A DNA stretch of 64,000 nt, taken from assembly GCA_963734475.1 (NCBI GenBank), contig CAVTHB010000003.1, forward strand, positions 60,390 to 124,389, in the 5' to 3' direction. This document shows positions 1 to 64,000 of this stretch, one piece after another (position 1 is the first letter of the stretch; each line of letters opens with the position of its first letter). This stretch comes from an uncultured Nitrospira sp. (GTDB lineage: Bacteria; Nitrospirota; Thermodesulfovibrionia; Thermodesulfovibrionales; UBA6898). The translations under genes and the position numbers were made by a program. The notes below the pieces were generated by a model. That model saw only the letters and a list, made by a program, of their open reading frames with translations. It did not search any database and was not told the origin of the DNA.

Positions 1-687
1 ACATCTGCGACTGTCCTCGCTGTGGCCGGGCATTACAAGATGGCGGACCAGCAAGCCGCGCACAGCGACGCCATCATCATCTATTTGAAGGTTGCCGGCC
101 TGATCCAGCATTTCCCTGAGGACGTCTGGGACGATGTCCGCATAATCGTCGACTAAAGAAAACCGCTTTCCAATCCTGTTGTCCATATACTTGATGTCCG
201 GGAGATAAATATCCACGAGCCCCCGGATCTGCCGCAGGGCACCTGTTGAATCATAGCCGTTGGAATTATATACAACAGGAATAACAAGCCCTTTTCCCTT
301 AGCCTCAATAATGGCATCGGCCATCTGGAAAATCATATGAGACGGCGAAACAAAATTGATATTGTGCGCCCCTTCATCCTGAAGGCGCAGCATTTCGTAT
401 GCAAGCTCGTCAGAGGTCAGGGTCCTGTCACGACCCTTCTGGAACCCCTGGCTGATCTGGTAATTCTGGCAGAACACACAGCGAAGATTACAGCCGCTGA
501 AAAAAATGGTCCCGGACCCTCTGGAGCCTGAAATAGGAGGCTCTTCGCCGAAATGCAGACCTGCGTGTGACATCCGGATACCGGCACCGACCCTGCAAAA
601 GCCGGTTTTCCCTTCAAGTCTGTTCACACCGCATTTACGTGGACAGCATTCACATTTAATCAGCTGATTTGTGAATCGTTTATTCAT
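1..687 (-). CDS. Radical SAM protein, PflX / pyruvate formate-lyase-activase-like (C-terminus runs off the window start)
   Basis: I translated the minus strand by hand from the ATG at 685-687: MNKRFTNQLIKCECCPRKCGVNRLEGKTGFCRV...FFSGCNLRCVFCQNYQIS. It carries the CxxxCxxC radical SAM cluster motif. The frame stays open to position 1. It is absent from the ORF track because there is no stop in the window. Confidence 0.8.
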   Translation of the reverse strand, partial: MNKRFTNQLIKCECCPRKCGVNRLEGKTGFCRVGAGIRMSHAGLHFGEEPPISGSRGSGTIFFSGCNLRCVFCQNYQISQGFQKGRDRTLTSDELAYEMLRLQDEGAHNINFVSPSHMIFQMADAIIEAKGKGLVIPVVYNSNGYDSTGALRQIRGLVDIYLPDIKYMDNRIGKRFSLVDDYADIVPDVLREMLDQAGNLQIDDDGVAVRGLLVRHLVMPGHSEDSRRC

Positions 688-695
688 AAAACAGC

Positions 696-1205
696 TCAGC
701 TTTTTCCTTTGACTCTTCTGAACCTGCCGGGGTTCGTGAATAAATCCTTATTGTCCTTGTTCTTCAGAAAAGCTTGTTTAAGTGAAGCGGTGTCCTGAAG
801 GTTTTTGTCGACCAAATCGGTATTCAGCACCTTTATCTCAAGTTCACCATTGGATATCGAGTAACTAACGACATGATATTTCCTGGCGTCCTTGAAGTCT
901 CCATCGGCAGTCCCTATCTGCTGGATCTGTACACAAGGGACGCCATCGATCCTGATAGGGTATGCCCGGTAATACCCCTCATCTTTCCTTGTCGGGTAAT
1001 GGACAAGATACTCTGTGTCTGAATATTTAAGTATGAGCATCCTGTCGTCAAGGTCAGGGGGCTTGTTTCCTTCAGGGACCTCTTCCCAGAGGCCAATGAC
1101 CGATGGATCGATTGGGATATTGTGTTCCAGGGCGAGTGGGGCAAGATATTCGCAGCCGGCAAGGAAGAGGGTGAGGGCTAGTACTGCTAATGCAGGGTGT
1201 TTCAT
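696..1205 (-). CDS. Hypothetical lipoprotein
   Basis: The N-terminus MKHPALAVLALTLFLAGCEY has a signal peptide and a lipobox (LAGC). I recognise no domain. Confidence 0.6.
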   Translation of the reverse strand: MKHPALAVLALTLFLAGCEYLAPLALEHNIPIDPSVIGLWEEVPEGNKPPDLDDRMLILKYSDTEYLVHYPTRKDEGYYRAYPIRIDGVPCVQIQQIGTADGDFKDARKYHVVSYSISNGELEIKVLNTDLVDKNLQDTASLKQAFLKNKDNKDLFTNPGRFRRVKGKS

Positions 1206-1362
1206 TTCAGATATCTCCTTTTATTTTAGATAGTATGACATTTCTGGACGTCAGTAGAGACATTATAGACCGGTCCCTGAAAAATCAAAAGAAAAAATGT
1301 AACAGTTCAGGTAATTGCATCTCCGCGACCTCCGTGACTCAGCGGCGAGCTTTTATGGAAAA

Positions 1363-2097
1363 TTATTGCAGCTTCTTTATCCTGAAGTATGTGAAACCGG
1401 CGTCATAAATCAGTCTGGTTTTGCCGCTGATATTTTGTTTCTTCAACTCGGGGTAAAAGGGAATGTCCTTTGCCCGCTGGGACAGGACCTTTTCGACGCT
1501 CAGCAGTTCGATGTCCGCCCCGAATTCCTGAATCAACAGCTGAAGATCACGATAGGATCTGGTCTCATTGGCCAGCTTAACAAAAATGCCGTTGAGGTTC
1601 CAAAACCTGGTTTTGGGATAGTTCTTGCGGTAATCCCCGTATTCTTTCGACTTGTCAGAGGCTATGGCTATCGGTATGTTCCAGGACCAATCAGCAGGGT
1701 CTCCGAAGTTGCCCCACGATATGGTGTCGAATTCTCCTATGGGCCACCGGGAAAAAATTTCTTTTAATATGGCCCTGTGCAGCGGGACCTGTTCGGAGAT
1801 TGTAATTGGGCAGTCCCTCCGGACGCTCAGATGCCTTTTTTCTGCCGGCTCCTTCATCTCAACGGCATTCCATTGGATACGGCAGCCTTTGATTTCTACG
1901 ACAAATGCGTAATCACTTATTTTGTCTGCCCAGCCCGAGGATTCTCTGTCGAGGTATGACCTGACTTTAATCTCTCCGTACTGATGGGGCGCCTCCGCGT
2001 TCGCTACCTCAACGCCTGCAATCACCAGTGCAGCGCAAAGCAAGACGAAACCCTGAACAATACACAGACAAGTTTTTATTGGAGATATTATCGACAT
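1363..2097 (-). CDS. Hypothetical secreted protein
   Basis: 244-aa ORF with a hydrophobic N-terminal signal-like segment ending ANAEAP. No family recognised. Confidence 0.5.
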   Translation of the reverse strand: MSIISPIKTCLCIVQGFVLLCAALVIAGVEVANAEAPHQYGEIKVRSYLDRESSGWADKISDYAFVVEIKGCRIQWNAVEMKEPAEKRHLSVRRDCPITISEQVPLHRAILKEIFSRWPIGEFDTISWGNFGDPADWSWNIPIAIASDKSKEYGDYRKNYPKTRFWNLNGIFVKLANETRSYRDLQLLIQEFGADIELLSVEKVLSQRAKDIPFYPELKKQNISGKTRLIYDAGFTYFRIKKLQ

Positions 2098-2107
2098 TGC
2101 AGTTCCC

Positions 2108-2338
2108 TTACTTATTTTCTTCCTTTTTCCCTCTGTTTCGGATAATAAGGCCGTTCAAAAACCGTCTTAAAATCTGGTCTCCGCATTCTTTGTAATTTCT
2201 GTGGTCCTCGCTCCTGAATAGGGCAGAAAGCTCTGATTTTGAAATGTCGAAATCAGCCAGCTTCAGGATGTCGATAATGTCAGTATCTTTGAGGTTCAGG
2301 GCGATCCTGAGTTTCTTTAGTATATCATTGTTAGTCAT
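2108..2338 (-). CDS. DUF1456 (YehS-like) family protein
   Basis: MTNNDILKKLRIALNLKDTDIIDILKLADFDISKSELSALFR matches the DUF1456 repeat pattern as I remember it. I prefer the internal ATG at 2338 because a GGGAGA RBS lies just upstream. The ORF-track start is 2371. Confidence 0.6.
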   Translation of the reverse strand: MTNNDILKKLRIALNLKDTDIIDILKLADFDISKSELSALFRSEDHRNYKECGDQILRRFLNGLIIRNRGKKEENK

Positions 2339-2685
2339 TTTATCTCCCGTTATGGGAAAATTATAGGGCATTGTAATTACTAAGTTGCTGATAAGCGGTA
2401 TAGTTCAGAAATTCCAAAGTGAACTAAGTATAGGATAAACTACGTTATCTCAAAAAATTATATATTATATAGGAACTCCTGCGGCGCACAGAAGAGCGCC
2501 GTTTAAATCCGGCGCCGTTTAAATCCCCCTGTGTCCGGCACAGGCAAATTCTAGTGTGTGACTGGCTAACACAATAACATTACGTTTCCGAATTGCCATT
2601 GACCGAAAACATACTCTTAACAGGCATTCCCGACAGAACGTAGTGCATTCCGGGAGAAGAGGTCCCCCAGACTCCCAGGTGCTGC

Positions 2686-3234
2686 TCAGGAGGATGCCCC
2701 TTTATCCGTGAGGCGAAGAAGAAAAAGGACGAGACTCCCGATGAGTAATACAGCTGACAAGGTAATACCGATCACATAAAGGATGCTCACGGCAAGATGC
2801 GGTTTCATGAACACGATCTTGTGATCGGAATCAGGTTTGCCGGCGGACTCAAGTCCCTTGATGCTCAGGATGTACCGCCCACGTCTCGGGAGTTCATAAC
2901 TTTTCAGCTCCATTCTGACGGTCGAAAGGCCGGATGTTTTTGCGTGAAACCAGGTGGTCCTGCCCTCGACAGGCATGCCCTCTGCCACGCGCAGTTCGTA
3001 GTCGAGGTTCCCGAAGCGGTTGGTCAACAGGGGCCCTTCCATGCAGAGAACAACGCGACCCGCTTCTGGAAACTCAATTTCCTGCTGCTCCAGCAGCGGG
3101 ACGCTCAGGATATGAGACTGCCTGACCACCCGCACTACACTCATGATGAAGAAGACCAGAAGAGCCGCCGAGACTCCGAAGGCCGGCACGGAGATCCATA
3201 ACCCAAAACGGTACACAAAGCCAAAAAAGTTCAT
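2686..3234 (-). CDS. Hypothetical membrane protein (N- and C-terminal TM helices)
   Basis: 182-aa ORF with hydrophobic stretches at both ends. No family recognised. Confidence 0.45.
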   Translation of the reverse strand: MNFFGFVYRFGLWISVPAFGVSAALLVFFIMSVVRVVRQSHILSVPLLEQQEIEFPEAGRVVLCMEGPLLTNRFGNLDYELRVAEGMPVEGRTTWFHAKTSGLSTVRMELKSYELPRRGRYILSIKGLESAGKPDSDHKIVFMKPHLAVSILYVIGITLSAVLLIGSLVLFLLRLTDKGASS

Positions 3235-3247
3235 ATTTTCTCCAATC

Positions 3248-4903
<1,656 letters not shown>

Positions 4904-4972
4904 GCTCACCTCCATGTGCCGTTAGGGTATATTCTCATAATAAAGTACAGACAGGCAAGACTAAATTCCGTA

Positions 4973-5103
4973 AGCGTTCAGCCCTCAGCAATGAGCTATC
5001 AGCAAAAAGCATAATTTGTGCGGTCATAAACGCGCCATGCGGCCTGGATATTCTTTTTTTCGCCTTTCCTTGTTGAAAGCTGACCGCTGATGGCGACAGC
5101 TGT
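4973..5103. repeat. Intergenic palindromic element, family A (heptamer-phased NNNNAGC arms), copy 1
   Basis: The left arm is gcgttcagc cctcagc aatgagc tatcagc aaaaagc. The right arm is gaaagctgaccgctgatggcgacagctg, roughly its reverse complement. Confidence 0.75.
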
Positions 5104-5114
5104 ATTATTGAATC

Positions 5115-6563
5115 CTACCCGCATGCCCTGCCTCTTAGATTGAAGAAGAATTTCAGTGCCTTTTTCACCTTAGCGGAGAAGATCTTTCCTGCAAAGAAGT
5201 TCCCTGTGACCCGCTTGTTTATCTCTGCCAGAGTAGGGTAGGGATGCACCGCAGAGGCGAGGCTGGAGAGTTTCACCCCTCCGTTCATTACTGCCACCCA
5301 TTCGCTTATCAGCTCCCCTCCGTGAGGGCCGAATATCTGGAGGCCGATCGGCTTTTCTTTTTCATCGAGGAGAAGTTTCACCTTACCATTCTCTTCTCCC
5401 TCCGCCAGGCTCCTGTCGTTGCCCCTGAATTCTTCCGTCCATACGCTGTATTGAATGCCCGCCTCTCTGGCGCGCTTCTCGTTCATGCCGATGCTCGCGA
5501 GTTCAGGGTCAGTGAACGTGCACCATGGAAGGTTGGTGTAATCTGTCTTTCTGGGCAGGTGGAGTATGGCGTTGCTCAGAACGATACCCCCTTCATATCC
5601 CGCTGCGTGGGTAAACTGATATTCACCTGTCATATCGCCTGCTCCGTAGATATGCTTATGGTTAGTCCTCAGCCGTTCATCAAGCTCAAGTCCCTTTCTA
5701 TCAAATCCCACTGATATGCCTTCGAGCCCGAGCCCCGGAATATTAGGTCTTCTACCGAGGGCCACGAGTATCTTTTCAGCCCTGAGGCTTATGGACTCGT
5801 CAGCCTTGTTCTTTATGACTACCTCTCTTTCATTGTTGTGATCTCTGACTTCCTGAATAGCAGACTCCAGATGGAACGTCACGCCTTCAGAAGCCATAAC
5901 GCCCATAACCAGGTCTGCCATGTCCTTGTCTTCTTTGCTCAGTATCTGGTCTGACCGTTGTATTACCGACACTCTTGTCCCGAGACGGCAGAAGGCCTGG
6001 GCCATCTCGATGGCGACCGGACCCGCGCCGATTACGATCATGGAGGAGGGGAGGCGTTCGAGTGAGAAGATCTCCCTGTTGGTAATGAACTGAGTCTTCT
6101 CAATACCAGCTATCGCCGGGACATCAGGCGAAGACCCGGTAGCGATTACCCAGTTCTCTGCGGAAAAGGATTTGCCATCAAGTTTAACTGTGTGCTCATC
6201 GGTAAAGACCGGTCCGCCGAATTCCACTTTAACGCCCAGGCCGCAGAACCTTTCTTCTGAGTCATGTTTCTGGATCTTGCCTATTACAGACTGTATCCTC
6301 TTTGCAACGGTCTGGAAATCTACTGCCGCTGCTTCAACCCGAGGCAGTCCGAACAACTCCGCGTTCTTCATCAGGTGATACACACGGGCAGTCCTGATAA
6401 GCGTCTTGCTGGGAACGCAGCCATAGTGCAGACAGTCGCCTCCTAGTGCCTTTTCTTTCTCGATCAGGAGCGTTTTTGCTCCGAATTGCGCTGCACCGGA
6501 GGCAACGGTCAGACCCGCCGAGCCGCCGCCGATGACGCCTATGTCAAAATCATATTTTGCCAT
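5115..6563 (-). CDS. Pyridine nucleotide-disulfide oxidoreductase (dihydrolipoyl dehydrogenase / mercuric-reductase-like)
   Basis: It has the GxGxxG FAD motif (GVIGGGSAG), the redox-active CLHYGCVPSK disulfide, and a C-terminal dimerisation region with HPYPTLAE. Confidence 0.85.
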   Translation of the reverse strand: MAKYDFDIGVIGGGSAGLTVASGAAQFGAKTLLIEKEKALGGDCLHYGCVPSKTLIRTARVYHLMKNAELFGLPRVEAAAVDFQTVAKRIQSVIGKIQKHDSEERFCGLGVKVEFGGPVFTDEHTVKLDGKSFSAENWVIATGSSPDVPAIAGIEKTQFITNREIFSLERLPSSMIVIGAGPVAIEMAQAFCRLGTRVSVIQRSDQILSKEDKDMADLVMGVMASEGVTFHLESAIQEVRDHNNEREVVIKNKADESISLRAEKILVALGRRPNIPGLGLEGISVGFDRKGLELDERLRTNHKHIYGAGDMTGEYQFTHAAGYEGGIVLSNAILHLPRKTDYTNLPWCTFTDPELASIGMNEKRAREAGIQYSVWTEEFRGNDRSLAEGEENGKVKLLLDEKEKPIGLQIFGPHGGELISEWVAVMNGGVKLSSLASAVHPYPTLAEINKRVTGNFFAGKIFSAKVKKALKFFFNLRGRACG

Positions 6564-6580
6564 GTCCCTTTCCTGTATTC

Positions 6581-7273
6581 TTATCTTATCTCTTTCCTTG
6601 ATTTATACCATGCAATCGTCTTTTTTGCGACCAGGGGCAAGAGTCCGAGCAGCGCGAATGATATTATGAGGCCAGGTGACAGGATGCCTGCGAGGGAATC
6701 TATCTTTGCAAGTTCTTTTCCCGCATTGACGTAAACAATAGTAGCGGGCAGCATCCCTGCCTGCGATACCCAGTAGAATGTTCTGAGGGGCATCCTTGCG
6801 AGGCCCAGGACAAGGTTAATCACGAAGAAGGGGAAGACTGGAATAAGGCGCAACGTGAAAAGATAGAACACGCCTTCGCGTTCTATACCGCTGTTGACGG
6901 TCTTCAGCTTTTCTCCAAACTTTTCCTGTACCCAATCCCGCAGGACGAAGCGCGACACAAAGCAGGCCAGGGTCGCTCCGATACTGCTGGCAAAGGAAAC
7001 AATTATTGTGCCTCTCAGCAGCCCAAACAGTGCGCCACCTGCAAGGGTCATTACAGCGGCTCCGGGCAGCGATAAGGATGTCACCAGGATATAGATGAGC
7101 ATGTACGCCCCGATGACGATGACCGTATGATCGGCATACAATGCCATAAAATTATGCTGCGATTGTTTTATATAGGAGAGTGACAGATAATCTCCGAGGT
7201 TAAATATTTTATAAGCAGCGACAGCCAGGGCAATAAGCGCGAGAATTATTATCTTGTTTAGGTATTTCTTCAT
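6581..7273 (-). CDS. TVP38/TMEM64 (DedA/SNARE-associated) family membrane protein
   Basis: Multi-TM 230-aa ORF with the family-typical FLFTLRLIPVFPFFVINL segment. It lies immediately downstream of the disulfide oxidoreductase, which is a commonly seen pairing. Confidence 0.75.
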   Translation of the reverse strand: MKKYLNKIIILALIALAVAAYKIFNLGDYLSLSYIKQSQHNFMALYADHTVIVIGAYMLIYILVTSLSLPGAAVMTLAGGALFGLLRGTIIVSFASSIGATLACFVSRFVLRDWVQEKFGEKLKTVNSGIEREGVFYLFTLRLIPVFPFFVINLVLGLARMPLRTFYWVSQAGMLPATIVYVNAGKELAKIDSLAGILSPGLIISFALLGLLPLVAKKTIAWYKSRKEIR

Positions 7274-7344
7274 CTGTGTTATGGAAAATAATCAAAGAGA
7301 ATACTTAGAAAAGCTTTGAATATAAACAAATCGAAAGCGCATAC

Positions 7345-7425
7345 CTCTCTCTGTGCTCTCATAGTATTAGCCTCTGCATTCTATAAATCTACAATTCTTT
7401 TTCTCTGTGTTCTCTGTGGTGCATT
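7345..7425. repeat. Family B element, partial (single orientation)
   Basis: The segments are ctctctctgtgctctc ... ttctctgtgttctctgtggtgca. Confidence 0.55.
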
Positions 7426-7434
7426 TCTGAGACT

Positions 7435-8406
7435 TCATGTCATCTCTTCCAGGTCCTTTAGCGTTTGCAGCGCCAGCATTGCCCCGCCCCAGAGTCCGCT
7501 GTTTTCGTCCTTTATGAGGAAGACGGGGATCTTTGAGAGTAAGTCAGCAAGGGTATCGGAACTCCGGAACTCAGTTTCAAAGGCCGGATGGGTAAGCAGT
7601 TCAGGTGTTTTGGCCGCCACGCCCCCAGCAACATACAAACCGCCCATAGCCAGGGTTTCAAGAACATAGTTGCGGCAGACCCTGGCGCAAAACATCGAGG
7701 CCCATTCGAGCGTCTCCGGATAGATGGAAAATTCCTTCACTACATCAGAGGGTTCCAGATTTCTGCCGGTAAAAAAATAATGAAGATAGCTGAGACCTCT
7801 GCCTGAGACAACCGTATTGGCCGTGATGTATTTGTCCTTTCTCTCCTCCATGAGGAAATTCTGATATTCAAATTCTCTGGCGGAAATAAATGGAAAATTT
7901 GTGTGGCCTCCTTCTGAGGGCAGCGCTATGTATCCTCGTTTGACAGAAGGCATGGACACAGCTTTTCCGAGCCCTGTACCGGCTCCGATCACCGCTCTGG
8001 CTGCGGCTGGGTCCGGAAATCCGGGAAGGATTTGTTCTGCCGCTTCGCCGATCGGCGAACGGCAGGCAAAGGCCTGCGCGATAAAGTCATTGATCAGCAT
8101 ACATTTTTTGAATCCGAAATCCTTTTCTGCTGATGAGATATCGATGCCCCACGCTATCAATGGCGGTTTGCTCCGGACTTTCTTCTCGACAGGGCCTGCA
8201 ACAGCGATTATAACCATGTCTGAGGCCCCTGGTTCCAAAGAAAAGCTGCTCTTTCTCAGGTTGGCGATCAGATCAGGGAAAGATGCTGCTTCGACCGTGT
8301 TTAACCATATTGCTTCGACAAGCGACAACCTGTCTTCGCCGTCAATCCTGAAGTGGCCAAACCTGCTGTGCGTTCCGCCTATGTCTGCTGCGAGGATGTT
8401 TTTCAT
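7435..8406 (-). CDS. glk: Glucokinase
   Basis: N-terminal ATP-binding motif LAADIGGTHSRFG, and length and pattern typical of the Glk family. Confidence 0.8.
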   Translation of the reverse strand: MKNILAADIGGTHSRFGHFRIDGEDRLSLVEAIWLNTVEAASFPDLIANLRKSSFSLEPGASDMVIIAVAGPVEKKVRSKPPLIAWGIDISSAEKDFGFKKCMLINDFIAQAFACRSPIGEAAEQILPGFPDPAAARAVIGAGTGLGKAVSMPSVKRGYIALPSEGGHTNFPFISAREFEYQNFLMEERKDKYITANTVVSGRGLSYLHYFFTGRNLEPSDVVKEFSIYPETLEWASMFCARVCRNYVLETLAMGGLYVAGGVAAKTPELLTHPAFETEFRSSDTLADLLSKIPVFLIKDENSGLWGGAMLALQTLKDLEEMT

Positions 8407-8543
8407 TTATACCTTAGATACTATCATGCCCGGCGTTATTGGTTAACCGTAAATACGCATTTGACCCAGAAGAAGCTGTCACTGCGGCATTATAAAGATT
8501 TTTTTACATATCCGCGCAAAAGTGCGTCTTTCAGGTTTATGCA

Positions 8544-9314
8544 TCATTTATACACCTCGATGTAATCGACATAAGAGACCGAGCTTTCCCCTGTGTTGTC
8601 GGAGTCGTTCATGATGGCGATGTCTGCAATAGCAGGCGGCTGAACTCCGAAGGCCTTTTTATAGTCTTCGAGGATGTCCGCCTCCTCTGTAATCCATTGT
8701 CCGGCCTTTTCCCCGCCAGCTTCCATGCTTATCATCTTTGCCTCACTGGCATAGGGATTGGTAATGATCTTTTCCGGATACGTACTGTTGGCCCAGACAT
8801 AATTCAGGCTGCTCTGTGGAGGATATTCACCGTAGATTATTTTGGCCAGCCCATACCTGATCCTCTGGAAGAAGGAGGCTGTTTCCGGATCATATTTGAA
8901 TATTACATAGATGCGGATAGGGTAGTCATCTCCTGCCTTTTTTTCCGGGTCCGCTTTTTTATATGCGTTGCTTATCTTCCATCGCCATTTGATCTTAGGG
9001 TAGTCGTACACATTGAATTCCTTCCTGTATATTATCCCTGATGCAGATGCATTGCTTTCAGCCTTCAGATAAGATCCATTCTGTTCTTTGACGACCGTGT
9101 ATATGCTGTGTCTTTTGATCTTCGGAAAGTATAAGGGCTTCCAGTCATCGAGGCTGTTGAAATCCTCTCTGATGAATACACGCTTCTCCTGGCCAAAAGA
9201 GGGAAGAGCAGTGAAATTCATAAAGAGCAGGGTGAAAAGAACAATAGTACTCAGTGAGTCCAACAATACCGGACCAGCAGGCCAACTGCCTGCTATTGTA
9301 TCGAGCCTATTCAA
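8544..9314 (-). CDS. DUF3047 domain protein (secreted or membrane-anchored)
   Basis: The pattern EDFNSLDDWKPLYFPKIKRHSIY...DDYPIRIYVIF matches DUF3047 as I remember it. A hydrophobic N-terminal segment is present. The listed start is a TTG at 9314 and the true start is probably further downstream. The 5' end overlaps the possible Sec extension of the upstream gene. Confidence 0.65.
   Translation of the reverse strand: MNRLDTIAGSWPAGPVLLDSLSTIVLFTLLFMNFTALPSFGQEKRVFIREDFNSLDDWKPLYFPKIKRHSIYTVVKEQNGSYLKAESNASASGIIYRKEFNVYDYPKIKWRWKISNAYKKADPEKKAGDDYPIRIYVIFKYDPETASFFQRIRYGLAKIIYGEYPPQSSLNYVWANSTYPEKIITNPYASEAKMISMEAGGEKAGQWITEEADILEDYKKAFGVQPPAIADIAIMNDSDNTGESSVSYVDYIEVYK
9276..9294 (-). promoter_or_regulatory. 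SECIS-like hairpin downstream of the in-frame UGA
   Basis: Minus-strand sequence: UGA-AUAGGCUCGAUACAAU-AGCAGGC-AGUUG-GCCUGCU. This is a perfect 7-bp stem with a 5-nt loop containing GU. The apical loop starts 23 nt after the UGA. Confidence 0.5.
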
Positions 9315-10240
9315 GTCGAGCCCTGTCCTGCTGTGCAGCCATAGCAGTGGTCATCAACAGCCAGCTGCCGTCCGGACAGCAGGCGATGGTCGAAATCCCT
9401 GAGAGTGCGGGGATACGTGTCGGGTAATCTGAGCCCGATCATCTGGTTGAAATCACAGTCATAAAGAGTCCCGTCCCATCCGACATTGACCAGGCGTCTG
9501 CACATTATCCCCGTTAATGTTTCAGGGTTGAACGCGCAGCTCAGCTTTTCCATATACCTGTTGAAATTACCGGAGCGAATCAGAAATTCCCGGAAACGGC
9601 CGATAGGCATATTGGCAAAGGTATAGAGGGAGTTGAAGTCGACGTCATATTTTCCCTTCAGTTCTTTGCGGTATTCGTCTTCGAGACCGGCCTGAGAAGG
9701 CGGCAGAAATGCCCCCTGCGGGTTATATACCAGGTTCAGCTTCTTTGTTTCTGTGCCGTATCCAAGGCTGTTAAGTCTTTGCATTGCTGCTATGCTTTTC
9801 ATAAATGTGCCACTCCCCCTGACTTTATCGACACCTGTATCATTATAATAGGGAAGTGACGCGATGATTTCTACGTTGTTTCGGCTGTAGAAGTCAAACA
9901 GGTCTTCCATGCCGTTTTCGAGGAATATTGTCAGGTTGCTTCGCGCTATCACATGACAGCCTATATGTTTCGCCTGTTCAACCAGGTAGCTGAACCCGGG
10001 ATTGAGTTCAGGCGCTCCGCCTGTGATGTCCAGCAGCCTTATATTGCTGTTATCTAATACCCTGAGCACCTCTTCGATCATCTGTTGGTCCATCTTCTCT
10101 TTCCTGGCGGGTCCTGCGCTGACATGGCAGTGTTTGCAGGCCATATTGCAGGCATATCCCAGATTCACCTGCAGGATATCTATCCCGTTTGCATGCAGCG
10201 GGCCTGACTGGACTGTCAGGACTTTGTCCCTGAAATTCAT
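9311..10240 (-). CDS. Radical SAM/Cys-rich domain protein (ArsS-like). It ends at TGA and probably reads through as selenocysteine to the TAG at 9293.
   Basis: It has the CNMACKHC radical SAM motif and a C-terminal Cys-rich domain ending HCYGCTAGQGST-TGA. After the TGA the frame continues in-frame as IGSIQ-TAG. A 7-bp hairpin follows the TGA. Confidence 0.85.
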   Translation of the reverse strand: MNFRDKVLTVQSGPLHANGIDILQVNLGYACNMACKHCHVSAGPARKEKMDQQMIEEVLRVLDNSNIRLLDITGGAPELNPGFSYLVEQAKHIGCHVIARSNLTIFLENGMEDLFDFYSRNNVEIIASLPYYNDTGVDKVRGSGTFMKSIAAMQRLNSLGYGTETKKLNLVYNPQGAFLPPSQAGLEDEYRKELKGKYDVDFNSLYTFANMPIGRFREFLIRSGNFNRYMEKLSCAFNPETLTGIMCRRLVNVGWDGTLYDCDFNQMIGLRLPDTYPRTLRDFDHRLLSGRQLAVDDHCYGCTAGQGST

Positions 10241-10268
10241 GAAATAGCAGTTCCTCTTTTCATATCAG

Positions 10269-10601
10269 TTACATCGATATCTTGTCTGCTGAATTATGGG
10301 CCTGTATGCCGTGTATCAGCGAGGCCCCGCCCCTTACAGCAGATGCCACATGCAGGGCCTCGGTTATATGTTCGAGGTTCATTCCCTCTTCAAGACAGGA
10401 CTTTGTATACGCATCTATACAGTAGGGGCACTGGACAGCATGCGCAACGCCAAGTCCTATAAGGACCTTCTCCCTTTTTGTAAGGGTCCCCGGCTGAAGA
10501 GCTGAGGTGTACCAGGCCATAAATTTTTTGAAGAGCTCGGGGCTGTGCTTGCCGATCTCTCCGAAACGCTCCAGGTCTTCATCATTATAATAATCGCCCA
10601 T
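10269..10601 (-). CDS. AhpD/carboxymuconolactone-decarboxylase-family peroxidase-like protein (rSAM/ArsS-associated type)
   Basis: 110 aa with the CxxC motif VQCPYCIDAYT. It lies directly upstream of the radical SAM/Cys-rich gene. Confidence 0.8.
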   Translation of the reverse strand: MGDYYNDEDLERFGEIGKHSPELFKKFMAWYTSALQPGTLTKREKVLIGLGVAHAVQCPYCIDAYTKSCLEEGMNLEHITEALHVASAVRGGASLIHGIQAHNSADKISM

Positions 10602-10718
10602 TAAATCCTCCTCTCAAGTTACCAACGCCAAAATCTGATTAAATCTTTCTCTGCAATGAAGGTATATAAAAAGTATACAAGATGTTTTTTTCTGTTACAA
10701 TTATTATGTAAATTGCTG

Positions 10719-10858
10719 GCGTTCAGCCGTCAGCAATGGCTGTCAGCGAAAAACGAAATATTTGAAATTTATGCTGAGTTCGGCAAGGCGTCCTTATAGG
10801 TTTTTGTTTGCCTTGTCTTGATGAAAGCTGATCGCTGAGGGCTGATAGCTGAACCGTT
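10719..10858. repeat. Family A palindromic element, copy 2
   Basis: The arms are gcgttcagccgtcagcaatggctgtcagcg ... gaaagctgatcgctgagggctgatagctgaaccgtt. Confidence 0.75.
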
Positions 10859-10902
10859 ACTGCAAAACATAGTATGCAACGGGCAATGAAAAGGGGGTGT
10901 AT

Positions 10903-11814
10903 ATGCAGATAGGAATGGTAGGTCTCGGCCGCATGGGTATGAACATGGCGTTACGCTTGCTCCGGGGCAGGCATGCTGTTGTTGCCTATAATCGTACTCC
11001 TGAGAAGGTCAAGGAGGTAGTAAAAAAGGGTGCGAAAGGGGCTTACACCTTGGAGGAACTTGTCACTGCGCTGAGACCCCCCCGCCATATCTGGATCATG
11101 CTTCCGGCCGGTCTGCCTGTTGATGAAACTATTACAAAGCTTAAGGGTCTGCTTCAAAGGGGTGATACTGTTATAGATGGAGGCAACAGCTTCTACAAAG
11201 ACGATGTCCGCAGGGAGCAGCAGCTAAGGCCTAGTGATATTCACTATCTGGACGCTGGTGTCAGCGGTGGTATATGGGGCCTCAAAATCGGTTACTGTCT
11301 CATGGTCGGCGGGGAGAAGAGGGTTTACAAGCGTCTTGAACCGGTCTTCAAAACCCTGGCGCCGAAGGACGGATATCTGTATTGCGGTCCTGCGGGGGCC
11401 GGTCATTTCGTGAAGATGGTTCATAACGGCATTGAGTACGGCATGATGTCGGCCTATGGAGAAGGGTTCGGGATCCTGAATGCGTCTCCGTATGCAGGAG
11501 GGCTTGATTTTGCGAAGGTGGCCCATCTGTGGAACCAGGGCAGTGTCGTGCGTTCGTGGCTGCTGGAACTGGCTGAGGACGCCTTTGAAAAGGACAAGGA
11601 CCTGTCGTTGATCCAGGGATATGTAGAGGATTCCGGTGAGGGTCGCTGGACATTGCAGCAGGCGATCGATACCGGCGTCCCGGCACCGGTTATATCCGCC
11701 GCGCTTTTTCAGCGGTTCCGGTCGCGGACAACTGATCCTCTTTCAGACAGGGTTCTGGCTGCTCTCAGGAACGAGTTCGGCGGGCATGCGGTCAAGAGCA
11801 AAAAGAAGTCCTAG
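10903..11814 (+). CDS. gnd: 6-phosphogluconate dehydrogenase, short decarboxylating (Gnd-like/YqeC) form
   Basis: N-terminal Rossmann motif MQIGMVGLGRMGMNMA, and a C-terminal 6PGD domain with GHFVKMVHNGIEYG. An AAGGGGG RBS lies 5 nt before the ATG at 10903. Confidence 0.88.
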   Translation: MQIGMVGLGRMGMNMALRLLRGRHAVVAYNRTPEKVKEVVKKGAKGAYTLEELVTALRPPRHIWIMLPAGLPVDETITKLKGLLQRGDTVIDGGNSFYKDDVRREQQLRPSDIHYLDAGVSGGIWGLKIGYCLMVGGEKRVYKRLEPVFKTLAPKDGYLYCGPAGAGHFVKMVHNGIEYGMMSAYGEGFGILNASPYAGGLDFAKVAHLWNQGSVVRSWLLELAEDAFEKDKDLSLIQGYVEDSGEGRWTLQQAIDTGVPAPVISAALFQRFRSRTTDPLSDRVLAALRNEFGGHAVKSKKKS

Positions 11815-11840
11815 CCGAAGATATTTTAATTTTAAAAGAA

Positions 11841-11948
11841 TTCACCACAGAGGACGCAGAGATCGCAGAGGTTAAGATAACATTGTTTCCCTGTGAGTGG
11901 CCAGACAACAAAATCATCCTCTCCGTGCTCTGCGTCCTCTGCGGTGAA
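11841..11948. repeat. Intergenic inverted-repeat element, family B (TTCACCRCAGAGGAC...), complete copy
   Basis: The left arm is ttcaccacagaggacgcagagatcgcagagg. The reverse complement of the right arm is ttcaccgcagaggacgcagagcacggagagg. The spacer is about 46 bp and the CAGAG motif has 9-nt phasing. Confidence 0.8.
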
Positions 11949-11968
11949 ACATCTTCTTTTAATGTATT

Positions 11969-14900
11969 ATGCCGGAAATAATTGATATATGCAGTCTTGA
12001 TTATCTGATAGGCACACTGGCCACTGCTTACAAGGGGCTTATCACTTCCCTGATCGCAAAAGATTTCTGCATGACCGAGAGTGAAGCTAAAGTTACGCTT
12101 AAGGGGACTGTCCTGTCTATGCCTGAGGGGGCTTACCAGGCGTTTCTCATGCAGGGGGGCATAGAACTGGCAAGGGCTGAAATGAGAGGCGGTTTTTTTG
12201 AGTTCCTTGTTGACAGCGAAAAGGTCAGATACGGCAGGAACCTCCAGATCGATATTGTCCAGAGAGGAAGGCATATAGGAACCTTTTTGCTCAGCCAGGA
12301 ACAGTCAGGGAGTATGTACCGGTCGGCCCTGGAACTATCTGAAGATCTTAAGGGTATAAATTTTCATCAGCTTACGGTCTTTCTGCGTGAGAAGCCGGGA
12401 CTCTTTAAAAGGTCCGAGGAGATAATCTCGAAGGTGCTCTCTACAAAAAAGGACTGGAGAAAGTTTTCTGAGGAGATAAACAGTTTTGCGAAGGACCTGT
12501 TCTGGAGTGAGAGAGAGGCGTTTTATTTCTGGTATGGCATACTTGTGGATTATTCGCACAAGGCGGCCGAGGCCGTTGACAGCGCATTCAGGGAAAAGCC
12601 GGTAGAAAACTTTCTTTTTCTGATCGAACTCCTGCTGGAGAACGAGTCTGACGAAGAAAAGATACTCAGGGCTGCCGGGGTCTGGCTTCGGAAGATGAAG
12701 GAGCCGGTAGACCTTTCCGGCACTCTGCCACAGGTCAGAAAGACCCTGACCGCTCTTCGTTCACGCTTCCCTGACGCTCCCATCGAAGCAGCGCTCCGGC
12801 AGCTTCTGCAATCACTGAAAAGGCTTGCAATGAAAGCCCCTGCCATACCTGCGGCCATTATCGACAGCCTCAGGGGGATTGTCTCAGACAGTGATCTTTC
12901 AAGGCTTATCGTCTACAGTGAAGAAAAAAGGGAAGTCTTACTGATAGAGGTAAAAGAACTTGAAGCCCTGCTCAGTGCAGGGAGATATACTGAATTGCTC
13001 GTAAGGATCAACGAAACGGACCTCTCTTTTTCTTATGATGCGGAAATGACCGATACCTTCTTTGCTGTTATAGAGAATAATATAAGCGGGGAGACCGCGC
13101 CGGAATATTTCGATGCGCTTGTTGTCTTTTTATCACTCTTTGCAGCATTGTCGCCGGAGGCATATAAAAGGGGTGTGCTGAACCTCGCGGGACTAATACG
13201 CTATCTCATAAGGCACAGGCTTGTAACGACATGCGCCGGCCTGCTGGGCAATATCGAGAGAGCCGGCCCCGGCATAAAAGAGGATCTCCTGCTGAACACT
13301 GAAATCGCGGCCTCGATCTGTGACGCGGGCAGTGAGACTCTTACAAAACAATACAGGGCGCTCCTTAGACAGATCGTGGTCCCTTTTCCGAGGATTACCG
13401 GCTTCTCGACCGACTCATGGGCCGAGATTGTACCCGGCCCTCACCTGGAAAGGCTGACCGCGTTCCTCTCTATCATCCGGCTGGACAGTGTCTGCTTCAG
13501 GGATGTACTGGTGCATCTTATCTGCAACCTTTCCGTAACAGGGGTCTTTATCCCTGATGACAAGCTTTTTCAGCGTGAAGTATCCTCCTATCTGAATTCA
13601 GCAGTTCTGGAGGAAGACTTCCTGCTGCATTACATACTTCTCAGGAAATTGCCTGTCTTCTTCAATGAGGTCGGGGCCTCCGGGAAGATAAGGGATTATA
13701 CTACTGAAATAGATGCCTGGGGCAACGACACTGTCCTCTATTTTCTGAGGAAGCAGGTCCATGTAAATGCGAGCAGTCAGAACATTGTCCTGGTCGAAAA
13801 GATAATACAGACCTGGCTGCGCCGGGACCCGGAAATCCTCAAAGACGTTGTGCCGGGGGAGATACTGAACAGGCTCGATGTGTCACTTCTCAATCGATAT
13901 TCAGCAGCGCTCCGGCCATTTTTTGAAGGCCTGAAAGTTGTTAAAGGCGGGGAGCTCTGCGTGGAAAAACTCCTTTCTCTTTCAGAAGGGGAACTGGAAC
14001 GGGGTCTGGCAGCCATTGAGACGGAAGAGGAGATCAGGGAAAAAATATTGCTCCTCAGCAGAATATACCTTGAGCTCCAAAAGAAATATTCACTCGAGAA
14101 CAGGAATATCCCGCATGAAGTTGCGGAGCAAAACGAACTCTGCGCAATGCTGGGCAGGAATATCGCGGGGATGAAAGAGCTTTGCAAAACCGTTATTTCT
14201 CCTGAAAAAACGGCGCCCCGGGAATCCCTTTATTTTAAAAGACATATTGCCTTCGGTATCCCCTCGGTTATCGGCACATATCACGAGCCGAAATTCGATG
14301 CCCTGGCAGGCATGCTCAGGATCGGCGAGGAGGTAAGGGTGAGCCTTGAGAAGATAATTTCTTCTGTCGGAAGCGGGTCCGCCGCATATTCTGAGGGCGA
14401 GCCAGGCGAATGGATAATATGTCTTGAAGGCATGCGGGACCTTTTCAATGTTTATGGACTCGGTAATTTTCAGATAGATGAAATTATCACGGTCCTCAGG
14501 ACGAACAGGTTTTTCATTTCCCAGGTAATTGATCTGTTGAGGATCTGGCAGGGGGAACTGGCGGCTATGGCAAATTCTCTCTCAAACACTTTTTATGAGG
14601 GTTTTTCCGGACTGCTTACTGTATTACCCGGGAATGATCTTCCGGAAATCGAACAACTATACGGAAATAGCGCTTTGCCCGGGACAACAGACGTTTATAT
14701 CAGGAACATCTTGAGTTCGGCCGCAGGATTCCTTGAACTTGACAGGCTTCTTGAAAAACTCCTGTCCTTATTAAAGCAGCGTGTTGTATCGGCTCGTGAT
14801 GATATCTTTATGCCGGTCGATACGCTGAAAAAGGAAGAGGAAGTTTTTGTCCTTGACGACCTTTCTGAAGAAGACGCGATGCGTTTGTCTCCTTTGCTCG

Positions 14901-16348
14901 GCGGAAAGGCGAAGAACCTCGCGTACCTCAAACAACAGGGGCTGGAAGTTCCGTCCGGCGTGGTCTTTTCTGCCGAAAAGACGGAATCCTTTCTGCAGTA
15001 CACAGGGGGAGAAGACTTCAAGTCAACTTTAAAAGACGCGGTAAGACATATTGAAGACCGGACAGACAAGGGTTATGGAAGTCCTGTTGATCCTCTCTTT
15101 CTTTCTGTCCGCAGCGGCTCTTATATTTCAATGCCCGGTATCATGTCGTCGATACTCTTTTGCGGTATGAACAGGGAGACACTCAGGGGATTTATAAACT
15201 CCCGCGGGAATGAATGGCTTGCGTACGATTCTTACCGAAGGTTCCTGGAGCACTTCGGTGCTGTTGTGTATGACCTTGGGGGTAATTATTTTGATGCTAT
15301 TCAGCTCTCTTATCTGAACAGCCTGGGGAAGGGGGCGGTGAAGGAATTGGGTACAGAACAGATGAAAACGCTCGCCGGTCTTTATCTGAACGGCCTGGCA
15401 GAACGGGGAATGCCTGTCCCTGAGGATGTATATGAGCAATTGAGACTTTCTGTCGGCGCTGTCTACCGGTCGTGGTATTCTGACAGGGCGCTTAGGTTCA
15501 GGAACGCGATGAATGTTTCAGAGCATTGGGGGACTTCAGTTTTGATCATGCAGATGATCTATGGCAATGAAAAAAACTCGGGGGCCTCGGTATTTTTTAC
15601 AAGAAGGCCGCCTTCGCTGGAAAAGGGTATTTATGGTGACACAGGAGAAAATTCAACTGGAGCTGATCTTGTAAATGGGAAGCAGGTCAACCTTCCTCTG
15701 GCTCGTCAGCAGGCTAAACATGGACAAAAAAGCCTTGAAGAGCTCGACCCGGGGTTGTTCAGGATGCATCAGGAGCTTGCAATACAAATTGAGAAGGTGA
15801 TGAGGGGAATGCCGCAGGAGGTCGAAGTGACCTATGCGACCGGACCGGAGGGAGGGAGGCATATCTATGTCCTTCAGACAAAGAGAATGGAGGTATACAG
15901 GGGGTTTACAAAGAGGTTTCAGGACGTCTGCCAAATGCATGCGAAGATCATAGGACGCGGGGTGGGAGTCCATGGAGGAGCGCTGAGCGGAGTGGCCACT
16001 TTTTCTTCCAGCCCTGAACGTATCAGAAAATTGCGCATGAGTTCAGGAATGCCGGTGATAGTCCTGAGGGCCATGGCTAGTACGGATGACGTTTCCCTGA
16101 TGCCTGAAGTGAACGGTATAATTACTGTTGCCGGAGGAGTTGCATCGCACGCTTCTATCCTGGCTCAGAAATTTGACCTGGCAGCAGTCGTGGGCTGTAC
16201 TGAGATGCATATGTATTCGGATGAAGAAGGCCAACCGTTCGCAAGGATAGGAAAATACCCGGTGAAGGAAGGCACGCTGATCAGTATGGACGGATCAACG
16301 GGTATGGTGTATTCCGGTTCCTGCGGGAGCACTTATCCGGAGCGGTAA
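11969..16348 (+). CDS. Giant PEP-synthase/PPDK-like dikinase-family protein. An uncharacterised N-terminal region of about 950 aa is followed by an ATP-grasp (PPDK_N) domain and a phosphohistidine swivel domain. There is no PEP/pyruvate TIM-barrel domain.
   Basis: The C-terminal third shows LGGKAKNLAYLKQQGLEVPSGVVF (PPDK_N nucleotide-binding domain) and GGVASHASILAQKFDLAAVVG (PEP-utilizer mobile domain with the catalytic His). The first roughly 950 aa have no motif I recognise. The exact start is uncertain. Confidence 0.8.
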   Translation: MPEIIDICSLDYLIGTLATAYKGLITSLIAKDFCMTESEAKVTLKGTVLSMPEGAYQAFLMQGGIELARAEMRGGFFEFLVDSEKVRYGRNLQIDIVQRGRHIGTFLLSQEQSGSMYRSALELSEDLKGINFHQLTVFLREKPGLFKRSEEIISKVLSTKKDWRKFSEEINSFAKDLFWSEREAFYFWYGILVDYSHKAAEAVDSAFREKPVENFLFLIELLLENESDEEKILRAAGVWLRKMKEPVDLSGTLPQVRKTLTALRSRFPDAPIEAALRQLLQSLKRLAMKAPAIPAAIIDSLRGIVSDSDLSRLIVYSEEKREVLLIEVKELEALLSAGRYTELLVRINETDLSFSYDAEMTDTFFAVIENNISGETAPEYFDALVVFLSLFAALSPEAYKRGVLNLAGLIRYLIRHRLVTTCAGLLGNIERAGPGIKEDLLLNTEIAASICDAGSETLTKQYRALLRQIVVPFPRITGFSTDSWAEIVPGPHLERLTAFLSIIRLDSVCFRDVLVHLICNLSVTGVFIPDDKLFQREVSSYLNSAVLEEDFLLHYILLRKLPVFFNEVGASGKIRDYTTEIDAWGNDTVLYFLRKQVHVNASSQNIVLVEKIIQTWLRRDPEILKDVVPGEILNRLDVSLLNRYSAALRPFFEGLKVVKGGELCVEKLLSLSEGELERGLAAIETEEEIREKILLLSRIYLELQKKYSLENRNIPHEVAEQNELCAMLGRNIAGMKELCKTVISPEKTAPRESLYFKRHIAFGIPSVIGTYHEPKFDALAGMLRIGEEVRVSLEKIISSVGSGSAAYSEGEPGEWIICLEGMRDLFNVYGLGNFQIDEIITVLRTNRFFISQVIDLLRIWQGELAAMANSLSNTFYEGFSGLLTVLPGNDLPEIEQLYGNSALPGTTDVYIRNILSSAAGFLELDRLLEKLLSLLKQRVVSARDDIFMPVDTLKKEEEVFVLDDLSEEDAMRLSPLLGGKAKNLAYLKQQGLEVPSGVVFSAEKTESFLQYTGGEDFKSTLKDAVRHIEDRTDKGYGSPVDPLFLSVRSGSYISMPGIMSSILFCGMNRETLRGFINSRGNEWLAYDSYRRFLEHFGAVVYDLGGNYFDAIQLSYLNSLGKGAVKELGTEQMKTLAGLYLNGLAERGMPVPEDVYEQLRLSVGAVYRSWYSDRALRFRNAMNVSEHWGTSVLIMQMIYGNEKNSGASVFFTRRPPSLEKGIYGDTGENSTGADLVNGKQVNLPLARQQAKHGQKSLEELDPGLFRMHQELAIQIEKVMRGMPQEVEVTYATGPEGGRHIYVLQTKRMEVYRGFTKRFQDVCQMHAKIIGRGVGVHGGALSGVATFSSSPERIRKLRMSSGMPVIVLRAMASTDDVSLMPEVNGIITVAGGVASHASILAQKFDLAAVVGCTEMHMYSDEEGQPFARIGKYPVKEGTLISMDGSTGMVYSGSCGSTYPER

Positions 16349-16391
16349 AAAATGAGATTATGTCATAATTCTGATAAAAAAAGGAGAGGTC

Positions 16392-17411
16392 ATGAAAGCA
16401 CAGAATATCGCAATTTTACTGTCATTTTGCTTTTCGCTTTTATTCGCCGGGGTTGTTTCAGCGGAGAAACAAAAAAGCATTTCAGAGCTGAATGAATACG
16501 GCGGCGAATCTATTGAGATCACTACGGAAAAGGGAGATTTTAGGTTTGATGTTATCCGAAAAAAAATTCTATACAATGATAGTAATGGGATAGTCATGAA
16601 AAAGGAAGTGTTTTACACGGAGAAGTTTGCGCGAAAAAGCGGGCATGAAAGACAAATTGACTACTATGGCGGCGACGGGAAAACGTTAAGGATAGAATAC
16701 TTCTATCCGGACAAGTTGGCAAATGAAGAGGGATATTACAGACAAATTGACTACTATGGCGACAATGGAAAAATGATAAAGGAGGAATTGTTCTACACGC
16801 CTAAGTTTTCATCTGAAAAAGGGTTTGACAGATCAATGGTATACTTCGACGAAAATGAGAAAAAAGTGCGCGGTGAAATGTTCCTCACGGATAAGGTCGC
16901 AGGCGAAAAGGGATATGAGATGGCGGTTGAATACTATGATGACAATGGAGATAAGACAAAGAAGGAATATTTCCATTTGGACGGGTCTGGCGGTGAAGAT
17001 GCAGCTAAAGTGGACAAATCTTTTCGTGGTAGCAGCAGAGTTGGCGTTACAAAAAATGAATTGCTGTATACGGACAAGGTAATAAATAAAAATGAATCCA
17101 CCAGGTCGGCAAATTATTATGACAGCGACGGGAAATTGGCAAGAAAAGAAACTTTCTATTCGGAGAAGAACGCTGGTGATAATGGATATAACAGGGAAAT
17201 TGACTACTATGACGGCAGCGGGAAGACTTCAAGGGCAGAAATCTTCTATACGGATGTTTTCGCAGGGAAGAATGGTTTCGATAGAGTAGTAATTTATTAC
17301 AAAGACGGGACACCGACAAGAGTTGAAAAGTATATGAACACGAAACTGGTTAGGAATTCGTCAGTGTCCGATAAACAAAATAAGCGGTCGTCCGGCCGTC
17401 GGGGCCGGTAG
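16392..17411 (+). CDS. Secreted repeat protein (about 30-aa tandem repeats, MORN-variant/YwqK-like)
   Basis: Signal peptide MKAQNIAILLSFCFSLLFAGVVSAE. The repeated unit is E-x-FYT-x-KF-x(3)-G-x(2)-RQIDYY-x(2)-GK, with at least 8 copies. Confidence 0.7.
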   Translation: MKAQNIAILLSFCFSLLFAGVVSAEKQKSISELNEYGGESIEITTEKGDFRFDVIRKKILYNDSNGIVMKKEVFYTEKFARKSGHERQIDYYGGDGKTLRIEYFYPDKLANEEGYYRQIDYYGDNGKMIKEELFYTPKFSSEKGFDRSMVYFDENEKKVRGEMFLTDKVAGEKGYEMAVEYYDDNGDKTKKEYFHLDGSGGEDAAKVDKSFRGSSRVGVTKNELLYTDKVINKNESTRSANYYDSDGKLARKETFYSEKNAGDNGYNREIDYYDGSGKTSRAEIFYTDVFAGKNGFDRVVIYYKDGTPTRVEKYMNTKLVRNSSVSDKQNKRSSGRRGR

Positions 17412-17499
17412 GCTCATACTGTCTGATATGTGATAAAATTACAACATTACGCAGAACAGTATTAAAGTCTCACAAAAGAGAAATCAGGAAGGGAAAATA

Positions 17500-19059
17500 A
17501 TGGAAAAGGTTGAACGTCGGACGGTCTCAGGCGGGGGGCAGGGCGCAGGCCGGAATGGTTTGATTGATAATTGCCAGATAGAGGTCCCGGGACCGTTCTG
17601 TCTTGTGATCTTCGGTGCCTCAGGCGACCTGACCAGGAGAAAGATAATCCCTGCGCTTTACAGACTGGAAAGGGACAGGCTGATTCCGGACGATTTCGTG
17701 GTCCTTGGCGTTGCCCGGACAGAAATGAATAACAGCTCATTCCGTGAGCTCATGCGCAAGGAGATAAGCAAGGCCTTTCCTGGGGACTTCGACAAGTCTG
17801 TCTGGAAGACAATGTCAGACCGCCTCTTCTACACGCATGTCGACTACGAACAGCAGGACTCCTTCAGGAGACTGAGAAGGCGTCTGGACAGCCTCGAAAA
17901 AAAGCATAAGACCCTCGGAAACCGCATCCTGTATCTCGCTGTTCCTCCTGAGGTATACGAGCCGATCATTTCGAATATCGGCTCTGCGGGCCTTTCCGTG
18001 GAAGGGGCAGGATATACCCATATCGTCATTGAGAAGCCGTTCGGCCGGGACCTTGAATCAGCGAGAAAGCTTAATGCTGTATTGAAAAGCTCCTTCAGTG
18101 AAAAACAGATATACCGCATGGACCATTATCTTGCGAAGGAGACGGTGCAGAATATCCTGATGTTCAGGTTCGCAAATTCGATATTTGAGCCCCTGTGGAA
18201 CAGGAGATATATCGACCATGTCCAGATTACGGTTGCCGAGACCCTGGGAGTCGGGCACAGGGCAGGCTATTATGAGCAGGCCGGTGTCCTGCGGGACATG
18301 TTCCAGAACCATATATTCCAGCTCCTTGCCCTTACCGCGATGGAACCCCCCTCGATCTTTGAAGCGGAAAGGGTGCGTGATGAGAAGATGAAGGTCTTCC
18401 GCTCCGTAAGGCCCTTTGCCTTTGACAAGCTTGAGGATGTGGCGGTAATCGGACAGTACAGTAAGGGGAAGATAAACGGTGAGGAAGTCCGCGGCTATCG
18501 TGAGGAGACAGAGGTAGCGCCGCATTCTGTGACACCGACATTCGCGGCCATGAAGGTATTTATAGACAACTGGAGGTGGAACAACGTGCCGTTTTACCTG
18601 CGTTCAGGCAAAAGACTCCTGAAGAGGAAGGCTGAAATCTCTGTTCATTTCAAACCTGTTCCTCATCTGATGTTTGCCGGGACGATCACGGAGGGCATAG
18701 AACCTAATACCGTAGTGATGAGGCTGCAACCCGATGAGGGGATCAGCCTTTACTTCCAGGCAAAGTCCCCTGGCACGCGGATCTGCCTGGACCCGGTAGT
18801 AATGGATTTTTCATATCAGAAGGTTTTTTCACTGAACGACTACGAGCGGGTCCTGCTGGACTGCATGCAGGGAGACCAGATGCTGTTTGTTCGCGGTGAC
18901 GGGGTCGAAGAGGCGTGGTCCCTGCTTTCGCCGGTCATAGAAAAGCTGGAAGCAAAAATATATGCGAAGAACCTTTCCATTTATGAGGCAGGATCAGCAG
19001 GCCCGGACAGCGCCCAGGATTTATTGAGAAAGGACGGACGTTCCTGGAGACCGCTGTGA
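17500..19059 (+). CDS. zwf: Glucose-6-phosphate 1-dehydrogenase
   Basis: It has the NADP motif [11 protein letters not shown] and the active-site RMDHYLAKE motif. It is full length. Confidence 0.93.
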
Positions 19060-19086
19060 CAGCTGCTATTATTTCCCTTTATTAGA

Positions 19087-19761
19087 ATGATATCTGTAAT
19101 CATACCGACACTGAATGAAGAAGCATACATGCGAACCTGTCTTGAAGCCGTCGGACAGGAGGACGCTGCCTGTGAGATCATCGTAGCCGATGGGGGAAGC
19201 ACTGACAGGACTGTTGAGATAGCCGAAAGCTTTCAGAAAGTGATGGTTCTGAACACAGATAAAGGCAGGGGGATTCAGATGAATGCCGGGGCCGCATCTG
19301 CTGCAGGAGAGACACTCCTGTTCCTCCATGCGGACACGATACTGCAAAAAGGCTGGAGCCGGGCGATTGAGCAGATGCTGAAGGACAATACCATTGCGGG
19401 CGGCGCTTTTACCTTTGCGATCGATAGTCCCATGAAGAAATACCGGACAGTAGAGCAGTGGGTGAAATTCAGATGCCGCCTTTTTAAACTCCCCTATGGT
19501 GACCAGGCTATTTTTGTCAGAACCGTTTTTTTTAAGAAACTGCAAGGATATAAAAACATACCTCTCATGGAGGATGTTGAGCTTATCGGAAGGCTTAAGG
19601 GGTTGGGGAGGATAGTAGTCCTTGATGCAAGGGCATTTACTTCGGAAAGGAGATGGCTTAGCAAAGGTTTGCTTTACACAGCCGCAATAAACCAGGCGGT
19701 CATGCTGCTTTACAGGCTCGGGATAAGCCCGCATATTCTGGCGAAGATATATTATCGATGA
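19087..19761 (+). CDS. Family-2 glycosyltransferase of the rSAM/selenodomain-associated type
   Basis: MISVIIPTLNEE...IIVADGGSTDRT is a GT-A fold signature. It overlaps the next gene by ATGA. Confidence 0.8.
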   Translation: MISVIIPTLNEEAYMRTCLEAVGQEDAACEIIVADGGSTDRTVEIAESFQKVMVLNTDKGRGIQMNAGAASAAGETLLFLHADTILQKGWSRAIEQMLKDNTIAGGAFTFAIDSPMKKYRTVEQWVKFRCRLFKLPYGDQAIFVRTVFFKKLQGYKNIPLMEDVELIGRLKGLGRIVVLDARAFTSERRWLSKGLLYTAAINQAVMLLYRLGISPHILAKIYYR

Positions 19762-20381
19762 ACAACAGGAACTTCCTGGGATTTTTTGTAAAATTTCCGG
19801 AACCCGGACAGGTGAAAACACGCCTCGCAAAGGACATCGGGCCTTTAGCTGCTTCGGCTTTTTACCGGAGGATCGCGGAATATGTTCTGAAGAGGACCGC
19901 CCCCCTGGATTCCGGCTATCTCAGAATAGTCTTTTATACACCTGAGGAGGAGAAAGAAGGTTTTGAGGAATGGCTGAAGGGTGAAGTTTTTCGGGCACAG
20001 AGGGGAGATGATGTCGGAGAAAGAATGGCAAATGCGCTGAGGGAGATGTTCGAAATGGGAGCGGAGAAGGCGATTGTTGTGGGCGCGGACATCCCGGGTC
20101 TGCACAGGGGAATTGTCGACCGGGCCTTCGGGCAACTCGATAGCTCCGACATAGTTATCGGTCCTGCCATGGATGGCGGTTACTATCTCATTGGGATGAA
20201 ATCAGCGCACCCTGAGGTTTTCCTGAATATCGACTGGGGGACGGCAGATGTCTTAACGCGGACCTTGTTCAATATAAAAGAAACGGGGTTGCTTTATCGT
20301 ACAGTTGAAACCCTGTTCGACGTTGATATTCTCAAAGATTTTCTGAGGGCAGAGGAAATTTTGAAAGATACCGGATACTGA
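19758..20381 (+). CDS. DUF2064 (CofC-like nucleotidyltransferase fold) protein, rSAM/selenodomain-associated type
   Basis: FVKFPEPGQVKTRLA...PAMDGGYYLIG is typical of DUF2064. It is translationally coupled to the GT2 gene. Confidence 0.8.
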   Translation: MNNRNFLGFFVKFPEPGQVKTRLAKDIGPLAASAFYRRIAEYVLKRTAPLDSGYLRIVFYTPEEEKEGFEEWLKGEVFRAQRGDDVGERMANALREMFEMGAEKAIVVGADIPGLHRGIVDRAFGQLDSSDIVIGPAMDGGYYLIGMKSAHPEVFLNIDWGTADVLTRTLFNIKETGLLYRTVETLFDVDILKDFLRAEEILKDTGY

Positions 20382-20469
20382 GGTCTTTCCATGGGCCTTC
20401 AAACAACACAGATAAGTAATTCAGAAAGGATTAAGTTGTTTTTGACCAAGGTGGGTCGGAATTGAATTT

Positions 20470-21936
20470 CTAAGTTCTTTTTCCGATGTAGGTGTTTTCC
20501 TGGCCTTCCCAGATGTCGCCGGCAAGGTATTCCTTGATATATGACTTCAGGGCCGCGGCACTGTCAGGCCGCATATTCCGGAATTCGATGGCCATGCCGG
20601 TCGGCACTCTGAACAAGTCAGCGTAAAGTCCTCTGATATATATAACGTTGCCGCTTAAGTCCAGGGGGACTCTTCCACTCAGGTTCAAGGAGATATCGAG
20701 TTTTGCGGAGACCGGATATGGCTCTTTTTTTCTGACATATATACCGCCCTCGGAAAGGGATTCGGCAAAGAGATCCTCGCGTGTGTTATCGAATTTTACT
20801 GAAACCCTCTCGTTAAAAGGTATTCTCAGATGCTTTCTTGTAAAACCCATGGGCTTGAATATGCAGTTCTGCAGGCTTTCATGCAAATCCTCTATCTGAA
20901 CAGGCTTTGCAAGCAAACCACAACTCTCGAACTTCTCCGAGGCATGCAGCGTTTTCGGGTTGGAGGACATCATGACGATACTGATACCGGCGATCTCCGC
21001 GTCCGAACGCAGGTAGCGCAGGACAGACATGCCGTCAAGTTTCGGCATCAGGCAGTCCAGCAAGATCAGGTCCGGCTGTGTCTGCTTGATAAGTTTGAGG
21101 GCCTCCATTCCGTTTTCGGCGAGGATGACATTAAATCCCATCCGCCTGAGCAGTATGGCCATATACATCAAAAAAGATTTGTTGTCGTCCGCTACGAGTA
21201 CTTTTTTTCTTTCGATGTCCATTACCGACCCGAGGCCTTTTTGAAAGTCTGACAGCCAGTTTTTCTGTATTTTTAAAACTCTCGACCATGCATCTACCAC
21301 AACAGGGTCGAACTGGGTGCCGGCGTTTTTTATGAGCACTGAGTTGGCCTCTTCTATACTTATGGGAGAACGATACGGTCTTGCCTCTGTCATGGCGTCG
21401 AATGCGTCGGCAACATAAACTATTCTTGCACCAATAGGGATCTGATCGCCTTTGAGTCCGTCGGGATATCCAGTGCCGTCCATTCTCTCGTGATGGTGTC
21501 TTATCATAAGGACCACGTCTTCGAAGTGTCTTATACCTCTCAGAATATCAGCTCCCTGGACAGAATGCTTTTTTACGTTATCATACTCATAATCCGAGAG
21601 GCTGCTCTCCTTGTCCAGGATACTGTTGTCCGTACCGATTTTCCCAATGTCATGGAGGAGTGAGGCGATTGTGACAGCCTTTCTCAGGGTTTCACTTAGA
21701 TTCAACTCACAGGCTATCTCCTGCGCGAAGGCAGCGACACGTTCGGAGTGGCCTCTGGTCCAGACGCTCTTGGCTTCGAGAGCGTTGACCATTGCTTTGA
21801 CGAAGCCCATGAACAGGTCTTCGAGGTCGTGATAGTTTTTTTCAAGCTCGATAAATGTCTTGTACGAAACTTCGTTCATAATTGCCGCTGATAGACCAAC
21901 TTCCGCAAGCCGCAAAAAATGTGCATTTGATTCCAT
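20470..21936 (-). CDS. HD-GYP phosphodiesterase - receiver (REC) - PilZ fusion protein
   Basis: HD-GYP motifs are HDIGK and HHERMDGTGYP. The REC domain shows VLVADDN...LILLDCLMPKLDG. The C-terminal PilZ-like domain has RKHLR (RxxxR) and SLSEGG (a DxSxxG variant). Confidence 0.85.
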   Translation of the reverse strand: MESNAHFLRLAEVGLSAAIMNEVSYKTFIELEKNYHDLEDLFMGFVKAMVNALEAKSVWTRGHSERVAAFAQEIACELNLSETLRKAVTIASLLHDIGKIGTDNSILDKESSLSDYEYDNVKKHSVQGADILRGIRHFEDVVLMIRHHHERMDGTGYPDGLKGDQIPIGARIVYVADAFDAMTEARPYRSPISIEEANSVLIKNAGTQFDPVVVDAWSRVLKIQKNWLSDFQKGLGSVMDIERKKVLVADDNKSFLMYMAILLRRMGFNVILAENGMEALKLIKQTQPDLILLDCLMPKLDGMSVLRYLRSDAEIAGISIVMMSSNPKTLHASEKFESCGLLAKPVQIEDLHESLQNCIFKPMGFTRKHLRIPFNERVSVKFDNTREDLFAESLSEGGIYVRKKEPYPVSAKLDISLNLSGRVPLDLSGNVIYIRGLYADLFRVPTGMAIEFRNMRPDSAAALKSYIKEYLAGDIWEGQENTYIGKRT

Positions 21937-22163
21937 CCCCCGTGATGCAACGCGAGTTAGTGTCGGTACGCCGTATCATACGGAAAACAGTAAAAAAATA
22001 CAATAGGGGTGGAGGGCAATAAATTATCCCCGGCAGACTCCGGAGCATGAAGGTTGGCCCGGTGTTTTTTTGCAACTGTAAGATTAATATAGAGCATGTC
22101 TTTTTTGGGCCGGGGTTGTATTGAAATTGCTGCATTAACAGGATAACTTTAAGTAAAGGCATT

Positions 22164-25100
22164 ATGATGAGGAACTTCATTAAAAGAAATATGAAACGTC
22201 TTTTTATAATATTTTTTGTATATGCTTCATTGGGTTTAATACCGTACGGTCTGAATGCCGGGGGAACAATCCTGATGGAAGAAACGTTCAGGCATGATCT
22301 GGAGGTCAGTCTTTTCCCTGAAGAGCACCGCTTCGCTGCGAAGGATACGGTTGCTATTTCAGATATCAGCCATAAGGAGTTTCAATTCCGACTCCATAGA
22401 GGGCTCAACCCAACATCTCCGACTCGGGGCGTGAAAATCATCAGGGAAGCCCGGGATCGGGATAATGAACTATTTGAAGCTTACAGGGTGGTGCTGCCGG
22501 AGGGACGACATAGCTTTACGCTTGAATACAGAGGGGCCATTTACCATCCGGTAGAGGGCTCCATGGAAGAGCAGGACAGGGGCTTCAATCAGAGTCCCGG
22601 CATTATTTCGGACCAGGGGGTGTATCTTAGCGGCAGTTCCTACTGGTACCCTGTATTTAATGTAGCGCTGATAACCTTTAATCTTAAGGTAAAACTCCCG
22701 GCTCAATGGGACGCTGTCAGCCAGGGAAAGCGCACGCTCCACCTCAAGACTGCAGACGAAACTCTTGCAGGGTGGACGTCTCCTGAACCCCAGGAGGAGA
22801 TATTTCTTGTTGCCTCGCGCTTTAAAGAGTATCTTGGGTCAGCCGGAAACGTTACGTCGATGGTCTTCCTCCGGGCGCCGGCTGAAGACCTTGCGGACAA
22901 GTATCTGAAGGCGACCGCCAGGTATATCCCGATGTACGACAAACTGATCGGCCCCTATCCATATAATAAGTTCGCGCTGGTCGAAAATTTCTGGGAGACA
23001 GGTTTAGGAATGCCGTCCTTTACGCTACTCGGTCCGACTGTAATCAGGCTCCCTTTTATCGTTAACTCCTCCTATCCCCATGAGATACTTCATAACTGGT
23101 GGGGCAACAGTGTTTTCCCTGAATATTCTCATGGAAACTGGTCGGAAGGTCTGACCGCCTATCTCTCGGACCATCTCATAGCCGAGCAGCAGGGTTCAGC
23201 GACAGAATACCGGCAGACTACTATTCAAAAATATGCGGATTATGTACTCAGTGGCCGTGACTTCCCCTTATCCGAATTCCGGTCCCGACATAGCCCTTCT
23301 TCCGAGGCTATAGGGTACGGCAAGTCTCTGATGTTCTTTCATGTGCTGCGCAGGGAACTGGGGGACAGGACGTTTATCGCGGGGCTTCAGGAATTCTACA
23401 AAAAGAATAAATTCAGGTTCGCCTCTTTTGGCGACCTCAGACAGAGTTTTGAAGGCGTGTCACAGAAAGACCTTAAAGCTGAGTTTGATCAGTGGGTGAG
23501 ACGGACCGGGGCGCCGATGCTTAAATTTGACAAAGCACGAATGAAAACAGAAGGGGGCGGCTACGGCCTTGACTTAGTGATAGAGCAGGTGCAGTCTGGT
23601 GATATTTATGTATTACAGATACCTGTAGCTGTGACTATGGAGGGAGAGGGGAAGGCTCTGCAGACTGTCGCCAATATGGATAAAAGGCGTGTTGACCTTC
23701 ATATTGCCCTGCCTTCAAGGCCTTTAAGGGTCGATATAGACCCTGAATTCGATCTCTTCAGAAGACTGGACCGCAGAGAGACTCCTCCCGCCATATCGCA
23801 GGCACTGGGGGCGAAAAAAATGCTGGTTGTTCTTCCATCTTCCGCAGACCATGCCATGCTTGGCGCTTACCGCGAGTTTTCGGAGATGCTCCGGCAAGCA
23901 GTACCTGCTGAAGTAGAGGTCAGGTTTGATTCCGACATGGAAAAACTTCCTTCCGACCGTGCTGTCACTGTCTTGGGCTGGGAGAACCGTTTTTTAGACG
24001 ATATGACGTCAATACTTTCAGGGTATGATCTGGCTATGGCCCGCAAGAGCATACGGATCGGCAAAGCAGAGATGACGGATAAAAACCTCTCTGTAGTCGT
24101 CACGGGTAGAAATCCCGGTAATAAGGAGTTTGCGGTGATGTTTATTGCCGCGGAGTCAACAGGGGCGCTGCCCGGTCTCGGGCGCAAACTCCCCCATTAT
24201 CATAAATACAGCTACCTTGTTTTTGGAGGTGATGAGCCCGTAAAGCTTGTCGAGGGAAGGTGGCCTGTACTTGATTCGCCGATGACAGTCTTCATCCCTT
24301 CGGCTGAGGGAAAGATAGTGAAGACAGCTATGGCGTCGCTTGCGCCCAGGCCTCCTTTGGCCGTCCTGCCGCCGGATTTTTCCAAAGAGCGGATGCTCGC
24401 GACAATCAACTTTCTCACGCAAACAAAACTTGCGGGAAGGGGGCTTGGCACCGAGGGGCTTGATCGTGCCGCAGCATACATCGCTGAAAAATTCAGGGAA
24501 GCGGGACTGGAACCGGGAGGCGATGATAAAGGGAGTTATTTTCAGACCTGGGAGGAGGACGTCAGCGGTCTCGGTCGTTCAATAATGATGAAGAATGTTG
24601 TGGGGGTGATCCCCGGAAAGAATAAAGAGTATTCGGAGCAAAGCGTTGTAATCGGGGCGCATTACGACCACCTTGGTCTGGGCTGGCCTGATGGGAGCGC
24701 TGAAGACAGAGGGAAGGTCCATCCCGGAGCTGATGATAATGCCAGCGGCGTGGCAGTGCTTATCGAACTCGCGGCAGAGCTCAAAAGAAAGTTAAAACCG
24801 GAGCGCGGACTGGTTTTTGTGGCTTTTACAGCTGAAGAAGCCGGAAGACTGGGCTCGCGGCATTATGTGACACATGAACGCCGGTACCCGACTGACAAGT
24901 GCATAGCTATGCTTAATCTGGATACAGTCGGCAGGCTTGGAAAGAAGAAACTGCTGGTCCTTGGCGCTGGCTCGGCCACTGAATGGCCGCATATCTTCAG
25001 TGAGGCGTCATCCGCAGCCGGTGTTGAGCTTGAGACGGTTTCCCGGGAACTCGATTCGGGCGATCAGGTCAGCTTCTGGACTGCAGGCGTCCCCGCAGTT

Positions 25101-25553
25101 CAGCTCTTCAGCGGGCCTAAGGCTGATTATCATCGTGCTACTGACACGCCTGATAAGATAGATCCCGATGGTCTCGAAAAAGTCGTCTCTATTGCAGATG
25201 AGGTCATTGAATATCTGGCGTCCCGGAAAGATGCCTTGACGGCTAACATAAAACAGGACCAAAAGGCGGGTTATGCTCCAAAACAGGTGCGGAAGGTCAG
25301 TCTCGGCGTAATTCCTGATTATGCATACAGTGGAAGGGGATGCCGCATAACCGGTGTCATTTCTGACAGTCCTGCAGAGTCAGCAGGTTTGAGGGAAGGG
25401 GATGTCATTGTCGGGATAAACTCCGATTCTGTAAGCAGCCTGAAGGAGTTTTCCAATATCCTTAAATCACTCAGTCCGGGCAGCAGGGTAAGAATATCCG
25501 TTTTAAGAGATGGTAGGGAAATGACCGCTGAGGCTGAATTGAAGGAGAGATAA
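22164..25553 (+). CDS. Secreted multidomain peptidase: M1 gluzincin aminopeptidase + M28 aminopeptidase + C-terminal PDZ
   Basis: It has a signal-like N-terminus. The M1 domain shows HEILHNWWGN...WSEGLTAY (HExxH-x18-E). The M28 domain shows IGAHYDHLG and HPGADDNASG. The PDZ domain shows GVISDSPAESAGLREGDVIVGIN. Confidence 0.85.
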   Translation: MMRNFIKRNMKRLFIIFFVYASLGLIPYGLNAGGTILMEETFRHDLEVSLFPEEHRFAAKDTVAISDISHKEFQFRLHRGLNPTSPTRGVKIIREARDRDNELFEAYRVVLPEGRHSFTLEYRGAIYHPVEGSMEEQDRGFNQSPGIISDQGVYLSGSSYWYPVFNVALITFNLKVKLPAQWDAVSQGKRTLHLKTADETLAGWTSPEPQEEIFLVASRFKEYLGSAGNVTSMVFLRAPAEDLADKYLKATARYIPMYDKLIGPYPYNKFALVENFWETGLGMPSFTLLGPTVIRLPFIVNSSYPHEILHNWWGNSVFPEYSHGNWSEGLTAYLSDHLIAEQQGSATEYRQTTIQKYADYVLSGRDFPLSEFRSRHSPSSEAIGYGKSLMFFHVLRRELGDRTFIAGLQEFYKKNKFRFASFGDLRQSFEGVSQKDLKAEFDQWVRRTGAPMLKFDKARMKTEGGGYGLDLVIEQVQSGDIYVLQIPVAVTMEGEGKALQTVANMDKRRVDLHIALPSRPLRVDIDPEFDLFRRLDRRETPPAISQALGAKKMLVVLPSSADHAMLGAYREFSEMLRQAVPAEVEVRFDSDMEKLPSDRAVTVLGWENRFLDDMTSILSGYDLAMARKSIRIGKAEMTDKNLSVVVTGRNPGNKEFAVMFIAAESTGALPGLGRKLPHYHKYSYLVFGGDEPVKLVEGRWPVLDSPMTVFIPSAEGKIVKTAMASLAPRPPLAVLPPDFSKERMLATINFLTQTKLAGRGLGTEGLDRAAAYIAEKFREAGLEPGGDDKGSYFQTWEEDVSGLGRSIMMKNVVGVIPGKNKEYSEQSVVIGAHYDHLGLGWPDGSAEDRGKVHPGADDNASGVAVLIELAAELKRKLKPERGLVFVAFTAEEAGRLGSRHYVTHERRYPTDKCIAMLNLDTVGRLGKKKLLVLGAGSATEWPHIFSEASSAAGVELETVSRELDSGDQVSFWTAGVPAVQLFSGPKADYHRATDTPDKIDPDGLEKVVSIADEVIEYLASRKDALTANIKQDQKAGYAPKQVRKVSLGVIPDYAYSGRGCRITGVISDSPAESAGLREGDVIVGINSDSVSSLKEFSNILKSLSPGSRVRISVLRDGREMTAEAELKER

Positions 25554-25740
25554 GAGGGGATAGTGCCTTGGGTAATTAGAAAAGGCTTGACTTAACACAA
25601 CATGAAAAGCTGAAATTACAGCTAGTTAGCATATAATACATAAAGTAAAAGTTTAAATATGGATCTCTGAAGTTTTCCTGTATATTAAGTCTTGAGCTGT
25701 CTGCTGTCTGCAAGCTTTAACTGAACTCATCCGCCTCCAA

Positions 25741-26472
25741 CTATGCGTCTGGCAGGTCAGGCAAAGAGTATGCAACTTCCCGCTCAAGAAAAGGGCAGCG
25801 GAACCTCAGCGAGGCAGCAGATAGTTTCATACCTTCTGTATTCTTGTTGCCGGTCCCGTATTTCGGATCACCTATTACAGGAAAGCCCAGCATATCGAAG
25901 TGCCGCCGGATCTGATGCAGCCTGCCTGTTCTTATTATCACCTCGACCGTTGAGGTGTTGGTATCCCGGGAGATAAGACTTTCACCTCGAACTCTGTAAG
26001 CAGAAGGTTTTCCGTCCAGGGGGAGGTCTATTGTGCCTTGTCGGCCTTTTTCGCCGAGGTTGCCAAGGACCTCGACAAGATATGTCTTGATTATCCGGTT
26101 GCCTTGAAATAAATCCGAGAGCTTTGCTGCCGCGTCTTTGCTATGAGCAAGGAGCATCAGACCTGAGGCCTCCCGGTCGAGGCGATGCACGAGAAAAATC
26201 TCCCGCAATGACCGGAAGTGTAGTTCAGCCTGCCGCATCAGGGAACAATGGTCTCCATACTGAGTGCCCTGCGCCAGCATGCCTGCCGGTTTGAACCAGA
26301 CGCTGTAGTGTTTTTGGTCGCTCAGGCATACGGCCTTCGGCGGCTGAAGAGCCAGGAGCTTCCAGTCATAGTATAATTCGACCTGATCTCCGGGGCTGAG
26401 TGATGTCGAGACCCTGCGCACGCGCTTCATCCTGCTGTTCTTTCTTTTCAGCCAGACAGCGCCCTTGTTCAT
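25741..26472 (-). CDS. RluA-family pseudouridine synthase (N-terminal S4-like part lies upstream without a canonical in-frame start)
   Basis: It has the catalytic HRLDREASGLMLLA motif. The same frame upstream reads GTVAPGQAGLISEFLTAQTGLSRTKVKDA (S4-like) back to a TAA at about 26556. The nearby ATG at 26581 is in another frame. Confidence 0.8.
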   Translation of the reverse strand: MNKGAVWLKRKNSRMKRVRRVSTSLSPGDQVELYYDWKLLALQPPKAVCLSDQKHYSVWFKPAGMLAQGTQYGDHCSLMRQAELHFRSLREIFLVHRLDREASGLMLLAHSKDAAAKLSDLFQGNRIIKTYLVEVLGNLGEKGRQGTIDLPLDGKPSAYRVRGESLISRDTNTSTVEVIIRTGRLHQIRRHFDMLGFPVIGDPKYGTGNKNTEGMKLSAASLRFRCPFLEREVAYSLPDLPDA

Positions 26473-26608
26473 GGCGTCCTTGACCTTTGTCCTGGAGAGA
26501 CCGGTTTGTGCAGTAAGAAATTCGCTGATCAGGCCTGCCTGACCGGGAGCGACAGTTCCCTTGAAATATTATTCTTTTCATCCGCTCTCATCCCAGGCTT
26601 ATACTCGA

Positions 26609-29272
26609 CTAGCCCAGCATTGCATTCAGCGTATCTCTAAGCTCCTCAAGGTTGTAGGGCTTTGTCAGGCGCGCCTTGAAGCCGTATTTATTATAATCCG
26701 ATACAACGGCATCGTCCGAGTAGCCGCTCGATACAATGGCCCTGATGCCGGGGTCGATTGCAAGCAGTCTTTCTATCGTCTCTTTTCCTCCCAGGCCCCC
26801 GCGGATAGTCAAATCCAGGATCACGATATCGAAGGGACTGTCCGACTCACTTGAGGTCTGGTATTTCTCGATAGCTGCTTCTCCATGTTCTGTTAAGTCC
26901 ACATCGTGACCGAGGGCTGTTATGAGTTCTCCTGCGATATTTCGTATCAGTTCCTCGTCATCCATTACAAGGATTTTACCTTTGCGGGCAGGGGCAGTGG
27001 CCACAGAAATTACTGAGGCTGCGGAAGCCTCTCTTTCAGCTTCAAGCGCAGGCAGATAGACAAAAAAAGTGGTGCCTTCGCCCGGTTCAGAAGCCACATC
27101 GATAATGCCGCCATGGTTTCTGATTATGGAATAGGAAGTCGCAAGTCCCAGTCCGCTGCCCTTCTTCCTGGTCGTAAAATAGGGGTCGAAGATCTTATCG
27201 CAGGTACTTGCCCGGCAATACCGATACCGCGTGTCCTGAACAGAAATCTCAACATACTTTCCGTTCTCCAGGAGGTTGGAATGGGTCTTCTTCGGCTCCT
27301 GCAGATTTTTTGCCGTGATCACTATCGTACCACCTGAGGGCATCGCCTGATCAGCATTAAGCACGATGTTCTGGATCACCTGTCCGATCTGTCCCTTCGT
27401 CAGCCTCTACAGCCCAGAGGTCTTCGTCCGGTAAAGATGCGGTATTCAGCCGTGGAACCGCTCAGGGCGAACTTCACGGAATTCTCGATCAGGGTCTGGA
27501 GTCGTATCTTCTTCTTAACCGGTTTGCCGCCTTTTGAGAAGGTCAGAAGCTGTGTGGTAAGGTTTACAGACATATGCAGGGCCTGCTCTGCCTGCTCAAG
27601 CATGGCAAGGGAGCGCTCCTTTCTGTCCAGGGTCAGCTTGGCCAGGGAGATATACCCGAAGACTACCCTGCAGCAGAGTTGTTGAAATCATGCGCAATGC
27701 CGCCTGCCAGGGTCCCGATCGCCTCAAGCTTCTGTGTCTTCAGCCGCTCCTCTTCAAGAAGGTGCTTTTCAGTAATATTATTTACTGTCTCAATAACTGA
27801 GGTAACGGCTCCGGATCTGTCCTTTATCGGAAAGGCCTTTGTCTCAACATACAGGACAGCGTCATGAGCGTCTGCATGTTTGTGGACAGTTGTGCAGGGC
27901 TGCTCCTGTATCGAAGACCTTACGCACAGCACAGTCCTCACCTGTCTCAAAGCACGGCCGCAGGACCTTGTGGGAAATCTCGTAGCAGTGTCTGCCGATG
28001 ACATCATCGCATATCTTGCCTAACTGGCTGCAGTATGCCTTATTGGCAGTCAGTATGCGGAAATCCCTGTCGATCACGATAAACCCCTCATCAACAGTGT
28101 CCAGGACGTTTCTTATAAATTGTTCGCTTTCGCGAAGGTCCTGTTCCACACGTTCCCTTTCAAGTATCTCGTACTTCAGCTCCTCGTTGGTCAGGAACAG
28201 TTGTTCGGTCCGCTCTTTGACCCGCCTTTCAAGATTGTCATGGGCTTCCCGGACCTTTCCGACCATTGAGTTGAATGCTGTAGCAAGCGCCGCTACCTCG
28301 TCGGAACCCTTCACTTCAGCCCTAAGTTCGAGGGAGCCGCTCTCCGTTATACGCTTTGCCGCATCGCTCAATACCATCAGCCTGCCGGTAAGCATCAGCG
28401 AAATCGTCTTTGAGACCCACATGGTAACAGCTATGAACATCAGCCCCGCAACAAAATAGATCCCTACAAGCCACCCTGCCTGTATTTTCCGGTAATCGTC
28501 TATCTCGAACTGAAACGCCATCTTGTCCAGGGGCGGTTGAAGCTTCAGTCGTTTCTTCATCTGAAAGAAACTTGCCTCGTCCCTTTTGTTCTTTTGCAGT
28601 AAAATATTTTGGCTGCTCAGCAGCGACACGCTCCTGTCATTGCTTACATCGAAGGAAGGCAGGGTCTTGTTGAACAGCTCGTCCAGCCTTATCTCCCCAA
28701 CCAGTATGCCCTCAGGTTTGTTTGTCATGACCCAGATGACCGGAAACGCCATCAGGAGGCTTTTTCCATTGCCGTATTTATCGAGTTCTGCGAATCTCTT
28801 TCCTTCCCCGATCGTTCTTTTCAACAGCTCCGGAGAATTGAATGTGCGAGGATTCCGGACATTTGAAGCGATGGGCGTACCCATGAAATCACAGAGGGTC
28901 AGTTTGACTGCGATGTCGTGTTCGAGCTTGTAACTTTTCATGAAAGGGACTATATATGTGTCCCGGCCGGTGGTGTCGACGAGTGCGTTGGTAATGATGA
29001 GGTTTGCAGAAATGTTGGACATGGACTCAGAGATGGAGTTCATCGTTTGCTCGAGCCTCAGCGAAGCCTGGACAGCATCGGATTCGAGCGTCTGCTGGAT
29101 ATTCTGCCTGACGAGGCGCCTCATGAACCCGAAGGACAGCGACTCCGACTATCAGGAGAATAGACAACGTGAGGGCGATCATCGCAAAATTGACACGATG
29201 GTAAATGCTGTTGTTCGTCCGCTCATAATAAGAGAGGAGCTTTGTCCCTGATAACGGAAGGCAGTCGTTCAA
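26609..29272 (-). pseudogene. Hybrid sensor histidine kinase (TM - sensor - HAMP - PAS - HisKA - HATPase - REC) broken by at least 6 single-base frameshifts
   Basis: Fragments lie in different frames: 29027-29272 (TM), 27862-29124 (sensor/HAMP/PAS), 27663-28007 (PAS plus H-box GIAHDFNN), 27400-27603 (DHp) and 26609-27379 (HATPase+REC). My hand translation shows the conserved sequence continuing across each frame switch. Confidence 0.85.
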
Positions 29273-29282
29273 AGAAGGTCAT

Positions 29283-30472
29283 TTGATTTTCCGGATAACT
29301 CCCGAGGCATCATATCGCGCCATTATCACGTTTCGGATGACTCAACGCGTCATGACGGGTTTTGGTGAACGGCTGTTTGTAGTGCATGATGAGGCCGTCA
29401 TAATCAGTCACCTCTTCAAGGGCGTCGTGCACCGCAGTCCTGTCTGGTTGACCCCGCCTTGTTGATTGCAAGCGCAAGGATATGCATCAGGTCGTAGGCA
29501 TGGGCAAAGCCCATGGGAGATTTTATGTCCGCAGGGTCCTTAAGGCCGAAGAGCCGCTGTGCCTCAGCCATTACTGGTCTTTAGTCTTTTCGCTCCTGCT
29601 TTCCTGGAGGTTACAGGTTTGTGGAAAAACCAGATCTACCTTTCCAAGAGCAGTCTCCTGCCATTTTGGGAAAATCTCCTCCTGTTATGCTCGCATGGCT
29701 GATGATGGGCAGTCGTTGTTTTGCCGGCAGTTGAGCCACTTCTCTTACCAACAGGGAACTCTCGGTCTCGATGGCGATCAGGATGACCGCTTTGCCCCTG
29801 ACTTGAGGATGGAATCGTATTGTTCGACAAGCGATTTTTCACCGTAATTGTACCATTGGATAGACGTGATCTGCATTTTCGGATTGGCAGCAACGAACTT
29901 CTTTATCAGCCTCGAGATTGTTGCGTCCCCAGCTGTTATTACGCCAGTATGAGACCGACCTTGTTGTAACCCTTCTTTCCGGCGTAGGACATCATCGCGT
30001 TTGATCGCCCAGGTGTCGGTGATCGACAGTCTGAAGGCGTAATTGGGACTGTAGCCATTGTCTACGACTTTGTCATTGGCTGACCAGGGCAGTCATCATA
30101 GGCAGCTTCAATTCGTGGAGCAGGGGGAGGGATTCAATAATGGCGGAGCTGAACTTCCCGCCGAAGACAGCGACAAGGTCAGGCATTGCCGCAAACTCAC
30201 GGTTGTTCTGGACCGCACGCGCCGGTACGGACCGGTTGTCCTTTTCGACAAGCGCAAGCTTGCGTCCGCCGAGTACGCCGCCCGCCCGGTTTATCTCGTC
30301 GATCGCGATCAGCATCCCCTGTTTAATGGCGTCATCAGAGGTGCTGGTTGGATGGCTTGCCTCGGCATTCAGGCCCACGTAGACCTTCCTGTCGTCGGCG
30401 TGACTATGAACAGGGGGGAGACAGGAACGCAGCGACAAAAAGTACGAAAAATATCAGGCTTATTTTTTTCAT
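29283..30472 (-). pseudogene. LivK-like (type 1 periplasmic binding fold) substrate-binding protein, with multiple frameshifts
   Basis: The ATG at 30470-30472 gives the signal peptide MKKISLIFFVLFVAA. The ORF 30073-30438 encodes KVYVGLNAEASHPTS...IDEINRAGGVLGRKL (Leu/Ile/Val-binding family). The remainder is scattered over all three minus frames. Confidence 0.7.
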
Positions 30473-30594
30473 GGCTTTTATATGTAAATTACGCACTATA
30501 TTCCCACATCCGGCCGGGAAATGCAATAACCAATGTTGCGAAATCAATTGTATTCCCTGTGACGAATTCCAAGGCCTGAAGATGCGTTAGGACG

Positions 30595-31984
30595 TCAGAA
30601 CCCGATGGTCTGCGGCGCCCTGGGGCAGGGGATGACGTCACGGATATTGGTCATGCCGGTAATGTATTGCACCATACGTTCGAAACCCAGCCCGAAGCCC
30701 GCGTGGGGGGCGGAGCCGAACCTCCGGAGATCAAGATACCACTGAAGGTTTTCCAACGGCACATTCGAGTCGCGCATTCTCTCTTCCAGCACCTCCAGCC
30801 TTTCCTCACGCTGGCTTCCGCCGATTATCTCGCCTATTTTAGGGGCGAGCACGTCCATTGCGGCAACGGTTTTTCCGTCCGGGTTAAGTCTCATGTAAAA
30901 GGCCTTTATCTCCTTCGGGTAATCAAAAACAATAACAGGCCCGTTGAAGACCGTGTCAGTGAGATAGCGCTCATGTTCGGATTGCAGGTCCGTGCCCCAT
31001 TCCACAGGAAATTCAAATTGCTCTTTTGCATTTTTTAATTCCTTTACGGCATCGCTATAGGAAATATGCACAAAGGGCGTTTCCGACAGTCTGATCAGAT
31101 CGGCCCTGGATATTTTTTTGTACTGGTTCTCTAAAAAGGCAAGCTCTTTCTCCCCTTTTTCGAGCGCCTGAGCACAGAGATAGCGGAAGAAATCTTCGGC
31201 AAGACGCATGTCGTCACTGAGGTCTGCAAAGGCCATTTCCGGCTCGATCATCCAGAACTCTGAAAGATGACGGGAGGTGTTTGAATTCTCGGCCCTGAAG
31301 GTGGGACCGAAGGTATAGACATTACCCAGGGACATGGCCAGAAACTCGGCCTCAAGCTGGCCGCTCACAGTCAAATATGCCCTTTTGCCGAAAAAGTCCT
31401 GCGTAAAATCTACAGCGCCGGTTTCCCTGCTTTGGCGGATTTCCGATATCGAGTGATGTTACTGAAAAGAGCTCTCCTGCGCCTTCGCAGTCGCTTGAAG
31501 TGATAATAGGTGTATGGACCCAGACGAAGCCGCGGGACTGAAAGAAGTCATGCACGGCAGCGGCGAGGAGATTGCGCAGTCTGAATACAGCTCCGAAGGT
31601 ATTTGTCCGCGGCCTGAGATGTCCGATCTCCCTAAGAAATTCCAGAGTGTGTCCTTTTTTCTGCAGGGGATATTTCTCAGGGTCGGAATCCCCGAAGACC
31701 GTGATTTCAGAAGTTTCAAGTTCCAGCCGCTGGCCCTTTCCGGGTGAGTCCTTCAAAACTCCCTTGGCCATGATGGCTGCCCCGGTATTGCAGCGGACTA
31801 TTTCCCCGAAGGCGGCTGACTCGCCGGGGACTACAAGCTGCAGGGAATCCTGGGAGGACCCGTCATTCAGCACAACAAAGGCAAAGCCTTTTGATTCACG
31901 CCGCGACCTTACCCAGCCGCATACAGTGACAGGGTCACCTGCATTTCCGTTTTGAAGGACCTCTTTTATCAGTGTTCTTTCCAC
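30595..31984 (-). pseudogene. asnS: Asparagine--tRNA ligase interrupted by one frameshift near 31430
   Basis: The N-terminal OB-fold part is 31352-31984 and the class II catalytic core is 30595-31374 ([15 protein letters not shown]...PRAP). Shifting frame near CCGCCAAAGCAGGGAAACC restores ...[28 protein letters not shown]. Confidence 0.9.
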
Positions 31985-32032
31985 AGTGACCTCCGGGATT
32001 ATGACTTAACTGAGTTTGTTTAATGGATCGCA

Positions 32033-32160
32033 AGCGTTCAGCTATCAGCGCTGAGCTATCAGCTAAAGGCGTTATCCTGGTCCGAAATCGCAGTCTTGCA
32101 GTCTCAGGAGTCTGTTTTTAAACTTATACTACTGAAAACTGAATACTGAGAGCTGGAACT
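32033..32160. repeat. Family A palindromic element, copy 3 (right arm diverged)
   Basis: The arms are gcgttcagctatcagcgctgagctatcagctaaaggc ... actgaaaactgaatactgagagctggaac. Confidence 0.65.
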
Positions 32161-32280
32161 AGTACATTGTATCATAATGAGGTGTCTGGATAGAGCGGCG
32201 GTTTTCATTGCATAATAATTCTGAAGTGGAGTACCGAAGAATATTACTGTCAGGGTAAAAGTGCCGGAGCGAATGCCTCT

Positions 32281-32613
32281 TCAAAAATCCGGAAACATCT
32301 TTAAGGAGATGACTGTGCCGTCAGTTGTTTTGGCTGTGGCAGAGAGAATGCCCCCTTCTATATACTCCAACGCAAAGTCTCTGACACCCCTGGATACCAG
32401 ACCTTTGGCATCGGCAGGGCAGCCTTTTTCGCAGCCTGCTATCCCTTTTACCATTTTTGGGATGAGGCCTTTTAAGTCCAGACCGTCCAGGTCAACGCCT
32501 TTTGAAGAGGCAAAATCCTCTATTTTATTGATCATGGAATCCAGCTCCAGCTGAAAGGGTTTGTCGATAGGGAGTGATAGGGAACTACTTCCAATTTTTA
32601 TGTCCAGCTCCAC
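32281..32613 (-). CDS. Hypothetical small protein
   Basis: 110-aa ORF with a CEKGCP motif. No family recognised. Confidence 0.4.
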   Translation of the reverse strand: MELDIKIGSSSLSLPIDKPFQLELDSMINKIEDFASSKGVDLDGLDLKGLIPKMVKGIAGCEKGCPADAKGLVSRGVRDFALEYIEGGILSATAKTTDGTVISLKMFPDF

Positions 32614-32741
32614 CTGAAAACCTCCTCTCTAAAGAATCTTTGAAGCACTGGAAAAGATATAGCCACCGAAATGGCAATGCAAAACGGATTATTCTATCTA
32701 ATTGGATGAAAATACGCAATGAAAAGGCCGAAGGCTCATTA

Positions 32742-32775
32742 TCTCTCTGCGACCTCCGCGTCTTCTGCGGTGATA
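32742..32775. repeat. Family B element, solo arm
   Basis: The sequence is tctctctgcgacctccgcgtcttctgcggtgata. Confidence 0.5.
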
Positions 32776-32862
32776 CTTTGAAAACTTCTTTCACGAAGTC
32801 TACTTTATCAAGTATAATTCTAACATAGCTTAATTTTATCTTTTTCAAGGAGGTCATGAGTT

Positions 32863-33744
32863 ATGAAACTTAAACCACTTCAGGATTGGGCTGTAATTCA
32901 GAGAATAGAGCCAAAGGAAATGACTGCGGCCGGGATAATCATACCTGAGATGGCCAAGGACAAGCCCACGGAAGGTATCGTCCTGGCGATCGGACCGGGG
33001 AAGTTCAAGACAGAGAAAGGCGAAGAGAAAAAGAAAGAGAAGGAGAAGAAAAAGAAATTTGTCCCTACAGTATTGAGACCGGGGCAAAAGATCATCTATG
33101 GGGAATATTCCGCCAGAGAGTTCGAGTTCGATGGTGAGACAATCGTCTTAGTCAGGGAAGAGGATGTTCTGGGAACTGTCGAGGAAACCCAAATCGTTGA
33201 AAAACAGCCTTTTGCCGTGGAAGAAAAACGTCAACAGCCGGTAGCTGTAAAAAAGAAAAACGAAGTTATGGCAATAGCTGCCCCTGAGAAGGAGAAAAAG
33301 AGCGTCTCTGCTCCTGCAAAAAAGGGGAGTACACCTGAAAAAATGACCTCAAAGAAGGCGGCCCCGGATGCAAAGGCGGACGTCAAGAAAGAAAAGAAAA
33401 AGGCCGTTGCGAAAAAAACAGATGAAAGCCTTAAGAAGAAAACAGTAAGGACCAGCAAGGCAAAGACGCCGGTCAACAAACCTGCAGCAAAGAAAACAAC
33501 TGGGAAGCCGATCAAGAAGGCAGTCCCGCTTAAAAAAACAAAAGGTCCTGAAAAGAAAACTGCGGTAAAGAAGGCCGTGACAAAAAAGAAGGTCGTGGAA
33601 AAGACAGCCCCCGCAAAAAAGAAGACGGTCCAAAAAAAGCTTGCTGTCAAACCTGTGAAAAAAACTGCGATGAAAAAAACAACGCCGGTAAAAAAGAAGT
33701 CAGCTGCAAAAAAGCCATCGGCAAAAGGCAGGGCGAAAAGATAA
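32863..33744 (+). CDS. GroES-like co-chaperonin domain fused to a roughly 185-aa Lys/Ala/Pro-rich histone-H1-like tail
   Basis: A strong AAGGAGG RBS is present. The N-terminus MKLKPLQDWAVIQRIEPKEMTAAGIIIPE...VLAIGPG...REEDVLGTVE aligns with the GroES pattern, with a lysine-rich insertion in the roof loop. The C-terminal half is KKxxAKK-type low complexity. No groEL follows. Confidence 0.75.
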   Translation: MKLKPLQDWAVIQRIEPKEMTAAGIIIPEMAKDKPTEGIVLAIGPGKFKTEKGEEKKKEKEKKKKFVPTVLRPGQKIIYGEYSAREFEFDGETIVLVREEDVLGTVEETQIVEKQPFAVEEKRQQPVAVKKKNEVMAIAAPEKEKKSVSAPAKKGSTPEKMTSKKAAPDAKADVKKEKKKAVAKKTDESLKKKTVRTSKAKTPVNKPAAKKTTGKPIKKAVPLKKTKGPEKKTAVKKAVTKKKVVEKTAPAKKKTVQKKLAVKPVKKTAMKKTTPVKKKSAAKKPSAKGRAKR

Positions 33745-33778
33745 GGGCTGCCCTGCTTGGCATGGGTAGAGAGTTTCA

Positions 33779-34735
33779 ATGAAGCTCAGAATAGGCCATC
33801 TTTCCACGTTTTATCATACTGCCATGCTTCTGATGGCCGACGAACATCTCCAGTCGGATCTTGGTGCTGATGTTGAATGGACGCTCTTTGGCACGGGCCC
33901 TTCGATTGTAGCTGCATTTGAAAAGGGTGACCTCGATATCGCTTACGTAGGTTTGCCCCCTGCGCTTATAGGCATTGACAGGGGGGTGGACCTGAAATGC
34001 ATTGCAGGCGGACATATTGAAGGCACGGTAATATGCGGGAAAAAGCGTTACAGAGGCTTTCCTGAAATAGAGGACCTCGGGGAGATACTGGCCCAGTTTC
34101 GCGGAGGAAAGATCGGGGTTCCGGGAAAGGGTTCGATCCATGATGTGATCCTTGCGGACTCTCTCCTCAGGCATCATCTCAATAAAGAAATCGAAGTTGT
34201 AAATTTCTCCTGGGCAGACCGGTTGACAGAAGCGGTTATCCATGATGAAGTATCAGCGGCCTTTGGGACGCCGGCGCTGGCTGCTGTTCTGAAACATTAT
34301 GCCGGGGGCAGGGTGCTCTATCCACCGTCGCAGCTCTGGCCCAACAATCCGAGTTATGGCATTCTTGCGGACAAAAAATTCTTGCAGGATTCGGGGGAGA
34401 CCGTGGAGAGGTTTCTTGTTCAGCATGAAAGGGCTGCTGCAGCTCTGAGGGACCATGCGAGCGAGGCAGCAGTGACCATCTCCAGGTTCCTCGGCTTTGT
34501 CGAGGAAGGCTTGGTCCTGGATGCCCTGAGGATATCACCCAGATATTGCGCAAAGTTGACTGACGGGTATATTTCATCTACGATGACCTTTGCGAAAGTC
34601 ATGAAATCCATGGGATACCTCAGGAGAGATATCACAGCTGAAGAGATATTTGAGACTTCCTTTATCGATAAGGTCCATCCGGAAGAGAACCACTATGCTT
34701 TTCCGGAGCATACGGGTGAGGATGCGAACTCATAA
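33779..34735 (+). CDS. NMT1/SsuA-like (type 2 periplasmic-binding fold) substrate-binding domain protein without an obvious signal peptide
   Basis: MKLRIGHLSTFYHTAMLL...DIAYVGLPPALIG resembles NitT/TauT-family binding proteins. The assignment is by pattern only. Confidence 0.5.
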   Translation: MKLRIGHLSTFYHTAMLLMADEHLQSDLGADVEWTLFGTGPSIVAAFEKGDLDIAYVGLPPALIGIDRGVDLKCIAGGHIEGTVICGKKRYRGFPEIEDLGEILAQFRGGKIGVPGKGSIHDVILADSLLRHHLNKEIEVVNFSWADRLTEAVIHDEVSAAFGTPALAAVLKHYAGGRVLYPPSQLWPNNPSYGILADKKFLQDSGETVERFLVQHERAAAALRDHASEAAVTISRFLGFVEEGLVLDALRISPRYCAKLTDGYISSTMTFAKVMKSMGYLRRDITAEEIFETSFIDKVHPEENHYAFPEHTGEDANS

Positions 34736-34746
34736 AAAGTCGAAAA

Positions 34747-34813
34747 TTACCGCAGAGTGTGCAGAGCACGCGTAGGACAGAGAAGTATTGCGGGCTGTTA
34801 ACTGCGGTGAAAA
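34747..34813. repeat. Family B element, short copy
   Basis: The arms are ttaccgcagagtgtgcagagcacg ... aactgcggtgaaaa. Confidence 0.6.
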
Positions 34814-34859
34814 TATTTTTTTAACTAAGTCTTAAAGTTTGGGAAAGAGAGGCCAGAGT

Positions 34860-35435
34860 ATGTCAAAAAAAGAAAGAAATCTGCCGAAGCCGGGGAAGAC
34901 CCCGTTCAGCAGAAAGAGACCTGTAAATGAGGGGCAGGACGATCTGCTGATGGCAGACCAGATGGCTATGGCTTCTGCAGAGGGAAGACTGGATGAGTAC
35001 CTTGAGCAGGAGATTCCGGAAGGCGAGTATGCAAAAAAACTTGCGAGGATGATGATGGGGATGACCGGGATAGTCCCCCCTGAAGAAGACCGTGCTGGAT
35101 CTTCTGAGGCAAGTGGAACAGAGAAGCCGGAGGAAATTAAAGCTGCTCAGACTGTGCCGGAAGATGTGGTAAGTGCTGTGCATGCCGGTGACGTAGAGAA
35201 ACTAAAGGGGCTGCTTGCGCGGGAGAAACAGCGAAGAGATCCTCAACAGGAGGATGAGACATACTCCGGGGAGAAGATCTTTGAAAAGCAGCCACAACCA
35301 GAAACTGTGCTTGAGAAGGCGATGCTCGATGAAGTGCTCAAGATTGCTGCTGATAACAGCCTGAACGTCGACTGGCTGATAGCCCGGGCGCTGAAGTTGT
35401 ATCTGGAGGAGTACCGGAAGACCGGACGGCTATGA
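34860..35435 (+). CDS. Hypothetical acidic protein
   Basis: ORF with an AGAGAGG RBS before the ATG at 34860. The track start is a TTG at 34839. No domain recognised. Confidence 0.45.
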   Translation: MSKKERNLPKPGKTPFSRKRPVNEGQDDLLMADQMAMASAEGRLDEYLEQEIPEGEYAKKLARMMMGMTGIVPPEEDRAGSSEASGTEKPEEIKAAQTVPEDVVSAVHAGDVEKLKGLLAREKQRRDPQQEDETYSGEKIFEKQPQPETVLEKAMLDEVLKIAADNSLNVDWLIARALKLYLEEYRKTGRL

Positions 35436-36665
35436 TTTTTGCTTTCTGCTCAGGGGCCGCCTGACGCCCAGGAATTGCATAACCTGCTGTTTGATCTCAA
35501 GATGATGGAGAGGGATGTTGGGCACGTCCCTGTTGCCGGGGACCGCTGGAATGTGAAGGAACAGCAGCTCTTTTTGCCTGCTTCTCAGCACACCCGCAAG
35601 TCCCTTCCTGTCTGCTGACTTAATGACGTTTCTTATGCCGAAACCTTTTGCCACAAGAGAGAGGTCGACACATGAGGCGGTCAGTGTAGACTGGTCGCCG
35701 GTAGAGCCGTATGCACTGTTGTCAATGGCAATGATCGTCAGGTTGGCGGGTGAAAAATGAGCTGTTGTAGCGAGAACTCCCGGGTTCATCAGAAGGCTTC
35801 CGTCTCCATCGATCACAACCACTTTTTTGTCCGTGGTCAGACTGAGGCCAAGGCCAATGGGCGTGGCCATGCCCATGCTCCCCAGCATATAAAAATTTGA
35901 CGGCTGGTGTTTTATGAAAAAAAGCTCCTTCGAAGGGATGCCGAGGTTGCAGACAACGACTTTATTGTCGAGATAGGGCGCAAGTGTGTGCAGTATCTCA
36001 AACCGTGTGTATTTGGGAGAAGCGCCGGATTGTTTATTTATTGTCATTCCGGCTTGTCCGGAATCCTTCTTTTTCAATGTGTTACAAAAACAGCCGATTC
36101 CGGACAAGCCGGAATGACAACCAAAAGAGGTCTTCTGTTTTATTGAAGGATTGATAAGCGGTTCCCTACCCCCTGTATGCGCCCATATCGCAGGACTGAG
36201 CAGAAAGGCATGCATCCTGTCCTTCGAATAAACATCTCTCAGCTTTTTCCCGATTATTGTAAAATCATCCCTGCTGCTGATTGTGGAATATGCTATCCCG
36301 GCCCCTCCGAGGATAAGCGGAAGTCGTTTGCCCATAGGCAGCTGGGCCTCGATTTTTTCCTTGTATACTCCCCGCTGGCTGACGAATATCGCAAGGGGAA
36401 GTTTATAAAACCCTGTAAGGGAGAGCAGCGCGTTTATCATATTTCCGACACCTGAACTCTGCACGAACATGGCGGCCCTCCGACCTGAAAGGGCGGCCCC
36501 TGCGCTTACACCTACCCCTTCCTCTTCCCTGGTGAGGGGCACGTGGAAAAATGCCGTGGCTACCATTTCAAGGAGATATTTGATCTTTTCGCACGGCAAA
36601 GAGGAGGTGAAATCAACACCAGCCTTTTTGAGTATCCCGATCAGTTCTTCTTCTGGGTATTGCAT
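35430..36665 (-). CDS. comDE: Fused sulfopyruvate decarboxylase (ComD-ComE type; phosphonopyruvate decarboxylase not excluded)
   Basis: The N-terminal half has VPLTREEEGVGVSAGAALSG...RGVYKEKIEAQLPMG (ComD-like). The C-terminal half has NFYMLGSMGMATPIGLGL...VIDGDGSLLMN...NSAYGSTG (ThDP-binding ComE-like). The two halves are joined by a linker of about 55 aa encoded by a palindromic repeat. Confidence 0.8.
   Translation of the reverse strand: MQYPEEELIGILKKAGVDFTSSLPCEKIKYLLEMVATAFFHVPLTREEEGVGVSAGAALSGRRAAMFVQSSGVGNMINALLSLTGFYKLPLAIFVSQRGVYKEKIEAQLPMGKRLPLILGGAGIAYSTISSRDDFTIIGKKLRDVYSKDRMHAFLLSPAIWAHTGGREPLINPSIKQKTSFGCHSGLSGIGCFCNTLKKKDSGQAGMTINKQSGASPKYTRFEILHTLAPYLDNKVVVCNLGIPSKELFFIKHQPSNFYMLGSMGMATPIGLGLSLTTDKKVVVIDGDGSLLMNPGVLATTAHFSPANLTIIAIDNSAYGSTGDQSTLTASCVDLSLVAKGFGIRNVIKSADRKGLAGVLRSRQKELLFLHIPAVPGNRDVPNIPLHHLEIKQQVMQFLGVRRPLSRKQKS
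36043..36118. repeat. REP-like double hairpin (GTCATTCC-stem-loop-GGAATSC type) inside the comDE coding sequence
   Basis: The arms gtcattccggcttgtccggaat and attccggacaagccggaatgac are perfect 22-bp inverted repeats separated by 32 bp. Each arm is itself a hairpin. Confidence 0.85.
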
Positions 36666-37897
36666 AAGATCTCCTCTATCTCGGTCATGGTTATCTTTTT
36701 AGATACAAAACGCGGCTCGACATTATATACTCTTTTCTCCCTTCCCAGCCTCTTTTCTCCGCCGCCCGTGATGTTTAACAGAATGGAATCGACACTACTG
36801 ACAGCCCTGATATTGACCGCTTCCCTCAGCGCGGCAACAGCAACGCCGGCTGCAGGCACGATATCTATGCCTTCTGTTTCCGCGAACAGGTCCATTCCGG
36901 AAAATACGTCTTCGTTTTTTATCCCGTACATCATGCCATTCGTTGCCTTGAGAGCATCATATAACCCGCCGACAAGGGAATATGCGGGATACCGGGTTGA
37001 CAAAACTCTTGTCGTAATTTTGCCGATCAGTTCAGGTCTTAGATCTTCAGGGGAAAGTTCGCGGCAGTCTTTCCACCAGGCCTTTACCATCGGCCCAAAG
37101 GGAAAATTCTGCGCCAGGTGCAGCCTGGGATGCCGCGACCCGAACCTGCCGTCACGAATAAACCGTTCCGACATCTCCCATACCCCGATGGCGCCTGTGC
37201 CGCTTCCAACCGCCTGGAAATAGTGGTCCGGGAGCCTGCCCATTTCAGAGACCGCTTTGAGCAATACCGCACCGAGGCCGTCTCTTTTTGCGATGTTCTT
37301 TACCCCTCCTTCAAAAGGGAAGCCATAGACGGCAGAGATCCTTTTTGCCACATCGATCGAATCCGCATAATCACCGTCGCCTACAGCAAGGGTAGGAACT
37401 CCGGAAGAGCTCTCCAGATACCACATCTCGGTAAGGCACATAGTCGGCACAACGATTATGACAGGAAAACCGGCTACTACGGACAGATGGGCAAAGGCCC
37501 TTGCTGTGTTTCCGGCAGAAGCTACGATCAGTCCTTTCACATCGTTTTCCATCGCATTCTGCATAACAACCGCGGCCTCGAATTCCTTGAATGTGCATGT
37601 TTCAAGCAGCGCCCCCATCTCAGGCCAGTAGCCGTTGAAGACTATATAGAGGTTTTCAAGGCCGAGATATGAGGAAAGACCCTTTGACTTGTATACGACA
37701 GGGCCTGCCTGGGCAAAGCCGTGGGTGTGGACCGGGAGCCAGTTGAAGCCCCATACCCCGTCGCCTCTGTCGTCACTGAACTCCCTCTCTTTGTAATCTG
37801 TTATGAGCAGGGCGTCTTTGCAGTGTTCGCAGAACGCGCAGAAGACGTTATTCAGTTCAGCGCCGCACTTTCTGCATCGTATGGAGAAATGGCTCAT
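36641..37897 (-). CDS. Threonine-synthase-family PLP enzyme, probably cysteate synthase
   Basis: It has an N-terminal 4-Cys zinc-ribbon-like CRKCG...CAFCEHC, a PLP-lysine context TCTFKEFEA, and a ThrC-like fold. It overlaps comDE downstream and the Fe-S gene upstream. Confidence 0.65.
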   Translation of the reverse strand: MSHFSIRCRKCGAELNNVFCAFCEHCKDALLITDYKEREFSDDRGDGVWGFNWLPVHTHGFAQAGPVVYKSKGLSSYLGLENLYIVFNGYWPEMGALLETCTFKEFEAAVVMQNAMENDVKGLIVASAGNTARAFAHLSVVAGFPVIIVVPTMCLTEMWYLESSSGVPTLAVGDGDYADSIDVAKRISAVYGFPFEGGVKNIAKRDGLGAVLLKAVSEMGRLPDHYFQAVGSGTGAIGVWEMSERFIRDGRFGSRHPRLHLAQNFPFGPMVKAWWKDCRELSPEDLRPELIGKITTRVLSTRYPAYSLVGGLYDALKATNGMMYGIKNEDVFSGMDLFAETEGIDIVPAAGVAVAALREAVNIRAVSSVDSILLNITGGGEKRLGREKRVYNVEPRFVSKKITMTEIEEILCNTQKKN

Positions 37898-39111
37898 GGG
37901 CTACCTCTTTCGATCAGGCCCGACAACAGCTCCATTATATCAACTATTTTGACCTGTCTTTCGTGTCCGATCAGCGCTTCGTTAACTTTAGCGTAGCATG
38001 CCGGACAGCTCAGGACAAGTTTATCAGCGCCTTTGGTAACAGCCTCGTCTATAGTCAATCTTCCCATAGCAATCGCATTTTCATGAAAGACCTTTCTCGC
38101 GGCCCCTCCGGAGCCGCAGCATCTGGAGTTTACACCATGTCTGTCGAACTCTAGCAACTCGACCCCGGGTATGCTGCCAAGAATCCTCCTGGGTTCCTCA
38201 ATGATGCCTACGCCCCTGCTCAGATAACAGGGGTCATGATAGATTATCTTCTCCTTCAATCCCTCGGTGAAGACTAGCCTTTTTTCCTGGATCGCATCTG
38301 AAACTATCTGCGAAATGTGTCTGACCTTGAAAGGAAGCTCCGAACCGTAGAAGGCAGGCCAGTCTCTGACCATGATATTAACGCAGCAGGGACATGAACA
38401 GATGAGGGTCTTCACTCCCCGTGCCATATATGCATCCACAAGCCGTTTTGTCAGGTCTTCAAGTATATCGAACTGTCCGGTAATAAAGAGAGGGAACCCG
38501 CAGCAGACCTCTTCTTCGGGCGGCAGCATCGTGAAGGGTGCTCCGATAGCATCGAGTACAAGCACATCCCCTCTAACCATGGGTTGTGCTTCATATGCTC
38601 CTGTACATCCGGCATAATAGCCCAGCTCAGCATTTTCCGATATAGTGACATTCTCCGGGAACCACGGCTTGAAGCGGTCTGCAGCAGGCTTTTTATAGGG
38701 ATTGCCTGTCTCCCTGACAGCACCTGGAATGTCTGCCTGCGGCCCTATGGGGCCTAGCCCCCTGCGTACCATCTCGGCCCTCAGCATCGGCCATAGCCGC
38801 TGCGTAAAAATGCCGACAGAGCAGTTCTGTCCGCAGGCCCCGCAGGTGGTGCATTCATAAACCGCTTTTGTGAAATCCTCGAGCAGTCTTCTGTCAATCT
38901 GTCCGGGGCCGAAAAGTCTGGCCTTCAGTCCGTCTGTCGCCCGGATGAATTCCCTGAAAAGGCGTATCTTTTCAGGAGGCGAAACCGCTTGATTCGGCGC
39001 TACCTCCTGGACCGGGCAGTGCTTCAGACACTCGCCGCAGAGGGTACAGGCGTCGAGTTCCATTAGCTGCATAGGGGTCAACCCCCGTGTAAAGGAATCC
39101 TTATTTTTCAT
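37894..39111 (-). CDS. HdrD/DsrK/GlpC-family Fe-S oxidoreductase (2x[4Fe-4S] + 2 CCG domains), copy 1
   Basis: The ferredoxin motifs are CTLCGECLKHCP and CTTCGACGQNC. The CCG motifs are EVCCGFP and SRCCGSGG. Confidence 0.85.
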   Translation of the reverse strand: MKNKDSFTRGLTPMQLMELDACTLCGECLKHCPVQEVAPNQAVSPPEKIRLFREFIRATDGLKARLFGPGQIDRRLLEDFTKAVYECTTCGACGQNCSVGIFTQRLWPMLRAEMVRRGLGPIGPQADIPGAVRETGNPYKKPAADRFKPWFPENVTISENAELGYYAGCTGAYEAQPMVRGDVLVLDAIGAPFTMLPPEEEVCCGFPLFITGQFDILEDLTKRLVDAYMARGVKTLICSCPCCVNIMVRDWPAFYGSELPFKVRHISQIVSDAIQEKRLVFTEGLKEKIIYHDPCYLSRGVGIIEEPRRILGSIPGVELLEFDRHGVNSRCCGSGGAARKVFHENAIAMGRLTIDEAVTKGADKLVLSCPACYAKVNEALIGHERQVKIVDIMELLSGLIERGSP

Positions 39112-39838
39112 TCATCAGTGACCTGACCGCCTTCTCCCTCTGGCGCGCATCGAGCAGCGAGACCGGTGCCGCTGCTATGTGCGTGGGAAGATACGCAAAA
39201 ATTATGAGAAAAAGGACAAAGTGCATTATAAAAAGAAGGCTGTGAGGCGCCTCGGCCGGTCTGAAAGTGACCATGCCCAGAGCGAACCATTTGATTCCCG
39301 CGAGATCGGGATGGAACCATACTTTCATCAGCAGGCCACTGATGCCGGACAGGAGCAGGAGGGCAAGGAGGAAAAAATTTGAGCTTGATATATAACTTTT
39401 TTTCTCGATGACCAGCTTTGCTATGAAGATGTATATGAGGGACAGCGGCAGGAGATATTGCGCGATAATGACAGGTGTCTGAAGCGCAAAAATGCAGGAA
39501 GGTACAGGTTCCAGAAAAAAGCGCAGATGCCGGACCATTACGAGAACAAGGCACATATGGAAAAGCCATTCCCCGAACCAGAGGAAGGCGTTCGAGAAGA
39601 AAAGCCTCCTGAGTAACAGGATATCGACCGCGGTTGATGCAGCAACGGAGAGGGTGATGCCGGACCGCGCGGCAGCAGCAGGGAGGACCTCATCTTTTCT
39701 GAGCAAAAGGGATATTTTCTGGATATAGGAGACGATAAAGAGGACCATAACCAGATAGTAACCCCATGTCAGAACAATGCCCATATCGGCGTACCCTTTC
39801 GGAGGTCTCATATGGCTAGAGCCTGGAAAAGGCATCAA
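39101..39838 (-). CDS. NarI/DsrM/HdrE-like integral membrane (putative di-heme b) subunit, copy 1
   Basis: Five to six TM helices carry conserved His residues (FHMCLV..RHLRFF, IMHFV..YLPTH). It overlaps both flanking Fe-S genes. Confidence 0.7.
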   Translation of the reverse strand: MMPFPGSSHMRPPKGYADMGIVLTWGYYLVMVLFIVSYIQKISLLLRKDEVLPAAAARSGITLSVAASTAVDILLLRRLFFSNAFLWFGEWLFHMCLVLVMVRHLRFFLEPVPSCIFALQTPVIIAQYLLPLSLIYIFIAKLVIEKKSYISSSNFFLLALLLLSGISGLLMKVWFHPDLAGIKWFALGMVTFRPAEAPHSLLFIMHFVLFLIIFAYLPTHIAAAPVSLLDARQREKAVRSLMNEK

Positions 39839-41069
39839 TTATGGCCTCTGCTGACACATCCGGGCATACAGACCCTACGAGAACCTCATTACTATGATAA
39901 ACCTTTATCGGTGAGGAAATCTCGTCGACAGCGTGCTGCAGCCCTATAGCGCAAGTCTGACACGGGGTAACGACAGCTTCGGAAGCCGTGGCCTCCGCTT
40001 CCCTTATCCGGCCTGCTGACATCTTCAACTGGACCTCGGGATAGGCGAGTTTCAGTCCGCCCCCCATGCCGCAGCAGGAAGAAAACGACCTGTGCCTCGG
40101 CATCTCTACCAGCCTTATCCCGGGTATTGCCCTGAGTACCTGTCGCGGTTCATCGTATATATTATTATGGCGGCCCAGATGGCACGGGTCATGGTAGGTG
40201 ATTGTCAGCGGCACCCCCCGCCTCAGCAGCAGCCGTCCATCGTGAATCAGGATGTTCAGGAACTGTGTGAGGTGTAGTACTTTAGGCGCATCCGCCCAAA
40301 TACCAGCATAGTCAGAGTGGAGCCCCTTATAGCAGCCGGCACACGAAACTACAAGGGTCTTTATTCCCATCTGTCTTATCATTTCAGCCCTTAGCCATGC
40401 CTCCCGCAGGAAATCACCGTCCCCCATGCGTCTTAATTTGCTTGCACAGCAGGGTTCGTCATTGCCGAGGATCGAGAAGTCTATCCCTGCCTCCTGGAGC
40501 AGACGGGCAGACTGTACGGCAACCGCCTGCTGTGACGGGTCATAGCTGGCGGTACACCCCGCGAAGTAGAGGACCGGGGCGGGATGCTCTTTCCAGAGGC
40601 GGAGAGGCTTCAGGAGAAATCCTGATTCCCATGCCTTATCGGCCCAGAGTCCGCGCTCCTGCTGAGGTCTGCTGTAAGAGTTGTTGAACTCCTTGATGGC
40701 AGAGAGCTGTTTAATCTGGCCTGGGGGCTGAGGGAACCCCGCCTTTACGAGGGAAGCCCTTGACTGTTCCCAGAGTTCAGGCGTATTGATGCGCACCGGA
40801 CAGACAACATGACATTGTCCGCAGGCAGAACATTCGTACAGGCTGTCAATGAATTCCTGCTGTTCCGTGTTGTCGAGACTGTCCCGCACAATCTTCCGGA
40901 GGAACTTTATCTTAGACCGTGCCGTAACCAATTCTCTGCTGTCCCGGGCATAGACCGGACACCACTGCCGGCATTCACCGCAGCGGGTGCAGGCATCCAG
41001 CTCAACGAGCTGTCTCCATGTCAGTCCTTCAGCGATCCGGTCGCCCTGTGTTTTGAGATGTCCGGCCAA
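39816..41069 (-). CDS. HdrD/DsrK/GlpC-family Fe-S oxidoreductase, copy 2
   Basis: The ferredoxin motifs are CTRCGECRQWCP and CSACGQCHVVCP. The CCG motifs are EPCCASK and SSCCGMGGG. Confidence 0.85.
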   Translation of the reverse strand: MAGHLKTQGDRIAEGLTWRQLVELDACTRCGECRQWCPVYARDSRELVTARSKIKFLRKIVRDSLDNTEQQEFIDSLYECSACGQCHVVCPVRINTPELWEQSRASLVKAGFPQPPGQIKQLSAIKEFNNSYSRPQQERGLWADKAWESGFLLKPLRLWKEHPAPVLYFAGCTASYDPSQQAVAVQSARLLQEAGIDFSILGNDEPCCASKLRRMGDGDFLREAWLRAEMIRQMGIKTLVVSCAGCYKGLHSDYAGIWADAPKVLHLTQFLNILIHDGRLLLRRGVPLTITYHDPCHLGRHNNIYDEPRQVLRAIPGIRLVEMPRHRSFSSCCGMGGGLKLAYPEVQLKMSAGRIREAEATASEAVVTPCQTCAIGLQHAVDEISSPIKVYHSNEVLVGSVCPDVSAEAIIDAFSRL

Positions 41070-41860
41070 TAGATATCCTTTCTTTCAAACTCCGCAGAGG
41101 CGTTTAATGCTATGACCATGGGTGCGGAGATGCTGTGTATAAGTTTGCTGTGGGGCAGGTAGACAAGCAGGCCAATTCCGCTGAAAGCATGTAAGCACCA
41201 GCAGGCGGTCAGCCAGGGCTGGAGCTGAACTACAGTATAGGAACCCGGTGGTATGAAAAGAGAGCCCATGAAGGAATAGCGAGAGATTTCAGGCGGTACA
41301 AGCGACAGTCGCAACCCCTCCAGTACGAACCCTGAAAGCGTTAGCCAGAGAAGGAACAGGAGGAGCCAGACATCTGCCTGTTCAGTGCCCTGCTGCGAAG
41401 GCCTCAGGAGAAAACGTCTGACCGAGGCCGCGGCAAGTCCGGTAAGAAGAAAGAGGCCGAAGGTATCACCCCAGACCTTCACCAATATATGACCTTTGGC
41501 TGAAGAGAAAAAATGTCTCGCCGCGCTGTATACATCCGCCATCCCGAGGGCAGAGGCGATGCAGGTAGTCAGGGAAAGCAGGGCGAGAGAAAAAAATCCC
41601 CAGAAGATGAGCATATGAATACCCCAGCGGGCCGGGGAGAGTATGAAGATCTGACGCTGGAAGAGTATTTCAGTAATACATATTTTCAGTGCAGCCCCCG
41701 GGTTCTTCCTGGAGACGGCGCCTGTTTTTGTTCCGCGTGACCACCTCTTCCAGATACGGAAAAAAGAATAATCCATATACCCGTGGGCAAAGAGAGCGGC
41801 TGTCCAGAAAATGGCCCACGGTTTAGCATAATGCATCGGCTGGGGGTCGAACATATTCAA
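41021..41860 (-). CDS. NarI/DsrM/HdrE-like integral membrane subunit, copy 2
   Basis: Multi-TM protein with His motifs (WGIHMLIFWGF, LHAF...YLPHSKLIH). Confidence 0.7.
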   Translation of the reverse strand: MNMFDPQPMHYAKPWAIFWTAALFAHGYMDYSFFRIWKRWSRGTKTGAVSRKNPGAALKICITEILFQRQIFILSPARWGIHMLIFWGFFSLALLSLTTCIASALGMADVYSAARHFFSSAKGHILVKVWGDTFGLFLLTGLAAASVRRFLLRPSQQGTEQADVWLLLFLLWLTLSGFVLEGLRLSLVPPEISRYSFMGSLFIPPGSYTVVQLQPWLTACWCLHAFSGIGLLVYLPHSKLIHSISAPMVIALNASAEFERKDIYWPDISKHRATGSLKD

Positions 41861-41878
41861 AACCTGCAGCTCATGATT

Positions 41879-42202
41879 TCAATCGCCCGTGTCTCTTTCA
41901 AAGACTATACTGACGTCCCTGGGCACAGCAAGCCCTGCCTCAACTTCCAGCGCCTTGAGAATGCCTGACGGGACAGGACAGGCAACATGCTTCAGACAGG
42001 TTGCCCCCTTTGTGTATACCGGGTTGTCAAGGACCCTCTTGAAGGCGTCCATAAAGTTTAATTCAGGCAACTCCGTTCCCAGCTTCTCCGCCATTTTGCA
42101 TTCGGAGGTTATAGTCAGTGTGAAAGTCTTCTTGTCCTTCTTTTTCACCACTACCGTTACCAGCATTCCGCAGGCACCGGGCTGTATCTTTATTTTCGCC
42201 AT
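41879..42202 (-). CDS. Small 4-Cys hypothetical protein
   Basis: 107-aa ORF with Cys at positions 11, 35, 69 and 75. It sits between the RACo gene and the first membrane subunit. No family recognised. Confidence 0.5.
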   Translation of the reverse strand: MAKIKIQPGACGMLVTVVVKKKDKKTFTLTITSECKMAEKLGTELPELNFMDAFKRVLDNPVYTKGATCLKHVACPVPSGILKALEVEAGLAVPRDVSIVFERDTGD

Positions 42203-42234
42203 AGTGTCCTCGATTCACCATTCACCATTCACTA

Positions 42235-44226
42235 CTATCCCTTAATACTTGGCGCAACAGGCTCCTTCTGTTCTTCCAGCATAGCCTTAAGGTTAGGGAA
42301 TTTGTCTTTCATGTGCGGGATATGCATCGCCTGCATGAACTCCTTTTCGAATGCCGGCTCTGTCGCGATCTCTACAAATTCGACCCACCTGGCGCGTTCA
42401 TCAGCTTCTTTTCTCTTGTTCCTGTTGAGCAGCGCCATCCTCGATCCGTCGCCTGCTGCATTGCCGACGACGACGACCTTTTCGATAGGCACATCAGGGA
42501 ACATGCCTAGCGTCAGTGACGCCTCCCGGTCGATATGGCTGCCGAAGGCACCGGCAAGTTCAACGCGGTCCAGTTTTGTGACGCCCATTTTCTGCATCAT
42601 CAGCTTTGCGCCGGCATAAAGTGCGCCTTTTGCAAGCTGGAGGGCCCTGACATCACCCTGTGTTACAGTGATATCCTGGCCTATGGAAGTCTCCTCTGCC
42701 CATGCAAGCACATACTCCGGCTTGCCCTCAGAACTTTTCCTGACTCTGCTGGTGTCGGCATCAGGAACAAACTTGCCCGTTTTGTCGATTATGCCTGCCT
42801 TGAACATCTCGGCTATTACATCTATGATCGCCGAGCCGCATATGCCCTTAGCATTGATCTTGCCTTCGATATGGGTGTGCCAGTCAGCCTTGCCGATCAC
42901 TTTGTACTGTGCTTCCTTTGTTGCCGGATCGATCTTCACCTTCTCGATTGCGCCGGGGGCCGCTCTCATCCCGAACTTGATCTGGGCGCCTTCGAACGCG
43001 GGTCCTGTGGCACATGAGGTCGAACAGACCCTGTCCTTATTACCCAGAAGAAGTTCGCCGTTCGTGCCGATGTCTATAATGAGCACCATATCGTCCTGGA
43101 AATACTGCTCTTGAGCGATGAGCACACCGACATTGTCAGCACCGACGAAACCGGCCTCGATCGGCAGCACATGTATGAATGAGCCTGGGTTGATCCTCAG
43201 TCCGAGATCGCGGGCCTTGATATCAAGAGAACGCTGCACCGCGGGTATAAAGGGTGAACGGCCGATATAGACGGGATTGAGACCAAGGAAGATATGGTGC
43301 ATCGCCGTGTTGAAGACGATCGTAAGGTCGTCTATAGCATGACCGGGATGAGGGCCGTTTTTCCTTATTTCCGAGACAACTTTTTCGATAATCTCATTAA
43401 GGCCTGCAATGATCGCATCCTGCATGGTCTTCAGTCCTTCAGGATTTGTCATGGCGTAGGTTATTCGGGACATTACGTCCTCACCGTATGGCACCTGAGG
43501 GTTCATCATCGACTCCGTATTGATTACTTTTCCGGTGCTGAGGTCGCAGAGATAACCAACACACGTTGTTGTTCCGATATCAACGGCAAGACCGTAGCAC
43601 GCGTCGACATGACCAGGCTCAACTTTAATTATCTCCTTGCCCTGCCAGACAGTTACAGTGATGGTCCAATCTCCGTCCCGCAGGGCGTCCTGAAGCTTGA
43701 GCAGGACCTGAAAATCGAAGGTCAGATCCTTGATGCCATAAATGTCCGACATCGCGGTTATGACCCGCTCATAGTCGCCTGTACTCATATCGTGCAGAGT
43801 GGGGGGGGTGAATGTAAGCGTGTATTTTTTCACCGCAGGGTCAAGCGCGATCACAAGCTCTTTAGCGGCCTTTCGCACTACCTGTTTGCCGGCCCTGGAC
43901 CTCTCAGGCACAAACACCTTCAGGTCCCCGTGGATCTCGCAGGAACAGGCGAGTCTCACCCCGGGGCCGTCTTCCGGTTTCAGATGCTTCAACTCATCCG
44001 GCGTAGGTTGGGCCGGCGTAATATGCGCCATGCCGGATTCGAGATTGTCCTTCTCAGAATAGCCCTCCTCGATCCTGACCTTGCATTTGCCGCAGACCTT
44101 CTTGTCCCCGCAAAGTGCTTCGAGGTCAACGCCGAGAAGCTGCGCTGCCTTGAGAATTGTTGTGCCTTCCTCTATTTCTCCGCGCCTGCCTGCAGGCTGG
44201 AAAATCACCTTGAATTTACGACTCAT
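42235..44226 (-). CDS. RACo-type reductive activator of corrinoid proteins ([2Fe-2S] ferredoxin + ASKHA ATPase)
   Basis: The N-terminus has a plant-type ferredoxin motif CGDKKVCGKCKV...RLACSC. The ASKHA phosphate motifs are VDIGTTT and IDIGTNGE. Confidence 0.88.
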   Translation of the reverse strand: MSRKFKVIFQPAGRRGEIEEGTTILKAAQLLGVDLEALCGDKKVCGKCKVRIEEGYSEKDNLESGMAHITPAQPTPDELKHLKPEDGPGVRLACSCEIHGDLKVFVPERSRAGKQVVRKAAKELVIALDPAVKKYTLTFTPPTLHDMSTGDYERVITAMSDIYGIKDLTFDFQVLLKLQDALRDGDWTITVTVWQGKEIIKVEPGHVDACYGLAVDIGTTTCVGYLCDLSTGKVINTESMMNPQVPYGEDVMSRITYAMTNPEGLKTMQDAIIAGLNEIIEKVVSEIRKNGPHPGHAIDDLTIVFNTAMHHIFLGLNPVYIGRSPFIPAVQRSLDIKARDLGLRINPGSFIHVLPIEAGFVGADNVGVLIAQEQYFQDDMVLIIDIGTNGELLLGNKDRVCSTSCATGPAFEGAQIKFGMRAAPGAIEKVKIDPATKEAQYKVIGKADWHTHIEGKINAKGICGSAIIDVIAEMFKAGIIDKTGKFVPDADTSRVRKSSEGKPEYVLAWAEETSIGQDITVTQGDVRALQLAKGALYAGAKLMMQKMGVTKLDRVELAGAFGSHIDREASLTLGMFPDVPIEKVVVVGNAAGDGSRMALLNRNKRKEADERARWVEFVEIATEPAFEKEFMQAMHIPHMKDKFPNLKAMLEEQKEPVAPSIKG

Positions 44227-44295
44227 TTATATATCCTCCCTGAAATCTTTGTAGTTACTGACCTGGCCTTTATAGAGTTAAAAACATTCAAAGCC

Positions 44296-44360
44296 GTCAT
44301 GCCCGGGCTTGATCCCGGCATCCAGTGATTCCGGATTCCCCCGCTCAGGTGGGGAATGAC
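44296..44360. repeat. REP-like double hairpin of the same family, intergenic copy
   Basis: The arms are gtcatgcccgggcttgatcccggcatcc ... gattcccccgctcaggtggggaatgac. Confidence 0.75.
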
Positions 44361-44478
44361 AAGAATGGGACTTTTATAATGACTTTTTACATATATATTT
44401 ACTCACCGTTGTCCCGCACAAAGTGCGCAACGCAAATAATATCTGAACTACCTACGGCATATCATCCAAAACTTCGGA

Positions 44479-45132
44479 CTACAGGCTTATTTTATTGCCT
44501 CCTCCGTTTTTTCTTGAATAGGGGCAGACTGTCACGCAGAAGCCGCAGTTAGGCTTGCCTTCAAGACTCTGCCGTTCCTGTTTGAGCGCTGAGCATTTGT
44601 CATAGAAAACCATCTCCTTGCGAGGCTCGTTTACAGACCAGTGGTCACCCCTGATCGCACCTGAAGGACAATGCGTTACACAGAGATCGCAGTCCCCGCA
44701 CTCAGACTCCCGCATCGGCTCATCAGGATCCAGCGGTGCATTGGTCAGCACGGTTGCCCAGGAGAGTTTTGAGCCGTATTGCCGGTTGATCACAAGCCCG
44801 TTCTTCCCGACCCACCCGAGACCCGAACAGGTGGCTGCTGTCTTGTGGCAGAAGAGTTTGTAGAGCTTTGTTATGAGCTTGTCTTTCCTCCTGTCTGAAT
44901 CAGGGGGTATGACGAGATTCAGGTAGCCTCTTGATCTCAGCCAATCCTCAGCCAGTCCCTGAAGTTTTAAGAGCATTTCAACGGTTTCACGGTTCAGACT
45001 CCTGTTGACTGCTATTGCCACACCGCGGTTCAGGTGAAGTATCTCGCTCGACAGAGCTTTGGTAATGTCGCCTATGCCGACGAGGGTAGCACCCTCCTTT
45101 TTCAGATACTGCTTGAGCATGTCTGAATTCAC
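44479..45132 (-). CDS. QueG/RdhA-related 2x[4Fe-4S] protein (short form)
   Basis: The Fe-S motifs are CGDCDLCVTHCP and CGFCVTVCP. The preceding region resembles the epoxyqueuosine-reductase core (GLGWVGKNGLVI). Confidence 0.6.
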   Translation of the reverse strand: MNSDMLKQYLKKEGATLVGIGDITKALSSEILHLNRGVAIAVNRSLNRETVEMLLKLQGLAEDWLRSRGYLNLVIPPDSDRRKDKLITKLYKLFCHKTAATCSGLGWVGKNGLVINRQYGSKLSWATVLTNAPLDPDEPMRESECGDCDLCVTHCPSGAIRGDHWSVNEPRKEMVFYDKCSALKQERQSLEGKPNCGFCVTVCPYSRKNGGGNKISL

Positions 45133-45135
45133 GGT

Positions 45136-45822
45136 TTATTGCTTCGCCGCCTTCTCGTCTCTGAGCTTCTTGAGGAACGCGACCATCTTGATTGCCTCCT
45201 TGAGAGCGTTGCTGGCATCCTCTGCATAACCGTCAGCGCCCCACTTGTCGGCAAGATCCTTGGAAGTCGGAGCTCCACCGATCATGACCATGCAATTGGG
45301 GTTCTTTTCCTTGATCTTTTCGATCACCTTCGGCATACCGACCATGGAAGTCGTCATCATTGCAGAGAGGCAGACAAGGTCTGAGTCAGTCTTGAGCTGT
45401 TCTTCAACGAACTTGTCCAGAGGGACATCCCTGCCAAGGTCATAGACATTGAAGCCTGCAACGTCAAACATCATCTTGACGAGGTTTTTGCCGATATCAT
45501 GCACATCCCCTTCAACAGTCCCGATGACAACAGAACCCTTTACGCCAAGGTCCATCTGCTTGCAATGCGGCTTAAGGATCTCAAGACCTGCGTAGAGGGC
45601 GTCGGCGCACATGAGGATCTCGGGTACGAAATATTCCTGCGCCTCAAAAAGCCGTCCGACTTCCTCCATGCCTGACACCAGACCGTCAAAGATGGCCTCG
45701 TTGGCGTCCAGACCAGCCTCAAGCGCCTCGTTAGCGCCTTCCTTGCACGCGTCCTCATCATACTGTATGACGCCGTTTCTCAATTTCTCGAAGATTTCTT
45801 TCTTTTTAGTTTCGTCTGCCAT
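45136..45822 (-). CDS. Corrinoid (cobalamin-binding) methyl-carrier protein, MtaC/MtbC-like
   Basis: It has a B12-binding cap helix bundle and a Rossmann domain with the DxHxxG motif (GDVHDIGKN). Confidence 0.9.
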   Translation of the reverse strand: MADETKKKEIFEKLRNGVIQYDEDACKEGANEALEAGLDANEAIFDGLVSGMEEVGRLFEAQEYFVPEILMCADALYAGLEILKPHCKQMDLGVKGSVVIGTVEGDVHDIGKNLVKMMFDVAGFNVYDLGRDVPLDKFVEEQLKTDSDLVCLSAMMTTSMVGMPKVIEKIKEKNPNCMVMIGGAPTSKDLADKWGADGYAEDASNALKEAIKMVAFLKKLRDEKAAKQ

Positions 45823-46850
45823 TACTTTTTACCTCCATAATGAATAGTTTCATCCAACATAGCCTTCATATTCTGTGGCGGCACTGTGGGCCAGATGTCG
45901 CATCCAGGCCAGACTGCGCTAACACCGTCATCAATGCATTTCCTGACAGTCGACCTGACAAGCTCCTCGCTCCCTGAGACGAGAACATTGTAGGCGTCCA
46001 TATTGCCAAAGATAAGCGCGTCCTTGCCGAGTTTCTTCCTGGACTCCGCGACATCGTTTTTCTGTTCAACGCTTATGGCTGTGGGACCTGCGTCCATCAT
46101 GGACGTGACAATGTCGTTCGTCTTGCCGCAGATGTGGAGCACAGAGAAGACCGATATTGACTTGATCACCTTTTGGAGCGGCGGCAGGATGAGACTTTTA
46201 AAGACCCTCGGGCTCAGGACATCACTGGTTGCTCCCATTTCCCTGACCGTGATATAGTCCACGCCCGCCTTCTCATATTCCTTTGCGGCAAGTATGAGCG
46301 CGTCGGCACAAATATCCAGAAGCTTCGCGACCTTGTCCGCCTTCTTGAAGGAGAGCTTAAGCAGGTCGTTCAATTCCATGATCTGGCCCGCAAGTGTGAA
46401 GGGGCCAAGAACGTACGTGCCGACAGCGACATCATTGCCGATGTCAGCCTTAAGCAGTCGTATAGCTTCCCTCATCATCGGGAGCCTTCCTTTTTCAGAA
46501 AAGCCGTCAGGAATCTTTATGTTGTCCATTTCAGCTTCATTGTGGATGAGTTTTTCCTTGATAGTCGGATAGAGGATGCCCTCTGCGTGGGGATAGACAT
46601 TGATCATACAACCCAGAGCCTCCGCCTCGACACAGAGGTCAACAGGCACAACCCCGCACTCATAGCCGAAGAGCTTGTAGGTGGTTGCAGCGGTCTCTGC
46701 CATCTGCTTTGCATCAAGGTGGATGCCGGCGAATTTGAAGCCGAGCTTGTTAATACCGGTCTCGGTTATGTTGCCCATCCCGCTGAAGCAGGGGACCCGG
46801 TCGATTGGCTCGCCCTTGAAGAGTTTCAGCACTCTTTCTCTTGAATTCAT
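45822..46850 (-). CDS. UroD-family methylcobamide methyltransferase (MtaA/MtbA/CmuA-like) with a Zn-thiol motif
   Basis: It has MtaA-like N-terminal RVL..FKGEPIDRVP, the VEAEALGC motif, and candidate zinc ligands LHICG ... WPGCD. Confidence 0.85.
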   Translation of the reverse strand: MNSRERVLKLFKGEPIDRVPCFSGMGNITETGINKLGFKFAGIHLDAKQMAETAATTYKLFGYECGVVPVDLCVEAEALGCMINVYPHAEGILYPTIKEKLIHNEAEMDNIKIPDGFSEKGRLPMMREAIRLLKADIGNDVAVGTYVLGPFTLAGQIMELNDLLKLSFKKADKVAKLLDICADALILAAKEYEKAGVDYITVREMGATSDVLSPRVFKSLILPPLQKVIKSISVFSVLHICGKTNDIVTSMMDAGPTAISVEQKNDVAESRKKLGKDALIFGNMDAYNVLVSGSEELVRSTVRKCIDDGVSAVWPGCDIWPTVPPQNMKAMLDETIHYGGKK

Positions 46851-46875
46851 AAATTACTGTCTCCTTTCAAATCTC

Positions 46876-47829
46876 TCATTTTTTCTTTCTGCCCCCGCCT
46901 GTCTGAAGCTTTCCGATAAAGTCGGCAAAGTATTTTCTTATAGGGAGGTTTTCATTTTCAAAGATATCGCCTGTCTCCTCATAGACCAATGTTGAGAGGA
47001 GCATATGAGCGCTCGCAACAGCAGGAAAGACTCTGGGGGCTGTAACCGCAGGTCCGCAGAAGTTAAAGTCGCTCCATAAGGCAGACGCCATCCCCTGCAC
47101 TACCGCGTCCATGGCCTTGAACCCGTCGAGACCCCATTTAGCCTTAATCTCACCCCACATGTGAGTCCCGTTTGAATATGCGCCGCCGCAGGGCAGTCCG
47201 TGTTTCTCCTTTATGAGTCTGTTCGCGACAAGAGAAAAAGAAGTGGAAGGCAGGTTCATGACAGAGGTGTCGATGATCGTAGTTTCAAAATCGCCGGCGC
47301 CCTGGGCAAGGAGTGCTTCGAGTGACTTCACCCTGCCCGCAGGGGTCTGGTCCTGGTCGTCAAAGGCCTGTATAACAACATGTTTGATCCCGAGGTCCTT
47401 CAGCTTCCGGACCTGGCCCTTTATGTCCTTGTCCCAAGGGGTTATGCTGTTGTACAGGAATTTGTCCTGGACCCCGAGTTTTGCTACGTACTCCGTTGCC
47501 TTGGCCCTCTGTTCAGCCACCCACATGTCTATGCCAAAGGGCATGTCAGTTGTCTCGAGGTAAAAATCTATATAAATCTTCGCTTCCTCGGGGGAATTTG
47601 CCACCATCGCCACCATTCCCGGGATGCCTGTCACCTTTGCCATTTCTTCCTGTTTTCTTATAATTTCGATTGCACGCTGACGGTCAAAATTGCCCTTCCT
47701 GTCCTGGACTATCTTGTCCTTGTTATGGAACATGGAAGATATCATCAGCGGTGGATTCTCTCCCGGCTGCCCTCCTATCTTTATGTTGTTGAGGCTGAAA
47801 ACCTTCTGTTCTTTTTCAAATCTGAACAT
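46876..47829 (-). CDS. MtrH-family methyl-pterin:corrinoid methyltransferase
   Basis: Length and sequence pattern (IGGQPGENPPLMISSMFH...) are as in tetrahydromethanopterin S-methyltransferase subunit H homologues. Confidence 0.8.
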   Translation of the reverse strand: MFRFEKEQKVFSLNNIKIGGQPGENPPLMISSMFHNKDKIVQDRKGNFDRQRAIEIIRKQEEMAKVTGIPGMVAMVANSPEEAKIYIDFYLETTDMPFGIDMWVAEQRAKATEYVAKLGVQDKFLYNSITPWDKDIKGQVRKLKDLGIKHVVIQAFDDQDQTPAGRVKSLEALLAQGAGDFETTIIDTSVMNLPSTSFSLVANRLIKEKHGLPCGGAYSNGTHMWGEIKAKWGLDGFKAMDAVVQGMASALWSDFNFCGPAVTAPRVFPAVASAHMLLSTLVYEETGDIFENENLPIRKYFADFIGKLQTGGGRKKK

Positions 47830-47927
47830 TACATCTCCTTTTTACGGGGATTATGATAATATAAAATATGCGTTTAACTCAGGGCAGCTTACCTTCGACT
47901 GAAGGTCGCTGCCTTTCTTTTTTTCAC

Positions 47928-48014
47928 CAGGTTCAGGCTAAGGCTAAGGTTGAGGGAAAAACTCAGGAGCATACTTGTCTTTCTTTACCTCTACCTTAAC
48001 CTCAGCCCTTGATC
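47928..48014. repeat. Palindromic element with hexamer-phased GGCTAA/AGGTNA arms (family D)
   Basis: The arms are ggttcaggctaaggctaaggttgaggg ... ctttacctctaccttaacctcagccc. Confidence 0.6.
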
Positions 48015-48019
48015 TTATT

Positions 48020-48466
48020 CTAAAATACTCCGTGATCGAACTTCGGAGGAGGCAGGTACTCCCATTTCTCGCCTTTCCGGTATTTCGCCTCGATATCGAG
48101 ACATTTCAGGGCATACTCAAAGGCATACGGGATGCCCGGTCCGCCGGGAACAAAGCCGGCCAATATCATGCCTACAGACGCGGCTTCGAATATCTCACCT
48201 GTAGTGGCGCCTGCGTTGATTGCGGGAATGACATGGATGATGCAGCGGGGCGAACAGTATGCGACTCCGCCGGACATGAACATCAGTTCCTTCACCTTCC
48301 TTGAAAGTGCGCCGTCCCCAAAGATGCTGGCATAGAAGTCAGCAAAGGTCCTGCCGGGTTCAGGGGTGACGGTATTGATGATCTGGAACATCCTGGGAAC
48401 AAATCCGCACTGTTTTTTCATGTACTCATTAACTTCTTCTACAGTCATTTTCTTTGCATCTGACAT
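48020..48466 (-). CDS. Carboxymuconolactone decarboxylase (AhpD-like) family protein
   Basis: CMD-family pattern with CSPRC. A GGAGGA RBS precedes the ATG at 48466. The track start is 48517. Confidence 0.7.
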   Translation of the reverse strand: MSDAKKMTVEEVNEYMKKQCGFVPRMFQIINTVTPEPGRTFADFYASIFGDGALSRKVKELMFMSGGVAYCSPRCIIHVIPAINAGATTGEIFEAASVGMILAGFVPGGPGIPYAFEYALKCLDIEAKYRKGEKWEYLPPPKFDHGVF

Positions 48467-48609
48467 TTTCTTTCCTCCTTCTGCTTTGTTTCCGGCCTGA
48501 GGCCGCAATTGTTTCAAAAACCTAAAATTCCTATTTGCACCTCCCCGTGCAATGGACTTCGTAACGCCCTTTTTTACCTTTTATTCACCTCCCATCAGGG
48601 TTAATAATT

Positions 48610-49656
48610 TCAATACTTCCAGTTCAGCGCCACGTCGTGGAACTTCATGATATTCTCATAGGGAATCGTCGGTGGTATATCGCAGCCAGGCACGAGGATG
48701 AACCCTTTTGGATCCTTGCCTACTGTCTCGATTATCTCCCTGCAGGCAGCTTCGACCTCTGTCACTGTCTTGTTGAGCAGCACGTGGACAGGCGCAACAT
48801 TGCCTCCGAATGACATCTTCCCGGAAAGGGCTTCTTTCGCTTTTGCAATATCGACCTTCTGGTCAAAAAATATGGTGCTGCAGCCCGTCTGCGGGAAGAG
48901 GTCAAGGCGATCGCTGGTATTGCCGCAGATATGGAGTATTGTATGCACGCCCTTTGACTTTGCCCAGTCACTCATCTTCTTAAGCGGGGGCACAGCGAAT
49001 TTTGCCATCTGCTTGGGATTGATCAGGTCGCCCGAGGCAGTAGGATCCGCAATGCTGAGGGCCTCAACCCCGTCAGTGACAAGGGGTTCATAGAGCTTGA
49101 TGAGCAGATCAGCGCAGAAGTCGACCATCTTTTCGACAAAGGCAGGTTTTTTAAAGGTATATTTCATGAAGGCCTCCTCGCCCACAAAACGGGCGGCCAG
49201 TGTGAATGGTCCCCAGCAGGTCATGGTCACGAGGTACTTGTCGCCGATTTTTTCTTTGACCTTTTTCGTTGCCTCCATCACGTTTAGGACAACAGGGTCC
49301 CGGAAGATGTCCTCCATATCGAGTTTTGCGAGGTCTTCTTCAGAGTTTACGATATGTGTGGTCATGTCAGGAGCGCCTATCTCACGGTATTTGACCCCAA
49401 CACCTTGCTTTCTGCCAAGCGCGATAGCATGGAAGTTATTAAACCCGGACCCGACATAAATAATGTCTGACCTGATCTTTTCAGCCTCGGCAACGCACAT
49501 TTCGACATTCTTCTCTACATTGGTTGCGAGCTCTTCAAAGGATGTGCCGTAGTCCTTGATGGACCACATGCCGCCTCCAAACAAGGTGACGGGGACGCGC
49601 TCGGTCTTCTCCATAGCAAAGGCCTTCAGGATTGTTTCTCTAGGTGTCAAAGCCAT
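48610..49656 (-). CDS. UroD-family methylcobamide methyltransferase (MtaA/MtbA-like) with a Zn-thiol motif, second copy
   Basis: It has the same fold pattern, with candidate zinc ligands LHICGNT ... VPGCD. Confidence 0.85.
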   Translation of the reverse strand: MALTPRETILKAFAMEKTERVPVTLFGGGMWSIKDYGTSFEELATNVEKNVEMCVAEAEKIRSDIIYVGSGFNNFHAIALGRKQGVGVKYREIGAPDMTTHIVNSEEDLAKLDMEDIFRDPVVLNVMEATKKVKEKIGDKYLVTMTCWGPFTLAARFVGEEAFMKYTFKKPAFVEKMVDFCADLLIKLYEPLVTDGVEALSIADPTASGDLINPKQMAKFAVPPLKKMSDWAKSKGVHTILHICGNTSDRLDLFPQTGCSTIFFDQKVDIAKAKEALSGKMSFGGNVAPVHVLLNKTVTEVEAACREIIETVGKDPKGFILVPGCDIPPTIPYENIMKFHDVALNWKY

Positions 49657-49668
49657 TTTTTCTCCTCC

Positions 49669-50019
49669 TTAGGTTATGTGTGTTTTGTTGCTCTGAGGCA
49701 TGGTGTATAAAATGTCCCTGAACTCTTCAAGATCAACAGGAGCGCTAAGGCTCAGGGTGCCTGTCTTGAATTCCGGTTTTCCTGTGACGATTATGAGCAT
49801 GTCCGGAGAAACCGCCTTCATGATCTGCACTGCGTCTTCCACCGGAAGCCCGAAAGATCTGCCGTCGATGATTACGGCATAGTAGGGACTTTTCAGGATC
49901 ATCTGTACGGCAAGGGCAAGGTGGTCGGCTATCTCTACCTCATGGCCTTTGTCACGCAGAATGCCATAAAGGCTTTTTACAAGGATAGGGTCGTGTGTAC
50001 ATAAAAGTACTTCTTCCAT
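49669..50019 (-). CDS. Stand-alone receiver-like (probably pseudo-receiver) domain protein
   Basis: It has REC topology (VLLCTHD..., AVIIDG, LIIVTG). The acidic pair is reduced to T-H-D and the conserved Lys is replaced (SAP instead of KP). Confidence 0.6.
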   Translation of the reverse strand: MEEVLLCTHDPILVKSLYGILRDKGHEVEIADHLALAVQMILKSPYYAVIIDGRSFGLPVEDAVQIMKAVSPDMLIIVTGKPEFKTGTLSLSAPVDLEEFRDILYTMPQSNKTHIT

Positions 50020-50033
50020 GGCTCAATCATATC

Positions 50034-50049
50034 AGCAATTCCAGTGCCA
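50034..50049 (-). promoter_or_regulatory. Candidate sigma-54 promoter (TGGCAC-N5-TTGC)
   Basis: The minus strand reads TGGCACtggaaTTGCTgatatgattgagccATG. The -24/-12 core is perfect. The start codon of the REC-like gene lies only 15 nt after the -12 C. Confidence 0.4.
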
Positions 50050-50157
50050 TCAATGATGGCCCTGCAATAATGGGATTTGTTGGCGGGAAAACTAAAGAAG
50101 AGCTGAATAGTGTGGAAAAATGCCCCATATGCATGGGGAATTATTACCCATCAAAAA

Positions 50158-50307
50158 AGCAGTAAGTGGAAAACAGTAAGCAGTAAGTAGTAAGCAGCCA
50201 GTAGTGTGAGGAAATTAGCGAGTAGTATCATTTTTATACTTGCTATTCACTATTTTTTTTACTATTTACTCCTCACTATTTACTATTCACGTCTCACGCT
50301 TCAGGTC
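50158..50307. repeat. Palindromic element with heptamer-phased CAGTAAG-type arms (family C)
   Basis: The left arm is cagtaag tggaaaa cagtaag cagtaag tagtaag cagccag. The right arm is ...cactatttactcctcactatttactattcac, roughly its reverse complement. It abuts the OsmC stop codon. Confidence 0.7.
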
Positions 50308-50820
50308 TCACGACTTGGGTTTGCTGACCGTTATTTCGCCGGATACCGGGGTAGGTCTCTTCAGGCTGTCCACAACAGGGCAATGCGCCACCACCTTCTC
50401 AGCGAGTTCGCGTATTTTTTCCACGTCATCAGGAGATTCAATATGGAATTCATATTTCAGGTCCTTGAACCCGGCAGACACGTCGTCTACCATGAAGAGC
50501 CCCCTGAGGTCGAGTGTGCCCTCGACATTAACAGTGAGGGAGTTGACGGTAAAACCTTCATGCATGGCAAACTCATAGAACGCCGCCTCGATGCATGCAG
50601 CAAAGGCCGACAGAAGGAGTTCGATAGGGTTCGGTGCCTGGTTGTCGCCGCCTGCTGCCTCAGCATAATCTGACTTCACCAGGTGTTCACGCGCCTTTGA
50701 CTCGGTATAGAGATTTTTTATGTGTTTAGAGGTGACCTTCGGCTTGTAAATGGCGGCCTCAGGTTTTCTTTTAAAGAACTCAATCCTTCTCGCTACTATT
50801 TCTTTTAAATCACTTTTCAT
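50308..50820 (-). CDS. OsmC/Ohr family protein
   Basis: OsmC-like pattern (LLLSAFAACIEAA...VAHCPV). Confidence 0.75.
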   Translation of the reverse strand: MKSDLKEIVARRIEFFKRKPEAAIYKPKVTSKHIKNLYTESKAREHLVKSDYAEAAGGDNQAPNPIELLLSAFAACIEAAFYEFAMHEGFTVNSLTVNVEGTLDLRGLFMVDDVSAGFKDLKYEFHIESPDDVEKIRELAEKVVAHCPVVDSLKRPTPVSGEITVSKPKS

Positions 50821-51427
50821 CGGCCATCTCCTTTATACAGCGAAAACAATTTAAACATCTTGCAACTGGAACTACTAGTTGTTCAGTCGTTGCCCATTTC
50901 GCATTGAGTCTGACGCTATCTCAACTGTCAGCTTTTACAAATGACACCCCGGACACAAGGCATTTGACATGACTTTGATCTTGTCATTTAATTCTGCCGC
51001 CAAGTCTAATTGGTTTCATGATCGACACATATATGGTTCATTAACTCTAATAACTTACACTATTGTCGATTTGTTTGAAAAGAGCGGCTTACAAGGGAGA
51101 CTAAAAAAAAGGTTTGGTTCACATCCAAAAAAACGTTTCAAAGAGCCGAAATTGTGTGGGATACCGGAAGTCATATGGTCAGCACGTGGGATGCAAAAAA
51201 CACTGCTTGTTTTTGTGCTAACGATCTGTGAGAAGATTTTTCCGCTGTAACAGCAAGCAGTGGTCTGAAAGATTTTTTTGCCGGTTGCCGGTCGATGACA
51301 GTATGCTCCTATTCACAATTCTTCATAATTCTTTCGCTGGCTCTTCACATAAATTTGCTAATCTTTTCTTAAGAAGAAAGATAAAAATCAAATCCAAAGA
51401 ACTCAAAAAAGAAGGAGAGGAGAAGAG

Positions 51428-52078
51428 ATGAAATCTATTCAAACGGCATTTAAGTTGATAGTGATTGCATCAGTGTCGACACTATTGGCAGCCGGCGTCG
51501 CATACGCTGACAATCGTGGTGGCGGTCAGTATTCCGGTGGCAGTCTTAATCGTAGTGGCGGTCAGTATTCCGGTGGCAGTCATACTCGTGGTGGCGGTCA
51601 GTATTACAATGGCGGTCATAATCGTAGTGGCGGTCAGTATTCCGGTGGCAGTCATACTCGCGGTGGCGGTCAGTATTACAATAGCGGTCATAATCGTAGT
51701 GGTAATTATTACGGGGGTGATCACTATCGTGGCGGTCACTATTACGGGGGTGATCACTATCGTGGCGGTCACTATTACGGGGGCGGACATTATTATGGTT
51801 CAGGCTATTACTATGGTCCTCGCTATGGGTGGTATGGTCCTCGCTATGGATGGTATGGTTCAGGCTATTACAATGGTCCTCGTTATGGGTGGTGGAGACC
51901 TTGGCGTTACTACCCGTCTGTCTACCCATACTACTATGCTGACTACTACCCTAACTACTATCCATCCTATTACCCATACTCGCCCACAGACGTAGCGCCT
52001 TCATCACCGCCGGCCTACATTGAGCGGGGGCAGGTAGAGGATGCGCCGGCATCCACGAACATTGAGCCGCAGCAATAA
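51428..52078 (+). CDS. Secreted Gly/Tyr/His/Arg-rich low-complexity repeat protein
   Basis: It has a signal peptide (...LLAAGVAYA). Five 12-aa GGQY(S/Y)xG(S/G)Hx R x units follow, then GDHYRGGHYYG and GPRYGWYG units, then a YYP-rich tail. A GGAGAGGAG RBS is present. Confidence 0.7.
   Translation: MKSIQTAFKLIVIASVSTLLAAGVAYADNRGGGQYSGGSLNRSGGQYSGGSHTRGGGQYYNGGHNRSGGQYSGGSHTRGGGQYYNSGHNRSGNYYGGDHYRGGHYYGGDHYRGGHYYGGGHYYGSGYYYGPRYGWYGPRYGWYGSGYYNGPRYGWWRPWRYYPSVYPYYYADYYPNYYPSYYPYSPTDVAPSSPPAYIERGQVEDAPASTNIEPQQ
51521..51700 (+). repeat. Five tandem 36-bp coding repeats (followed by 33-bp and 21-bp repeat units to about 51900)
   Basis: The unit ggcggtcagtattccggtggcagtcatactcgtggt is repeated head to tail with few substitutions. 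Confidence 0.9.
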
Positions 52079-52143
52079 GCGTCAGAACCCGAGTCCACAC
52101 GCACCTGGCTTATTACCCAGGTGCTGTGTGGACTCAAGGTATT

Positions 52144-53040
52144 CTATTCATTTAGAATCAGAATCTCGACTCTTCTATTCTCGAACCTGCCTTTTTCTGT
52201 CTTGTTATCGGCAATAGGATTCGATTCACCGCGTCCGACTGTTGAAATCCGTGAAGGGTCGACTCCAGCCTCCGCTACAAGATATTGTTTCACCGCCTGA
52301 GCCCTCTTTTCGGAAAGCCTCAGGTTATAGGCTTCTGTTCCGCTGTTGTCCGTGTATCCGTCAAGCTCGATTTTAGCGTCAGGATATTTTTTTACAAAAC
52401 CTAACACCTTATCGAGGGCTGCCTTATCGCCTGAGCGAATATTGGCCTGATCGACGTTGAAGTTCACCCTGAGCGTCATCTTGTCTATTATCCTGGCAGT
52501 CGGATGGGGTAACGCCGGCGGGGGCGGCGGAGGCGGAAATTTAGCCGGGGGAGGAAACGCATTTCTTGAGGAAGCTACAAATCCCTGATCGCTCAACCTC
52601 CCGTATACAGGGACCCGGTTTCCCTTCGCATACATGCACTGAAGATAGGCGTTGTCATAACGCTGTTGAGCCTCATAGTAGGAACCTGCCGCATAACCGC
52701 TGCCAGCAGCGCTCCCGATGATCAGCCCGCTCCCTGCGCCGATTGCAGCTCCGGCGCCAAAATCCCCCGTGGCACTCCCTATCGCAGCACCTGCGGCAGC
52801 ACCCAGGATCGTTCCGGCGACAGCGCTTTGTACAGCCGCGTCCTGACCAGCCTGTTGGGCGGCAGCTCCTCCCATCTGATTGTAGGCAAACTGCCGACAT
52901 GTTGCATCGTCTTTCTCGAACTGCTCAAAACTCTTGCCTGTTCCCGGCAGAGACATCACGCTTGGTCCTGTCGGGACCGTCGCACAAGCTGCGAGAGATG
53001 CGATCAGTATGCAAAGCCAGAAAATTATTAAACGCCGCAT
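52144..53040 (-). CDS. OmpA-family lipoprotein with a glycine-zipper region
   Basis: Lipobox IASLAAC. The Gly/Ala zipper is GAAAGAAIGSATGDFGAGAAIGAGSG. A proline-rich linker follows. The C-terminal OmpA peptidoglycan-binding domain shows YTDNSG...NRRVEI. Confidence 0.85.
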   Translation of the reverse strand: MRRLIIFWLCILIASLAACATVPTGPSVMSLPGTGKSFEQFEKDDATCRQFAYNQMGGAAAQQAGQDAAVQSAVAGTILGAAAGAAIGSATGDFGAGAAIGAGSGLIIGSAAGSGYAAGSYYEAQQRYDNAYLQCMYAKGNRVPVYGRLSDQGFVASSRNAFPPPAKFPPPPPPPALPHPTARIIDKMTLRVNFNVDQANIRSGDKAALDKVLGFVKKYPDAKIELDGYTDNSGTEAYNLRLSEKRAQAVKQYLVAEAGVDPSRISTVGRGESNPIADNKTEKGRFENRRVEILILNE

Positions 53041-53327
53041 GACATCACCTCACCATCCCTTATAGCGGCTGCGTCGAAGCTTTCTTCCGACCGCCAGGGA
53101 TCTTTGGATATAACGATGAAAGCATTTCAGCTTCTATTTAAAGGCTATGTCAAAACATTGTTCTTGTCAAGAGAGGTGGCACAGTGAGGGGAAAAGAGTG
53201 GAAGCAGATCAAGGAGAGATCTTAAGCGTTCAATATATGAAAAATAGCCGATTATCATAAATAAATATTTTGACGTGAAAATGTCATAGTATTTGAATTC
53301 AGTGAGTTAGTTTGTTCATACTGAATT

Positions 53328-54206
53328 ATGAGGACGACGATTGTATGCGGACTGTTGGGATCGGGAAAGACAACCTTTATACAGAACTTACTCAGGGACA
53401 GCACTGAAAAAGCGGTTGTCCTGGTGAATGACTTCGGCAGGGCCGGCATTGACGGCGAGATATTCTCGATGAGCGGGATTGAGTCGATTGAACTGCCCAG
53501 CGGGTGTGTATGCTGCACGCTCAAGACTGACCTTATTTCGACAATAGAAAAGATCATCGCGGTCTTTGCCCCAGAGCATCTTCTGATCGAGCCGAGTGGT
53601 GTGGCCTCCCCATCCGGGGTGCTCGAAGCGCTTGATCTGCTCAAAATAACCCCGGTCATGGTAATCGGAATTGTCGATGCAACAGAGTTCATTGATCTCT
53701 ACGAGGCTGAGATTTACGGCGGTTTCTTTCAGGACCAGGTGGCAAACTCGGACGTGATCCTCATCAATAAATCAGATCTGGCGGATGAGGAGAAAATAAC
53801 AAAGACGCTAATCCTTATCGAGGCGATCAATCCCCGAGCCGTCACGTTCCGTACCGTGCAGGCAATCCTGGAATTGCCTGTCCCTGGTACCCTGACCGGA
53901 CAACGGGCTATACAACGGCGCGCGCCTCATCTGCACTTTGATACCTTGTCATTCAGTCTGGACAGGGCAGTAAAGTTTCCTTCCTATAAGAGATTATTTG
54001 CAGAGATGAAAGAAGGAGTCTACGGCCATATCTTACGGGCCAAATCTCTTGTCCAAACAGACCAGGGACCTTTCCGTTTCGATCTTTCCTATGGAAATCT
54101 GGATGTGGCCTCCCTTGCTTTATCGCCGGAGGAAAACCGGTTGGTCATTATCGGTGAGCATCTGGAAAGAGAAGACATCTCCAGGGCGCTTGCCTGCTTC
54201 CCGTAA
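53328..54206 (+). CDS. CobW/COG0523-family metallochaperone GTPase
   Basis: It has the P-loop GLLGSGKTT, the CxCC motif GCVCCT, and the NKSDL motif. Confidence 0.85.
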   Translation: MRTTIVCGLLGSGKTTFIQNLLRDSTEKAVVLVNDFGRAGIDGEIFSMSGIESIELPSGCVCCTLKTDLISTIEKIIAVFAPEHLLIEPSGVASPSGVLEALDLLKITPVMVIGIVDATEFIDLYEAEIYGGFFQDQVANSDVILINKSDLADEEKITKTLILIEAINPRAVTFRTVQAILELPVPGTLTGQRAIQRRAPHLHFDTLSFSLDRAVKFPSYKRLFAEMKEGVYGHILRAKSLVQTDQGPFRFDLSYGNLDVASLALSPEENRLVIIGEHLEREDISRALACFP

Positions 54207-54208
54207 AT

Positions 54209-54869
54209 TTAGGAGACCGCTTTTTTGAATTCTTCAATGCCGATCCGTCTGATAAGATTCGGCATCCGCTCCTTTCCGTTTGCCAGTCTAGCATAAATCT
54301 CAAGGCATTTTCTCAAAAAATCAAGGGCCTGCTCTTCTGAAAGGTCTTCTGCTATCACATCACCAATGCGCGGCCTGCCTCCGGAATTTCCACCGGCAAC
54401 GACCGACCAACCCTTATTGGTGCCAAAGGCCCCGAAGTCTCTTAGAATAGCTTTCAGCGCAGTTGAGTTTGCAGCCTGATATCCCGATTTTTGTCTTAGC
54501 AGGAATGCTGTTTTCTTTTCCGACATAGAGCATTTCGAGCTTCTTCGCAAGTCCGAGTGAATCCTGCTGACCGAACTTGCACCAGGTGTTGCCGGGACAG
54601 GCCTGAACATAGTGAATACACGGCCCCTCTGCGGGACCTATGCCCATGCCCAGGTCCTGCCACGCACCATCGATGTCTTCAGGTTTTAAGCCTATAAAAG
54701 CTATGCGCTGACCTGATGTGATTTTTATGGCAGGTATATTGTACTTGCGGGCCACCTTTGCCATATTCTCAAGGTTCTCAGGGGTAATGATTCCCATCGG
54801 CACACGGGCCACAATCGCATATGTTTTTTTGTCTCTCTGCAGAATCGCTCCAGTTGCTGCCTTATCCAT
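54209..54869 (-). pseudogene. Small siroheme-type nitrite/sulfite-reductase-like protein, split by one frameshift near 54440
   Basis: ORF 54414-54959 (real start probably the ATG at 54869, after an AAAGGAG RBS) carries the cluster Cys motifs CPGNTWC and ISGCKLNCAES. The sequence continues in another frame (54209-54610) as DFGAFGTNKGWSVVAGGNSG.... Confidence 0.65.
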
Positions 54870-55067
54870 CTTACTCGCTCCTTTATTAGAAGTTACTCGA
54901 ATATTATATACCATGGCGATACTCAAGCAATCATAATGAGGCTCGGCACAGGGGTGCAATTGACTGCGCCCGCCAGAATAGATAGACGGAGTCTTTGTTC
55001 AGTAGCAGGGCAGAATTAAAACAGGGCGTAATGAATCACGCCCCTACGATTGCTGGTGACACTGTGC

Positions 55068-56401
55068 CTAACTGATCCCGTATTTTTTCAGCTTCAGATA
55101 AAGCGTCTTCCTGTCTATGCCGAGCATCTGACTGGCCTTTGACTGGTTGCCGTCTGCTTCATGCAATACTTTCAGGATATGGTCTTTTTCCATGTCTTCA
55201 AGTGAGGGGTTCGCAGCGGTTATCTTTACCGGCATGGACGGTCGGCAACGATATATCTTCTTCCCGTATGTTTTCAGAGTCACAAAGAATTACTGCACGC
55301 TCTATTATATTTTCCAGCTCTCTGACATTGCCGGGCCAGTCGTAACCATTAAGAATATCCAGCACGGCCGGGTCAAAACCGGAAATTGATTTTGCCAGCT
55401 TTTGACTGTATTTTTTCAGGAAAAACCTGGAAAGTTCCGGAATGTCCTCTTTCCTTTCCCTGAGCGGAGGCAGCGTGATATTGATAACATTCAGGCGGTA
55501 ATAAAGGTCCTCCCTGAAACGGCCTGCCCCGATCAGGGCAGAGAGGTCCTTGTTCGTGGCCGCGATGACCCGTGTGTCGACGGTGAGGGTCTTGTTTCCC
55601 CCGACCCTTCTGAATTCTCCGGAATCGAGAAAACGGAGGAGGTTCGCCTGGAGACCGAGAGGCATTTCAGCGATTTCATCGAGAAACAGGGTCCCTTTGT
55701 CAGCCACTTCCACTATCCCGTGCTTTGCCTGGTAGGCATTGGTAAAAGCGCCTTTTTCATGGCCGAAGAGTTCGGATTCTATCAGATTTTCAGAGAAGGC
55801 CGCGCAATTCAGGGCGATGAACGGCAGTTTGCTTCTTTTGCTGTGCTGCCAGACAGTGTTGGCTATCAGCTCTTTTCCTGTCCCGCTTTCGCCCTGTATC
55901 AGGACCGTGGAGTCGGTTGGGGCGATCTTCCGGATCAGGGAAAGTATGTTCATGAACTGGGGACTTTTGGCGATGATCTCGGAGGATGTTTCCTGCCTCA
56001 CCAGTTCCTGCTGAAGCAGCTGGTTCTTTATTTTCAGCTGTCCGAACTCATACGCCCTGTTGATGATAATCACCAGTTCATCAAGTTTATAGGGTTTCGT
56101 GAGGTAGTCATATGCGCCGTGTTTCATCGCCTCGACAGCTGTCTCGACCGTGGCCCTGCCGGTGAGCACAATGATCACCGGAGACGCAGGGTCCTGTCTT
56201 GAGTTTTTTCATCAGGGTAATACCGTCGGTCCCGGGCATTACAATATCGAGCAGGACCACATCATACGTATTGCTTTTTATCAACCCGAACGCTGTGTCG
56301 CCGTCAGGGGCGGTTTCCACGGAAAACCCCTTTCGCGGCAGTTCTTTTGTCAGAAGTCTTCTCATCGGTTCGTCGTCGTCGACCGCGAGTATCTTAACCA
56401 T
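55068..56401 (-). pseudogene. NtrC/AtoC-type sigma-54-dependent response regulator (REC - AAA+ - Fis HTH) with two frameshifts
   Basis: The REC domain is at 56108-56401 (ILAVDDDEP...LLDIVMPGTDG). The AAA+ domain is at 55198-56178 (GESGTGKE, GAFTNA, ESELFGHEKGAF). The HTH is at 55068-55283 (NQSKASQMLGIDRKTLYLKLKKYGI). The three parts are each in a different frame. Confidence 0.9.
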
Positions 56402-58867
56402 CTTGTCCTTTGGTCGGGAATCTTATCGTGAAGGTGGTCCCCAGGCCTGCTTCGCTTTCGCAGTCGATCGTGCCATTATGCGACTCGACTATCTTATGGC
56501 AGATCGAAAGTCCGAGTCCTGTGCCCTCACCTACGGGTTTGGTCGTGAAGAAGGGATCGAATATCTTTTCAATAATATTATCCGGTATCCCGGGGCCGGT
56601 ATCGCTGACCGATACCTTTATGAAATCGGCATCTTGTCCGGCTGTATCCATCTCCGTGGTTATGACGATACTGCCGGCGGCAGGGGTAAAATACATCGAG
56701 TTAATGATGATATTCATAAAGAGTTGACGGAGGTTGCCGGGGTCAGCGCAGATCTTCGGCAGGTCCCTGTTTAGTCTGAGCTCAATATTGTGTTTGAGGC
56801 GTTTTGCCCTGTGGTTGACAAGGAGTATCACCTCTTTAATCAATTCGTTTATATCCAGATCACGAAACGTCCCGCCGGAAGGCCGTGCAAAATCAAGCAG
56901 GCTTCTGAGGATCCCCTTGCACCGGAACATCTCGTTATGGATTGTCTCAAGGTATTCAGGGAAGTCTTCAAACTCTTTGTTCTCAAGGAGAGACCGCTCT
57001 TTTGCCCTGTCGAGAAGGGCCTCAGAGTAGCCGGCTATGATGCCAAGCGGATTATTGATCTCGTGCGCAATCCCGGCAACAAGGGTGCCCAGGGACGCCA
57101 GCTTCTCAGAGCGGATGAGCTGCTGTTCAAGCTGCTTCTGAGCTGTGACGTCCTTGAGATAGTGGACGATCGAATATAGTTGTCCTTCTTCGTTTATCAA
57201 GGGGTAAGCCCAGAAATGAAAGATGCTCCTGCCTGTCCCCTTTAGTTCGCGAAATGAGGGTTTTTTTGTGCGGATGGTGGCCCCGCAGAGACAGTCGGTC
57301 TCGTGTATGCCGATCCTGTCGAGAAGTTCCCAGCAACGTTTTCCTGTCACTTCCACTGACGAGAACCCTGTTGTCGAGAGCAGGGTAAAGTTGGCGCGAA
57401 GGATGCGCTGTTTTCCGTCCTCTATCCAGACCATATCGGTTATTGCGTCAAAAGTCTTCTCCCATTCCTTTTTCTCTTTTGATATCTCTTCAAAGAGAAG
57501 GGCATTTTCCAGGGCAATGGATATATGTTTTGCAATGGGGACCAGTATATTGAGGTCTTTTTCAGAATATTTTGCAGGCTCGGTGCTGTCGAGGTTGAAG
57601 ACCCCGAGGGTCCTGTCATGGAAGAGGGGGATGCTGATCGTCGACCTGATGCCTTCCTCGAACAATTTTCTGTCCAGCGGAAACTCTGTTTCTGCCAGGT
57701 CATAACTGATCCAGGGTCTGTTATTTTTTACGACCCAGCCCGCGCTTGTACCCTCTATCGGCGCCTTGACGCCCTTCTTCAGAAATGTCTTTATCTGGGT
57801 ATCAAGGGCAAAGATCAGAAAGTTGTTGTCTTTTTCATTATAGAGGAGGAGGCTCGCCCTGCTGTAGTCGACCAGCTTCTTTATCTCAGCGACCATCATC
57901 CTGAAAATGGTCCCTATGCTCAGACTCGAATTAATAATGCCGCTGAGTTCATTAATGAGTTCGATCTGGCCCATCTTGTCCCGGAGTTGTTCGATCAGTC
58001 TTGAGTTTTCTATCGCAACCCCTATCTGGCTGCCGATGGTGCTCAGCAATTGTATGTCCATGGCCGTAAAATAGGAAGCGCTGCTGCTTGCTATGCCAAG
58101 AACACCCATGACGGTACCTTTTGAGGATATGGGCACCCCGGCTATACTCTCGATATGAAGGTCTTTCCGGGTGATTCTCGGGTCTTTTGACGCATTCTTT
58201 ACCAGCAGCGGCCTCCCTGACGCGATGACCTTCCTGCTGAGGGCTTCGCCGGGATTCGTACTCTTCCCCGGATATGCCGACCCTGGACTTCAGACAGAGT
58301 TCGCCTGTCTTGTCGTCTATGAGGTATATCCAGGATTGCTCTGCCTCCATAATATCGGCCAGCATATCGATCGTCTCCTGCATGATCATGTCTGTAGGTA
58401 TATGTCTGGTCAGGATCTTCGCAAGGGTATTGAATATCGACAGCTCTTTTGTCCTCTGTGAAGCTTTTTGCTGAAGTTTTTTCTGGTCTGATATGTCCCT
58501 GATGACAACAAGCTTCTGATCATCCTTTGGCAGGGGTATGACCGACACCTGCGCGATAAATGTATTGCCGTCTTTTCTCCTGCATGGCGATTCATAAGAC
58601 CCGGTGTTGTTATGACCACTCAGGGAAGTCGACGGCAGGGGAGGGGATATGCCAAACTGGAAATCATTCCAGTTGCTTTGGGTCGATCAATATGAAATCC
58701 CGGATGTTCTCTCCGGAGATATCATCGGCAGAGTACTGCAAGGCAGTGGAGGCGCTATTATTGCACGAAAGGACTCTGTCTTTATTGTCGATCAGAAAGA
58801 CAGGCATATCAAGAGAATCAAATGTGTCAAGAAGAAAAGAAGCTGCGCTGTCTATAAGGTTGATCAT
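56394..58867 (-). pseudogene. PAS-GAF-GAF-PAS-HisKA-HATPase sensor histidine kinase with at least 3 frameshifts in the N-terminal third
   Basis: The intact C-terminal 580-aa ORF has the H-box GIAHEINNPL and N/G boxes. The upstream fragments 57952-58548 and 58664-58867 continue the PAS/GAF sequence in other frames. Confidence 0.85.
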
Positions 58868-58973
58868 TTTTTATTATAACATGCTGCCCTTAACCGGGGT
58901 CTGAGTATAATGTTGCTTATTCACCCCCGGGCTTGACGGAGTCAGGTATTAAGTTGCTGCGGCAGCAGGTTTA

Positions 58974-59720
58974 TCAGGGAACAGGTTTAATCTGAACACC
59001 CATGTCCCCCAGTGCGAATTGTATGACGGAAACAGCGGCGATGGCCGCTGTTTCCGCCCTTAGAATCCTGTTGCCCAGGGTAGCGGTGAGAAACCCTTTC
59101 GCGGATGCGCTCAAGGCCTCCTTTTCGGAAAAACCGCCTTCAGGTCCGATGAGCAGACAAATCTTGCCTGCAAAGGAAAGCCTGTTTAGAATGCCGGAGA
59201 GTTCCTCTCCTGCCCGTTCCCAGAAAATAATCCCTTTTCCTGAAGTCAGCGCGGGGTAATTGAAGATGTCCTCAAAAGAACAAGTTTCGAATATTTCCGG
59301 GACCATGGTCCTGCCTGACTGTCTTGAGGCTTCCTCAGCTATCTTTTTCCAACGGGGATGTTTTCTGGTCTCCCTGACCTGGCTTCTTTCCGTTACTGCC
59401 GGGATTATAGCAGTCACACCGAGCTCTGTTGCCTTTTGGATTACAAAATCCATTTTTTCGCCTTTAAGAAGCCCCTGAGCCAGAATTATATCCAGACCGG
59501 ATTCAGTATTCATAATATAATCGCCTGTGACCTCGATGGTCACAATTTTTTTTGACGCGGTGAGAATTTGAGCAGCGTATGAAGAGCCACTTTCATCAGT
59601 TACAATAATGCGGTCTCCTGATTTGCATCGCAGCACAGAAGAAAGATAATGCGCTTTTTCATTCCCGACAACAACAGGATGATCTGACAAAGATGCTTTC
59701 AGGAGAAATATCCTATGCAT
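58974..59720 (-). CDS. rsmE: 16S rRNA (uracil1498-N3)-methyltransferase
   Basis: RsmE pattern: an N-terminal PUA-like domain and the C-terminal LIGPEGGFSEKE SPOUT motif. Confidence 0.85.
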   Translation of the reverse strand: MHRIFLLKASLSDHPVVVGNEKAHYLSSVLRCKSGDRIIVTDESGSSYAAQILTASKKIVTIEVTGDYIMNTESGLDIILAQGLLKGEKMDFVIQKATELGVTAIIPAVTERSQVRETRKHPRWKKIAEEASRQSGRTMVPEIFETCSFEDIFNYPALTSGKGIIFWERAGEELSGILNRLSFAGKICLLIGPEGGFSEKEALSASAKGFLTATLGNRILRAETAAIAAVSVIQFALGDMGVQIKPVP

Positions 59721-59742
59721 TCATTACCAACTAAACTGAGGG

Positions 59743-59882
59743 TTAACCACAGAGTCCACTGAGGCTGCCGGCAGGAGAATAGTCCACAGAGGTTACTATC
59801 TTTTCTTTTTCATTACTCTTTTGTGAGCAGTTTTGTTGTTCAATAAGCATTGAGTTTTCTCTGTGCTCTCTGTGGTGAAAAC
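59743..59882. repeat. Family B inverted-repeat element, complete copy
   Basis: The arms are ttaaccacagagtccactgagg ... ttctctgtgctctctgtggtgaaaac. Confidence 0.7.
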
Positions 59883-59930
59883 TTTTACAACATCAAACAT
59901 AAAACTGAAACGCCGGAAAGACGATAAATC

Positions 59931-61022
59931 TCAGTTTTCAACGCCGGTAAACAGATCTTTCAGTTTTGTCTTGAAACTCTTTGCTATCTCATCACCATTT
60001 ATGGATGAAAATTCCTCCAGGAGTTCCTTTTGCCGGTGTGTCAATTTTGTCGGCACCTCGACATATACCCTGACGATCTGGTTGCCCCTTTGGTGGCTTC
60101 CGACCCTTGGTGCTCCTTTGCCTTTGATGGTGAAAAGTTTGCCTGACTGAGTTCCTGAAGGTATCTTCAGTTTAGTAGTGCCGTCAATCGTAGGAACCTC
60201 AATCTCTGTCCCAAGGGCCGCCTGCGGGAATGATACCGGCACTTCACAGAATATTTCGGTCCCTTCTCTTTTGAAAAAGGGATGTTCTTCGACGTTCAAG
60301 ACAACATAAAGGTCGCCGTAAGGTCCGCCGAATTCACCGGGCTCTCCTTCCCCGCTTACCCTGAGCCGTGAGCCTGAATCAACACCCGCGGGAATTTTCA
60401 GGGAGATACTCTTGTGTTCCTGGGTCCTTCCTGAGCCCCTGCACTTCTTGCAGGGGTGGGTAATCCTTTTTCCTGTGCCCTGGCATTTACTGCAGGCTTT
60501 TGAAACACTGAAAAAACCCTGCTGAAACCTGATCTGCCCGGCGCCTTTGCATGAAGGACAGGTCTCCGGTGCTTTTCCCGGCTCAGAGCCATTCCCTTTG
60601 CACTCCGTGCAGGTCTCCCATTTTGGGAAATCTATTGTTTTTTCAGTGCCGAATACCGCCTCGGAAAGTGAAATACCGAGGTCATACCTAAGGTCGCTGC
60701 CTTTTGCAGGTCTTTGCCTTCTTGTACCCCCGAAATTTCCGAAGAAATCACCGAAAATATCCTCGAAAATATCTCCAAACCCTGCGCCTGAATAACTCCC
60801 ACCCATGCCTTCGGCAGTTCCGAACCTGTCATAATGAGCCCGTTTTTCCGGATCGCTCAGGCAGGAATATGCCTCGTTGATCTCTTTGAACTTCTCCTCG
60901 GATTCCTTATTGTCAGGGTTCCTGTCCGGGTGGTATTTCATCGCCAGCTGCCTGAACGCTTTTTTAATATCCTCGGCAGTGGCGTCCCGGGAGACACCCA
61001 GTATTTCGTAATAATCTTTCAT
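59931..61022 (-). CDS. dnaJ: Molecular chaperone DnaJ
   Basis: It has the J-domain YYEILGV...HPDRNP, a G/F region, and four CxxCxGxG zinc-finger repeats. Confidence 0.95.
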
Positions 61023-61051
61023 TTATAGTTTTCCTGTTTATATAGAATATT

Positions 61052-61093
61052 ATAATCCCCCTTTCCTTTTCGCAGGAAGAAAAGGGGGATTAT
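61052..61093 (-). terminator. Strong stem-loop between dnaK and dnaJ (attenuator or terminator candidate)
   Basis: ATAATCCCCCTTT...AAAGGGGGATTAT is an inverted repeat with arms of at least 13 bp. AT-rich sequence follows it on the minus strand. Confidence 0.45.
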
Positions 61094-61119
61094 ATTCTGC
61101 ACTGACTGCACACAGCCCT

Positions 61120-63036
61120 CTACTGTTTATCTTTGTCTACATCCTCAAACTCGGCTTCAACGACCTCTTCCTCGCCTTCTTTTTTTGCGGTCTGCTCAGG
61201 TCCTGCTCCGCCGCCGTCTGTCTGTGCCCCCGCAGCCTTGTATATGTGCTCAGCAAGCTTATGGGAAGCAGTAGTAAGTTTGTCCGTTGCCGCCCGTATT
61301 TCAGCCGCATCGCTGCTGGAATCCTTAATTTTTTTGCAATGTTCAAGGGCCTCTTCTATGTCTCTCTTTTCGTCAGCGGAAACTTTGTCGGAATAGTCTT
61401 TAAGTGATTTCTCAACGGAATACACAAGGGAGTCAGCATTATTTTTCGCTTCGACCAGTTCTTTTCTCTTGTGGTCTTCAGCGGTGTGAGATTCGGCGTC
61501 TCGCACCATTTTTTTGATTTCCTCTTCACTGAGTCCGCTGGTGGCTGTTATCCGTATGGACTGTTCCTTGTTTGTGCCGAGGTCTTTAGCGGAAACATGC
61601 AAAATACCATTTGCGTCGATATCGAATGAGACCTCAATCTGCGGCACTCCCCTGGGGGCTGGAGGGATGCCTATGAGTTCAAAATTGCCGAGCAATTTAT
61701 TGTCGGCTGCCATTTCCCTCTCCCCCTGACAGATTTTTATGGTAACTGCGGGCTGGCTGTCCGACGCAGTGGAGAAGATTTGGCTTTTCTTGGTCGGGAT
61801 CGTCGTATTTCTTTCTATTATCTTGGTAAAAATGCCGCCGAGGGTCTCGATGCCGAGTGACAGGGGCGTTACATCGAGGAGCAATACCTCCTTTACATCG
61901 CCTTTGAGGACCGCTGCTTGGATCGCTGCGCCGACCGCGACAACCTCATCAGGGTTGACAGACCGGTTCGGCTCCTTCCCGAAATAATTCTGGACGATCT
62001 CCTGGACCTTGGGCGATCTTGTCTGCCCACCGACCATGATCACCTCATCGATACTCGTCGCCGACAGGTTTGCGTCAGAAAGGGCGTTTTTGCAGGGTCC
62101 TGTAGTCTTCTCGAAAAGATCGCCTACGAGTTGTTCGAATTTCGACCGCGAAATCTTCATAAGCAGGTGTTTTGGGCCGGATGCGTCAGCCGTGACGAAG
62201 GGCAGATTGATTTCTGTTTCTGTTGCAGTCGAAAGCTCTATCTTCGCCCTCTCTGCCGCTTCTTTTAATCGCTGAAGGGCCATTTTATCATTTTTCAGGT
62301 CAATGCCCTGGTCTTTTTTGAATTCTTCGACCATCCAGTCGAGTATTCTCAGATCGATGTCATCTCCTCCGAGGAAGGTATCGCCATTCGTTGACTTGAC
62401 CTCTATTACTCCATCGCCGATTTCCAAAATGGAAATATCGAATGTCCCGCCTCCAAGGTCATAGACAGCGACTTTTTCTTCCTTCTTCTTGTCCATGCCG
62501 TAGGCCAGGGCAGCTGCAGTCGGTTCATTGATAATTCTCAGGACGTTCAGTCCTGCTATTCTTCCCGCGTCTTTTGTGGCCTGTCTCTGGCTGTCATCAA
62601 AGTATGCAGGAACAGTTATGACCGCCTCTGTGACTTTTTCTCCGAGATAATCTTCAGCGGCCTGTTTCAGCTTCTGAAGGATCATGGCGGAGACTTCGGG
62701 CGGAGAGTATTTCTTTCCGAATATCTCCACATGAGCATCGCCATTCGAGGCCTCGACGATCCTGTAGGGAAGTCTCTGTCTTGCGTGGCCGACTTCCGGA
62801 GTATTATATTTTCTCCCCATTAGTCTTTTTATTGAAAAAATAGTATTTTCAGGGTTAGTGATGGACTGCCTCTTTGCAATCTGTCCGACCAGTCTTTCCC
62901 CTTTGTCTGTTATTGCGACTACTGAGGGTGTCGTCCTGTTGCCCTCCTGGTTTGGAATTACTACGGTTTCCCCGCCCTGTACAACCGCAACTACCGAGTT
63001 TGTGGTTCCCAGGTCTATACCAATTGCCTTACCCAT
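61120..63036 (-). CDS. dnaK: Molecular chaperone DnaK (Hsp70)
   Basis: It has canonical Hsp70 signatures ([23 protein letters not shown]). Confidence 0.97.
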
Positions 63037-63038
63037 TT

Positions 63039-63635
63039 TTATTGATCCTCCTCAAAATTGATTTTAATGTCTTCAGATGTATCAGCAGCTTCTTCAGATG
63101 TCTGATCCTGAGCCTTTGTTTGTGGTTTTACCGAGACGGTTACCAGCGAAGGACGCAGCACTTTATCACGGTAAAAATATCCTGCCCGGAGCTCTTCAGC
63201 GACCATCTTTTCCTCAAGGTCTTCCCGCTTCACCTGCGCCATCGCATGATGGACGGAAGGGTCAAACTCTTTCCCGGCGGCTTCTATCTTTGATACCCCG
63301 AACTTCTCGAGGGTCCTTTGCAGTTCTTTAAGGGTCATCTCGACCCCTTGCATCAGCCCCGTTTGGACCTCCTCAGAAGCGTGTTTCAGGGCAAGTTCAA
63401 GGTTGTCTATTATCGGAAGTAATTCATAGACGAGAGACTCATTTCCGTATTTAGCCTGCTCCTCTTTGTCCTTGTTGACCCGTCTTTTGTAATTGTCAAA
63501 TTCCGCATACAACCTCAGGTACTTATTGTTTAATTCTTCGATCTCCGATTTTTCCTGGGTCAACAGCTCCTCAGATTCCTGAGGTCCCGTTGAAGGCGTC
63601 TCAATATTGTATTCATCCATGTCCTGTTCTTCCAA
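63039..63635 (-). CDS. grpE: Nucleotide exchange factor GrpE
   Basis: It has the GrpE pattern ([12 protein letters not shown]...) and sits upstream of dnaK. Confidence 0.9.
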
Positions 63636-63655
63636 GGTTCACCTTTCTGTTGTTT

Positions 63656-64000
63656 TTAAGACAGTAATTTTGTTATAAACCGGGCAGTAGAGTCAATGAT
63701 GGAAATCGCCTCCTGATAATTCATTCTCTTTGGTCCGATTATAGCTAGGGTTCCCATAGGCCTGCTCCCTTCCTTATAAGTGGCAGCAACCAGACTGAAC
63801 TGTTTCATCGCGTCAAGGGGATTTTCAGCTCCGATCAGCACCTGTGTGCCTTCGGAATCAGCGATATGGTCGAGAAGATTTATAATAATATGTTTGGCTT
63901 CGAGTGTCTGCAGTAACTCTCTTATTCTGTTAATGTCGCAGAAATCAGGAAGTCTAAGTACCTCGGAAAGACCTGATATATAGACATTGCCCGGGGCTGA
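63656..64000 (-). CDS. hrcA: Heat-inducible repressor HrcA (C-terminal part; N-terminus lies beyond the window end)
   Basis: The minus-strand frame is open from 64000. It ends ...GTLAIIGPKRMNYQEAISIIDSTARFITKLLS, which is the typical HrcA C-terminus. The gene order is hrcA-grpE-dnaK-dnaJ. Confidence 0.85.
   Translation of the reverse strand, partial: SAPGNVYISGLSEVLRLPDFCDINRIRELLQTLEAKHIIINLLDHIADSEGTQVLIGAENPLDAMKQFSLVAATYKEGSRPMGTLAIIGPKRMNYQEAISIIDSTARFITKLLS

Follow-up and report, generated by a model that had tools for sequence, protein, structure and literature searches.

Organisation of the locus

The window, that is the whole 64-kb stretch of DNA analysed, carries on its minus strand a gene predicted to encode a full-length ArsS-type radical SAM selenoprotein (9293..10240), with 315 codons including a selenocysteine (Sec) codon at position 310 and a TAG stop thereafter. 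The minus-strand open reading frame (ORF) 10240..9314 ends with ...HCYGCTAGQGST, directly before an in-frame TGA (9313..9311); the ORF as delimited by this codon (10240..9311, minus strand) encodes 309 aa with the C-terminus ...DDHCYGCTAGQGST. The corresponding UGA is the proposed Sec310 codon (9311..9313, minus strand): it falls in a column that is occupied by Cys in homologues, and its context matches a published GxxU motif. Beyond the UGA, the frame continues through five sense codons (ATA GGC TCG ATA CAA; 9296..9310, minus strand), which would add an I-G-S-I-Q tail, and reaches the proposed true stop, a TAG (9293..9295, minus strand). The last two bases of this stop, AG (9294..9293), form the base of the stem of a SECIS-like hairpin (9276..9294, minus strand), made up of the 5' arm AGCAGGC (9294..9288), the loop AGUUG (9287..9283) and the 3' arm GCCUGCU (9282..9276). 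The sequence and the ORF list place the end of the ORF, the TGA, the I-G-S-I-Q extension, the TAG and the hairpin exactly where an earlier note on this DNA had located them, and the 315-aa product that it had proposed adds up (309 residues, Sec and five further residues).

The gene is flanked upstream by a gene (10269..10601, minus strand) encoding an AhpD/CMD-type 'arsenosugar biosynthesis-associated peroxidase-like protein' (TIGR04169, 156 bits, cutoff 120; Pfam CMD). A TIGR04169 partner is the usual neighbour of the ArsS family, and the two genes are adjacent here; this AhpD-like partner (10601..10269, minus strand) is a Cys form, with the motif CPYC. Downstream lies a DUF3047 gene (8544..9266, minus strand; Pfam DUF3047), the start of which is uncertain and could be a TTG at 9266 or 9263, or an ATG at 9218. 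The mechanical start of this ORF at 9314, which overlaps the UGA, is probably not real; within the 256-aa mechanical ORF, the Pfam DUF3047 domain is matched only from residue 57 onwards.

Membership of the ArsS family

When the tail is included and U is replaced by C, the protein matches the NCBIfam family TIGR04167 with 431 bits, against a curated cutoff of 300. Residues 15-314 of the protein are aligned with positions 2-303 of the 303 positions of the profile, so the match is end-to-end. This family has the short name rSAM_SeCys and the product name "arsenosugar biosynthesis radical SAM (seleno)protein ArsS". In addition, the Pfam domains Radical_SAM (PF04055, E = 7e-13) and DUF3641 (PF12345, E = 1e-51, covering positions 1-134 of the 134 of the profile) are present. 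The CxxxCxxC cluster motif corresponds to C31-N-M-A-C35-K-H-C38 and is invariant in the alignments of homologues, as are C247, C262, C299 and C302 in the C-terminal domain. This Cys-rich domain ends with CxxC...G-x-x-[C/U], in the window protein as in the family.

This radical SAM family is listed among predicted selenoprotein families, not experimentally verified, in two reviews (PMC9312934, PMC13188914); AAR34688.1 is an example of this 'Radical SAM domain protein' selenoprotein family. The Sec motif of the family is GxxU according to the 2026 review (PMC13188914), and the G-S-T-U of the window protein fits it exactly. The earlier note had described a Cys-rich family in which some members carry Sec, a statement borne out by the '(seleno)protein' name of TIGR04167 and by the two reviews with the GxxU motif. 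The window protein shares with the TIGR04167/rSAM_SeCys family the HMM, the combination of radical SAM and DUF3641 domains and the position of Sec a few residues from the C-terminus; it is distinguished by belonging, according to its nearest relatives, to a lineage of the Nitrospirota/Thermodesulfovibrionales type, and by being deposited only as a truncated protein. Given the TIGR04167 match and the published GxxU motif, the window gene adds a further member to a known selenoprotein family, a correct but ordinary finding.

Codon usage at the position of the last conserved cysteine

Homologous DNA was collected from 80 loci of species-representative genomes and 80 loci of metagenomes, and the codon following G-x-G-S-[ST] was read. 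Among these about 160 loci, the codon was TGC in 78, TGT in 64 and TGA in 19, with no other codon, so that all 142 non-UGA loci carry a Cys codon in the UGA column. The UGA therefore stands at the position of the conserved Cys, as the earlier note had proposed. Had homologues ended just before the TGA, with no Cys beyond, that note would have withdrawn its proposal; the opposite holds in these 142 loci and also among 50%-identity cluster representatives containing the motif, of which 82 carry Cys, 18 stop precisely at this point and one carries Phe. The Cys forms end with G-S-S-C-G-G-x-x-x-stop and the UGA forms with G-S-T-UGA-[IVTLMA]-G-[AS]-[IVA]-x-stop, and the tail of the UGA forms equals in length the C-G-G-x-x-x tail of the Cys forms.

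The best 120 database protein matches share 60-100% identity with the query. With one exception (P0015, which diverges earlier), they end at ...G-S-T or ...G-S-S, which implies that this codon is common to the whole clade; the uniform ending suggests that gene callers truncate these proteins systematically. Neighbour joining of 160 sequences groups the 20 UGA forms under one ancestor node that includes only two Cys forms, and the trait is therefore inherited rather than caused by sequencing error. The UGA-form lineage is mostly labelled Nitrospirota, Thermodesulfovibrionales or Candidatus Sulfobium in the source records.

Coding constraint on the five-codon tail

The principal alternative is that the TGA is a genuine stop, which would yield a 309-residue enzyme that has lost its last conserved Cys and would leave the hairpin as a transcript-stabilising or terminator element before the DUF3047 gene. 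Gene callers and database records do end the protein at the TGA, no Sec machinery is seen within the 64-kb window, and TGA is a common stop there, closing 20 of the 49 long non-overlapping ORFs. The latter observation also led us to reject a genome-wide reassignment of UGA: since TGA is an ordinary stop elsewhere in the window, any recoding would be local.

A genuine stop is, however, difficult to reconcile with the presence of Cys in every non-UGA locus and with the pattern of the five codons that follow the UGA. Over the 20 UGA-type sequences, the mean column entropy of these codons is 0.92 at the first, 0.45 at the second and 1.51 at the third codon position, and the tail follows the conserved pattern [IVTLMA]-G-[AS]-[IVA]-x. 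The second post-UGA codon specifies an invariant Gly in the 20 loci, although it is written as GGC, GGG, GGA or GGT, and Ala at the third codon makes use of all four GCN codons. Such a pattern is characteristic of a translated sequence under purifying selection. Moreover, a second stop (TAG, TAA or TGA) occurs at a fixed distance in 16 of the 20 UGA-type loci; in the other four (L002, L081, L087 and L089), the frame stays open through the hairpin. The remaining downstream sequence is not conserved among the relatives.

A conserved SECIS-like hairpin downstream of the UGA

Bacterial SECIS elements are hairpins that closely follow the UGA and have G/U in their apical loop. In the window, the hairpin has a perfect stem of 7 Watson-Crick pairs, with exactly 16 nt from the A of the UGA to the first stem base, and it is the minimum free energy (MFE) structure according to RNAfold. 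Taken alone, its folding is modestly beyond chance (z = -2.1, with 8 of 200 dinucleotide shuffles of a 66-nt segment folding at least as well). The single-sequence fold is thus unconvincing by itself, and the weight rests on the comparative data.

All 20 UGA forms, the window included, have a hairpin containing 4 or more G-C pairs, which begins 15-19 nt past the UGA in 19 of them (the hairpin of L087 scores at 12). By contrast, in the segment at the same offset of the Cys forms, used as a negative control, a comparable hairpin was found in 8 of 141 sequences, at scattered offsets. The mean MFE is -12.4 kcal/mol for the UGA forms versus -4.2 kcal/mol for the Cys forms (Mann-Whitney p = 1e-11). 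From the 20 aligned UGA-type 3' regions, RNAalifold recovers six core pairs. Across the 7-pair structure, the share of paired cells is 90.6%, and it drops to 23-46% once the 3' partners are shifted by 1-3 columns. Changes on both sides are observed in four of the seven pairs: these include A-U to G-C in L003 and L081 and G-C to A-U in L081, and the outer core pair changes from G-C to A-U or U-A among the UGA forms. The covariation score was reached by 0 of 500 column shuffles. The apical loops of the UGA forms (GGUC, AGUUG, GGU, GUG, GUA, GGA and similar) begin with or contain G. The conservation of the hairpin in relatives sharing the TGA, on which the earlier note had made its reading depend, is therefore complete and accompanied by compensatory changes.

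These data also bear on the hairpin as a terminator before the DUF3047 gene. Its distance is fixed to the UGA and not to the downstream gene, no terminator was called on the minus strand between 8400 and 10800, and no T-run follows the hairpin, where the sequence is GGUCCGGUAUUG. In view of the missing U run and the lack of a terminator call, the hairpin was rejected as an intrinsic (Rho-independent) terminator. Altogether, a genuine stop at the TGA appears very unlikely.

No SECIS family of Rfam was matched, either in the whole window at the gathering threshold or in the region 9150..9450 at E <= 10, in a search that can return only described and curated families, so that this result speaks neither for nor against a SECIS; sub-threshold matches to eukaryotic snoRNA and lncRNA families on the opposite strand were dismissed as chance. 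For comparison, the E. coli fdhF SECIS was extracted from its actual sequence. In both elements, the UGA is directly followed by a hairpin whose small apical loop contains G-U. Counted from the U of the UGA, the GGUC loop of fdhF begins at nt 22 and the window loop at nt 27; the same GGUC loop is found in four relatives (L005, L007, L008 and L086), at the position of the window loop. Unlike that of fdhF, the stem in the window is short, perfect and GC-rich, without a bulged U. Furthermore, the fdhF element is situated wholly inside the coding region, whereas the window element would be mostly untranslated. A compact bacterial SECIS of this kind, with the true stop codon as the base of its stem, may be recorded as a side observation.

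Proposed decoding of the UGA

On these grounds, the gene 10240..9293 (minus strand) very probably encodes a 315-residue ArsS-type radical SAM enzyme with Sec as its sixth-from-last residue, specified by the UGA at 9313..9311. Selenium would very probably be incorporated at this codon, a prediction made from the sequence, and decoding is presumed to depend on SelB. When a ribosome reaches the UGA, the GC-rich hairpin 16 nt downstream would be positioned at the mRNA entrance, where it could act as a bacterial SECIS and be bound by SelB-GTP-Sec-tRNA(Sec). This complex would compete with release factor 2 for the A site and deliver Sec there, I-G-S-I-Q would be added, and termination would take place at the UAG, the last two bases of which belong to the stem base. 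The SECIS would lie mostly outside the coding sequence, because Sec is only six residues from the C-terminus and the stop is at the base of the stem.

Alternatively, the UGA might be read through without Sec, by near-cognate insertion of Trp or Cys or by insertion of Cys via the Sec pathway, with the hairpin serving as a generic read-through stimulator. Nothing specific speaks in favour of this possibility, which is highly improbable: the alternation of UGA and Cys, combined with a hairpin with a G-containing loop at SECIS distance, is the standard bacterial Sec signature, and the family appears in selenoprotein catalogues (PMC9312934, PMC13188914). As for a sequencing or assembly error or a pseudogene, TGA is one base away from TGC or TGT, but a substitution of this type has a negligible probability and is refuted by the comparative data, as 19 independent loci from genomes and metagenomes share the TGA, about 120 independent database proteins are, with one exception, cut at the same residue, and the UGA forms constitute a clade with a co-conserved hairpin.

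Selenocysteine machinery and other candidate selenoprotein genes

The components required for the predicted Sec insertion were searched for in the 64-kb window. ARAGORN finds no tRNA-Sec, and indeed no tRNA at all, in these 64 kb; tblastn with the E. coli proteins detects no homologue of SelA, SelB or SelD there (best E = 0.4); and no sel gene is found among the 20 window ORFs profiled with NCBIfam, ten of which were size-matched. The absence of sel genes from 64 kb of a larger genome is weak evidence and says little. Support comes from the level of the taxon, as Sec machinery has been reported in Nitrospirae, with selC overlapping selB (PMC9312934, PMC13188914).

Two scans for in-frame TGAs over the 64-kb window, intended to provide independent evidence of a Sec trait, gave three candidates and no second selenoprotein gene. 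In brief, the candidate at 27862 (minus strand) is probably a frameshifted PAS sensor, the candidate at 41879 (minus strand) corresponds to two separate genes sharing one frame, and the CobW-like gene at 53328 contains GCVCC and hence is a Cys form.

Possible role of the Sec residue

A sequence search of the PDB returned only distant radical SAM enzymes and no solved ArsS structure. The AlphaFold model of a Cys-form homologue (pLDDT 93.3) resembles SPASM/twitch radical SAM enzymes with auxiliary Fe-S clusters, namely SkfB, SuiB, EpeE, BlsE, anSME, MoaA and BtrN. The spacing C247-x14-C262 ... C299-x2-C302 is presumably comparable to that of a BtrN-type twitch auxiliary-cluster site. As the four other C-terminal Cys residues have this twitch-type spacing, residue 310 (Sec or Cys) would most likely be a 'fifth', free chalcogen ligand, binding a trivalent arsenical or otherwise acting at the active site, by analogy with the ArsM selenoproteins; alternatively, residue 310 could be a cluster ligand. 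A more specific idea, which we consider unlikely, is that Sec directly ligates the trivalent metalloid in radical adenosylation, and that this clade of Nitrospirota-type anaerobes tunes substrate capture by a Se-As (or Se-Se) bond and perhaps acts on another substrate than DMAs(III).

Arsenic context and comparison with related enzymes

The Cys-form ArsS adds a 5'-deoxyadenosyl radical to DMAs(III), giving DDMAA (PMC13598754; bioRxiv 10.64898/2026.04.29.721666). The window protein is 46-54% identical to Cys-form ArsS proteins over the full length and retains all the conserved Cys residues. The G-S-S-C-G-G-x-x-x end of the Cys form and the G-S-T-U-x-G-x-x-x end of the window type have the same length; in contrast to the Cys form, the window gene has a predicted Sec in place of the last Cys and is provided with a SECIS hairpin. 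An arsenosugar function of the window protein would be an annotation transfer. A similar replacement of Cys by Sec in an enzyme acting on trivalent arsenic is known from the ArsM selenoproteins and from the ArsM/AhpD-domain selenoprotein NF041537 (PMC9312934, PMC13188914). An AhpD-type partner or domain is common to the window locus and NF041537, and the TIGR04169 partner weakly matches the AhpD domain of NF041537. However, ArsM catalyses methyl transfer whereas ArsS catalyses radical adenosylation, their folds differ, and the AhpD-like partner is here in the Cys form.

Several other neighbours of the gene are related to sugar metabolism (gnd-like, glk-like and pgi), and a MerA-like flavoprotein is also encoded. 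No arsM gene is found among the 20 window ORFs scanned. The absence of arsM from these ORFs and the sugar-metabolism neighbours would fit Sec as a metalloid ligand with another substrate.

Annotation of the gene and significance

Databases contain the exact window protein only as a 309-residue sequence without a name, and records named '(seleno)protein' (HYQ48058.1, HSB32532.1) are likewise cut at the UGA. The correct annotation would be a 315-residue selenoprotein, with a transl_except at 9313..9311, and not a protein of 309 aa without its conserved active-site residue. The listing of this family among the selenoproteins dates back years, and no new biological question is therefore opened. 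The analysis contributes a SECIS consensus supported by covariation for this subfamily of ArsS selenoproteins, and it shows that the proteins of an entire clade are wrongly annotated as truncated. This clade as a whole calls for the corresponding correction, all but one of the closest 120 entries being cut at the UGA codon. In summary, the analysis marks the C-terminal Cys/Sec (residue 310) as functionally important and as a target for mechanistic work on ArsS.

Database records and Cys forms of ArsS

When a collection of 5.8 billion sequences was searched with the ArsS frame up to the proposed selenocysteine (Sec) UGA (window 9311..10240, minus strand), 119 of the 120 closest proteins had a C-terminus reading ...G-S-[ST], and an end at this motif means that these 119 relatives are truncated at the Sec UGA. 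Two NCBI records (HYQ48058.1 and HSB32532.1) are even named '(seleno)protein ArsS', yet were deposited truncated. This truncation is an annotation error across the whole clade. In the neighbour-joining tree, two metagenome loci (L090 and L105) encode Cys-form ArsS proteins nested in an otherwise all-UGA clade; they may have reverted from Sec to Cys, or their placement may be an artefact of the simple tree method.

RNA structure and gene neighbourhood

A second, weaker hairpin (9255..9275, minus strand; GGUCCGG/UUGGACU, with three G-U pairs) is predicted directly after the SECIS-like hairpin; the downstream DUF3047 gene probably starts at a TTG that lies within this second hairpin. Alternatively, a predicted lower stem (CGAUAC/GUAUUG) could extend the SECIS-like hairpin. 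Sugar-metabolism genes (pgi, glk-like, gnd-like) surround the pair formed by ArsS and its AhpD-like partner (window 3248..11814). A MerA-like flavoprotein disulfide reductase (5115..6563) and a membrane-protein ORF without an NCBIfam match (6581..7273) are also encoded near this pair, and no arsM was seen among the window ORFs scanned. A very large ORF (11969..16348, plus strand; 1459 aa) has a C-terminal half that looks by eye like a PEP-utilising enzyme, with ATP-grasp and mobile domains of the PEP synthase/PPDK type, preceded on its N-terminal side by an extension of approximately 850 residues.

Other selenoprotein candidates

Two other candidates were rejected. A HAMP/PAS sensor ORF of 420 aa (27862..29124, minus strand) stops at a TGA inside an apparent PAS domain (...HNCPQTCRRS*RCPVC*), and the next downstream ORF (26609..27379, minus strand) encodes the HATPase and receiver portion of a hybrid histidine kinase; rather than a Sec site, this is probably a sensor kinase that has been split or frameshifted. 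A CobW/COG0523-like GTPase (53328..54206, plus strand) has a sub-threshold match to NF041053, 'CobW-related selenoprotein' (70 bits versus a cutoff of 180), but contains GCVCC and is thus a Cys form.

Corrinoid-dependent methyl transfer

A corrinoid-dependent methyl-transfer gene cluster (42235..49656, minus strand) is also encoded in the window, all on the minus strand: an AcsV-like corrinoid activase (42235..44226), two MtaA/CmuA-family methyltransferases (45822..46850; 48610..49656) and an MtrH/MtgA-like methyltransferase (46876..47829). These genes suggest that the anaerobe has a methylotrophic metabolism or one based on methyl-corrinoids.

What the first reader, a model, noticed from the sequence alone, without database searches (positions are those of the whole stretch)
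11969..16348. 1459-aa dikinase-like protein with a roughly 950-aa unknown N-terminal region and no PEP/pyruvate barrel, inserted between gnd and zwf
**Seen in sequence.**
- The C-terminal roughly 500 aa contain a PPDK/PEP-synthase ATP-grasp domain (LGGKAKNLAYLKQQGLEVPSG) followed by the phosphohistidine swivel domain (GGVASHASILAQ). The protein then ends.
- The preceding roughly 950 aa are non-repetitive and leucine- and glutamate-rich, and match nothing I recognise.

**Established knowledge.** Enzymes with ATP-grasp plus swivel-His but a different third domain phosphorylate diverse acceptors. Examples are rifampin phosphotransferase, phenylphosphate synthase and glucan-water dikinase.

**Inference.** The N-terminal region is probably the acceptor-binding module. 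Its position between gnd and zwf hints at a carbohydrate or sugar-phosphate-related target, or at a regulatory role.
Basis: partly seen in the sequence, partly recalled or inferred. Interest (0 to 1): 0.6.

Follow-up and report, generated by a model that had tools for sequence, protein, structure and literature searches.

The report
Barrel-less PPDK-type dikinase, new domain
This intact 1459-residue gene belongs to a widespread, unstudied family of anaerobe proteins that join the ATP-loading and phosphate-carrying-histidine parts of pyruvate phosphate dikinase to a conserved helical domain unlike any solved structure; its place between gnd and zwf is peculiar to this genome, while relatives sit beside GAPDH genes.

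Summary
Window 11969-16348 (+) is one intact 1459-aa ORF. Residues ~965-1452 are a PPDK-type ATP-grasp plus phosphohistidine swivel domain, and the protein ends there, without the PEP/pyruvate barrel. All tested PPDK catalytic equivalents, including His1394, are kept.

Residues 1-960 match no Pfam, NCBIfam or PDB entry, yet fold confidently into three parts:
- a beta domain (1-125);
- a solenoid-like helical domain (130-470);
- a helical core (480-945), which has no Foldseek match and carries about 17 invariant polar residues, including K757-R758-H759.

It is not a fusion artefact. More than 100 full-length homologues exist, and a profile search found 450 representative clusters. They form two clades: a Nitrospirota type with the beta domain, and a Bacteroidales/Desulfobacterales type without it.

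The gnd/zwf position is not conserved (0 of 45 other clade-1 loci). In clade 2, however, 26 of 27 loci carry a dedicated long GAPDH paralogue directly downstream, and one clade-1 subclade sits beside a canonical-type gap gene.

Best reading: a swivel-histidine phosphotransferase whose new core domain is the second active site, probably tied to triose-phosphate chemistry. The main rival is a VadK-like regulatory kinase. Nothing has been assayed, and earlier reports of this scan reached the same reading for this family.

The parts
11969..16348 (+). Whole gene: 1459-aa barrel-less PPDK-type dikinase-like protein (P0001)
   Evidence: ORF list and translation. More than 100 full-length homologues of 1450-1470 aa.
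11969..12343 (+). Residues 1-125: all-beta N-terminal domain, found only in the Nitrospirota-type clade. Cys8, Cys34 and His102 are nearly invariant.
   Evidence: AF2 strands at 5-109. Absent from clade 2 (alignment A2). No Pfam hit at E<=10. Searched alone, it finds only fragments of the same family.
12356..13378 (+). Residues 130-470: variable helical, solenoid-like domain
   Evidence: AF2 helices 132-466. Foldseek gives only weak HEAT/ARM-type similarity, TM<=0.25. Present in both clades, from profile position ~131, but poorly conserved.
13406..14803 (+). Residues 480-945: conserved helical core, the candidate second (acceptor) active site
   Evidence: AF2 of residues 470-960 gives pLDDT 87.7 and pTM 0.87. 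Best Foldseek PDB hit has E 0.22 and TM<=0.13. Invariant in 57 of 57 members: W484, D530, R575, D582, R594, K595, Q596, H598, K706, Y707, K757, R758, H759, S766, G769, E773, R912, D925.
14216..14296 (+). Residues 750-776: beta-hairpin carrying the signature YFKRHIAFGIPSV.G.YHEPKFDA
   Evidence: Strands 751-758 and 765-772. This is the most conserved block of the N-terminal region and was used as the search pattern KRHIAFGI. pLDDT falls below 50 at residues 759-761, suggesting a flexible tip.
14861..15883 (+). Residues 965-1305: PPDK-type ATP-grasp nucleotide-binding domain
   Evidence: Family and structure matches. K980, R1048, E1286, Q1303 and K1305 are the equivalents of PPDK K22, R92, E323, Q335 and R337, and are conserved in 57 of 57 members (the last as K or R).
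15932..16324 (+). Residues 1322-1452: phosphohistidine swivel domain, with the catalytic His1394 codon at 16148-16150
   Evidence: PF00391. Alignment to PPDK residues 385-509. The His is kept in 56 of 57 members, the other being an alignment gap. Codon checked.
10897..11814 (+). gnd (short-form 6-phosphogluconate dehydrogenase). A neighbour here, but not a conserved partner.
   Evidence: TIGR00872, 413.6 bits. Absent beside the gene in all other loci.
16392..17411 (+). 339-aa secreted repeat protein between the gene and zwf. Not a conserved partner.
   Evidence: No Pfam hit. Signal peptide plus repeats. Low G+C of 0.41. Found beside the gene only in this window.
17500..19059 (+). zwf (glucose-6-phosphate dehydrogenase). 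A neighbour here, but not a conserved partner.
   Evidence: TIGR00871, 622 bits. Absent beside the gene in other loci.

Best explanation
The gene encodes an active three-site 'swivelling histidine' phosphotransferase derived from pyruvate phosphate dikinase.

**Step 1 (inferred from conserved residues).** The ATP-grasp domain (residues 965-1305) binds ATP and pyrophosphorylates or phosphorylates His1394 on the C-terminal swivel domain, releasing AMP, as in PPDK.

**Step 2 (inferred).**
- The swivel domain is tethered by a single linker at the C-terminal end.
- It carries the phosphoryl group to a pocket in the conserved helical core (residues 480-945).
- That pocket is lined by invariant Arg, Lys, His, Asp and Glu residues, including the K757-R758-H759 hairpin.
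- The core replaces the PEP/pyruvate TIM barrel as the second active site.

**Step 3 (inferred from gene context in relatives).** The acceptor is an anionic metabolite of the triose-phosphate/GAPDH step. The most economical guess is a carboxylate-to-acyl-phosphate conversion, such as 3-phosphoglycerate <-> 1,3-bisphosphoglycerate, coupled to AMP/PPi.

**Other domains (guess).** The beta domain (1-125, Nitrospirota clade only) and the solenoid-like domain (130-470) are accessory, either regulatory or for docking.

**Genomic position.** The site between gnd and zwf is a local accident of this genome, although it lies in a sugar-phosphate neighbourhood that also holds pgi and glk.
For: **Real and intact.**
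- One ORF.
- More than 100 full-length homologues at 37-72 % identity.
- 450 representative clusters at E<=1e-3, always with the same architecture.

**The engine is intact.**
- PPDK is the best match for residues 968-1452.
- Equivalents of PPDK K22, R92, E323, Q335, R337 and H455 are conserved in 57 of 57 non-redundant members.

**The core looks catalytic.**
- The fold is confidently predicted (pTM 0.87).
- About 17 polar or charged residues are invariant across two clades that share only 20-28 % identity there.

**Precedent.** RPH has the same logic: an ATP-grasp domain, an unrelated substrate domain of novel fold, and a C-terminal swivel His (PMC4844700).

**GAPDH link in relatives.**
- 26 of 27 clade-2 loci have a long GAPDH paralogue -1 to 270 nt downstream.
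- That paralogue keeps the catalytic Cys, His and Arg.
- Its tree mirrors the tree of the big protein.
- Six clade-2 loci also have a canonical gap gene upstream, in one case overlapping by 4 nt.
- A nested clade-1 subclade (4 loci) sits before a canonical-type gap gene.

**Local context.** The window also holds pgi, glk, gnd and zwf within 16 kb.
Against: - Nothing has been assayed for any member of the family.
- In the window's own clade, 25 of 29 loci with enough downstream DNA have no GAPDH neighbour, and no other neighbour is conserved.
- The window protein has Lys for the PPDK Arg337 equivalent and Ala for the Thr453 equivalent. Both are minority states.
- The 130-470 region resembles alpha-solenoids, which usually bind proteins.
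- VadK shows that a barrel-less PPDK can act as a regulator through protein contacts (PMC13400623).
- An earlier check recorded in this scan's notes reports low abundance relative to the GAPDH neighbour. I did not verify this. It would fit a regulator better than a trunk-pathway enzyme.
Confidence: 0.5

Rival explanations
1. A VadK-like regulatory histidine kinase. The PPDK-derived half only autophosphorylates. The large N-terminal region is a protein-docking scaffold through which the phospho-state controls, or phosphorylates, a metabolic enzyme: GAPDH in clade 2, and unknown targets in Nitrospirota.
For: - VadK (Rv1127c) is a barrel-less PPDK that autophosphorylates on His and binds methylcitrate-cycle enzymes (PMC13400623).
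- The short-PPDK model NF004531 matches the window protein at 197.8 bits.
- Residues 130-470 give only HEAT/ARM-type Foldseek similarity.
- The variable, mostly monocistronic context in clade 1 fits a regulator.
- An earlier scan note reports low abundance relative to the neighbour (unverified).
Against: - About 17 invariant charged or polar residues in the 480-945 core across both clades are more than a docking surface usually keeps.
- VadK needs no such domain.
- The NF004531 score is far below its cutoff of 456.
- The tight 1:1 co-diversification with a dedicated, catalytically intact GAPDH paralogue is also what an enzyme pair would show.
Confidence: 0.27
2. A true pyruvate/PEP dikinase (an analogue of PPDK or PEP synthase) in which the new helical domain binds pyruvate/PEP in place of the TIM barrel.
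For: - The C-terminal half is closest to PPDK (281 bits to TIGR01828; 1ggo E 1.8e-61).
- Public annotation calls many members 'pyruvate, phosphate dikinase'.
Against: - Those names are automatic transfers from the two shared domains.
- The PEP/pyruvate domain is wholly absent.
- TIGR01828 scores 281 against a cutoff of 843.
- The conserved partner is GAPDH, not a pyruvate-related gene.
- The core has no similarity to any PEP-binding fold.
Confidence: 0.07
3. A phosphotransferase for a quite different acceptor (a xenobiotic, an antibiotic or a polymer, as with RPH or glucan-water dikinase). On this view the GAPDH adjacency reflects shared regulation only.
For: - The ATP-grasp plus swivel engine has repeatedly been combined with unrelated acceptor domains (PMC4844700; PMC12167813 and PMC13534948, listed).
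- In the window and in L011 the gene lies beside the DUF3047/GT2/DUF2064 'rSAM-selenodomain-associated' set.
Against: - There is no similarity to the RIF-binding domain or to other known acceptor domains.
- NCBIfam RPH/PEPS-type models score 14-29 bits against cutoffs of 866-1063.
- The DUF3047-set adjacency occurs in only 2 of 46 clade-1 loci.
- GAPDH adjacency arose or persisted with three different GAPDH arrangements.
Confidence: 0.1
4. An artefact: two genes fused by a missed stop or a mis-assembly, or a decaying pseudo-enzyme.
For: One relative (L004) is split into five ORF pieces.
Against: - The same ~1450-aa single ORF is found in dozens of independent assemblies and in both clades.
- Catalytic residues are invariant.
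- Wetland metagenome contigs from an independent run match pieces inside the gene.
Confidence: 0.01

Closest known systems
Pyruvate, phosphate dikinase (PPDK, EC 2.7.9.1; Clostridium symbiosum 1KBL/1DIK/1GGO; TIGR01828)
   Same: - The ATP-grasp nucleotide-binding domain and the phosphohistidine swivel domain are clearly homologous (E 1.8e-61 to 1ggo).
- The catalytic Lys, Arg, Glu, Gln, Arg and His equivalents are kept.
   Different: - The PEP/pyruvate TIM barrel (about the last 340 aa of PPDK) is absent.
- Some 960 unrelated residues precede the ATP-grasp domain.
- The swivel domain is C-terminal with a single tether.
- The TIGR01828 score is 281 against a cutoff of 843.
VadK (Rv1127c) of Mycobacterium tuberculosis, a barrel-less PPDK acting as a regulatory histidine kinase (PMC13400623)
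   Same: - Only the ATP-grasp and swivel-His domains of PPDK are retained.
- VadK autophosphorylates on the equivalent His and is linked to the control of central carbon metabolism.
   Different: - VadK is about 490 aa with no extra domain.
- The window protein has 960 additional N-terminal residues with their own invariant polar residues.
- The NF004531 score is 197.8 against a cutoff of 456.
- The lineages differ (Actinomycetes versus Nitrospirota, Bacteroidales and Desulfobacterales).
Rifampin phosphotransferase (RPH-Lm; PMC4844700)
   Same: - Three-module logic: an ATP-grasp domain, a large mostly helical substrate domain of novel fold, and a C-terminal swivel His that shuttles between the two sites.
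   Different: - The domain order differs: ATP-grasp, RIF-binding domain, swivel in RPH; new domains, ATP-grasp, swivel here.
- There is no sequence or fold similarity between the substrate domains.
- The ATP-grasp domain here is PPDK-like, not PEPS/RPH-like.
PEP synthase and the other PEPS-type dikinases/ligases (phenylphosphate-synthase-type two-component kinases, PigC/HapC; glucan-water dikinase from general knowledge)
   Same: They use the same ATP-grasp plus phosphohistidine engine with exchangeable acceptor modules (papers listed).
   Different: - Matches are weak and local only: PEPS models score 51-62 bits over the swivel region, and PigC/RedH 16-19 bits.
- The acceptor domains are unrelated.

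Membership tests
Pyruvate, phosphate dikinase (TIGR01828 / EC 2.7.9.1) | N-terminal ATP-grasp nucleotide-binding domain with its catalytic Lys, Arg, Glu, Gln and Arg | tested here: met
   PF01326 hit. Alignment to 1ggo residues 11-336. K980, R1048, E1286, Q1303 and K1305 are conserved family-wide. Residue roles come from the published PPDK literature (my knowledge).
Pyruvate, phosphate dikinase (TIGR01828 / EC 2.7.9.1) | Central phosphohistidine swivel domain with the catalytic His | tested here: met
   PF00391 at residues 1362-1445. His1394 lies in GGVASHAS and aligns to the His of GGMASHAA in chain 1ggo.
Pyruvate, phosphate dikinase (TIGR01828 / EC 2.7.9.1) | C-terminal PEP/pyruvate-binding TIM barrel (PF02896) | tested here: not met
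   No PF02896 hit. The protein ends at the position aligning to PPDK residue ~509. No other part is alpha/beta-barrel-like.
Pyruvate, phosphate dikinase (TIGR01828 / EC 2.7.9.1) | Whole-protein score above the curated cutoff | tested here: not met
   281.4 bits against a cutoff of 843.45.
Short barrel-less PPDK / VadK type (NF004531, PRK05878) | About 490-534 aa consisting only of ATP-grasp plus swivel His, with a score above the cutoff | tested here: not met
   197.8 bits against a cutoff of 456, matching only profile positions 22-298 in the best stretch. The protein is 1459 aa with 960 extra residues.
Short barrel-less PPDK / VadK type (NF004531, PRK05878) | ATP/Mg-dependent autophosphorylation on the swivel His | not testable with these tools
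   Shown for VadK His422 (PMC13400623). Here it is only inferred from residue conservation.
Rifampin phosphotransferase / PEPS-like (PRK06241 models) | PEPS-type ATP-grasp, central RIF-binding domain and C-terminal swivel, with a score above the cutoff | tested here: not met
   NF004877-NF004883 score 14-29 bits against cutoffs of 866-1063. No RPH chain appears in the PDB profile search or among the listed Foldseek hits for the N-terminal region.
Uncharacterised 'giant barrel-less dikinase' family (no curated model; defined here by profile A2) | Conserved helical core with the signature KRHIAFGIPS hairpin and the FLRKQ.H, LFQR and ELD motifs, followed by a PPDK-type ATP-grasp and swivel His | tested here: met
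   All motifs are present in the window protein. It nests inside clade 1 with 99-100 % support.
Uncharacterised 'giant barrel-less dikinase' family (no curated model; defined here by profile A2) | Adjacent GAPDH-family gene | tested here: not met
   No GAPDH-like sequence anywhere in the 64-kb window. The feature is typical of clade 2 (26 of 27 loci) but present in only 4 of 29 clade-1 loci. The rest of the genome could not be searched.

The most novel reading that the evidence does not exclude
The family would be an unrecognised enzyme of the glycolytic/gluconeogenic trunk: an AMP/PPi-linked '3-phosphoglycerate, phosphate dikinase' (3-PG + ATP + Pi <-> 1,3-bisphosphoglycerate + AMP + PPi).
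- Its second active site would lie in a catalytic domain of wholly new fold.
- It would feed, or draw from, GAPDH, and so be the PPDK-style counterpart of phosphoglycerate kinase.
- From textbook hydrolysis energies the reaction would be near equilibrium (about -4 kJ/mol in the ATP-forming direction).
- The Nitrospirota clade, including this gene, would do the same chemistry with an added beta domain and without an adjacent partner gene.
Probability: 0.15. Interest if true: 0.88.

Novelty: new variant of a known kind. Interest (0 to 1): 0.6.

Why it matters
**What is new.** Swivelling-histidine dikinases are a small, mechanistically well-known enzyme class, and each new acceptor domain has meant a new reaction (PEP synthesis, starch phosphorylation, rifampin inactivation, phenol activation). 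This is a large family:
- 450 clusters at 50 % identity;
- anaerobes of at least three phyla;
- an intact engine joined to a confidently folding 470-residue domain with no solved counterpart;
- a dense set of invariant charged residues in that domain;
- in most lineages, a dedicated GAPDH paralogue next door.

**Why that matters.** Whether the protein is an enzyme or a regulator, it marks an undescribed phosphoryl-transfer event close to lower glycolysis/gluconeogenesis in sulfate reducers, Nitrospirota and gut or digester Bacteroidales.

**Annotation.** Public annotation calls many members 'pyruvate, phosphate dikinase'. That name is wrong and misleads metabolic reconstructions.

**This window.** The practical message is more modest. 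The gene is a genuine member of this family. Its gnd/zwf setting should not be over-read.

Tried and rejected
**Searches that found nothing**
- Foldseek of the whole 970-aa N-terminal model gave only generic importin/HEAT-type hits with TM<=0.17. I treat this as no match.
- Foldseek of the core alone found nothing.
- The N-terminal profile against PDB sequences found nothing at E<=10.
- Pfam at E<=10 on three N-terminal pieces found nothing credible.
- The beta domain searched alone found only fragments of the same family and no stand-alone relatives.
- Literature searches for a described member, or for a 'phosphoglycerate dikinase', found none. One query was rejected for syntax.

**Expression**
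- Only DNA metagenomes hold the locus.
- Three metatranscriptomes from the same study show no reads on the gene. They match only short, 90-95 % similar pieces of gnd, zwf and the intergenic repeat.
- Co-transcription with gnd or zwf therefore could not be tested.

**Signals.** The promoter/terminator scan gave counts at chance level.

**Tools unavailable**
- The genome search and the fetch from genomes were shut. I could not ask whether this genome has pgk, a canonical ppdK, or a long GAPDH paralogue elsewhere.
- The context look-up for P0107 (labelled Actinomycetota) found no record.
- Model coordinates are not exposed, so 3-D clustering of the invariant residues and the reach of His1394 could not be measured.

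**Idea rejected.** I considered that gnd, this gene, the 339-aa ORF and zwf form a conserved operon. This is rejected: 0 of 45 other clade-1 loci show it.

Full report
**1. The observation**

Window 11969-16348 (+) is one uninterrupted ORF of 1459 codons with an ATG start.

The C-terminal third is derived from PPDK:
- Pfam PPDK_N matches residues 1016-1220 and PEP-utilizers matches 1362-1445.
- The PPDK equivalog TIGR01828 matches residues 968-1305 to profile positions 9-334 of 865, at 281 bits against a cutoff of 843.
- Clostridium symbiosum PPDK (1ggo) aligns at residues 11-336 and 385-509 with residues 970-1305 and 1322-1452.
- The protein stops seven residues later, so the PEP/pyruvate TIM barrel is absent.

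The first 960 residues are unassigned:
- They have no Pfam hit, even at E<=10.
- They have no NCBIfam hit.
- They have no PDB sequence or profile hit.
- They are Leu-rich (14.1 %) and Glu-rich (9.6 %) and have no internal repeat.

gnd lies upstream at 10897-11814. zwf lies downstream at 17500-19059. A 339-aa ORF (16392-17411) sits between the gene and zwf.

**2. Not an artefact, and not degenerate**

- A word-indexed search with residues 1-950 returned more than 100 full-length proteins of 1450-1470 aa. They have 37-72 % identity and the same two Pfam domains. Nearly all come from Nitrospirota/Thermodesulfovibrionales MAGs.
- An exhaustive profile search with the N-terminal region (alignment A2) found 450 representative clusters at E<=1e-3, of which 200 have E<=1e-30.
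- Full-length hits fall into two length classes. One is ~1450-1470 aa and matches the profile from position 1. The other is ~1350-1430 aa and matches from position ~131. Both have about 500 further residues behind the match.
- I found no full-length protein in which the N-terminal region stands alone or is joined to anything else. The shorter hits look like contig-end fragments.
- The second class comes from Bacteroidales, Tenuifilaceae, Desulfotignum, Desulfobacterium and other Thermodesulfobacteriota. Its members are publicly named 'pyruvate, phosphate dikinase' or 'PEP/pyruvate-binding domain-containing protein'.
- I aligned 57 non-redundant full-length members. The equivalents of PPDK Lys22, Arg92, Glu323, Gln335, Arg337 and catalytic His455 are K980, R1048, E1286, Q1303, K1305 and H1394. 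They are conserved in all members (codons checked). The residue roles come from the published PPDK literature, which I cite from knowledge.
- The window protein carries two minority states. It has Lys for the Arg337 equivalent (5 of 32 clade-1 members). It has Ala for the Thr that precedes the His in PPDK (7 of 32).

**3. Anatomy of the N-terminal region**

AlphaFold2 with a 53-sequence alignment gave a confident model of residues 1-970 (mean pLDDT 86, pTM 0.73). It has three parts:
- an all-beta domain at residues 5-109;
- a helical domain at ~130-470;
- a second helical domain at ~480-945, containing one long beta-hairpin (751-772).

Foldseek of the whole model against the PDB returned only importin/CRM1/designed-ARM solenoids with TM<=0.25. 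I read this as generic helical-repeat resemblance, mainly of the 130-470 part.

The core was also folded alone (residues 470-960; pLDDT 87.7, pTM 0.87). It has no PDB counterpart: the best hit has E 0.22, probability 0.09 and TM<=0.13. No RPH, PPDK or PEPS domain appears among the hits listed in either search.

Conservation is very uneven:
- The beta domain exists only in the Nitrospirota-type clade. There Cys8, Cys34 and His102 are nearly invariant.
- The 130-470 domain is poorly conserved.
- In the core, W484, D530, R575, D582, R594, K595, Q596, H598, K706, Y707, K757, R758, H759, S766, G769, E773, R912 and D925 are identical in 57 of 57 sequences.
- This holds although the two clades share only 20-28 % identity in this region.
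- The hairpin carries the family signature YFKRHIAFGIPSV.G.YHEPKFDA. Its tip (759-761) is the one low-confidence spot inside an otherwise rigid prediction.

A dense set of invariant Arg, Lys, His, Asp and Glu residues is what a phosphoryl-transfer site with an anionic substrate and a metal would look like. This is inference. I could not inspect the coordinates.

**4. Gene context**

I collected 100 loci and reduced them to 75 non-redundant genes: 46 in clade 1 and 29 in clade 2. I then clustered all neighbouring ORFs within 5 kb.

Only one neighbour family recurs, and it is GAPDH.
- In clade 2, 26 of 27 loci with enough downstream DNA carry a 401-424-aa GAPDH paralogue (382 aa in L014). It starts -1 to 270 nt after the stop codon.
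- Six Bacteroidales-type clade-2 loci also have a canonical gap gene immediately upstream. In L017/L018 it overlaps the start by 4 nt.
- The long paralogue scores 293-315 bits on TIGR01534, below the cutoff of 367.
- It keeps the SCTT catalytic Cys, the His and the phosphate-site Arg residues (alignment A4).
- It forms a single clade whose branching mirrors that of the big protein, with L014 basal, then L019/L020, then L094.

Clade 1 is the window's own clade, and there the picture differs.
- Only 4 of 29 loci have a GAPDH gene downstream.
- Those four form one nested subclade (100 % support).
- Their gap gene is of canonical length and groups with canonical gap, not with the long paralogue.
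- No other neighbour occurs in more than 5 of 46 clade-1 loci.
- gnd, zwf and the 339-aa ORF occur beside the gene only in the window.

The window contains no GAPDH-like sequence. The rest of the genome could not be searched.

The window does hold pgi (3248-4915) and glk (7435-8406) as well. The family as a whole is tied to a sugar-phosphate dehydrogenase through three different GAPDH arrangements.

**5. How it most likely works**

*Shown.* The protein has an intact PPDK-type nucleotide domain, an intact swivel-His domain, and a conserved third domain of new fold.

*Inferred.*
- ATP loads His1394 with release of AMP.
- The swivel domain sits at the very C-terminus on a single tether, as in rifampin phosphotransferase (domain order checked in PMC4844700).
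- It carries the phosphoryl group to the conserved core, where the group passes to an acceptor.

*The acceptor.* From the GAPDH linkage, the most economical acceptor is the carboxylate/acyl-phosphate pair that GAPDH handles, 3-phosphoglycerate/1,3-bisphosphoglycerate. That would make the enzyme a PPDK-style counterpart of phosphoglycerate kinase. From textbook hydrolysis energies (1,3-BPG about -49 kJ/mol; ATP to AMP + PPi about -46 kJ/mol) the reaction would be close to equilibrium. This is my own estimate, not a tool result. I give it about 15 %.

I put about 50 % on the broader statement: an active phosphotransferase whose core is the second active site, functionally related to triose-phosphate metabolism.

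**6. Rivals**

- **VadK-like regulator (about 27 %).** This is the strongest rival.
  - VadK (Rv1127c) is a barrel-less PPDK that autophosphorylates on the equivalent His.
  - It binds methylcitrate-cycle enzymes and tunes flux (PMC13400623).
  - The solenoid-like 130-470 domain fits this reading. So does the scattered, mostly monocistronic context in Nitrospirota.
  - Earlier notes of this scan report low abundance relative to the GAPDH neighbour (unverified by me). That would also fit.
  - Against it stand the many invariant polar residues in the core.
- **True pyruvate/PEP dikinase with a new pyruvate domain (about 7 %).** This has only the automatic annotation in its favour.
- **Unrelated acceptor (about 10 %).** This is possible in principle. 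The window and L011 both place the gene next to the DUF3047/GT2/DUF2064 set. That is only 2 of 46 loci.
- **Artefact or decay (about 1 %).** This is contradicted by the homologue survey.

**7. Comparison with known families, and novelty**

The protein fails the membership tests for three known families:
- PPDK: no barrel, and a score far below the cutoff.
- The short VadK-type PPDK: score below the cutoff, and 960 extra residues.
- RPH/PEPS-type enzymes: only weak local matches.

It works like a member of the swivelling-His dikinase class with a new third module. I therefore rate it a new variant of a known kind.

I found no paper describing the family. Earlier notes of this scan show many independent sightings of the family with the same reading. 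I treated them as leads and re-derived the GAPDH statistics and the fold-search negatives here.

This window adds three points:
- A characterisation of the Nitrospirota-type clade: an extra beta domain with conserved Cys, Cys and His.
- The finding that this clade has largely lost the adjacent GAPDH gene, except for one subclade next to a canonical-type gap.
- The finding that the gnd/zwf placement is unique to this genome.

**8. Limits**

- There are no expression data for this organism.
- There was no access to the rest of the genome.
- No member of the family has been tested by experiment.

Noticed in passing
window 16392-17411 (+): A 339-aa ORF with a signal peptide and about eight ~30-aa repeats (FYT.K.A...G..R.IDYY...GK).
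- It has a strong Shine-Dalgarno sequence.
- Its G+C (0.41) is markedly lower than that of its neighbours (~0.50).
- It has no Pfam hit.
- It is not found beside the dikinase-like gene in any other locus, so it may be a recent insertion.
   Followed up: partly
window 11841-11948: An inverted-repeat element lies in the 154-nt gap between gnd and the dikinase-like gene, with arms CACCACAGAGGACGCAGAGATCGCAGAGG / CCTCTCCGTGCTCTGCGTCCTCTGCGGTG. Contigs from wetland DNA and metatranscriptome runs match its arms at 90-95 % and then run on into unrelated sequence. This suggests a dispersed repeat family.
   Followed up: partly
L012, L013, L014, L017-L020 and 20 further clade-2 loci (e.g. L019:10175-11446): A distinct long GAPDH paralogue (401-424 aa; 382 aa in L014).
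- It has several insertions.
- It scores below the TIGR01534 cutoff.
- Its catalytic Cys, His and Arg are intact.
- It co-diversifies with the big protein.
- It appears to be an uncharacterised GAPDH subfamily in its own right.
   Followed up: partly
window 5115-10601 and 19087-20381; L011:6074-9877 and 17747-19135: The window and the distantly related clade-1 locus L011 both place the gene beside the same set of genes: DUF3047, a TIGR04283 glycosyltransferase, TIGR04282/DUF2064, a CMD-family protein and a pyridine-nucleotide-disulfide oxidoreductase. This occurs in only 2 of 46 clade-1 loci, so it may be old synteny or chance.
   Followed up: partly
L004:10001-14370: The homologue in an 'uncultured Nitrospiraceae' MAG is split into five ORF pieces by frameshifts. 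It is either a pseudogene or an indel-rich long-read assembly.
   Followed up: no
L003 (JBLMWN010000048.1); P0107: Two clade-1 members carry non-Nitrospirota labels: 'Betaproteobacteria bacterium' for L003 and 'Actinomycetota bacterium' for P0107. L003 nests deep inside the Nitrospirota-type clade, which suggests mis-binning or recent transfer.
   Followed up: no
L010:6561-9613 and 14406-15152: In one clade-1 genome the gene is flanked upstream by CbbQ (AAA_5) plus a 749-aa protein with no Pfam or NCBIfam match. Fourteen nt downstream lies a beta-phosphoglucomutase-family HAD hydrolase. The CbbQ pair recurs in 3 clade-1 loci.
   Followed up: no
window 20470-21936 (-): A single protein combines HD-GYP (HD_5), receiver and PilZ domains, as another first-stage note had described.
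   Followed up: no

Follow-up and report, generated by a model that had tools for sequence, protein, structure and literature searches.

We identified a block of 15 co-oriented minus-strand genes at positions 35430–50019 of the window, the 64-kb stretch of DNA from an anaerobic Nitrospirota bacterium that was analysed as a whole, and a literature search found no published description of this supercluster. The original prediction had recognised the block with 14 genes; the open reading frame listing gives 15, with the seven genes of a first proposed operon all matched (44479–50019) and a second (35430–44226) that was likewise matched and holds eight. Overlapping junctions, announced at 4–49 nt, have lengths of 1, 4, 11, 23, 25 and 49 nt, and the non-overlapping ones are spaced by 3–32 nt, with larger gaps of 92, 190 and 252 nt. 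Families were assigned by profile searches against Pfam and NCBIfam with curated cut-offs, which reproduced all earlier family labels except those of the REC-like protein and a "small 4-Cys protein". The block and its promoter comprise:

50034..50049, minus strand: sigma-54 (-24/-12) promoter, TGGCACTGGAATTGCT, 15 nt upstream of the REC-like start codon
49669..50019, minus strand: REC-like small protein (116 aa), first gene of the block
48610..49656, minus strand: UroD2, MtaA/CmuA-like zinc methyltransferase (348 aa; PF01208, 198 bits)
48020..48517, minus strand: CMD/AhpD-like protein (PF02627, 27 bits)
46876..47829, minus strand: MtrH-family methyl-corrinoid:pterin (tetrahydrofolate, THF) methyltransferase (PF02007, 170 bits)
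45822..46850, minus strand: MtaA1, MtaA-like His-Cys-Cys zinc methyltransferase (PF01208, 231 bits)
45136..45822, minus strand: corrinoid (B12-binding) protein (PF02607 and PF02310)
44479..45132, minus strand: QueG/RdhA-like 2x[4Fe-4S] ferredoxin-domain protein (Fer4_16)
42235..44226, minus strand: RACo-type ATP-dependent reductive activator of corrinoid proteins (four RACo domains)
41879..42202, minus strand: DUF6951 small metal-binding protein (PF22263, 104 bits)
41021..41860, minus strand: NarI2, NarI/QmoC-like membrane cytochrome b subunit, partner of HdrD2 (PF02665, 38 bits)
39816..41069, minus strand: HdrD2, HdrD-like, 2x[4Fe-4S] and two CCG domains
39101..39838, minus strand: NarI1, DsrM/NarI-like di-heme cytochrome b, partner of HdrD1
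37894..39111, minus strand: HdrD1, HdrD-like with Hdr-type catalytic CCG motifs (two CCG domains and Fer4_8)
36641..37897, minus strand: cysteate synthase (phosphoserine + sulfite to cysteate; TIGR03844 equivalog)
35430..36665, minus strand: fused sulfopyruvate decarboxylase ComDE (TIGR03845 and TIGR03846)

The promoter fits the sigma-54 consensus TGGCAC-N5-TTGCT with zero mismatches and is the single such match in the window, situated at the 50049 end of the block; the motif likewise precedes the REC-like gene in locus L035. The REC-like product had no Pfam or NCBIfam match and its orthologue in L002 matched PF00072 weakly; the position of the gene is conserved across relatives. Further features surround the block:

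33779..34735, plus strand: SsuA-like (NMT1_2) binding-protein homologue (PF13379, 51 bits)
34839..35435, plus strand: acidic 198-aa protein, convergent neighbour, downstream of ComDE in most loci
50308..50820, minus strand: OsmC-family protein, upstream of the promoter (PF02566)
53328..54206, plus strand: CobW/COG0523-type metallochaperone GTPase (PF02492 and PF07683)
55198..56178, minus strand: sigma-54 activator with a truncated receiver domain
56394..58136, minus strand: GAF-PAS histidine kinase

The acidic neighbour gave no family match in the profile searches. The SsuA-like protein scores 92 bits against SsuA_fam, below cut-off, and its N-terminus, inspected by eye, has no obvious signal peptide; in about 10 loci, L029 among them, a homologue again adjoins cysteate synthase or ComDE, and binding proteins encoded inside the cluster in Nitrospirota exceed the cut-off of the aliphatic-sulfonate SsuA model (193–197, cut-off 163.5). 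The OsmC-family neighbour recurs in L002, L039, L040, L052, L076, L085 and L127, and in most contigs anchored on CMD the CobW-type and REC-like genes are divergently oriented. The sigma-54 activator and histidine kinase (55198..58136) are candidate regulators of the block; sigma-54 activators also lie near the cluster in L029, L039, L040, L071, L075, L093, L098 and L112.

Family-level matches assign MtaA1 and UroD2 to the thiol/selenol (de)methylating branch of the UroD superfamily with a His-Cys-Cys zinc site. MtaA1 scores 254 against the "methylcobalamin:coenzyme M methyltransferase" subfamily NF004889 (cut-off 244), 244 against MtaA_Meth (cut-off 400) and 170 bits against PDB 4ay7, and its zinc ligands are invariant. 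UroD2 scores 182 against TIGR01463 (cut-off 235), has MtaA (4ay7) as its best PDB match and an invariant HxC...C motif, and is 42–43% identical to orthologues in L042, L043 and L127, each of which adjoins CMD. The expectation that these enzymes are thiol-type was not contradicted: both have the zinc site typical of thiol methyltransferases, and their best solved relative is MtaA and not an O-demethylase. At the same level, the MtrH-family enzyme (NF002142, 325, cut-off 287; MtgA model, 156), the corrinoid protein (TIGR02370, 212, cut-off 215) and the RACo protein (Fer2, linker, middle and ASKHA domains all detected; AcsV, 474 bits) match a bacterial-type methyl-corrinoid:THF system. The QueG and RDH models cover the Fe-S region of the ferredoxin-domain protein alone (residues 96–209). 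CMD shows the highest conservation in the block (83–98% identity in Nitrospirota, 60–74% in other lineages) and has an invariant SPRC..H motif and second Cys; its translation probably begins at the ATG at 48466, giving 148 aa. The "4-Cys" protein is DUF6951, with a Cys3-His set (C11, C35, H72 and C75 invariant), and accompanies the methyl-transfer module in L041–L043 and L045.

The ThrC-like protein is a cysteate synthase at equivalog level, as had been proposed, with 460 bits against TIGR03844 (cut-off 325) and at most 77 bits against threonine synthase models. ComDE passes both sulfopyruvate decarboxylase models (TIGR03845, 174.5, cut-off 148; TIGR03846, 222.8, cut-off 221.5) and fails the phosphonopyruvate decarboxylase model (190, cut-off 312). 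On these family assignments, the two enzymes would convert phosphoserine and sulfite to sulfoacetaldehyde; as in Methanosarcina, the transamination between their steps is encoded elsewhere. The HdrD1 and cysteate synthase genes share 4 nt, the stop codon of the former lying over the start of the latter.

HdrD1 and HdrD2 are about 30% identical, contain complete Hdr-type CCG motifs and are each paired with a NarI-like cytochrome b, which at family level makes both pairs HdrDE-like complexes with Hdr-type CCG cysteines and a di-heme cytochrome b. The best NCBIfam match of HdrD1 is TfrB (179 bits; DsrK, 77), and EtfD (9OJN, 91 bits), a carrier of electrons from ETF to menaquinone, is its best solved relative. 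EtfD has lost the Hdr-type catalytic cysteines that HdrD1 and HdrD2 keep: both CC pairs are present in HdrD1, where the EtfD counterparts are CT and His, and HdrD1 has a CC pair and Cys242 in place of Thr539 and His583 of the non-catalytic EtfD. HdrD1 orthologues with 42–47% identity occur in L043, L126 and L127, and those of HdrD2 are common in Thermodesulfovibrionales and, in L039 and L040, are located close to the same supercluster. NarI1 (DsrM model, 68.7 bits, below cut-off) has five hydrophobic segments, and His 94, 104, 206 and 220 are invariant in 32 orthologues; NarI2 scores 38.6 bits against QmoC, and its gene varies in position among relatives.

Conservation of the juxtaposed operons, a point on which the original prediction had hinged, was confirmed in dozens of relatives. 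Of 29 species-level Nitrospirota genome loci in which cysteate synthase served as the anchor and at least 5.7 kb lay upstream of it, 28 contain the methyl-transfer module, and the arrangement is found in all 16 metagenome contigs that are anchored on CMD and extend as far as cysteate synthase. This recurrence is far beyond chance, and the flanking genes are not conserved between loci. The supercluster is vertically conserved in Thermodesulfovibrionia-like Nitrospirota. Twelve genes are contiguous in L002 (gaps of at most 116 bp). In two of the 16 contigs (L080, L113) cysteate synthase–ComDE directly follows DUF6951 and has no adjacent NarI1–HdrD1. L003 links NarI–HdrD–cysteate synthase–ComDE to acyl-carrier, ketoacyl-synthase and radical SAM genes, not to methyl-transfer genes, and L029 contains cysteate synthase–ComDE with neither methyl-transfer nor Hdr genes.

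Outside Nitrospirota, the Chloroflexota-type contig L126 has a complete xcbABCDE cluster, in which XcbA, ComA and XcbD score above cut-off; the gene immediately upstream of it encodes an HdrD1 orthologue (45% identity), and a CMD orthologue is nearby. This bacterial coenzyme M (CoM) pathway is non-homologous to the cysteate synthase–ComDE route. In L043, MtrH and MtaA1 of the orthologous methyl-transfer module form a single fused protein (MtrH::MtaA1), the module encloses an SsuABC-like transporter, and the locus also encodes an HdrD1 orthologue (47% identity). An SsuABC-like transporter is also embedded in the module of L042, and in L127 the module is followed by a NarI::HdrD fusion adjoined by a QueG-like ferredoxin orthologue (40% identity). 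In M. acetivorans, an SsuABC transporter takes up CoM and cs-comDE adjoins the CoM synthase gene (PMC12068725).

Judging from gene context, which supplies all of the evidence, we put at about even the chance that all parts of the supercluster concern one small sulfonate thiol, most likely CoM (2-mercaptoethanesulfonate) or a very close relative, which is favoured as the shared metabolite because of the Nitrospirota linkage, the SsuABC importers and the xcb context of L126. The block is predicted to be under sigma-54 control. Sulfoacetaldehyde would be converted to CoM through thiolation by an enzyme outside the cluster, or alternatively through addition of sulfide and subsequent reduction; some relatives would import the same sulfonate by the embedded transporter. 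The methyl-transfer module would move methyl groups between THF and the thiol via the corrinoid protein, UroD2 and CMD may serve a second methylated sulfur substrate, and the HdrDE-like complex would couple the thiol/disulfide pair to the menaquinone pool, so that the thiol is kept or recycled.

Several observations count against CoM. Profile searches detected no known thiol-forming enzyme, ComF/COG1900 and XcbA included, in the cluster or in any of 128 Nitrospirota sequences examined, and no CoB or MCR genes were seen in the context. The ComE margin is about 1 bit, and MtaA1 and UroD2 both fall below the MtaA and MtbA equivalog cut-offs. The nearest out-of-clade relatives of MtaA1 are bacterial (Desulfotomaculum 57%, Anaerolineae 55%, Dehalococcoidales 43%), and neither the Desulfotomaculum module (L041) nor the Dehalococcoidales-like one (L045) is accompanied by a sulfonate or Hdr gene in the neighbourhood covered. 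Moving a methyl group from a thioether to a pterin is endergonic, so that both the direction of the proposed transfer and its benefit are questionable. EtfD is an HdrDE-like protein in a conduit role unrelated to disulfides, and for the related MtaA-like Mlp proteins, methyl-selenide or methyl-sulfide substrates have been proposed (PMC10418091). The sulfonate-thiol, corrinoid and disulfide system originally envisaged is partly supported: it gains from the ThrC-like, UroD and juxtaposition results and from the xcb and SsuABC context, and is unproven because the cluster has no thiol-forming enzyme, the MtaA1 relatives are bacterial, EtfD-like roles exist and CoB/MCR context is absent.

A possible but unlikely alternative is that the methyl-transfer module catabolises or scavenges small methylated sulfur, selenium or halide compounds (methanethiol, DMS, MMPA, dimethylselenide or methyl halides, for example) and delivers the methyl group to THF via MtrH. 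CoM would not be a substrate, and cysteate synthase, ComDE and the Hdr-like modules would be co-regulated and chemically separate, e.g. as a low-molecular-weight thiol redox buffer with OsmC and CMD. The L041 and L045 modules, with UroD-family enzymes, corrinoid protein, RACo, MtrH and DUF6951, fit this, as do the proposed action of the His-Cys-Cys Mlp proteins on selenide or sulfide, the same architecture in the CmuAB, mec cassette, Mto and Mtg systems, and the MtrH::MtaA1 fusion as an ordinary substrate-side/THF-side (MT1::MT2) fusion. OsmC and AhpD-like proteins belong to thiol-peroxidase-type families, and comDE over-expression is reported to give methanogens protection from oxidative stress (PMC12713407). 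Left unexplained, however, are the sulfonate genes within the same transcription unit at about 45 independent loci, their position directly after DUF6951 in L080 and L113, the SsuABC-type importers embedded in orthologous modules of other phyla, and CMD, a gene of the methyl-transfer module, beside the xcb cluster in L126.

We regard it as rather improbable that the NarI/HdrD modules are EtfD/EMO-type quinone-linked electron conduits, bringing electrons to a soluble cluster partner or taking them from it, instead of disulfide reductases. Such a conduit could reduce a sulfoacetaldehyde–sulfide adduct (a thioaldehyde) to the thiol as a CoM-synthase substitute, much as the bacterial CoM pathway ends in thioaldehyde reduction by an Fe-S protein (PMC9457059), or could supply RACo and the QueG-like ferredoxin for corrinoid activation. 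The EtfD relationship, the translational coupling of HdrD1 and cysteate synthase, the lack of any other thiolating or reducing enzyme and the ferredoxin beside the L127 fusion speak for it; the retained catalytic cysteines and the L080 and L113 arrangements speak against it. Menaquinol, moreover, has little reducing power for a step at low potential. L126 encodes XcbA alongside an HdrD1 orthologue, and HdrD1 is therefore not simply a replacement of the final reductase. That the sulfonate product is instead a non-thiol (isethionate, taurine, sulfoacetate or a sulfonolipid head group), with the methyl-transfer linkage reflecting regulation or genomic inertia in one clade, is very improbable: just two pathway enzymes are present and L003 and L029 fit such a product, but HdrD1 is tied in L126 to a second, unrelated pathway (Xcb) that yields CoM, the Xcb and archaeal routes have no intermediate derived from sulfoacetaldehyde in common (isethionate or taurine, for example), both the thiol-type zinc methyltransferases and the CCG proteins of Hdr type indicate thiol chemistry, and profile searches found no reductase, aminotransferase or acyltransferase for alternative sulfonate fates in the cluster.

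A system built around CoM or a close relative could on balance serve to catabolise methylated sulfur, to shuttle methyl groups or to act as a redox carrier, and the supercluster suggests that a cofactor chiefly familiar from methane-producing archaea has a bacterial use not described before.

The ORF table gave an unbroken minus-strand run of fifteen genes from 50019 to 35430, which bears out the co-oriented run of the original prediction and corrects its count of fourteen. Junctions within the run are overlaps of 1–49 nt or a few bases of spacing, and only three gaps are sizeable: 252 nt between the corrinoid activator RACo and the ferredoxin, 190 nt between MtrH and the AhpD-like protein CMD, and 92 nt between CMD and the UroD-family methyltransferase UroD2. 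The block had been read as two operons; the 252-bp gap behind that reading is present, but it is missing in relatives such as the Nitrospirota locus L002, in which twelve genes are contiguous with gaps of at most 116 bp. The end coordinate originally assigned to the block is that of a sigma-54 promoter consensus, which has one zero-mismatch match in the window, at 15 nt from the ATG of the first gene. Genes for a sigma-54 activator and a GAF-PAS kinase lie 5–8 kb upstream of the block. A sigma-70 promoter and terminator pattern scan gave no match above chance level for the block, and the window had no Rfam match to an RNA family, riboswitch or B12 element.

50034–50049, sigma-54 promoter consensus
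50019 to 35430, minus strand, block of fifteen genes with the REC-like gene first and ComDE last

The gene calls made from the raw sequence were reproduced with Pfam and NCBIfam models, i.e. fused ComDE, cysteate synthase, two HdrD-like proteins each with a NarI/DsrM-like partner, RACo, a QueG/RdhA-like ferredoxin, a corrinoid protein (CorP), MtrH, a CMD/AhpD-like protein and two UroD-family proteins. The same models described RACo as a four-domain protein and identified a DUF6951 protein in the block. Elsewhere in the window, the following genes were recorded, of which the first three look split or truncated and suggest indel errors (e.g. of a long-read MAG) or pseudogenes.

30595–31984, class II aminoacyl-tRNA synthetase, present as two overlapping ORFs
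26609–29124, Cache-HAMP-PAS sensor, apart from its HATPase-REC part
55198–56178, sigma-54 activator with only the end of a receiver domain and no HTH match
8544–10240, minus strand, DUF3641 radical SAM protein (9311–10240), of the family linked to arsenosugar biosynthesis, then a DUF3047 protein (8544–9314)
54414–54959, minus strand, nitrite/sulfite-reductase-like ORF of 181 aa (NIR_SIR_ferr and the start of NIR_SIR) between CobW and a sigma-54 activator, possibly truncated, with a homologue (29% identity) near cysteate synthase-ComDE in the related locus L029
32863–33744, plus strand, GroES (Cpn10) domain fused to a Lys/Ala/Pro-rich low-complexity tail of about 190 residues, conserved in the related loci L004 and L005
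51428–52078, plus strand, almost entirely Gly/Tyr/Ser/Arg repeats (GGQYSGGS, GGHYYGG) without family match, with a hydrophobic N-terminus that is possibly a signal peptide
11969–16348, plus strand, 1459-aa protein with only C-terminal PPDK_N and PEP-utilizer mobile domains and no family match in its first ~1000 residues; a relative adjoins the supercluster in the related locus L039

The two sulfonate biosynthesis genes were assigned at equivalog level. The ThrC-like protein is a cysteate synthase, as had been proposed: it scored 460 bits on TIGR03844 (cut-off 325) and at most 77 bits on threonine synthase models. The fused ComDE passed both of its models, TIGR03845 (alpha) with 174.5 bits (cut-off 148) and TIGR03846 (beta) marginally, with 222.8 bits (cut-off 221.5), and stayed under the phosphonopyruvate decarboxylase cut-off (190 versus 312.5), in line with the predicted sulfopyruvate type. 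The archaeal enzyme ComF (MMP16), a COG1900 protein (COG1900d plus a ferredoxin domain) whose gene adjoins cs-comDE, may be compensated for, when lost, by another COG1900 enzyme, L-ASST (PMC12068725); no PF01837/COG1900 match was found in the block or the other scanned window proteins. All-against-all ORF clustering of the loci for a thiolation enzyme returned only the genes already known, housekeeping neighbours and shadow ORFs on the antisense strand, and tblastn found no homologues of xcbA–E in the window or the Nitrospirota loci. A DsrE-like sulfurtransferase-family gene was observed near the block, often with a divergent OsmC-like gene (L029 6518–11954; L037 about 12754–13542; upstream regions of L080, L094, L112, L113 and L119), and in L029 and L037, two MAGs labelled Rokubacteria, ComDE is directly followed by a ThiF/MoeB-like E1 gene. 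The DsrE-like and ThiF/MoeB-like genes hint at, but do not prove, a sulfur relay that might serve the missing thiolation step.

Both UroD-family proteins, MtaA1 and UroD2, combine the UroD fold (PF01208) with H-x-C...C zinc ligands, and the ligands (H239, C241 and C317) are invariant in 48 sequences. A His-Cys-Cys site marks the S/Se-methyltransferase branch of the superfamily, the cysteines being replaced in O-demethylases (Kountz and Balskus, PMC10418091). The best solved relative of both proteins is MtaA of M. mazei (4ay7; 170 and 106 bits), and no O-demethylase-type or CdmB-like structure was matched even at E ≤ 10. On the His-Cys-Cys sites and the MtaA match, a Mec, Cdm or O-demethylase identity of the pair was rejected; an O-demethylase pathway had been offered as an alternative in the original prediction. 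MtaA1 scored 244 on MtaA_Meth (cut-off 400) and 164 on MtbA (cut-off 600), UroD2 scored lower on both, and only MtaA1 passed the broad subfamily model NF004889 (254 versus 244). The MtrH-family protein scored 170 bits on PF02007 and 325 on NF002142 (cut-off 287). The most conserved protein of the block is CMD, in which SPRC..H and a distal Cys are invariant and which weakly matches AhpD-like models associated with arsenosugars and selenoproteins. Its interpretation as a CxxxC disulfide reductase was rejected because the first Cys of CSPRC varies outside the Nitrospirota. A search of 50%-identity representatives, followed by name look-ups, gave bacterial nearest out-of-clade relatives of MtaA1 (Desulfotomaculum, 57%; Anaerolineae, 55%; Desulfobacterales, 47%; Dehalococcoidales, 43%), and a recent transfer of the methyltransferases from methanogens is therefore unsupported.

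The two HdrD-like proteins, HdrD1 and HdrD2, share about 30% identity and consist of Fer4_8 and two CCG domains with two [4Fe-4S] motifs and both CC pairs kept; the full cysteine set, including the CC pair, is conserved across 43 sequences. The best NCBIfam model for HdrD1 is TfrB, a subunit of CoM/CoB thiol:fumarate reductase (179 bits, cut-off 385), and matches to HdrB structures are weak. Among solved structures, mycobacterial EtfD (9OJN) is closest to HdrD1; this HdrDE-like protein is a non-catalytic electron conduit, with C-T (Thr539) in place of the CC pair and a His completing cluster D2. Residue-level alignment places C203-C204 and C242 of HdrD1 at these positions, and the window proteins are therefore Hdr-type and not EtfD-type; an EtfD/EMO identity was rejected on the retained CC motif, and the block has no ETF genes. 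The earlier description as HdrDE/DsrMK-like stands for the Hdr-type CCG protein with its cytochrome b partner and fails for DsrMK, whose models scored far under their cut-offs (DsrK, 77 and 64 versus 400; DsrM, 69 versus 300). The partner of HdrD1, NarI1, matches the DsrM/NarI family and has five hydrophobic segments and four invariant His, the pattern expected of a di-heme cytochrome b. NarI2 is less clear, with two invariant His in nine sequences.

Numerous cysteate synthase homologues at 70–89% identity were found, with named sources among Nitrospirota, Thermodesulfovibrionales, 'Ca. Sulfobium' and Dissulfurispiraceae MAGs, and the closest species representative has 94% identity. No dsr genes are present in the window; the host lineage is putatively sulfate-reducing, judging by the names of its relatives and a paper on Ca. 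Sulfobium (PMC5812927). A synteny map (tblastn of the 15 proteins against 35 species-representative loci) gave the order REC-like, UroD2, CMD, MtrH, MtaA1, CorP, ferredoxin, RACo, DUF6951, NarI, HdrD, cysteate synthase, ComDE in 28 of the 29 loci with at least 5.7 kb upstream, down to a cysteate synthase identity of 65%. Independently, a CMD-anchored scan of metagenome contigs yielded 217 relatives, and all 16 contigs that were long enough reached cysteate synthase, 14 via NarI1-HdrD1 and two straight from DUF6951. The predicted gene arrangement is thus conserved in relatives and, as the flanking genes vary among loci, the block itself is maintained. The CMD-alignment scan retrieved only close Nitrospirota relatives and did not widen the phylogenetic range.

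Within this frame, the NarI2/HdrD2 pair is mobile: it is in line with the other genes in the window, in L004 and in L010, and inverted in L019 and L033; in L039 it diverges from cysteate synthase-ComDE, and in L040 it lies upstream of the methyl-transfer genes. Recurrent neighbours are OsmC, a CobW-type metallochaperone, sigma-54 activators, an SsuA-like protein and an acidic 198-aa protein. An SsuABC-type transporter lies within the block in five Nitrospirota loci (L019, L027, L033, L037, L039), and the three binding proteins tested (L027, L033, L039) scored 193–197 bits on the SsuA aliphatic-sulfonate model (cut-off 163.5). Uptake of CoM by an SsuABC-type system is known from M. acetivorans (PMC12068725). 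In L001, the closest metagenome relative (cysteate synthase identity 89%), FolD (methylene-THF dehydrogenase/cyclohydrolase; 7053–7997) is inserted between DUF6951 and NarI, which ties the block to THF-bound C1 metabolism. Cysteate synthase-ComDE occurs without methyl-transfer genes in L003 and L029. The L003 cysteate synthase is identical to that of L002 while the methyl-transfer genes are missing upstream, a layout that may reflect either a genuine rearrangement or a chimeric assembly. B12-binding radical SAM enzymes precede the NarI-HdrD pair in L003 (1–6577) and L040 (2721–7079), accompanied in L003 by rSAM/SPASM, acyl-ACP-type (AMP-binding, ACP) and ketoacyl synthase genes and in L040 by a SAM methyltransferase/DUF2284 protein.

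Outside the Nitrospirota, parts of the block recur in other combinations. A Desulfotomaculum locus (L041) and a Dehalococcoidales-like locus (L045) contain only UroD paralogues, CorP, RACo, MtrH and DUF6951, which shows the methyl-transfer module to be a bacterial unit that is complete by itself. An Anaerolineae locus (L042) encodes orthologues of UroD2 (42%), CMD (73%), MtrH, MtaA1, CorP, RACo and DUF6951, with an SsuABC-like transporter and a DsrE-like gene embedded. The same methyl-transfer set with an embedded SsuABC-like transporter is found in L043, assigned to the Chloroflexota by its HdrD relatives, in which MtrH and MtaA1 are fused and, ~4.5 kb downstream of CorP, genes for Rieske, cytochrome b, cytochrome c, NarI, an HdrD1 orthologue (47%) and cytochrome c follow. 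The related locus L127 encodes OsmC, CMD (74%), UroD2 (43%), another UroD, an MFS transporter, CorP, RACo, MtrH, MtaA1 (50%), ferredoxin (40%) and a NarI::HdrD fusion (42% to HdrD1). The fusions MtrH::MtaA1 (662 aa; L043 9900–11888) and NarI::HdrD (689 aa; L127 10001–12070) support physical and functional pairing of the partners. On the Chloroflexota-type contig L126, genes for Rieske, cytochrome b, cytochrome c, NarI, an HdrD1 orthologue (45%) and cytochrome c are directly followed by a complete xcbABCDE set, for which XcbA family, ComA and XcbD scores exceed their cut-offs (388 versus 150, 305 versus 280, and 644 versus 600) and XcbC and XcbE are best matches under their own cut-offs. The other strand carries a CMD orthologue (60%) and a DsrE-like gene. 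This stretch beside xcbABCDE/HdrD1 (11551–15083, minus strand) comprises a variant radical SAM gene, DUF2325, the DsrE-like gene, the CMD orthologue, DUF2292 and the start of an Oxidored_nitro gene. Nitrogenase-like methylthio-alkane reductases cleave methyl thioethers, and a link of this nitrogenase-like gene to methyl-CoM-type substrates is conceivable.

The block resembles the CoM methyl-transfer and HdrDE system of methylotrophic Methanosarcinales (MtaA/MtbA/MtsA, Mtr/MtrH, HdrDE and type-2 CoM biosynthesis by cs-comDE-comF) in its equivalog-level cysteate synthase and ComDE, His-Cys-Cys MtaA-like enzymes, MtrH-family and corrinoid proteins, an HdrD-like protein with two catalytic-type CCG domains and a di-heme cytochrome b, and an SsuABC-type transporter tied to sulfonate. 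It differs in being bacterial and presumably THF-based, with menaquinone presumably in place of methanophenazine, in a soluble MtrH that is paired (fused in L043) with an MtaA-like enzyme instead of belonging to a membrane Mtr complex, and in a bacterial RACo instead of RamA as activase. No ComF, MCR or CoB genes were seen with the block, and its MtaA-like proteins are under the MtaA and MtbA equivalog cut-offs and have bacterial nearest relatives. With MtgABC (glycine betaine), CmuAB (chloromethane), the mec dichloromethane cassette and archaeal MtoABCD it has in common an architecture in which a methyltransferase on the substrate side and an MtrH-family pterin methyltransferase are combined with a corrinoid protein and a RACo-type activase; in contrast to these, it contains two MtaA-like thiol-type enzymes, a highly conserved CMD-family protein, DUF6951 and a QueG-like ferredoxin, and it alone is tied to HdrDE-like modules and to the biosynthesis or import of a sulfonate. 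Type 1 mlp clusters of anaerobes likewise combine several His-Cys-Cys MtaA-like proteins, a corrinoid protein and a bacterial RACE/RACo-type activase and were proposed to function in methyl-sulfur or methyl-selenium metabolism (PMC10418091). By their published description they typically lack a THF methyltransferase, whereas the block has MtrH, and the mlp preprint (PMC10418091) is silent on Nitrospirota, Hdr-like genes, sulfonate and CoM biosynthesis. A bacterial use of CoM, as proposed for the block, is known from the CoM-dependent alkene/epoxide metabolism of Xanthobacter autotrophicus Py2 with its XcbABCDE pathway, and xcbABCDE adjoins the HdrD1 orthologue in L126; the window, however, has the cysteate synthase-ComDE of the archaeal phosphoserine route and no epoxyalkane:CoM transferase or 2-KPCC context, and the organisms are anaerobic. 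The Xcb and archaeal routes are non-homologous and have no common sulfoacetaldehyde-derived intermediate, yet both end in CoM (PMC9457059). DsrMK and EtfD/EMO also combine a NarI-like cytochrome b with an Fe-S subunit that has CCG domains and are coupled to the menaquinone pool, but neither is tied to sulfonate biosynthesis or corrinoid methyltransferases, and the catalytic CC motif lost in EtfD is retained in HdrD1 and HdrD2.

Four independent properties describe the metabolite on which these genes converge: it is derived from sulfoacetaldehyde via cysteate synthase/ComDE or is the Xcb product, it is an aliphatic sulfonate importable by an SsuABC-type system, it is the partner of His-Cys-Cys thiol-type corrinoid methyltransferases, and it is the partner of Hdr-type CCG enzymes. 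CoM fits each of them, and an explanation of the block centred on CoM is therefore the best supported, with about an even chance of being correct. The block would make CoM or a very close sulfonate thiol, which relatives would import. MtrH, CorP and MtaA1, which are adjacent everywhere and fused in part in L043 (MtrH::MtaA1), are proposed to form a soluble, RACo-maintained bridge between methyl-THF and the thiol; UroD2 and CMD may serve a second methylated sulfur substrate or the same one, and HdrD/NarI would link the menaquinone pool to a thiol/disulfide pair. The family identities, the conservation of ligands and the linkage of the genes are direct observations; which thiol is involved, in which direction methyl groups flow, what the disulfide partner is and how the cell benefits are inferred. 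Speculative roles are the catabolism of methylated thiols with CoM as carrier, or a CoM redox couple that accepts electrons at approximately the methyl-THF/methylene-THF potential.

Several observations keep our confidence from rising further: related modules occur without sulfonate genes nearby (L041, L045), cysteate synthase-ComDE occurs without methyl-transfer genes (L003, L029), the MtaA-like proteins miss the MtaA/MtbA equivalog cut-offs, and related Mlp proteins were proposed to act on selenide or sulfide (PMC10418091). A CoM-independent methyl-sulfur, methyl-selenium or halide system next to a separately acting sulfonate/thiol module is a rival explanation; with the sulfonate genes in the conserved order of 28 of 29 loci, we consider it unlikely. 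HdrDE-like proteins can also be plain electron conduits, and an electron-conduit or biosynthetic role of the Hdr-like modules would account for them, an explanation that appears quite improbable beside the intact CC pairs. The lack of an aldehyde-to-thiol enzyme in the block and its recurrent neighbours likewise limits our confidence. A non-thiol sulfonate product is very improbable beside the thiol-type methyltransferases. The explanation centred on CoM can be extended to a methanogen-like, MCR-free CoM metabolism in anaerobic Nitrospirota (Thermodesulfovibrionia-like) and some Chloroflexota, in which CoM would be made by the cysteate synthase-ComDE or Xcb route or imported, would carry methyl groups between methylated sulfur substrates and THF via a soluble MtrH/MtaA/corrinoid 'mini-Mtr', and would form a disulfide coupled to the quinone pool by an HdrDE-type complex. 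Taken jointly, these elements make a tentative and somewhat doubtful proposal.

In the established view, CoM serves as a cofactor in archaea that metabolise methane or alkanes and in a few aerobic bacteria that oxidise alkenes. Both the component families and a bacterial methyl-transfer architecture of the MtrH type are already known (Mtg, Cmu, mec, Mto), and bacterial MtaA-like type 1 mlp clusters were described before, without MtrH, sulfonate, CoM-biosynthesis or Hdr components. A full-text literature search found no paper in which Nitrospirota or Chloroflexota are connected with cysteate synthase, ComDE or CoM, and the Ca. Sulfobium paper (PMC5812927) does not mention corrinoid, methyltransferase or heterodisulfide genes. 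What distinguishes the block is the combination of CoM-precursor biosynthesis, methanogen-type methyltransferases and an HdrDE-like complex in one conserved, apparently co-transcribed unit, carried by widespread Nitrospirota of wetland, soil, sediment and groundwater. In Chloroflexota there is a convergent link to the unrelated Xcb pathway. There is a substantial chance that it marks a new bacterial role for CoM, and it defines testable proteins (MtaA1, UroD2, CMD, HdrD1/NarI1). If so, the C1 and sulfur metabolism of anaerobic bacteria would involve CoM, or a close analogue, in a role that has gone unrecognised, with bearing on methylated-sulfur handling by lineages named as sulfate reducers and on the function of many bacterial MtaA-like genes. 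It would also inform the evolution and cross-domain exchange of 'methanogen' modules and affect the reading of CoM-related genes as methanogen markers in metagenomes. Should the MCR-free CoM metabolism prove true, CoM would gain a third role in biology, and bacteria would have a new respiratory thiol/disulfide couple.
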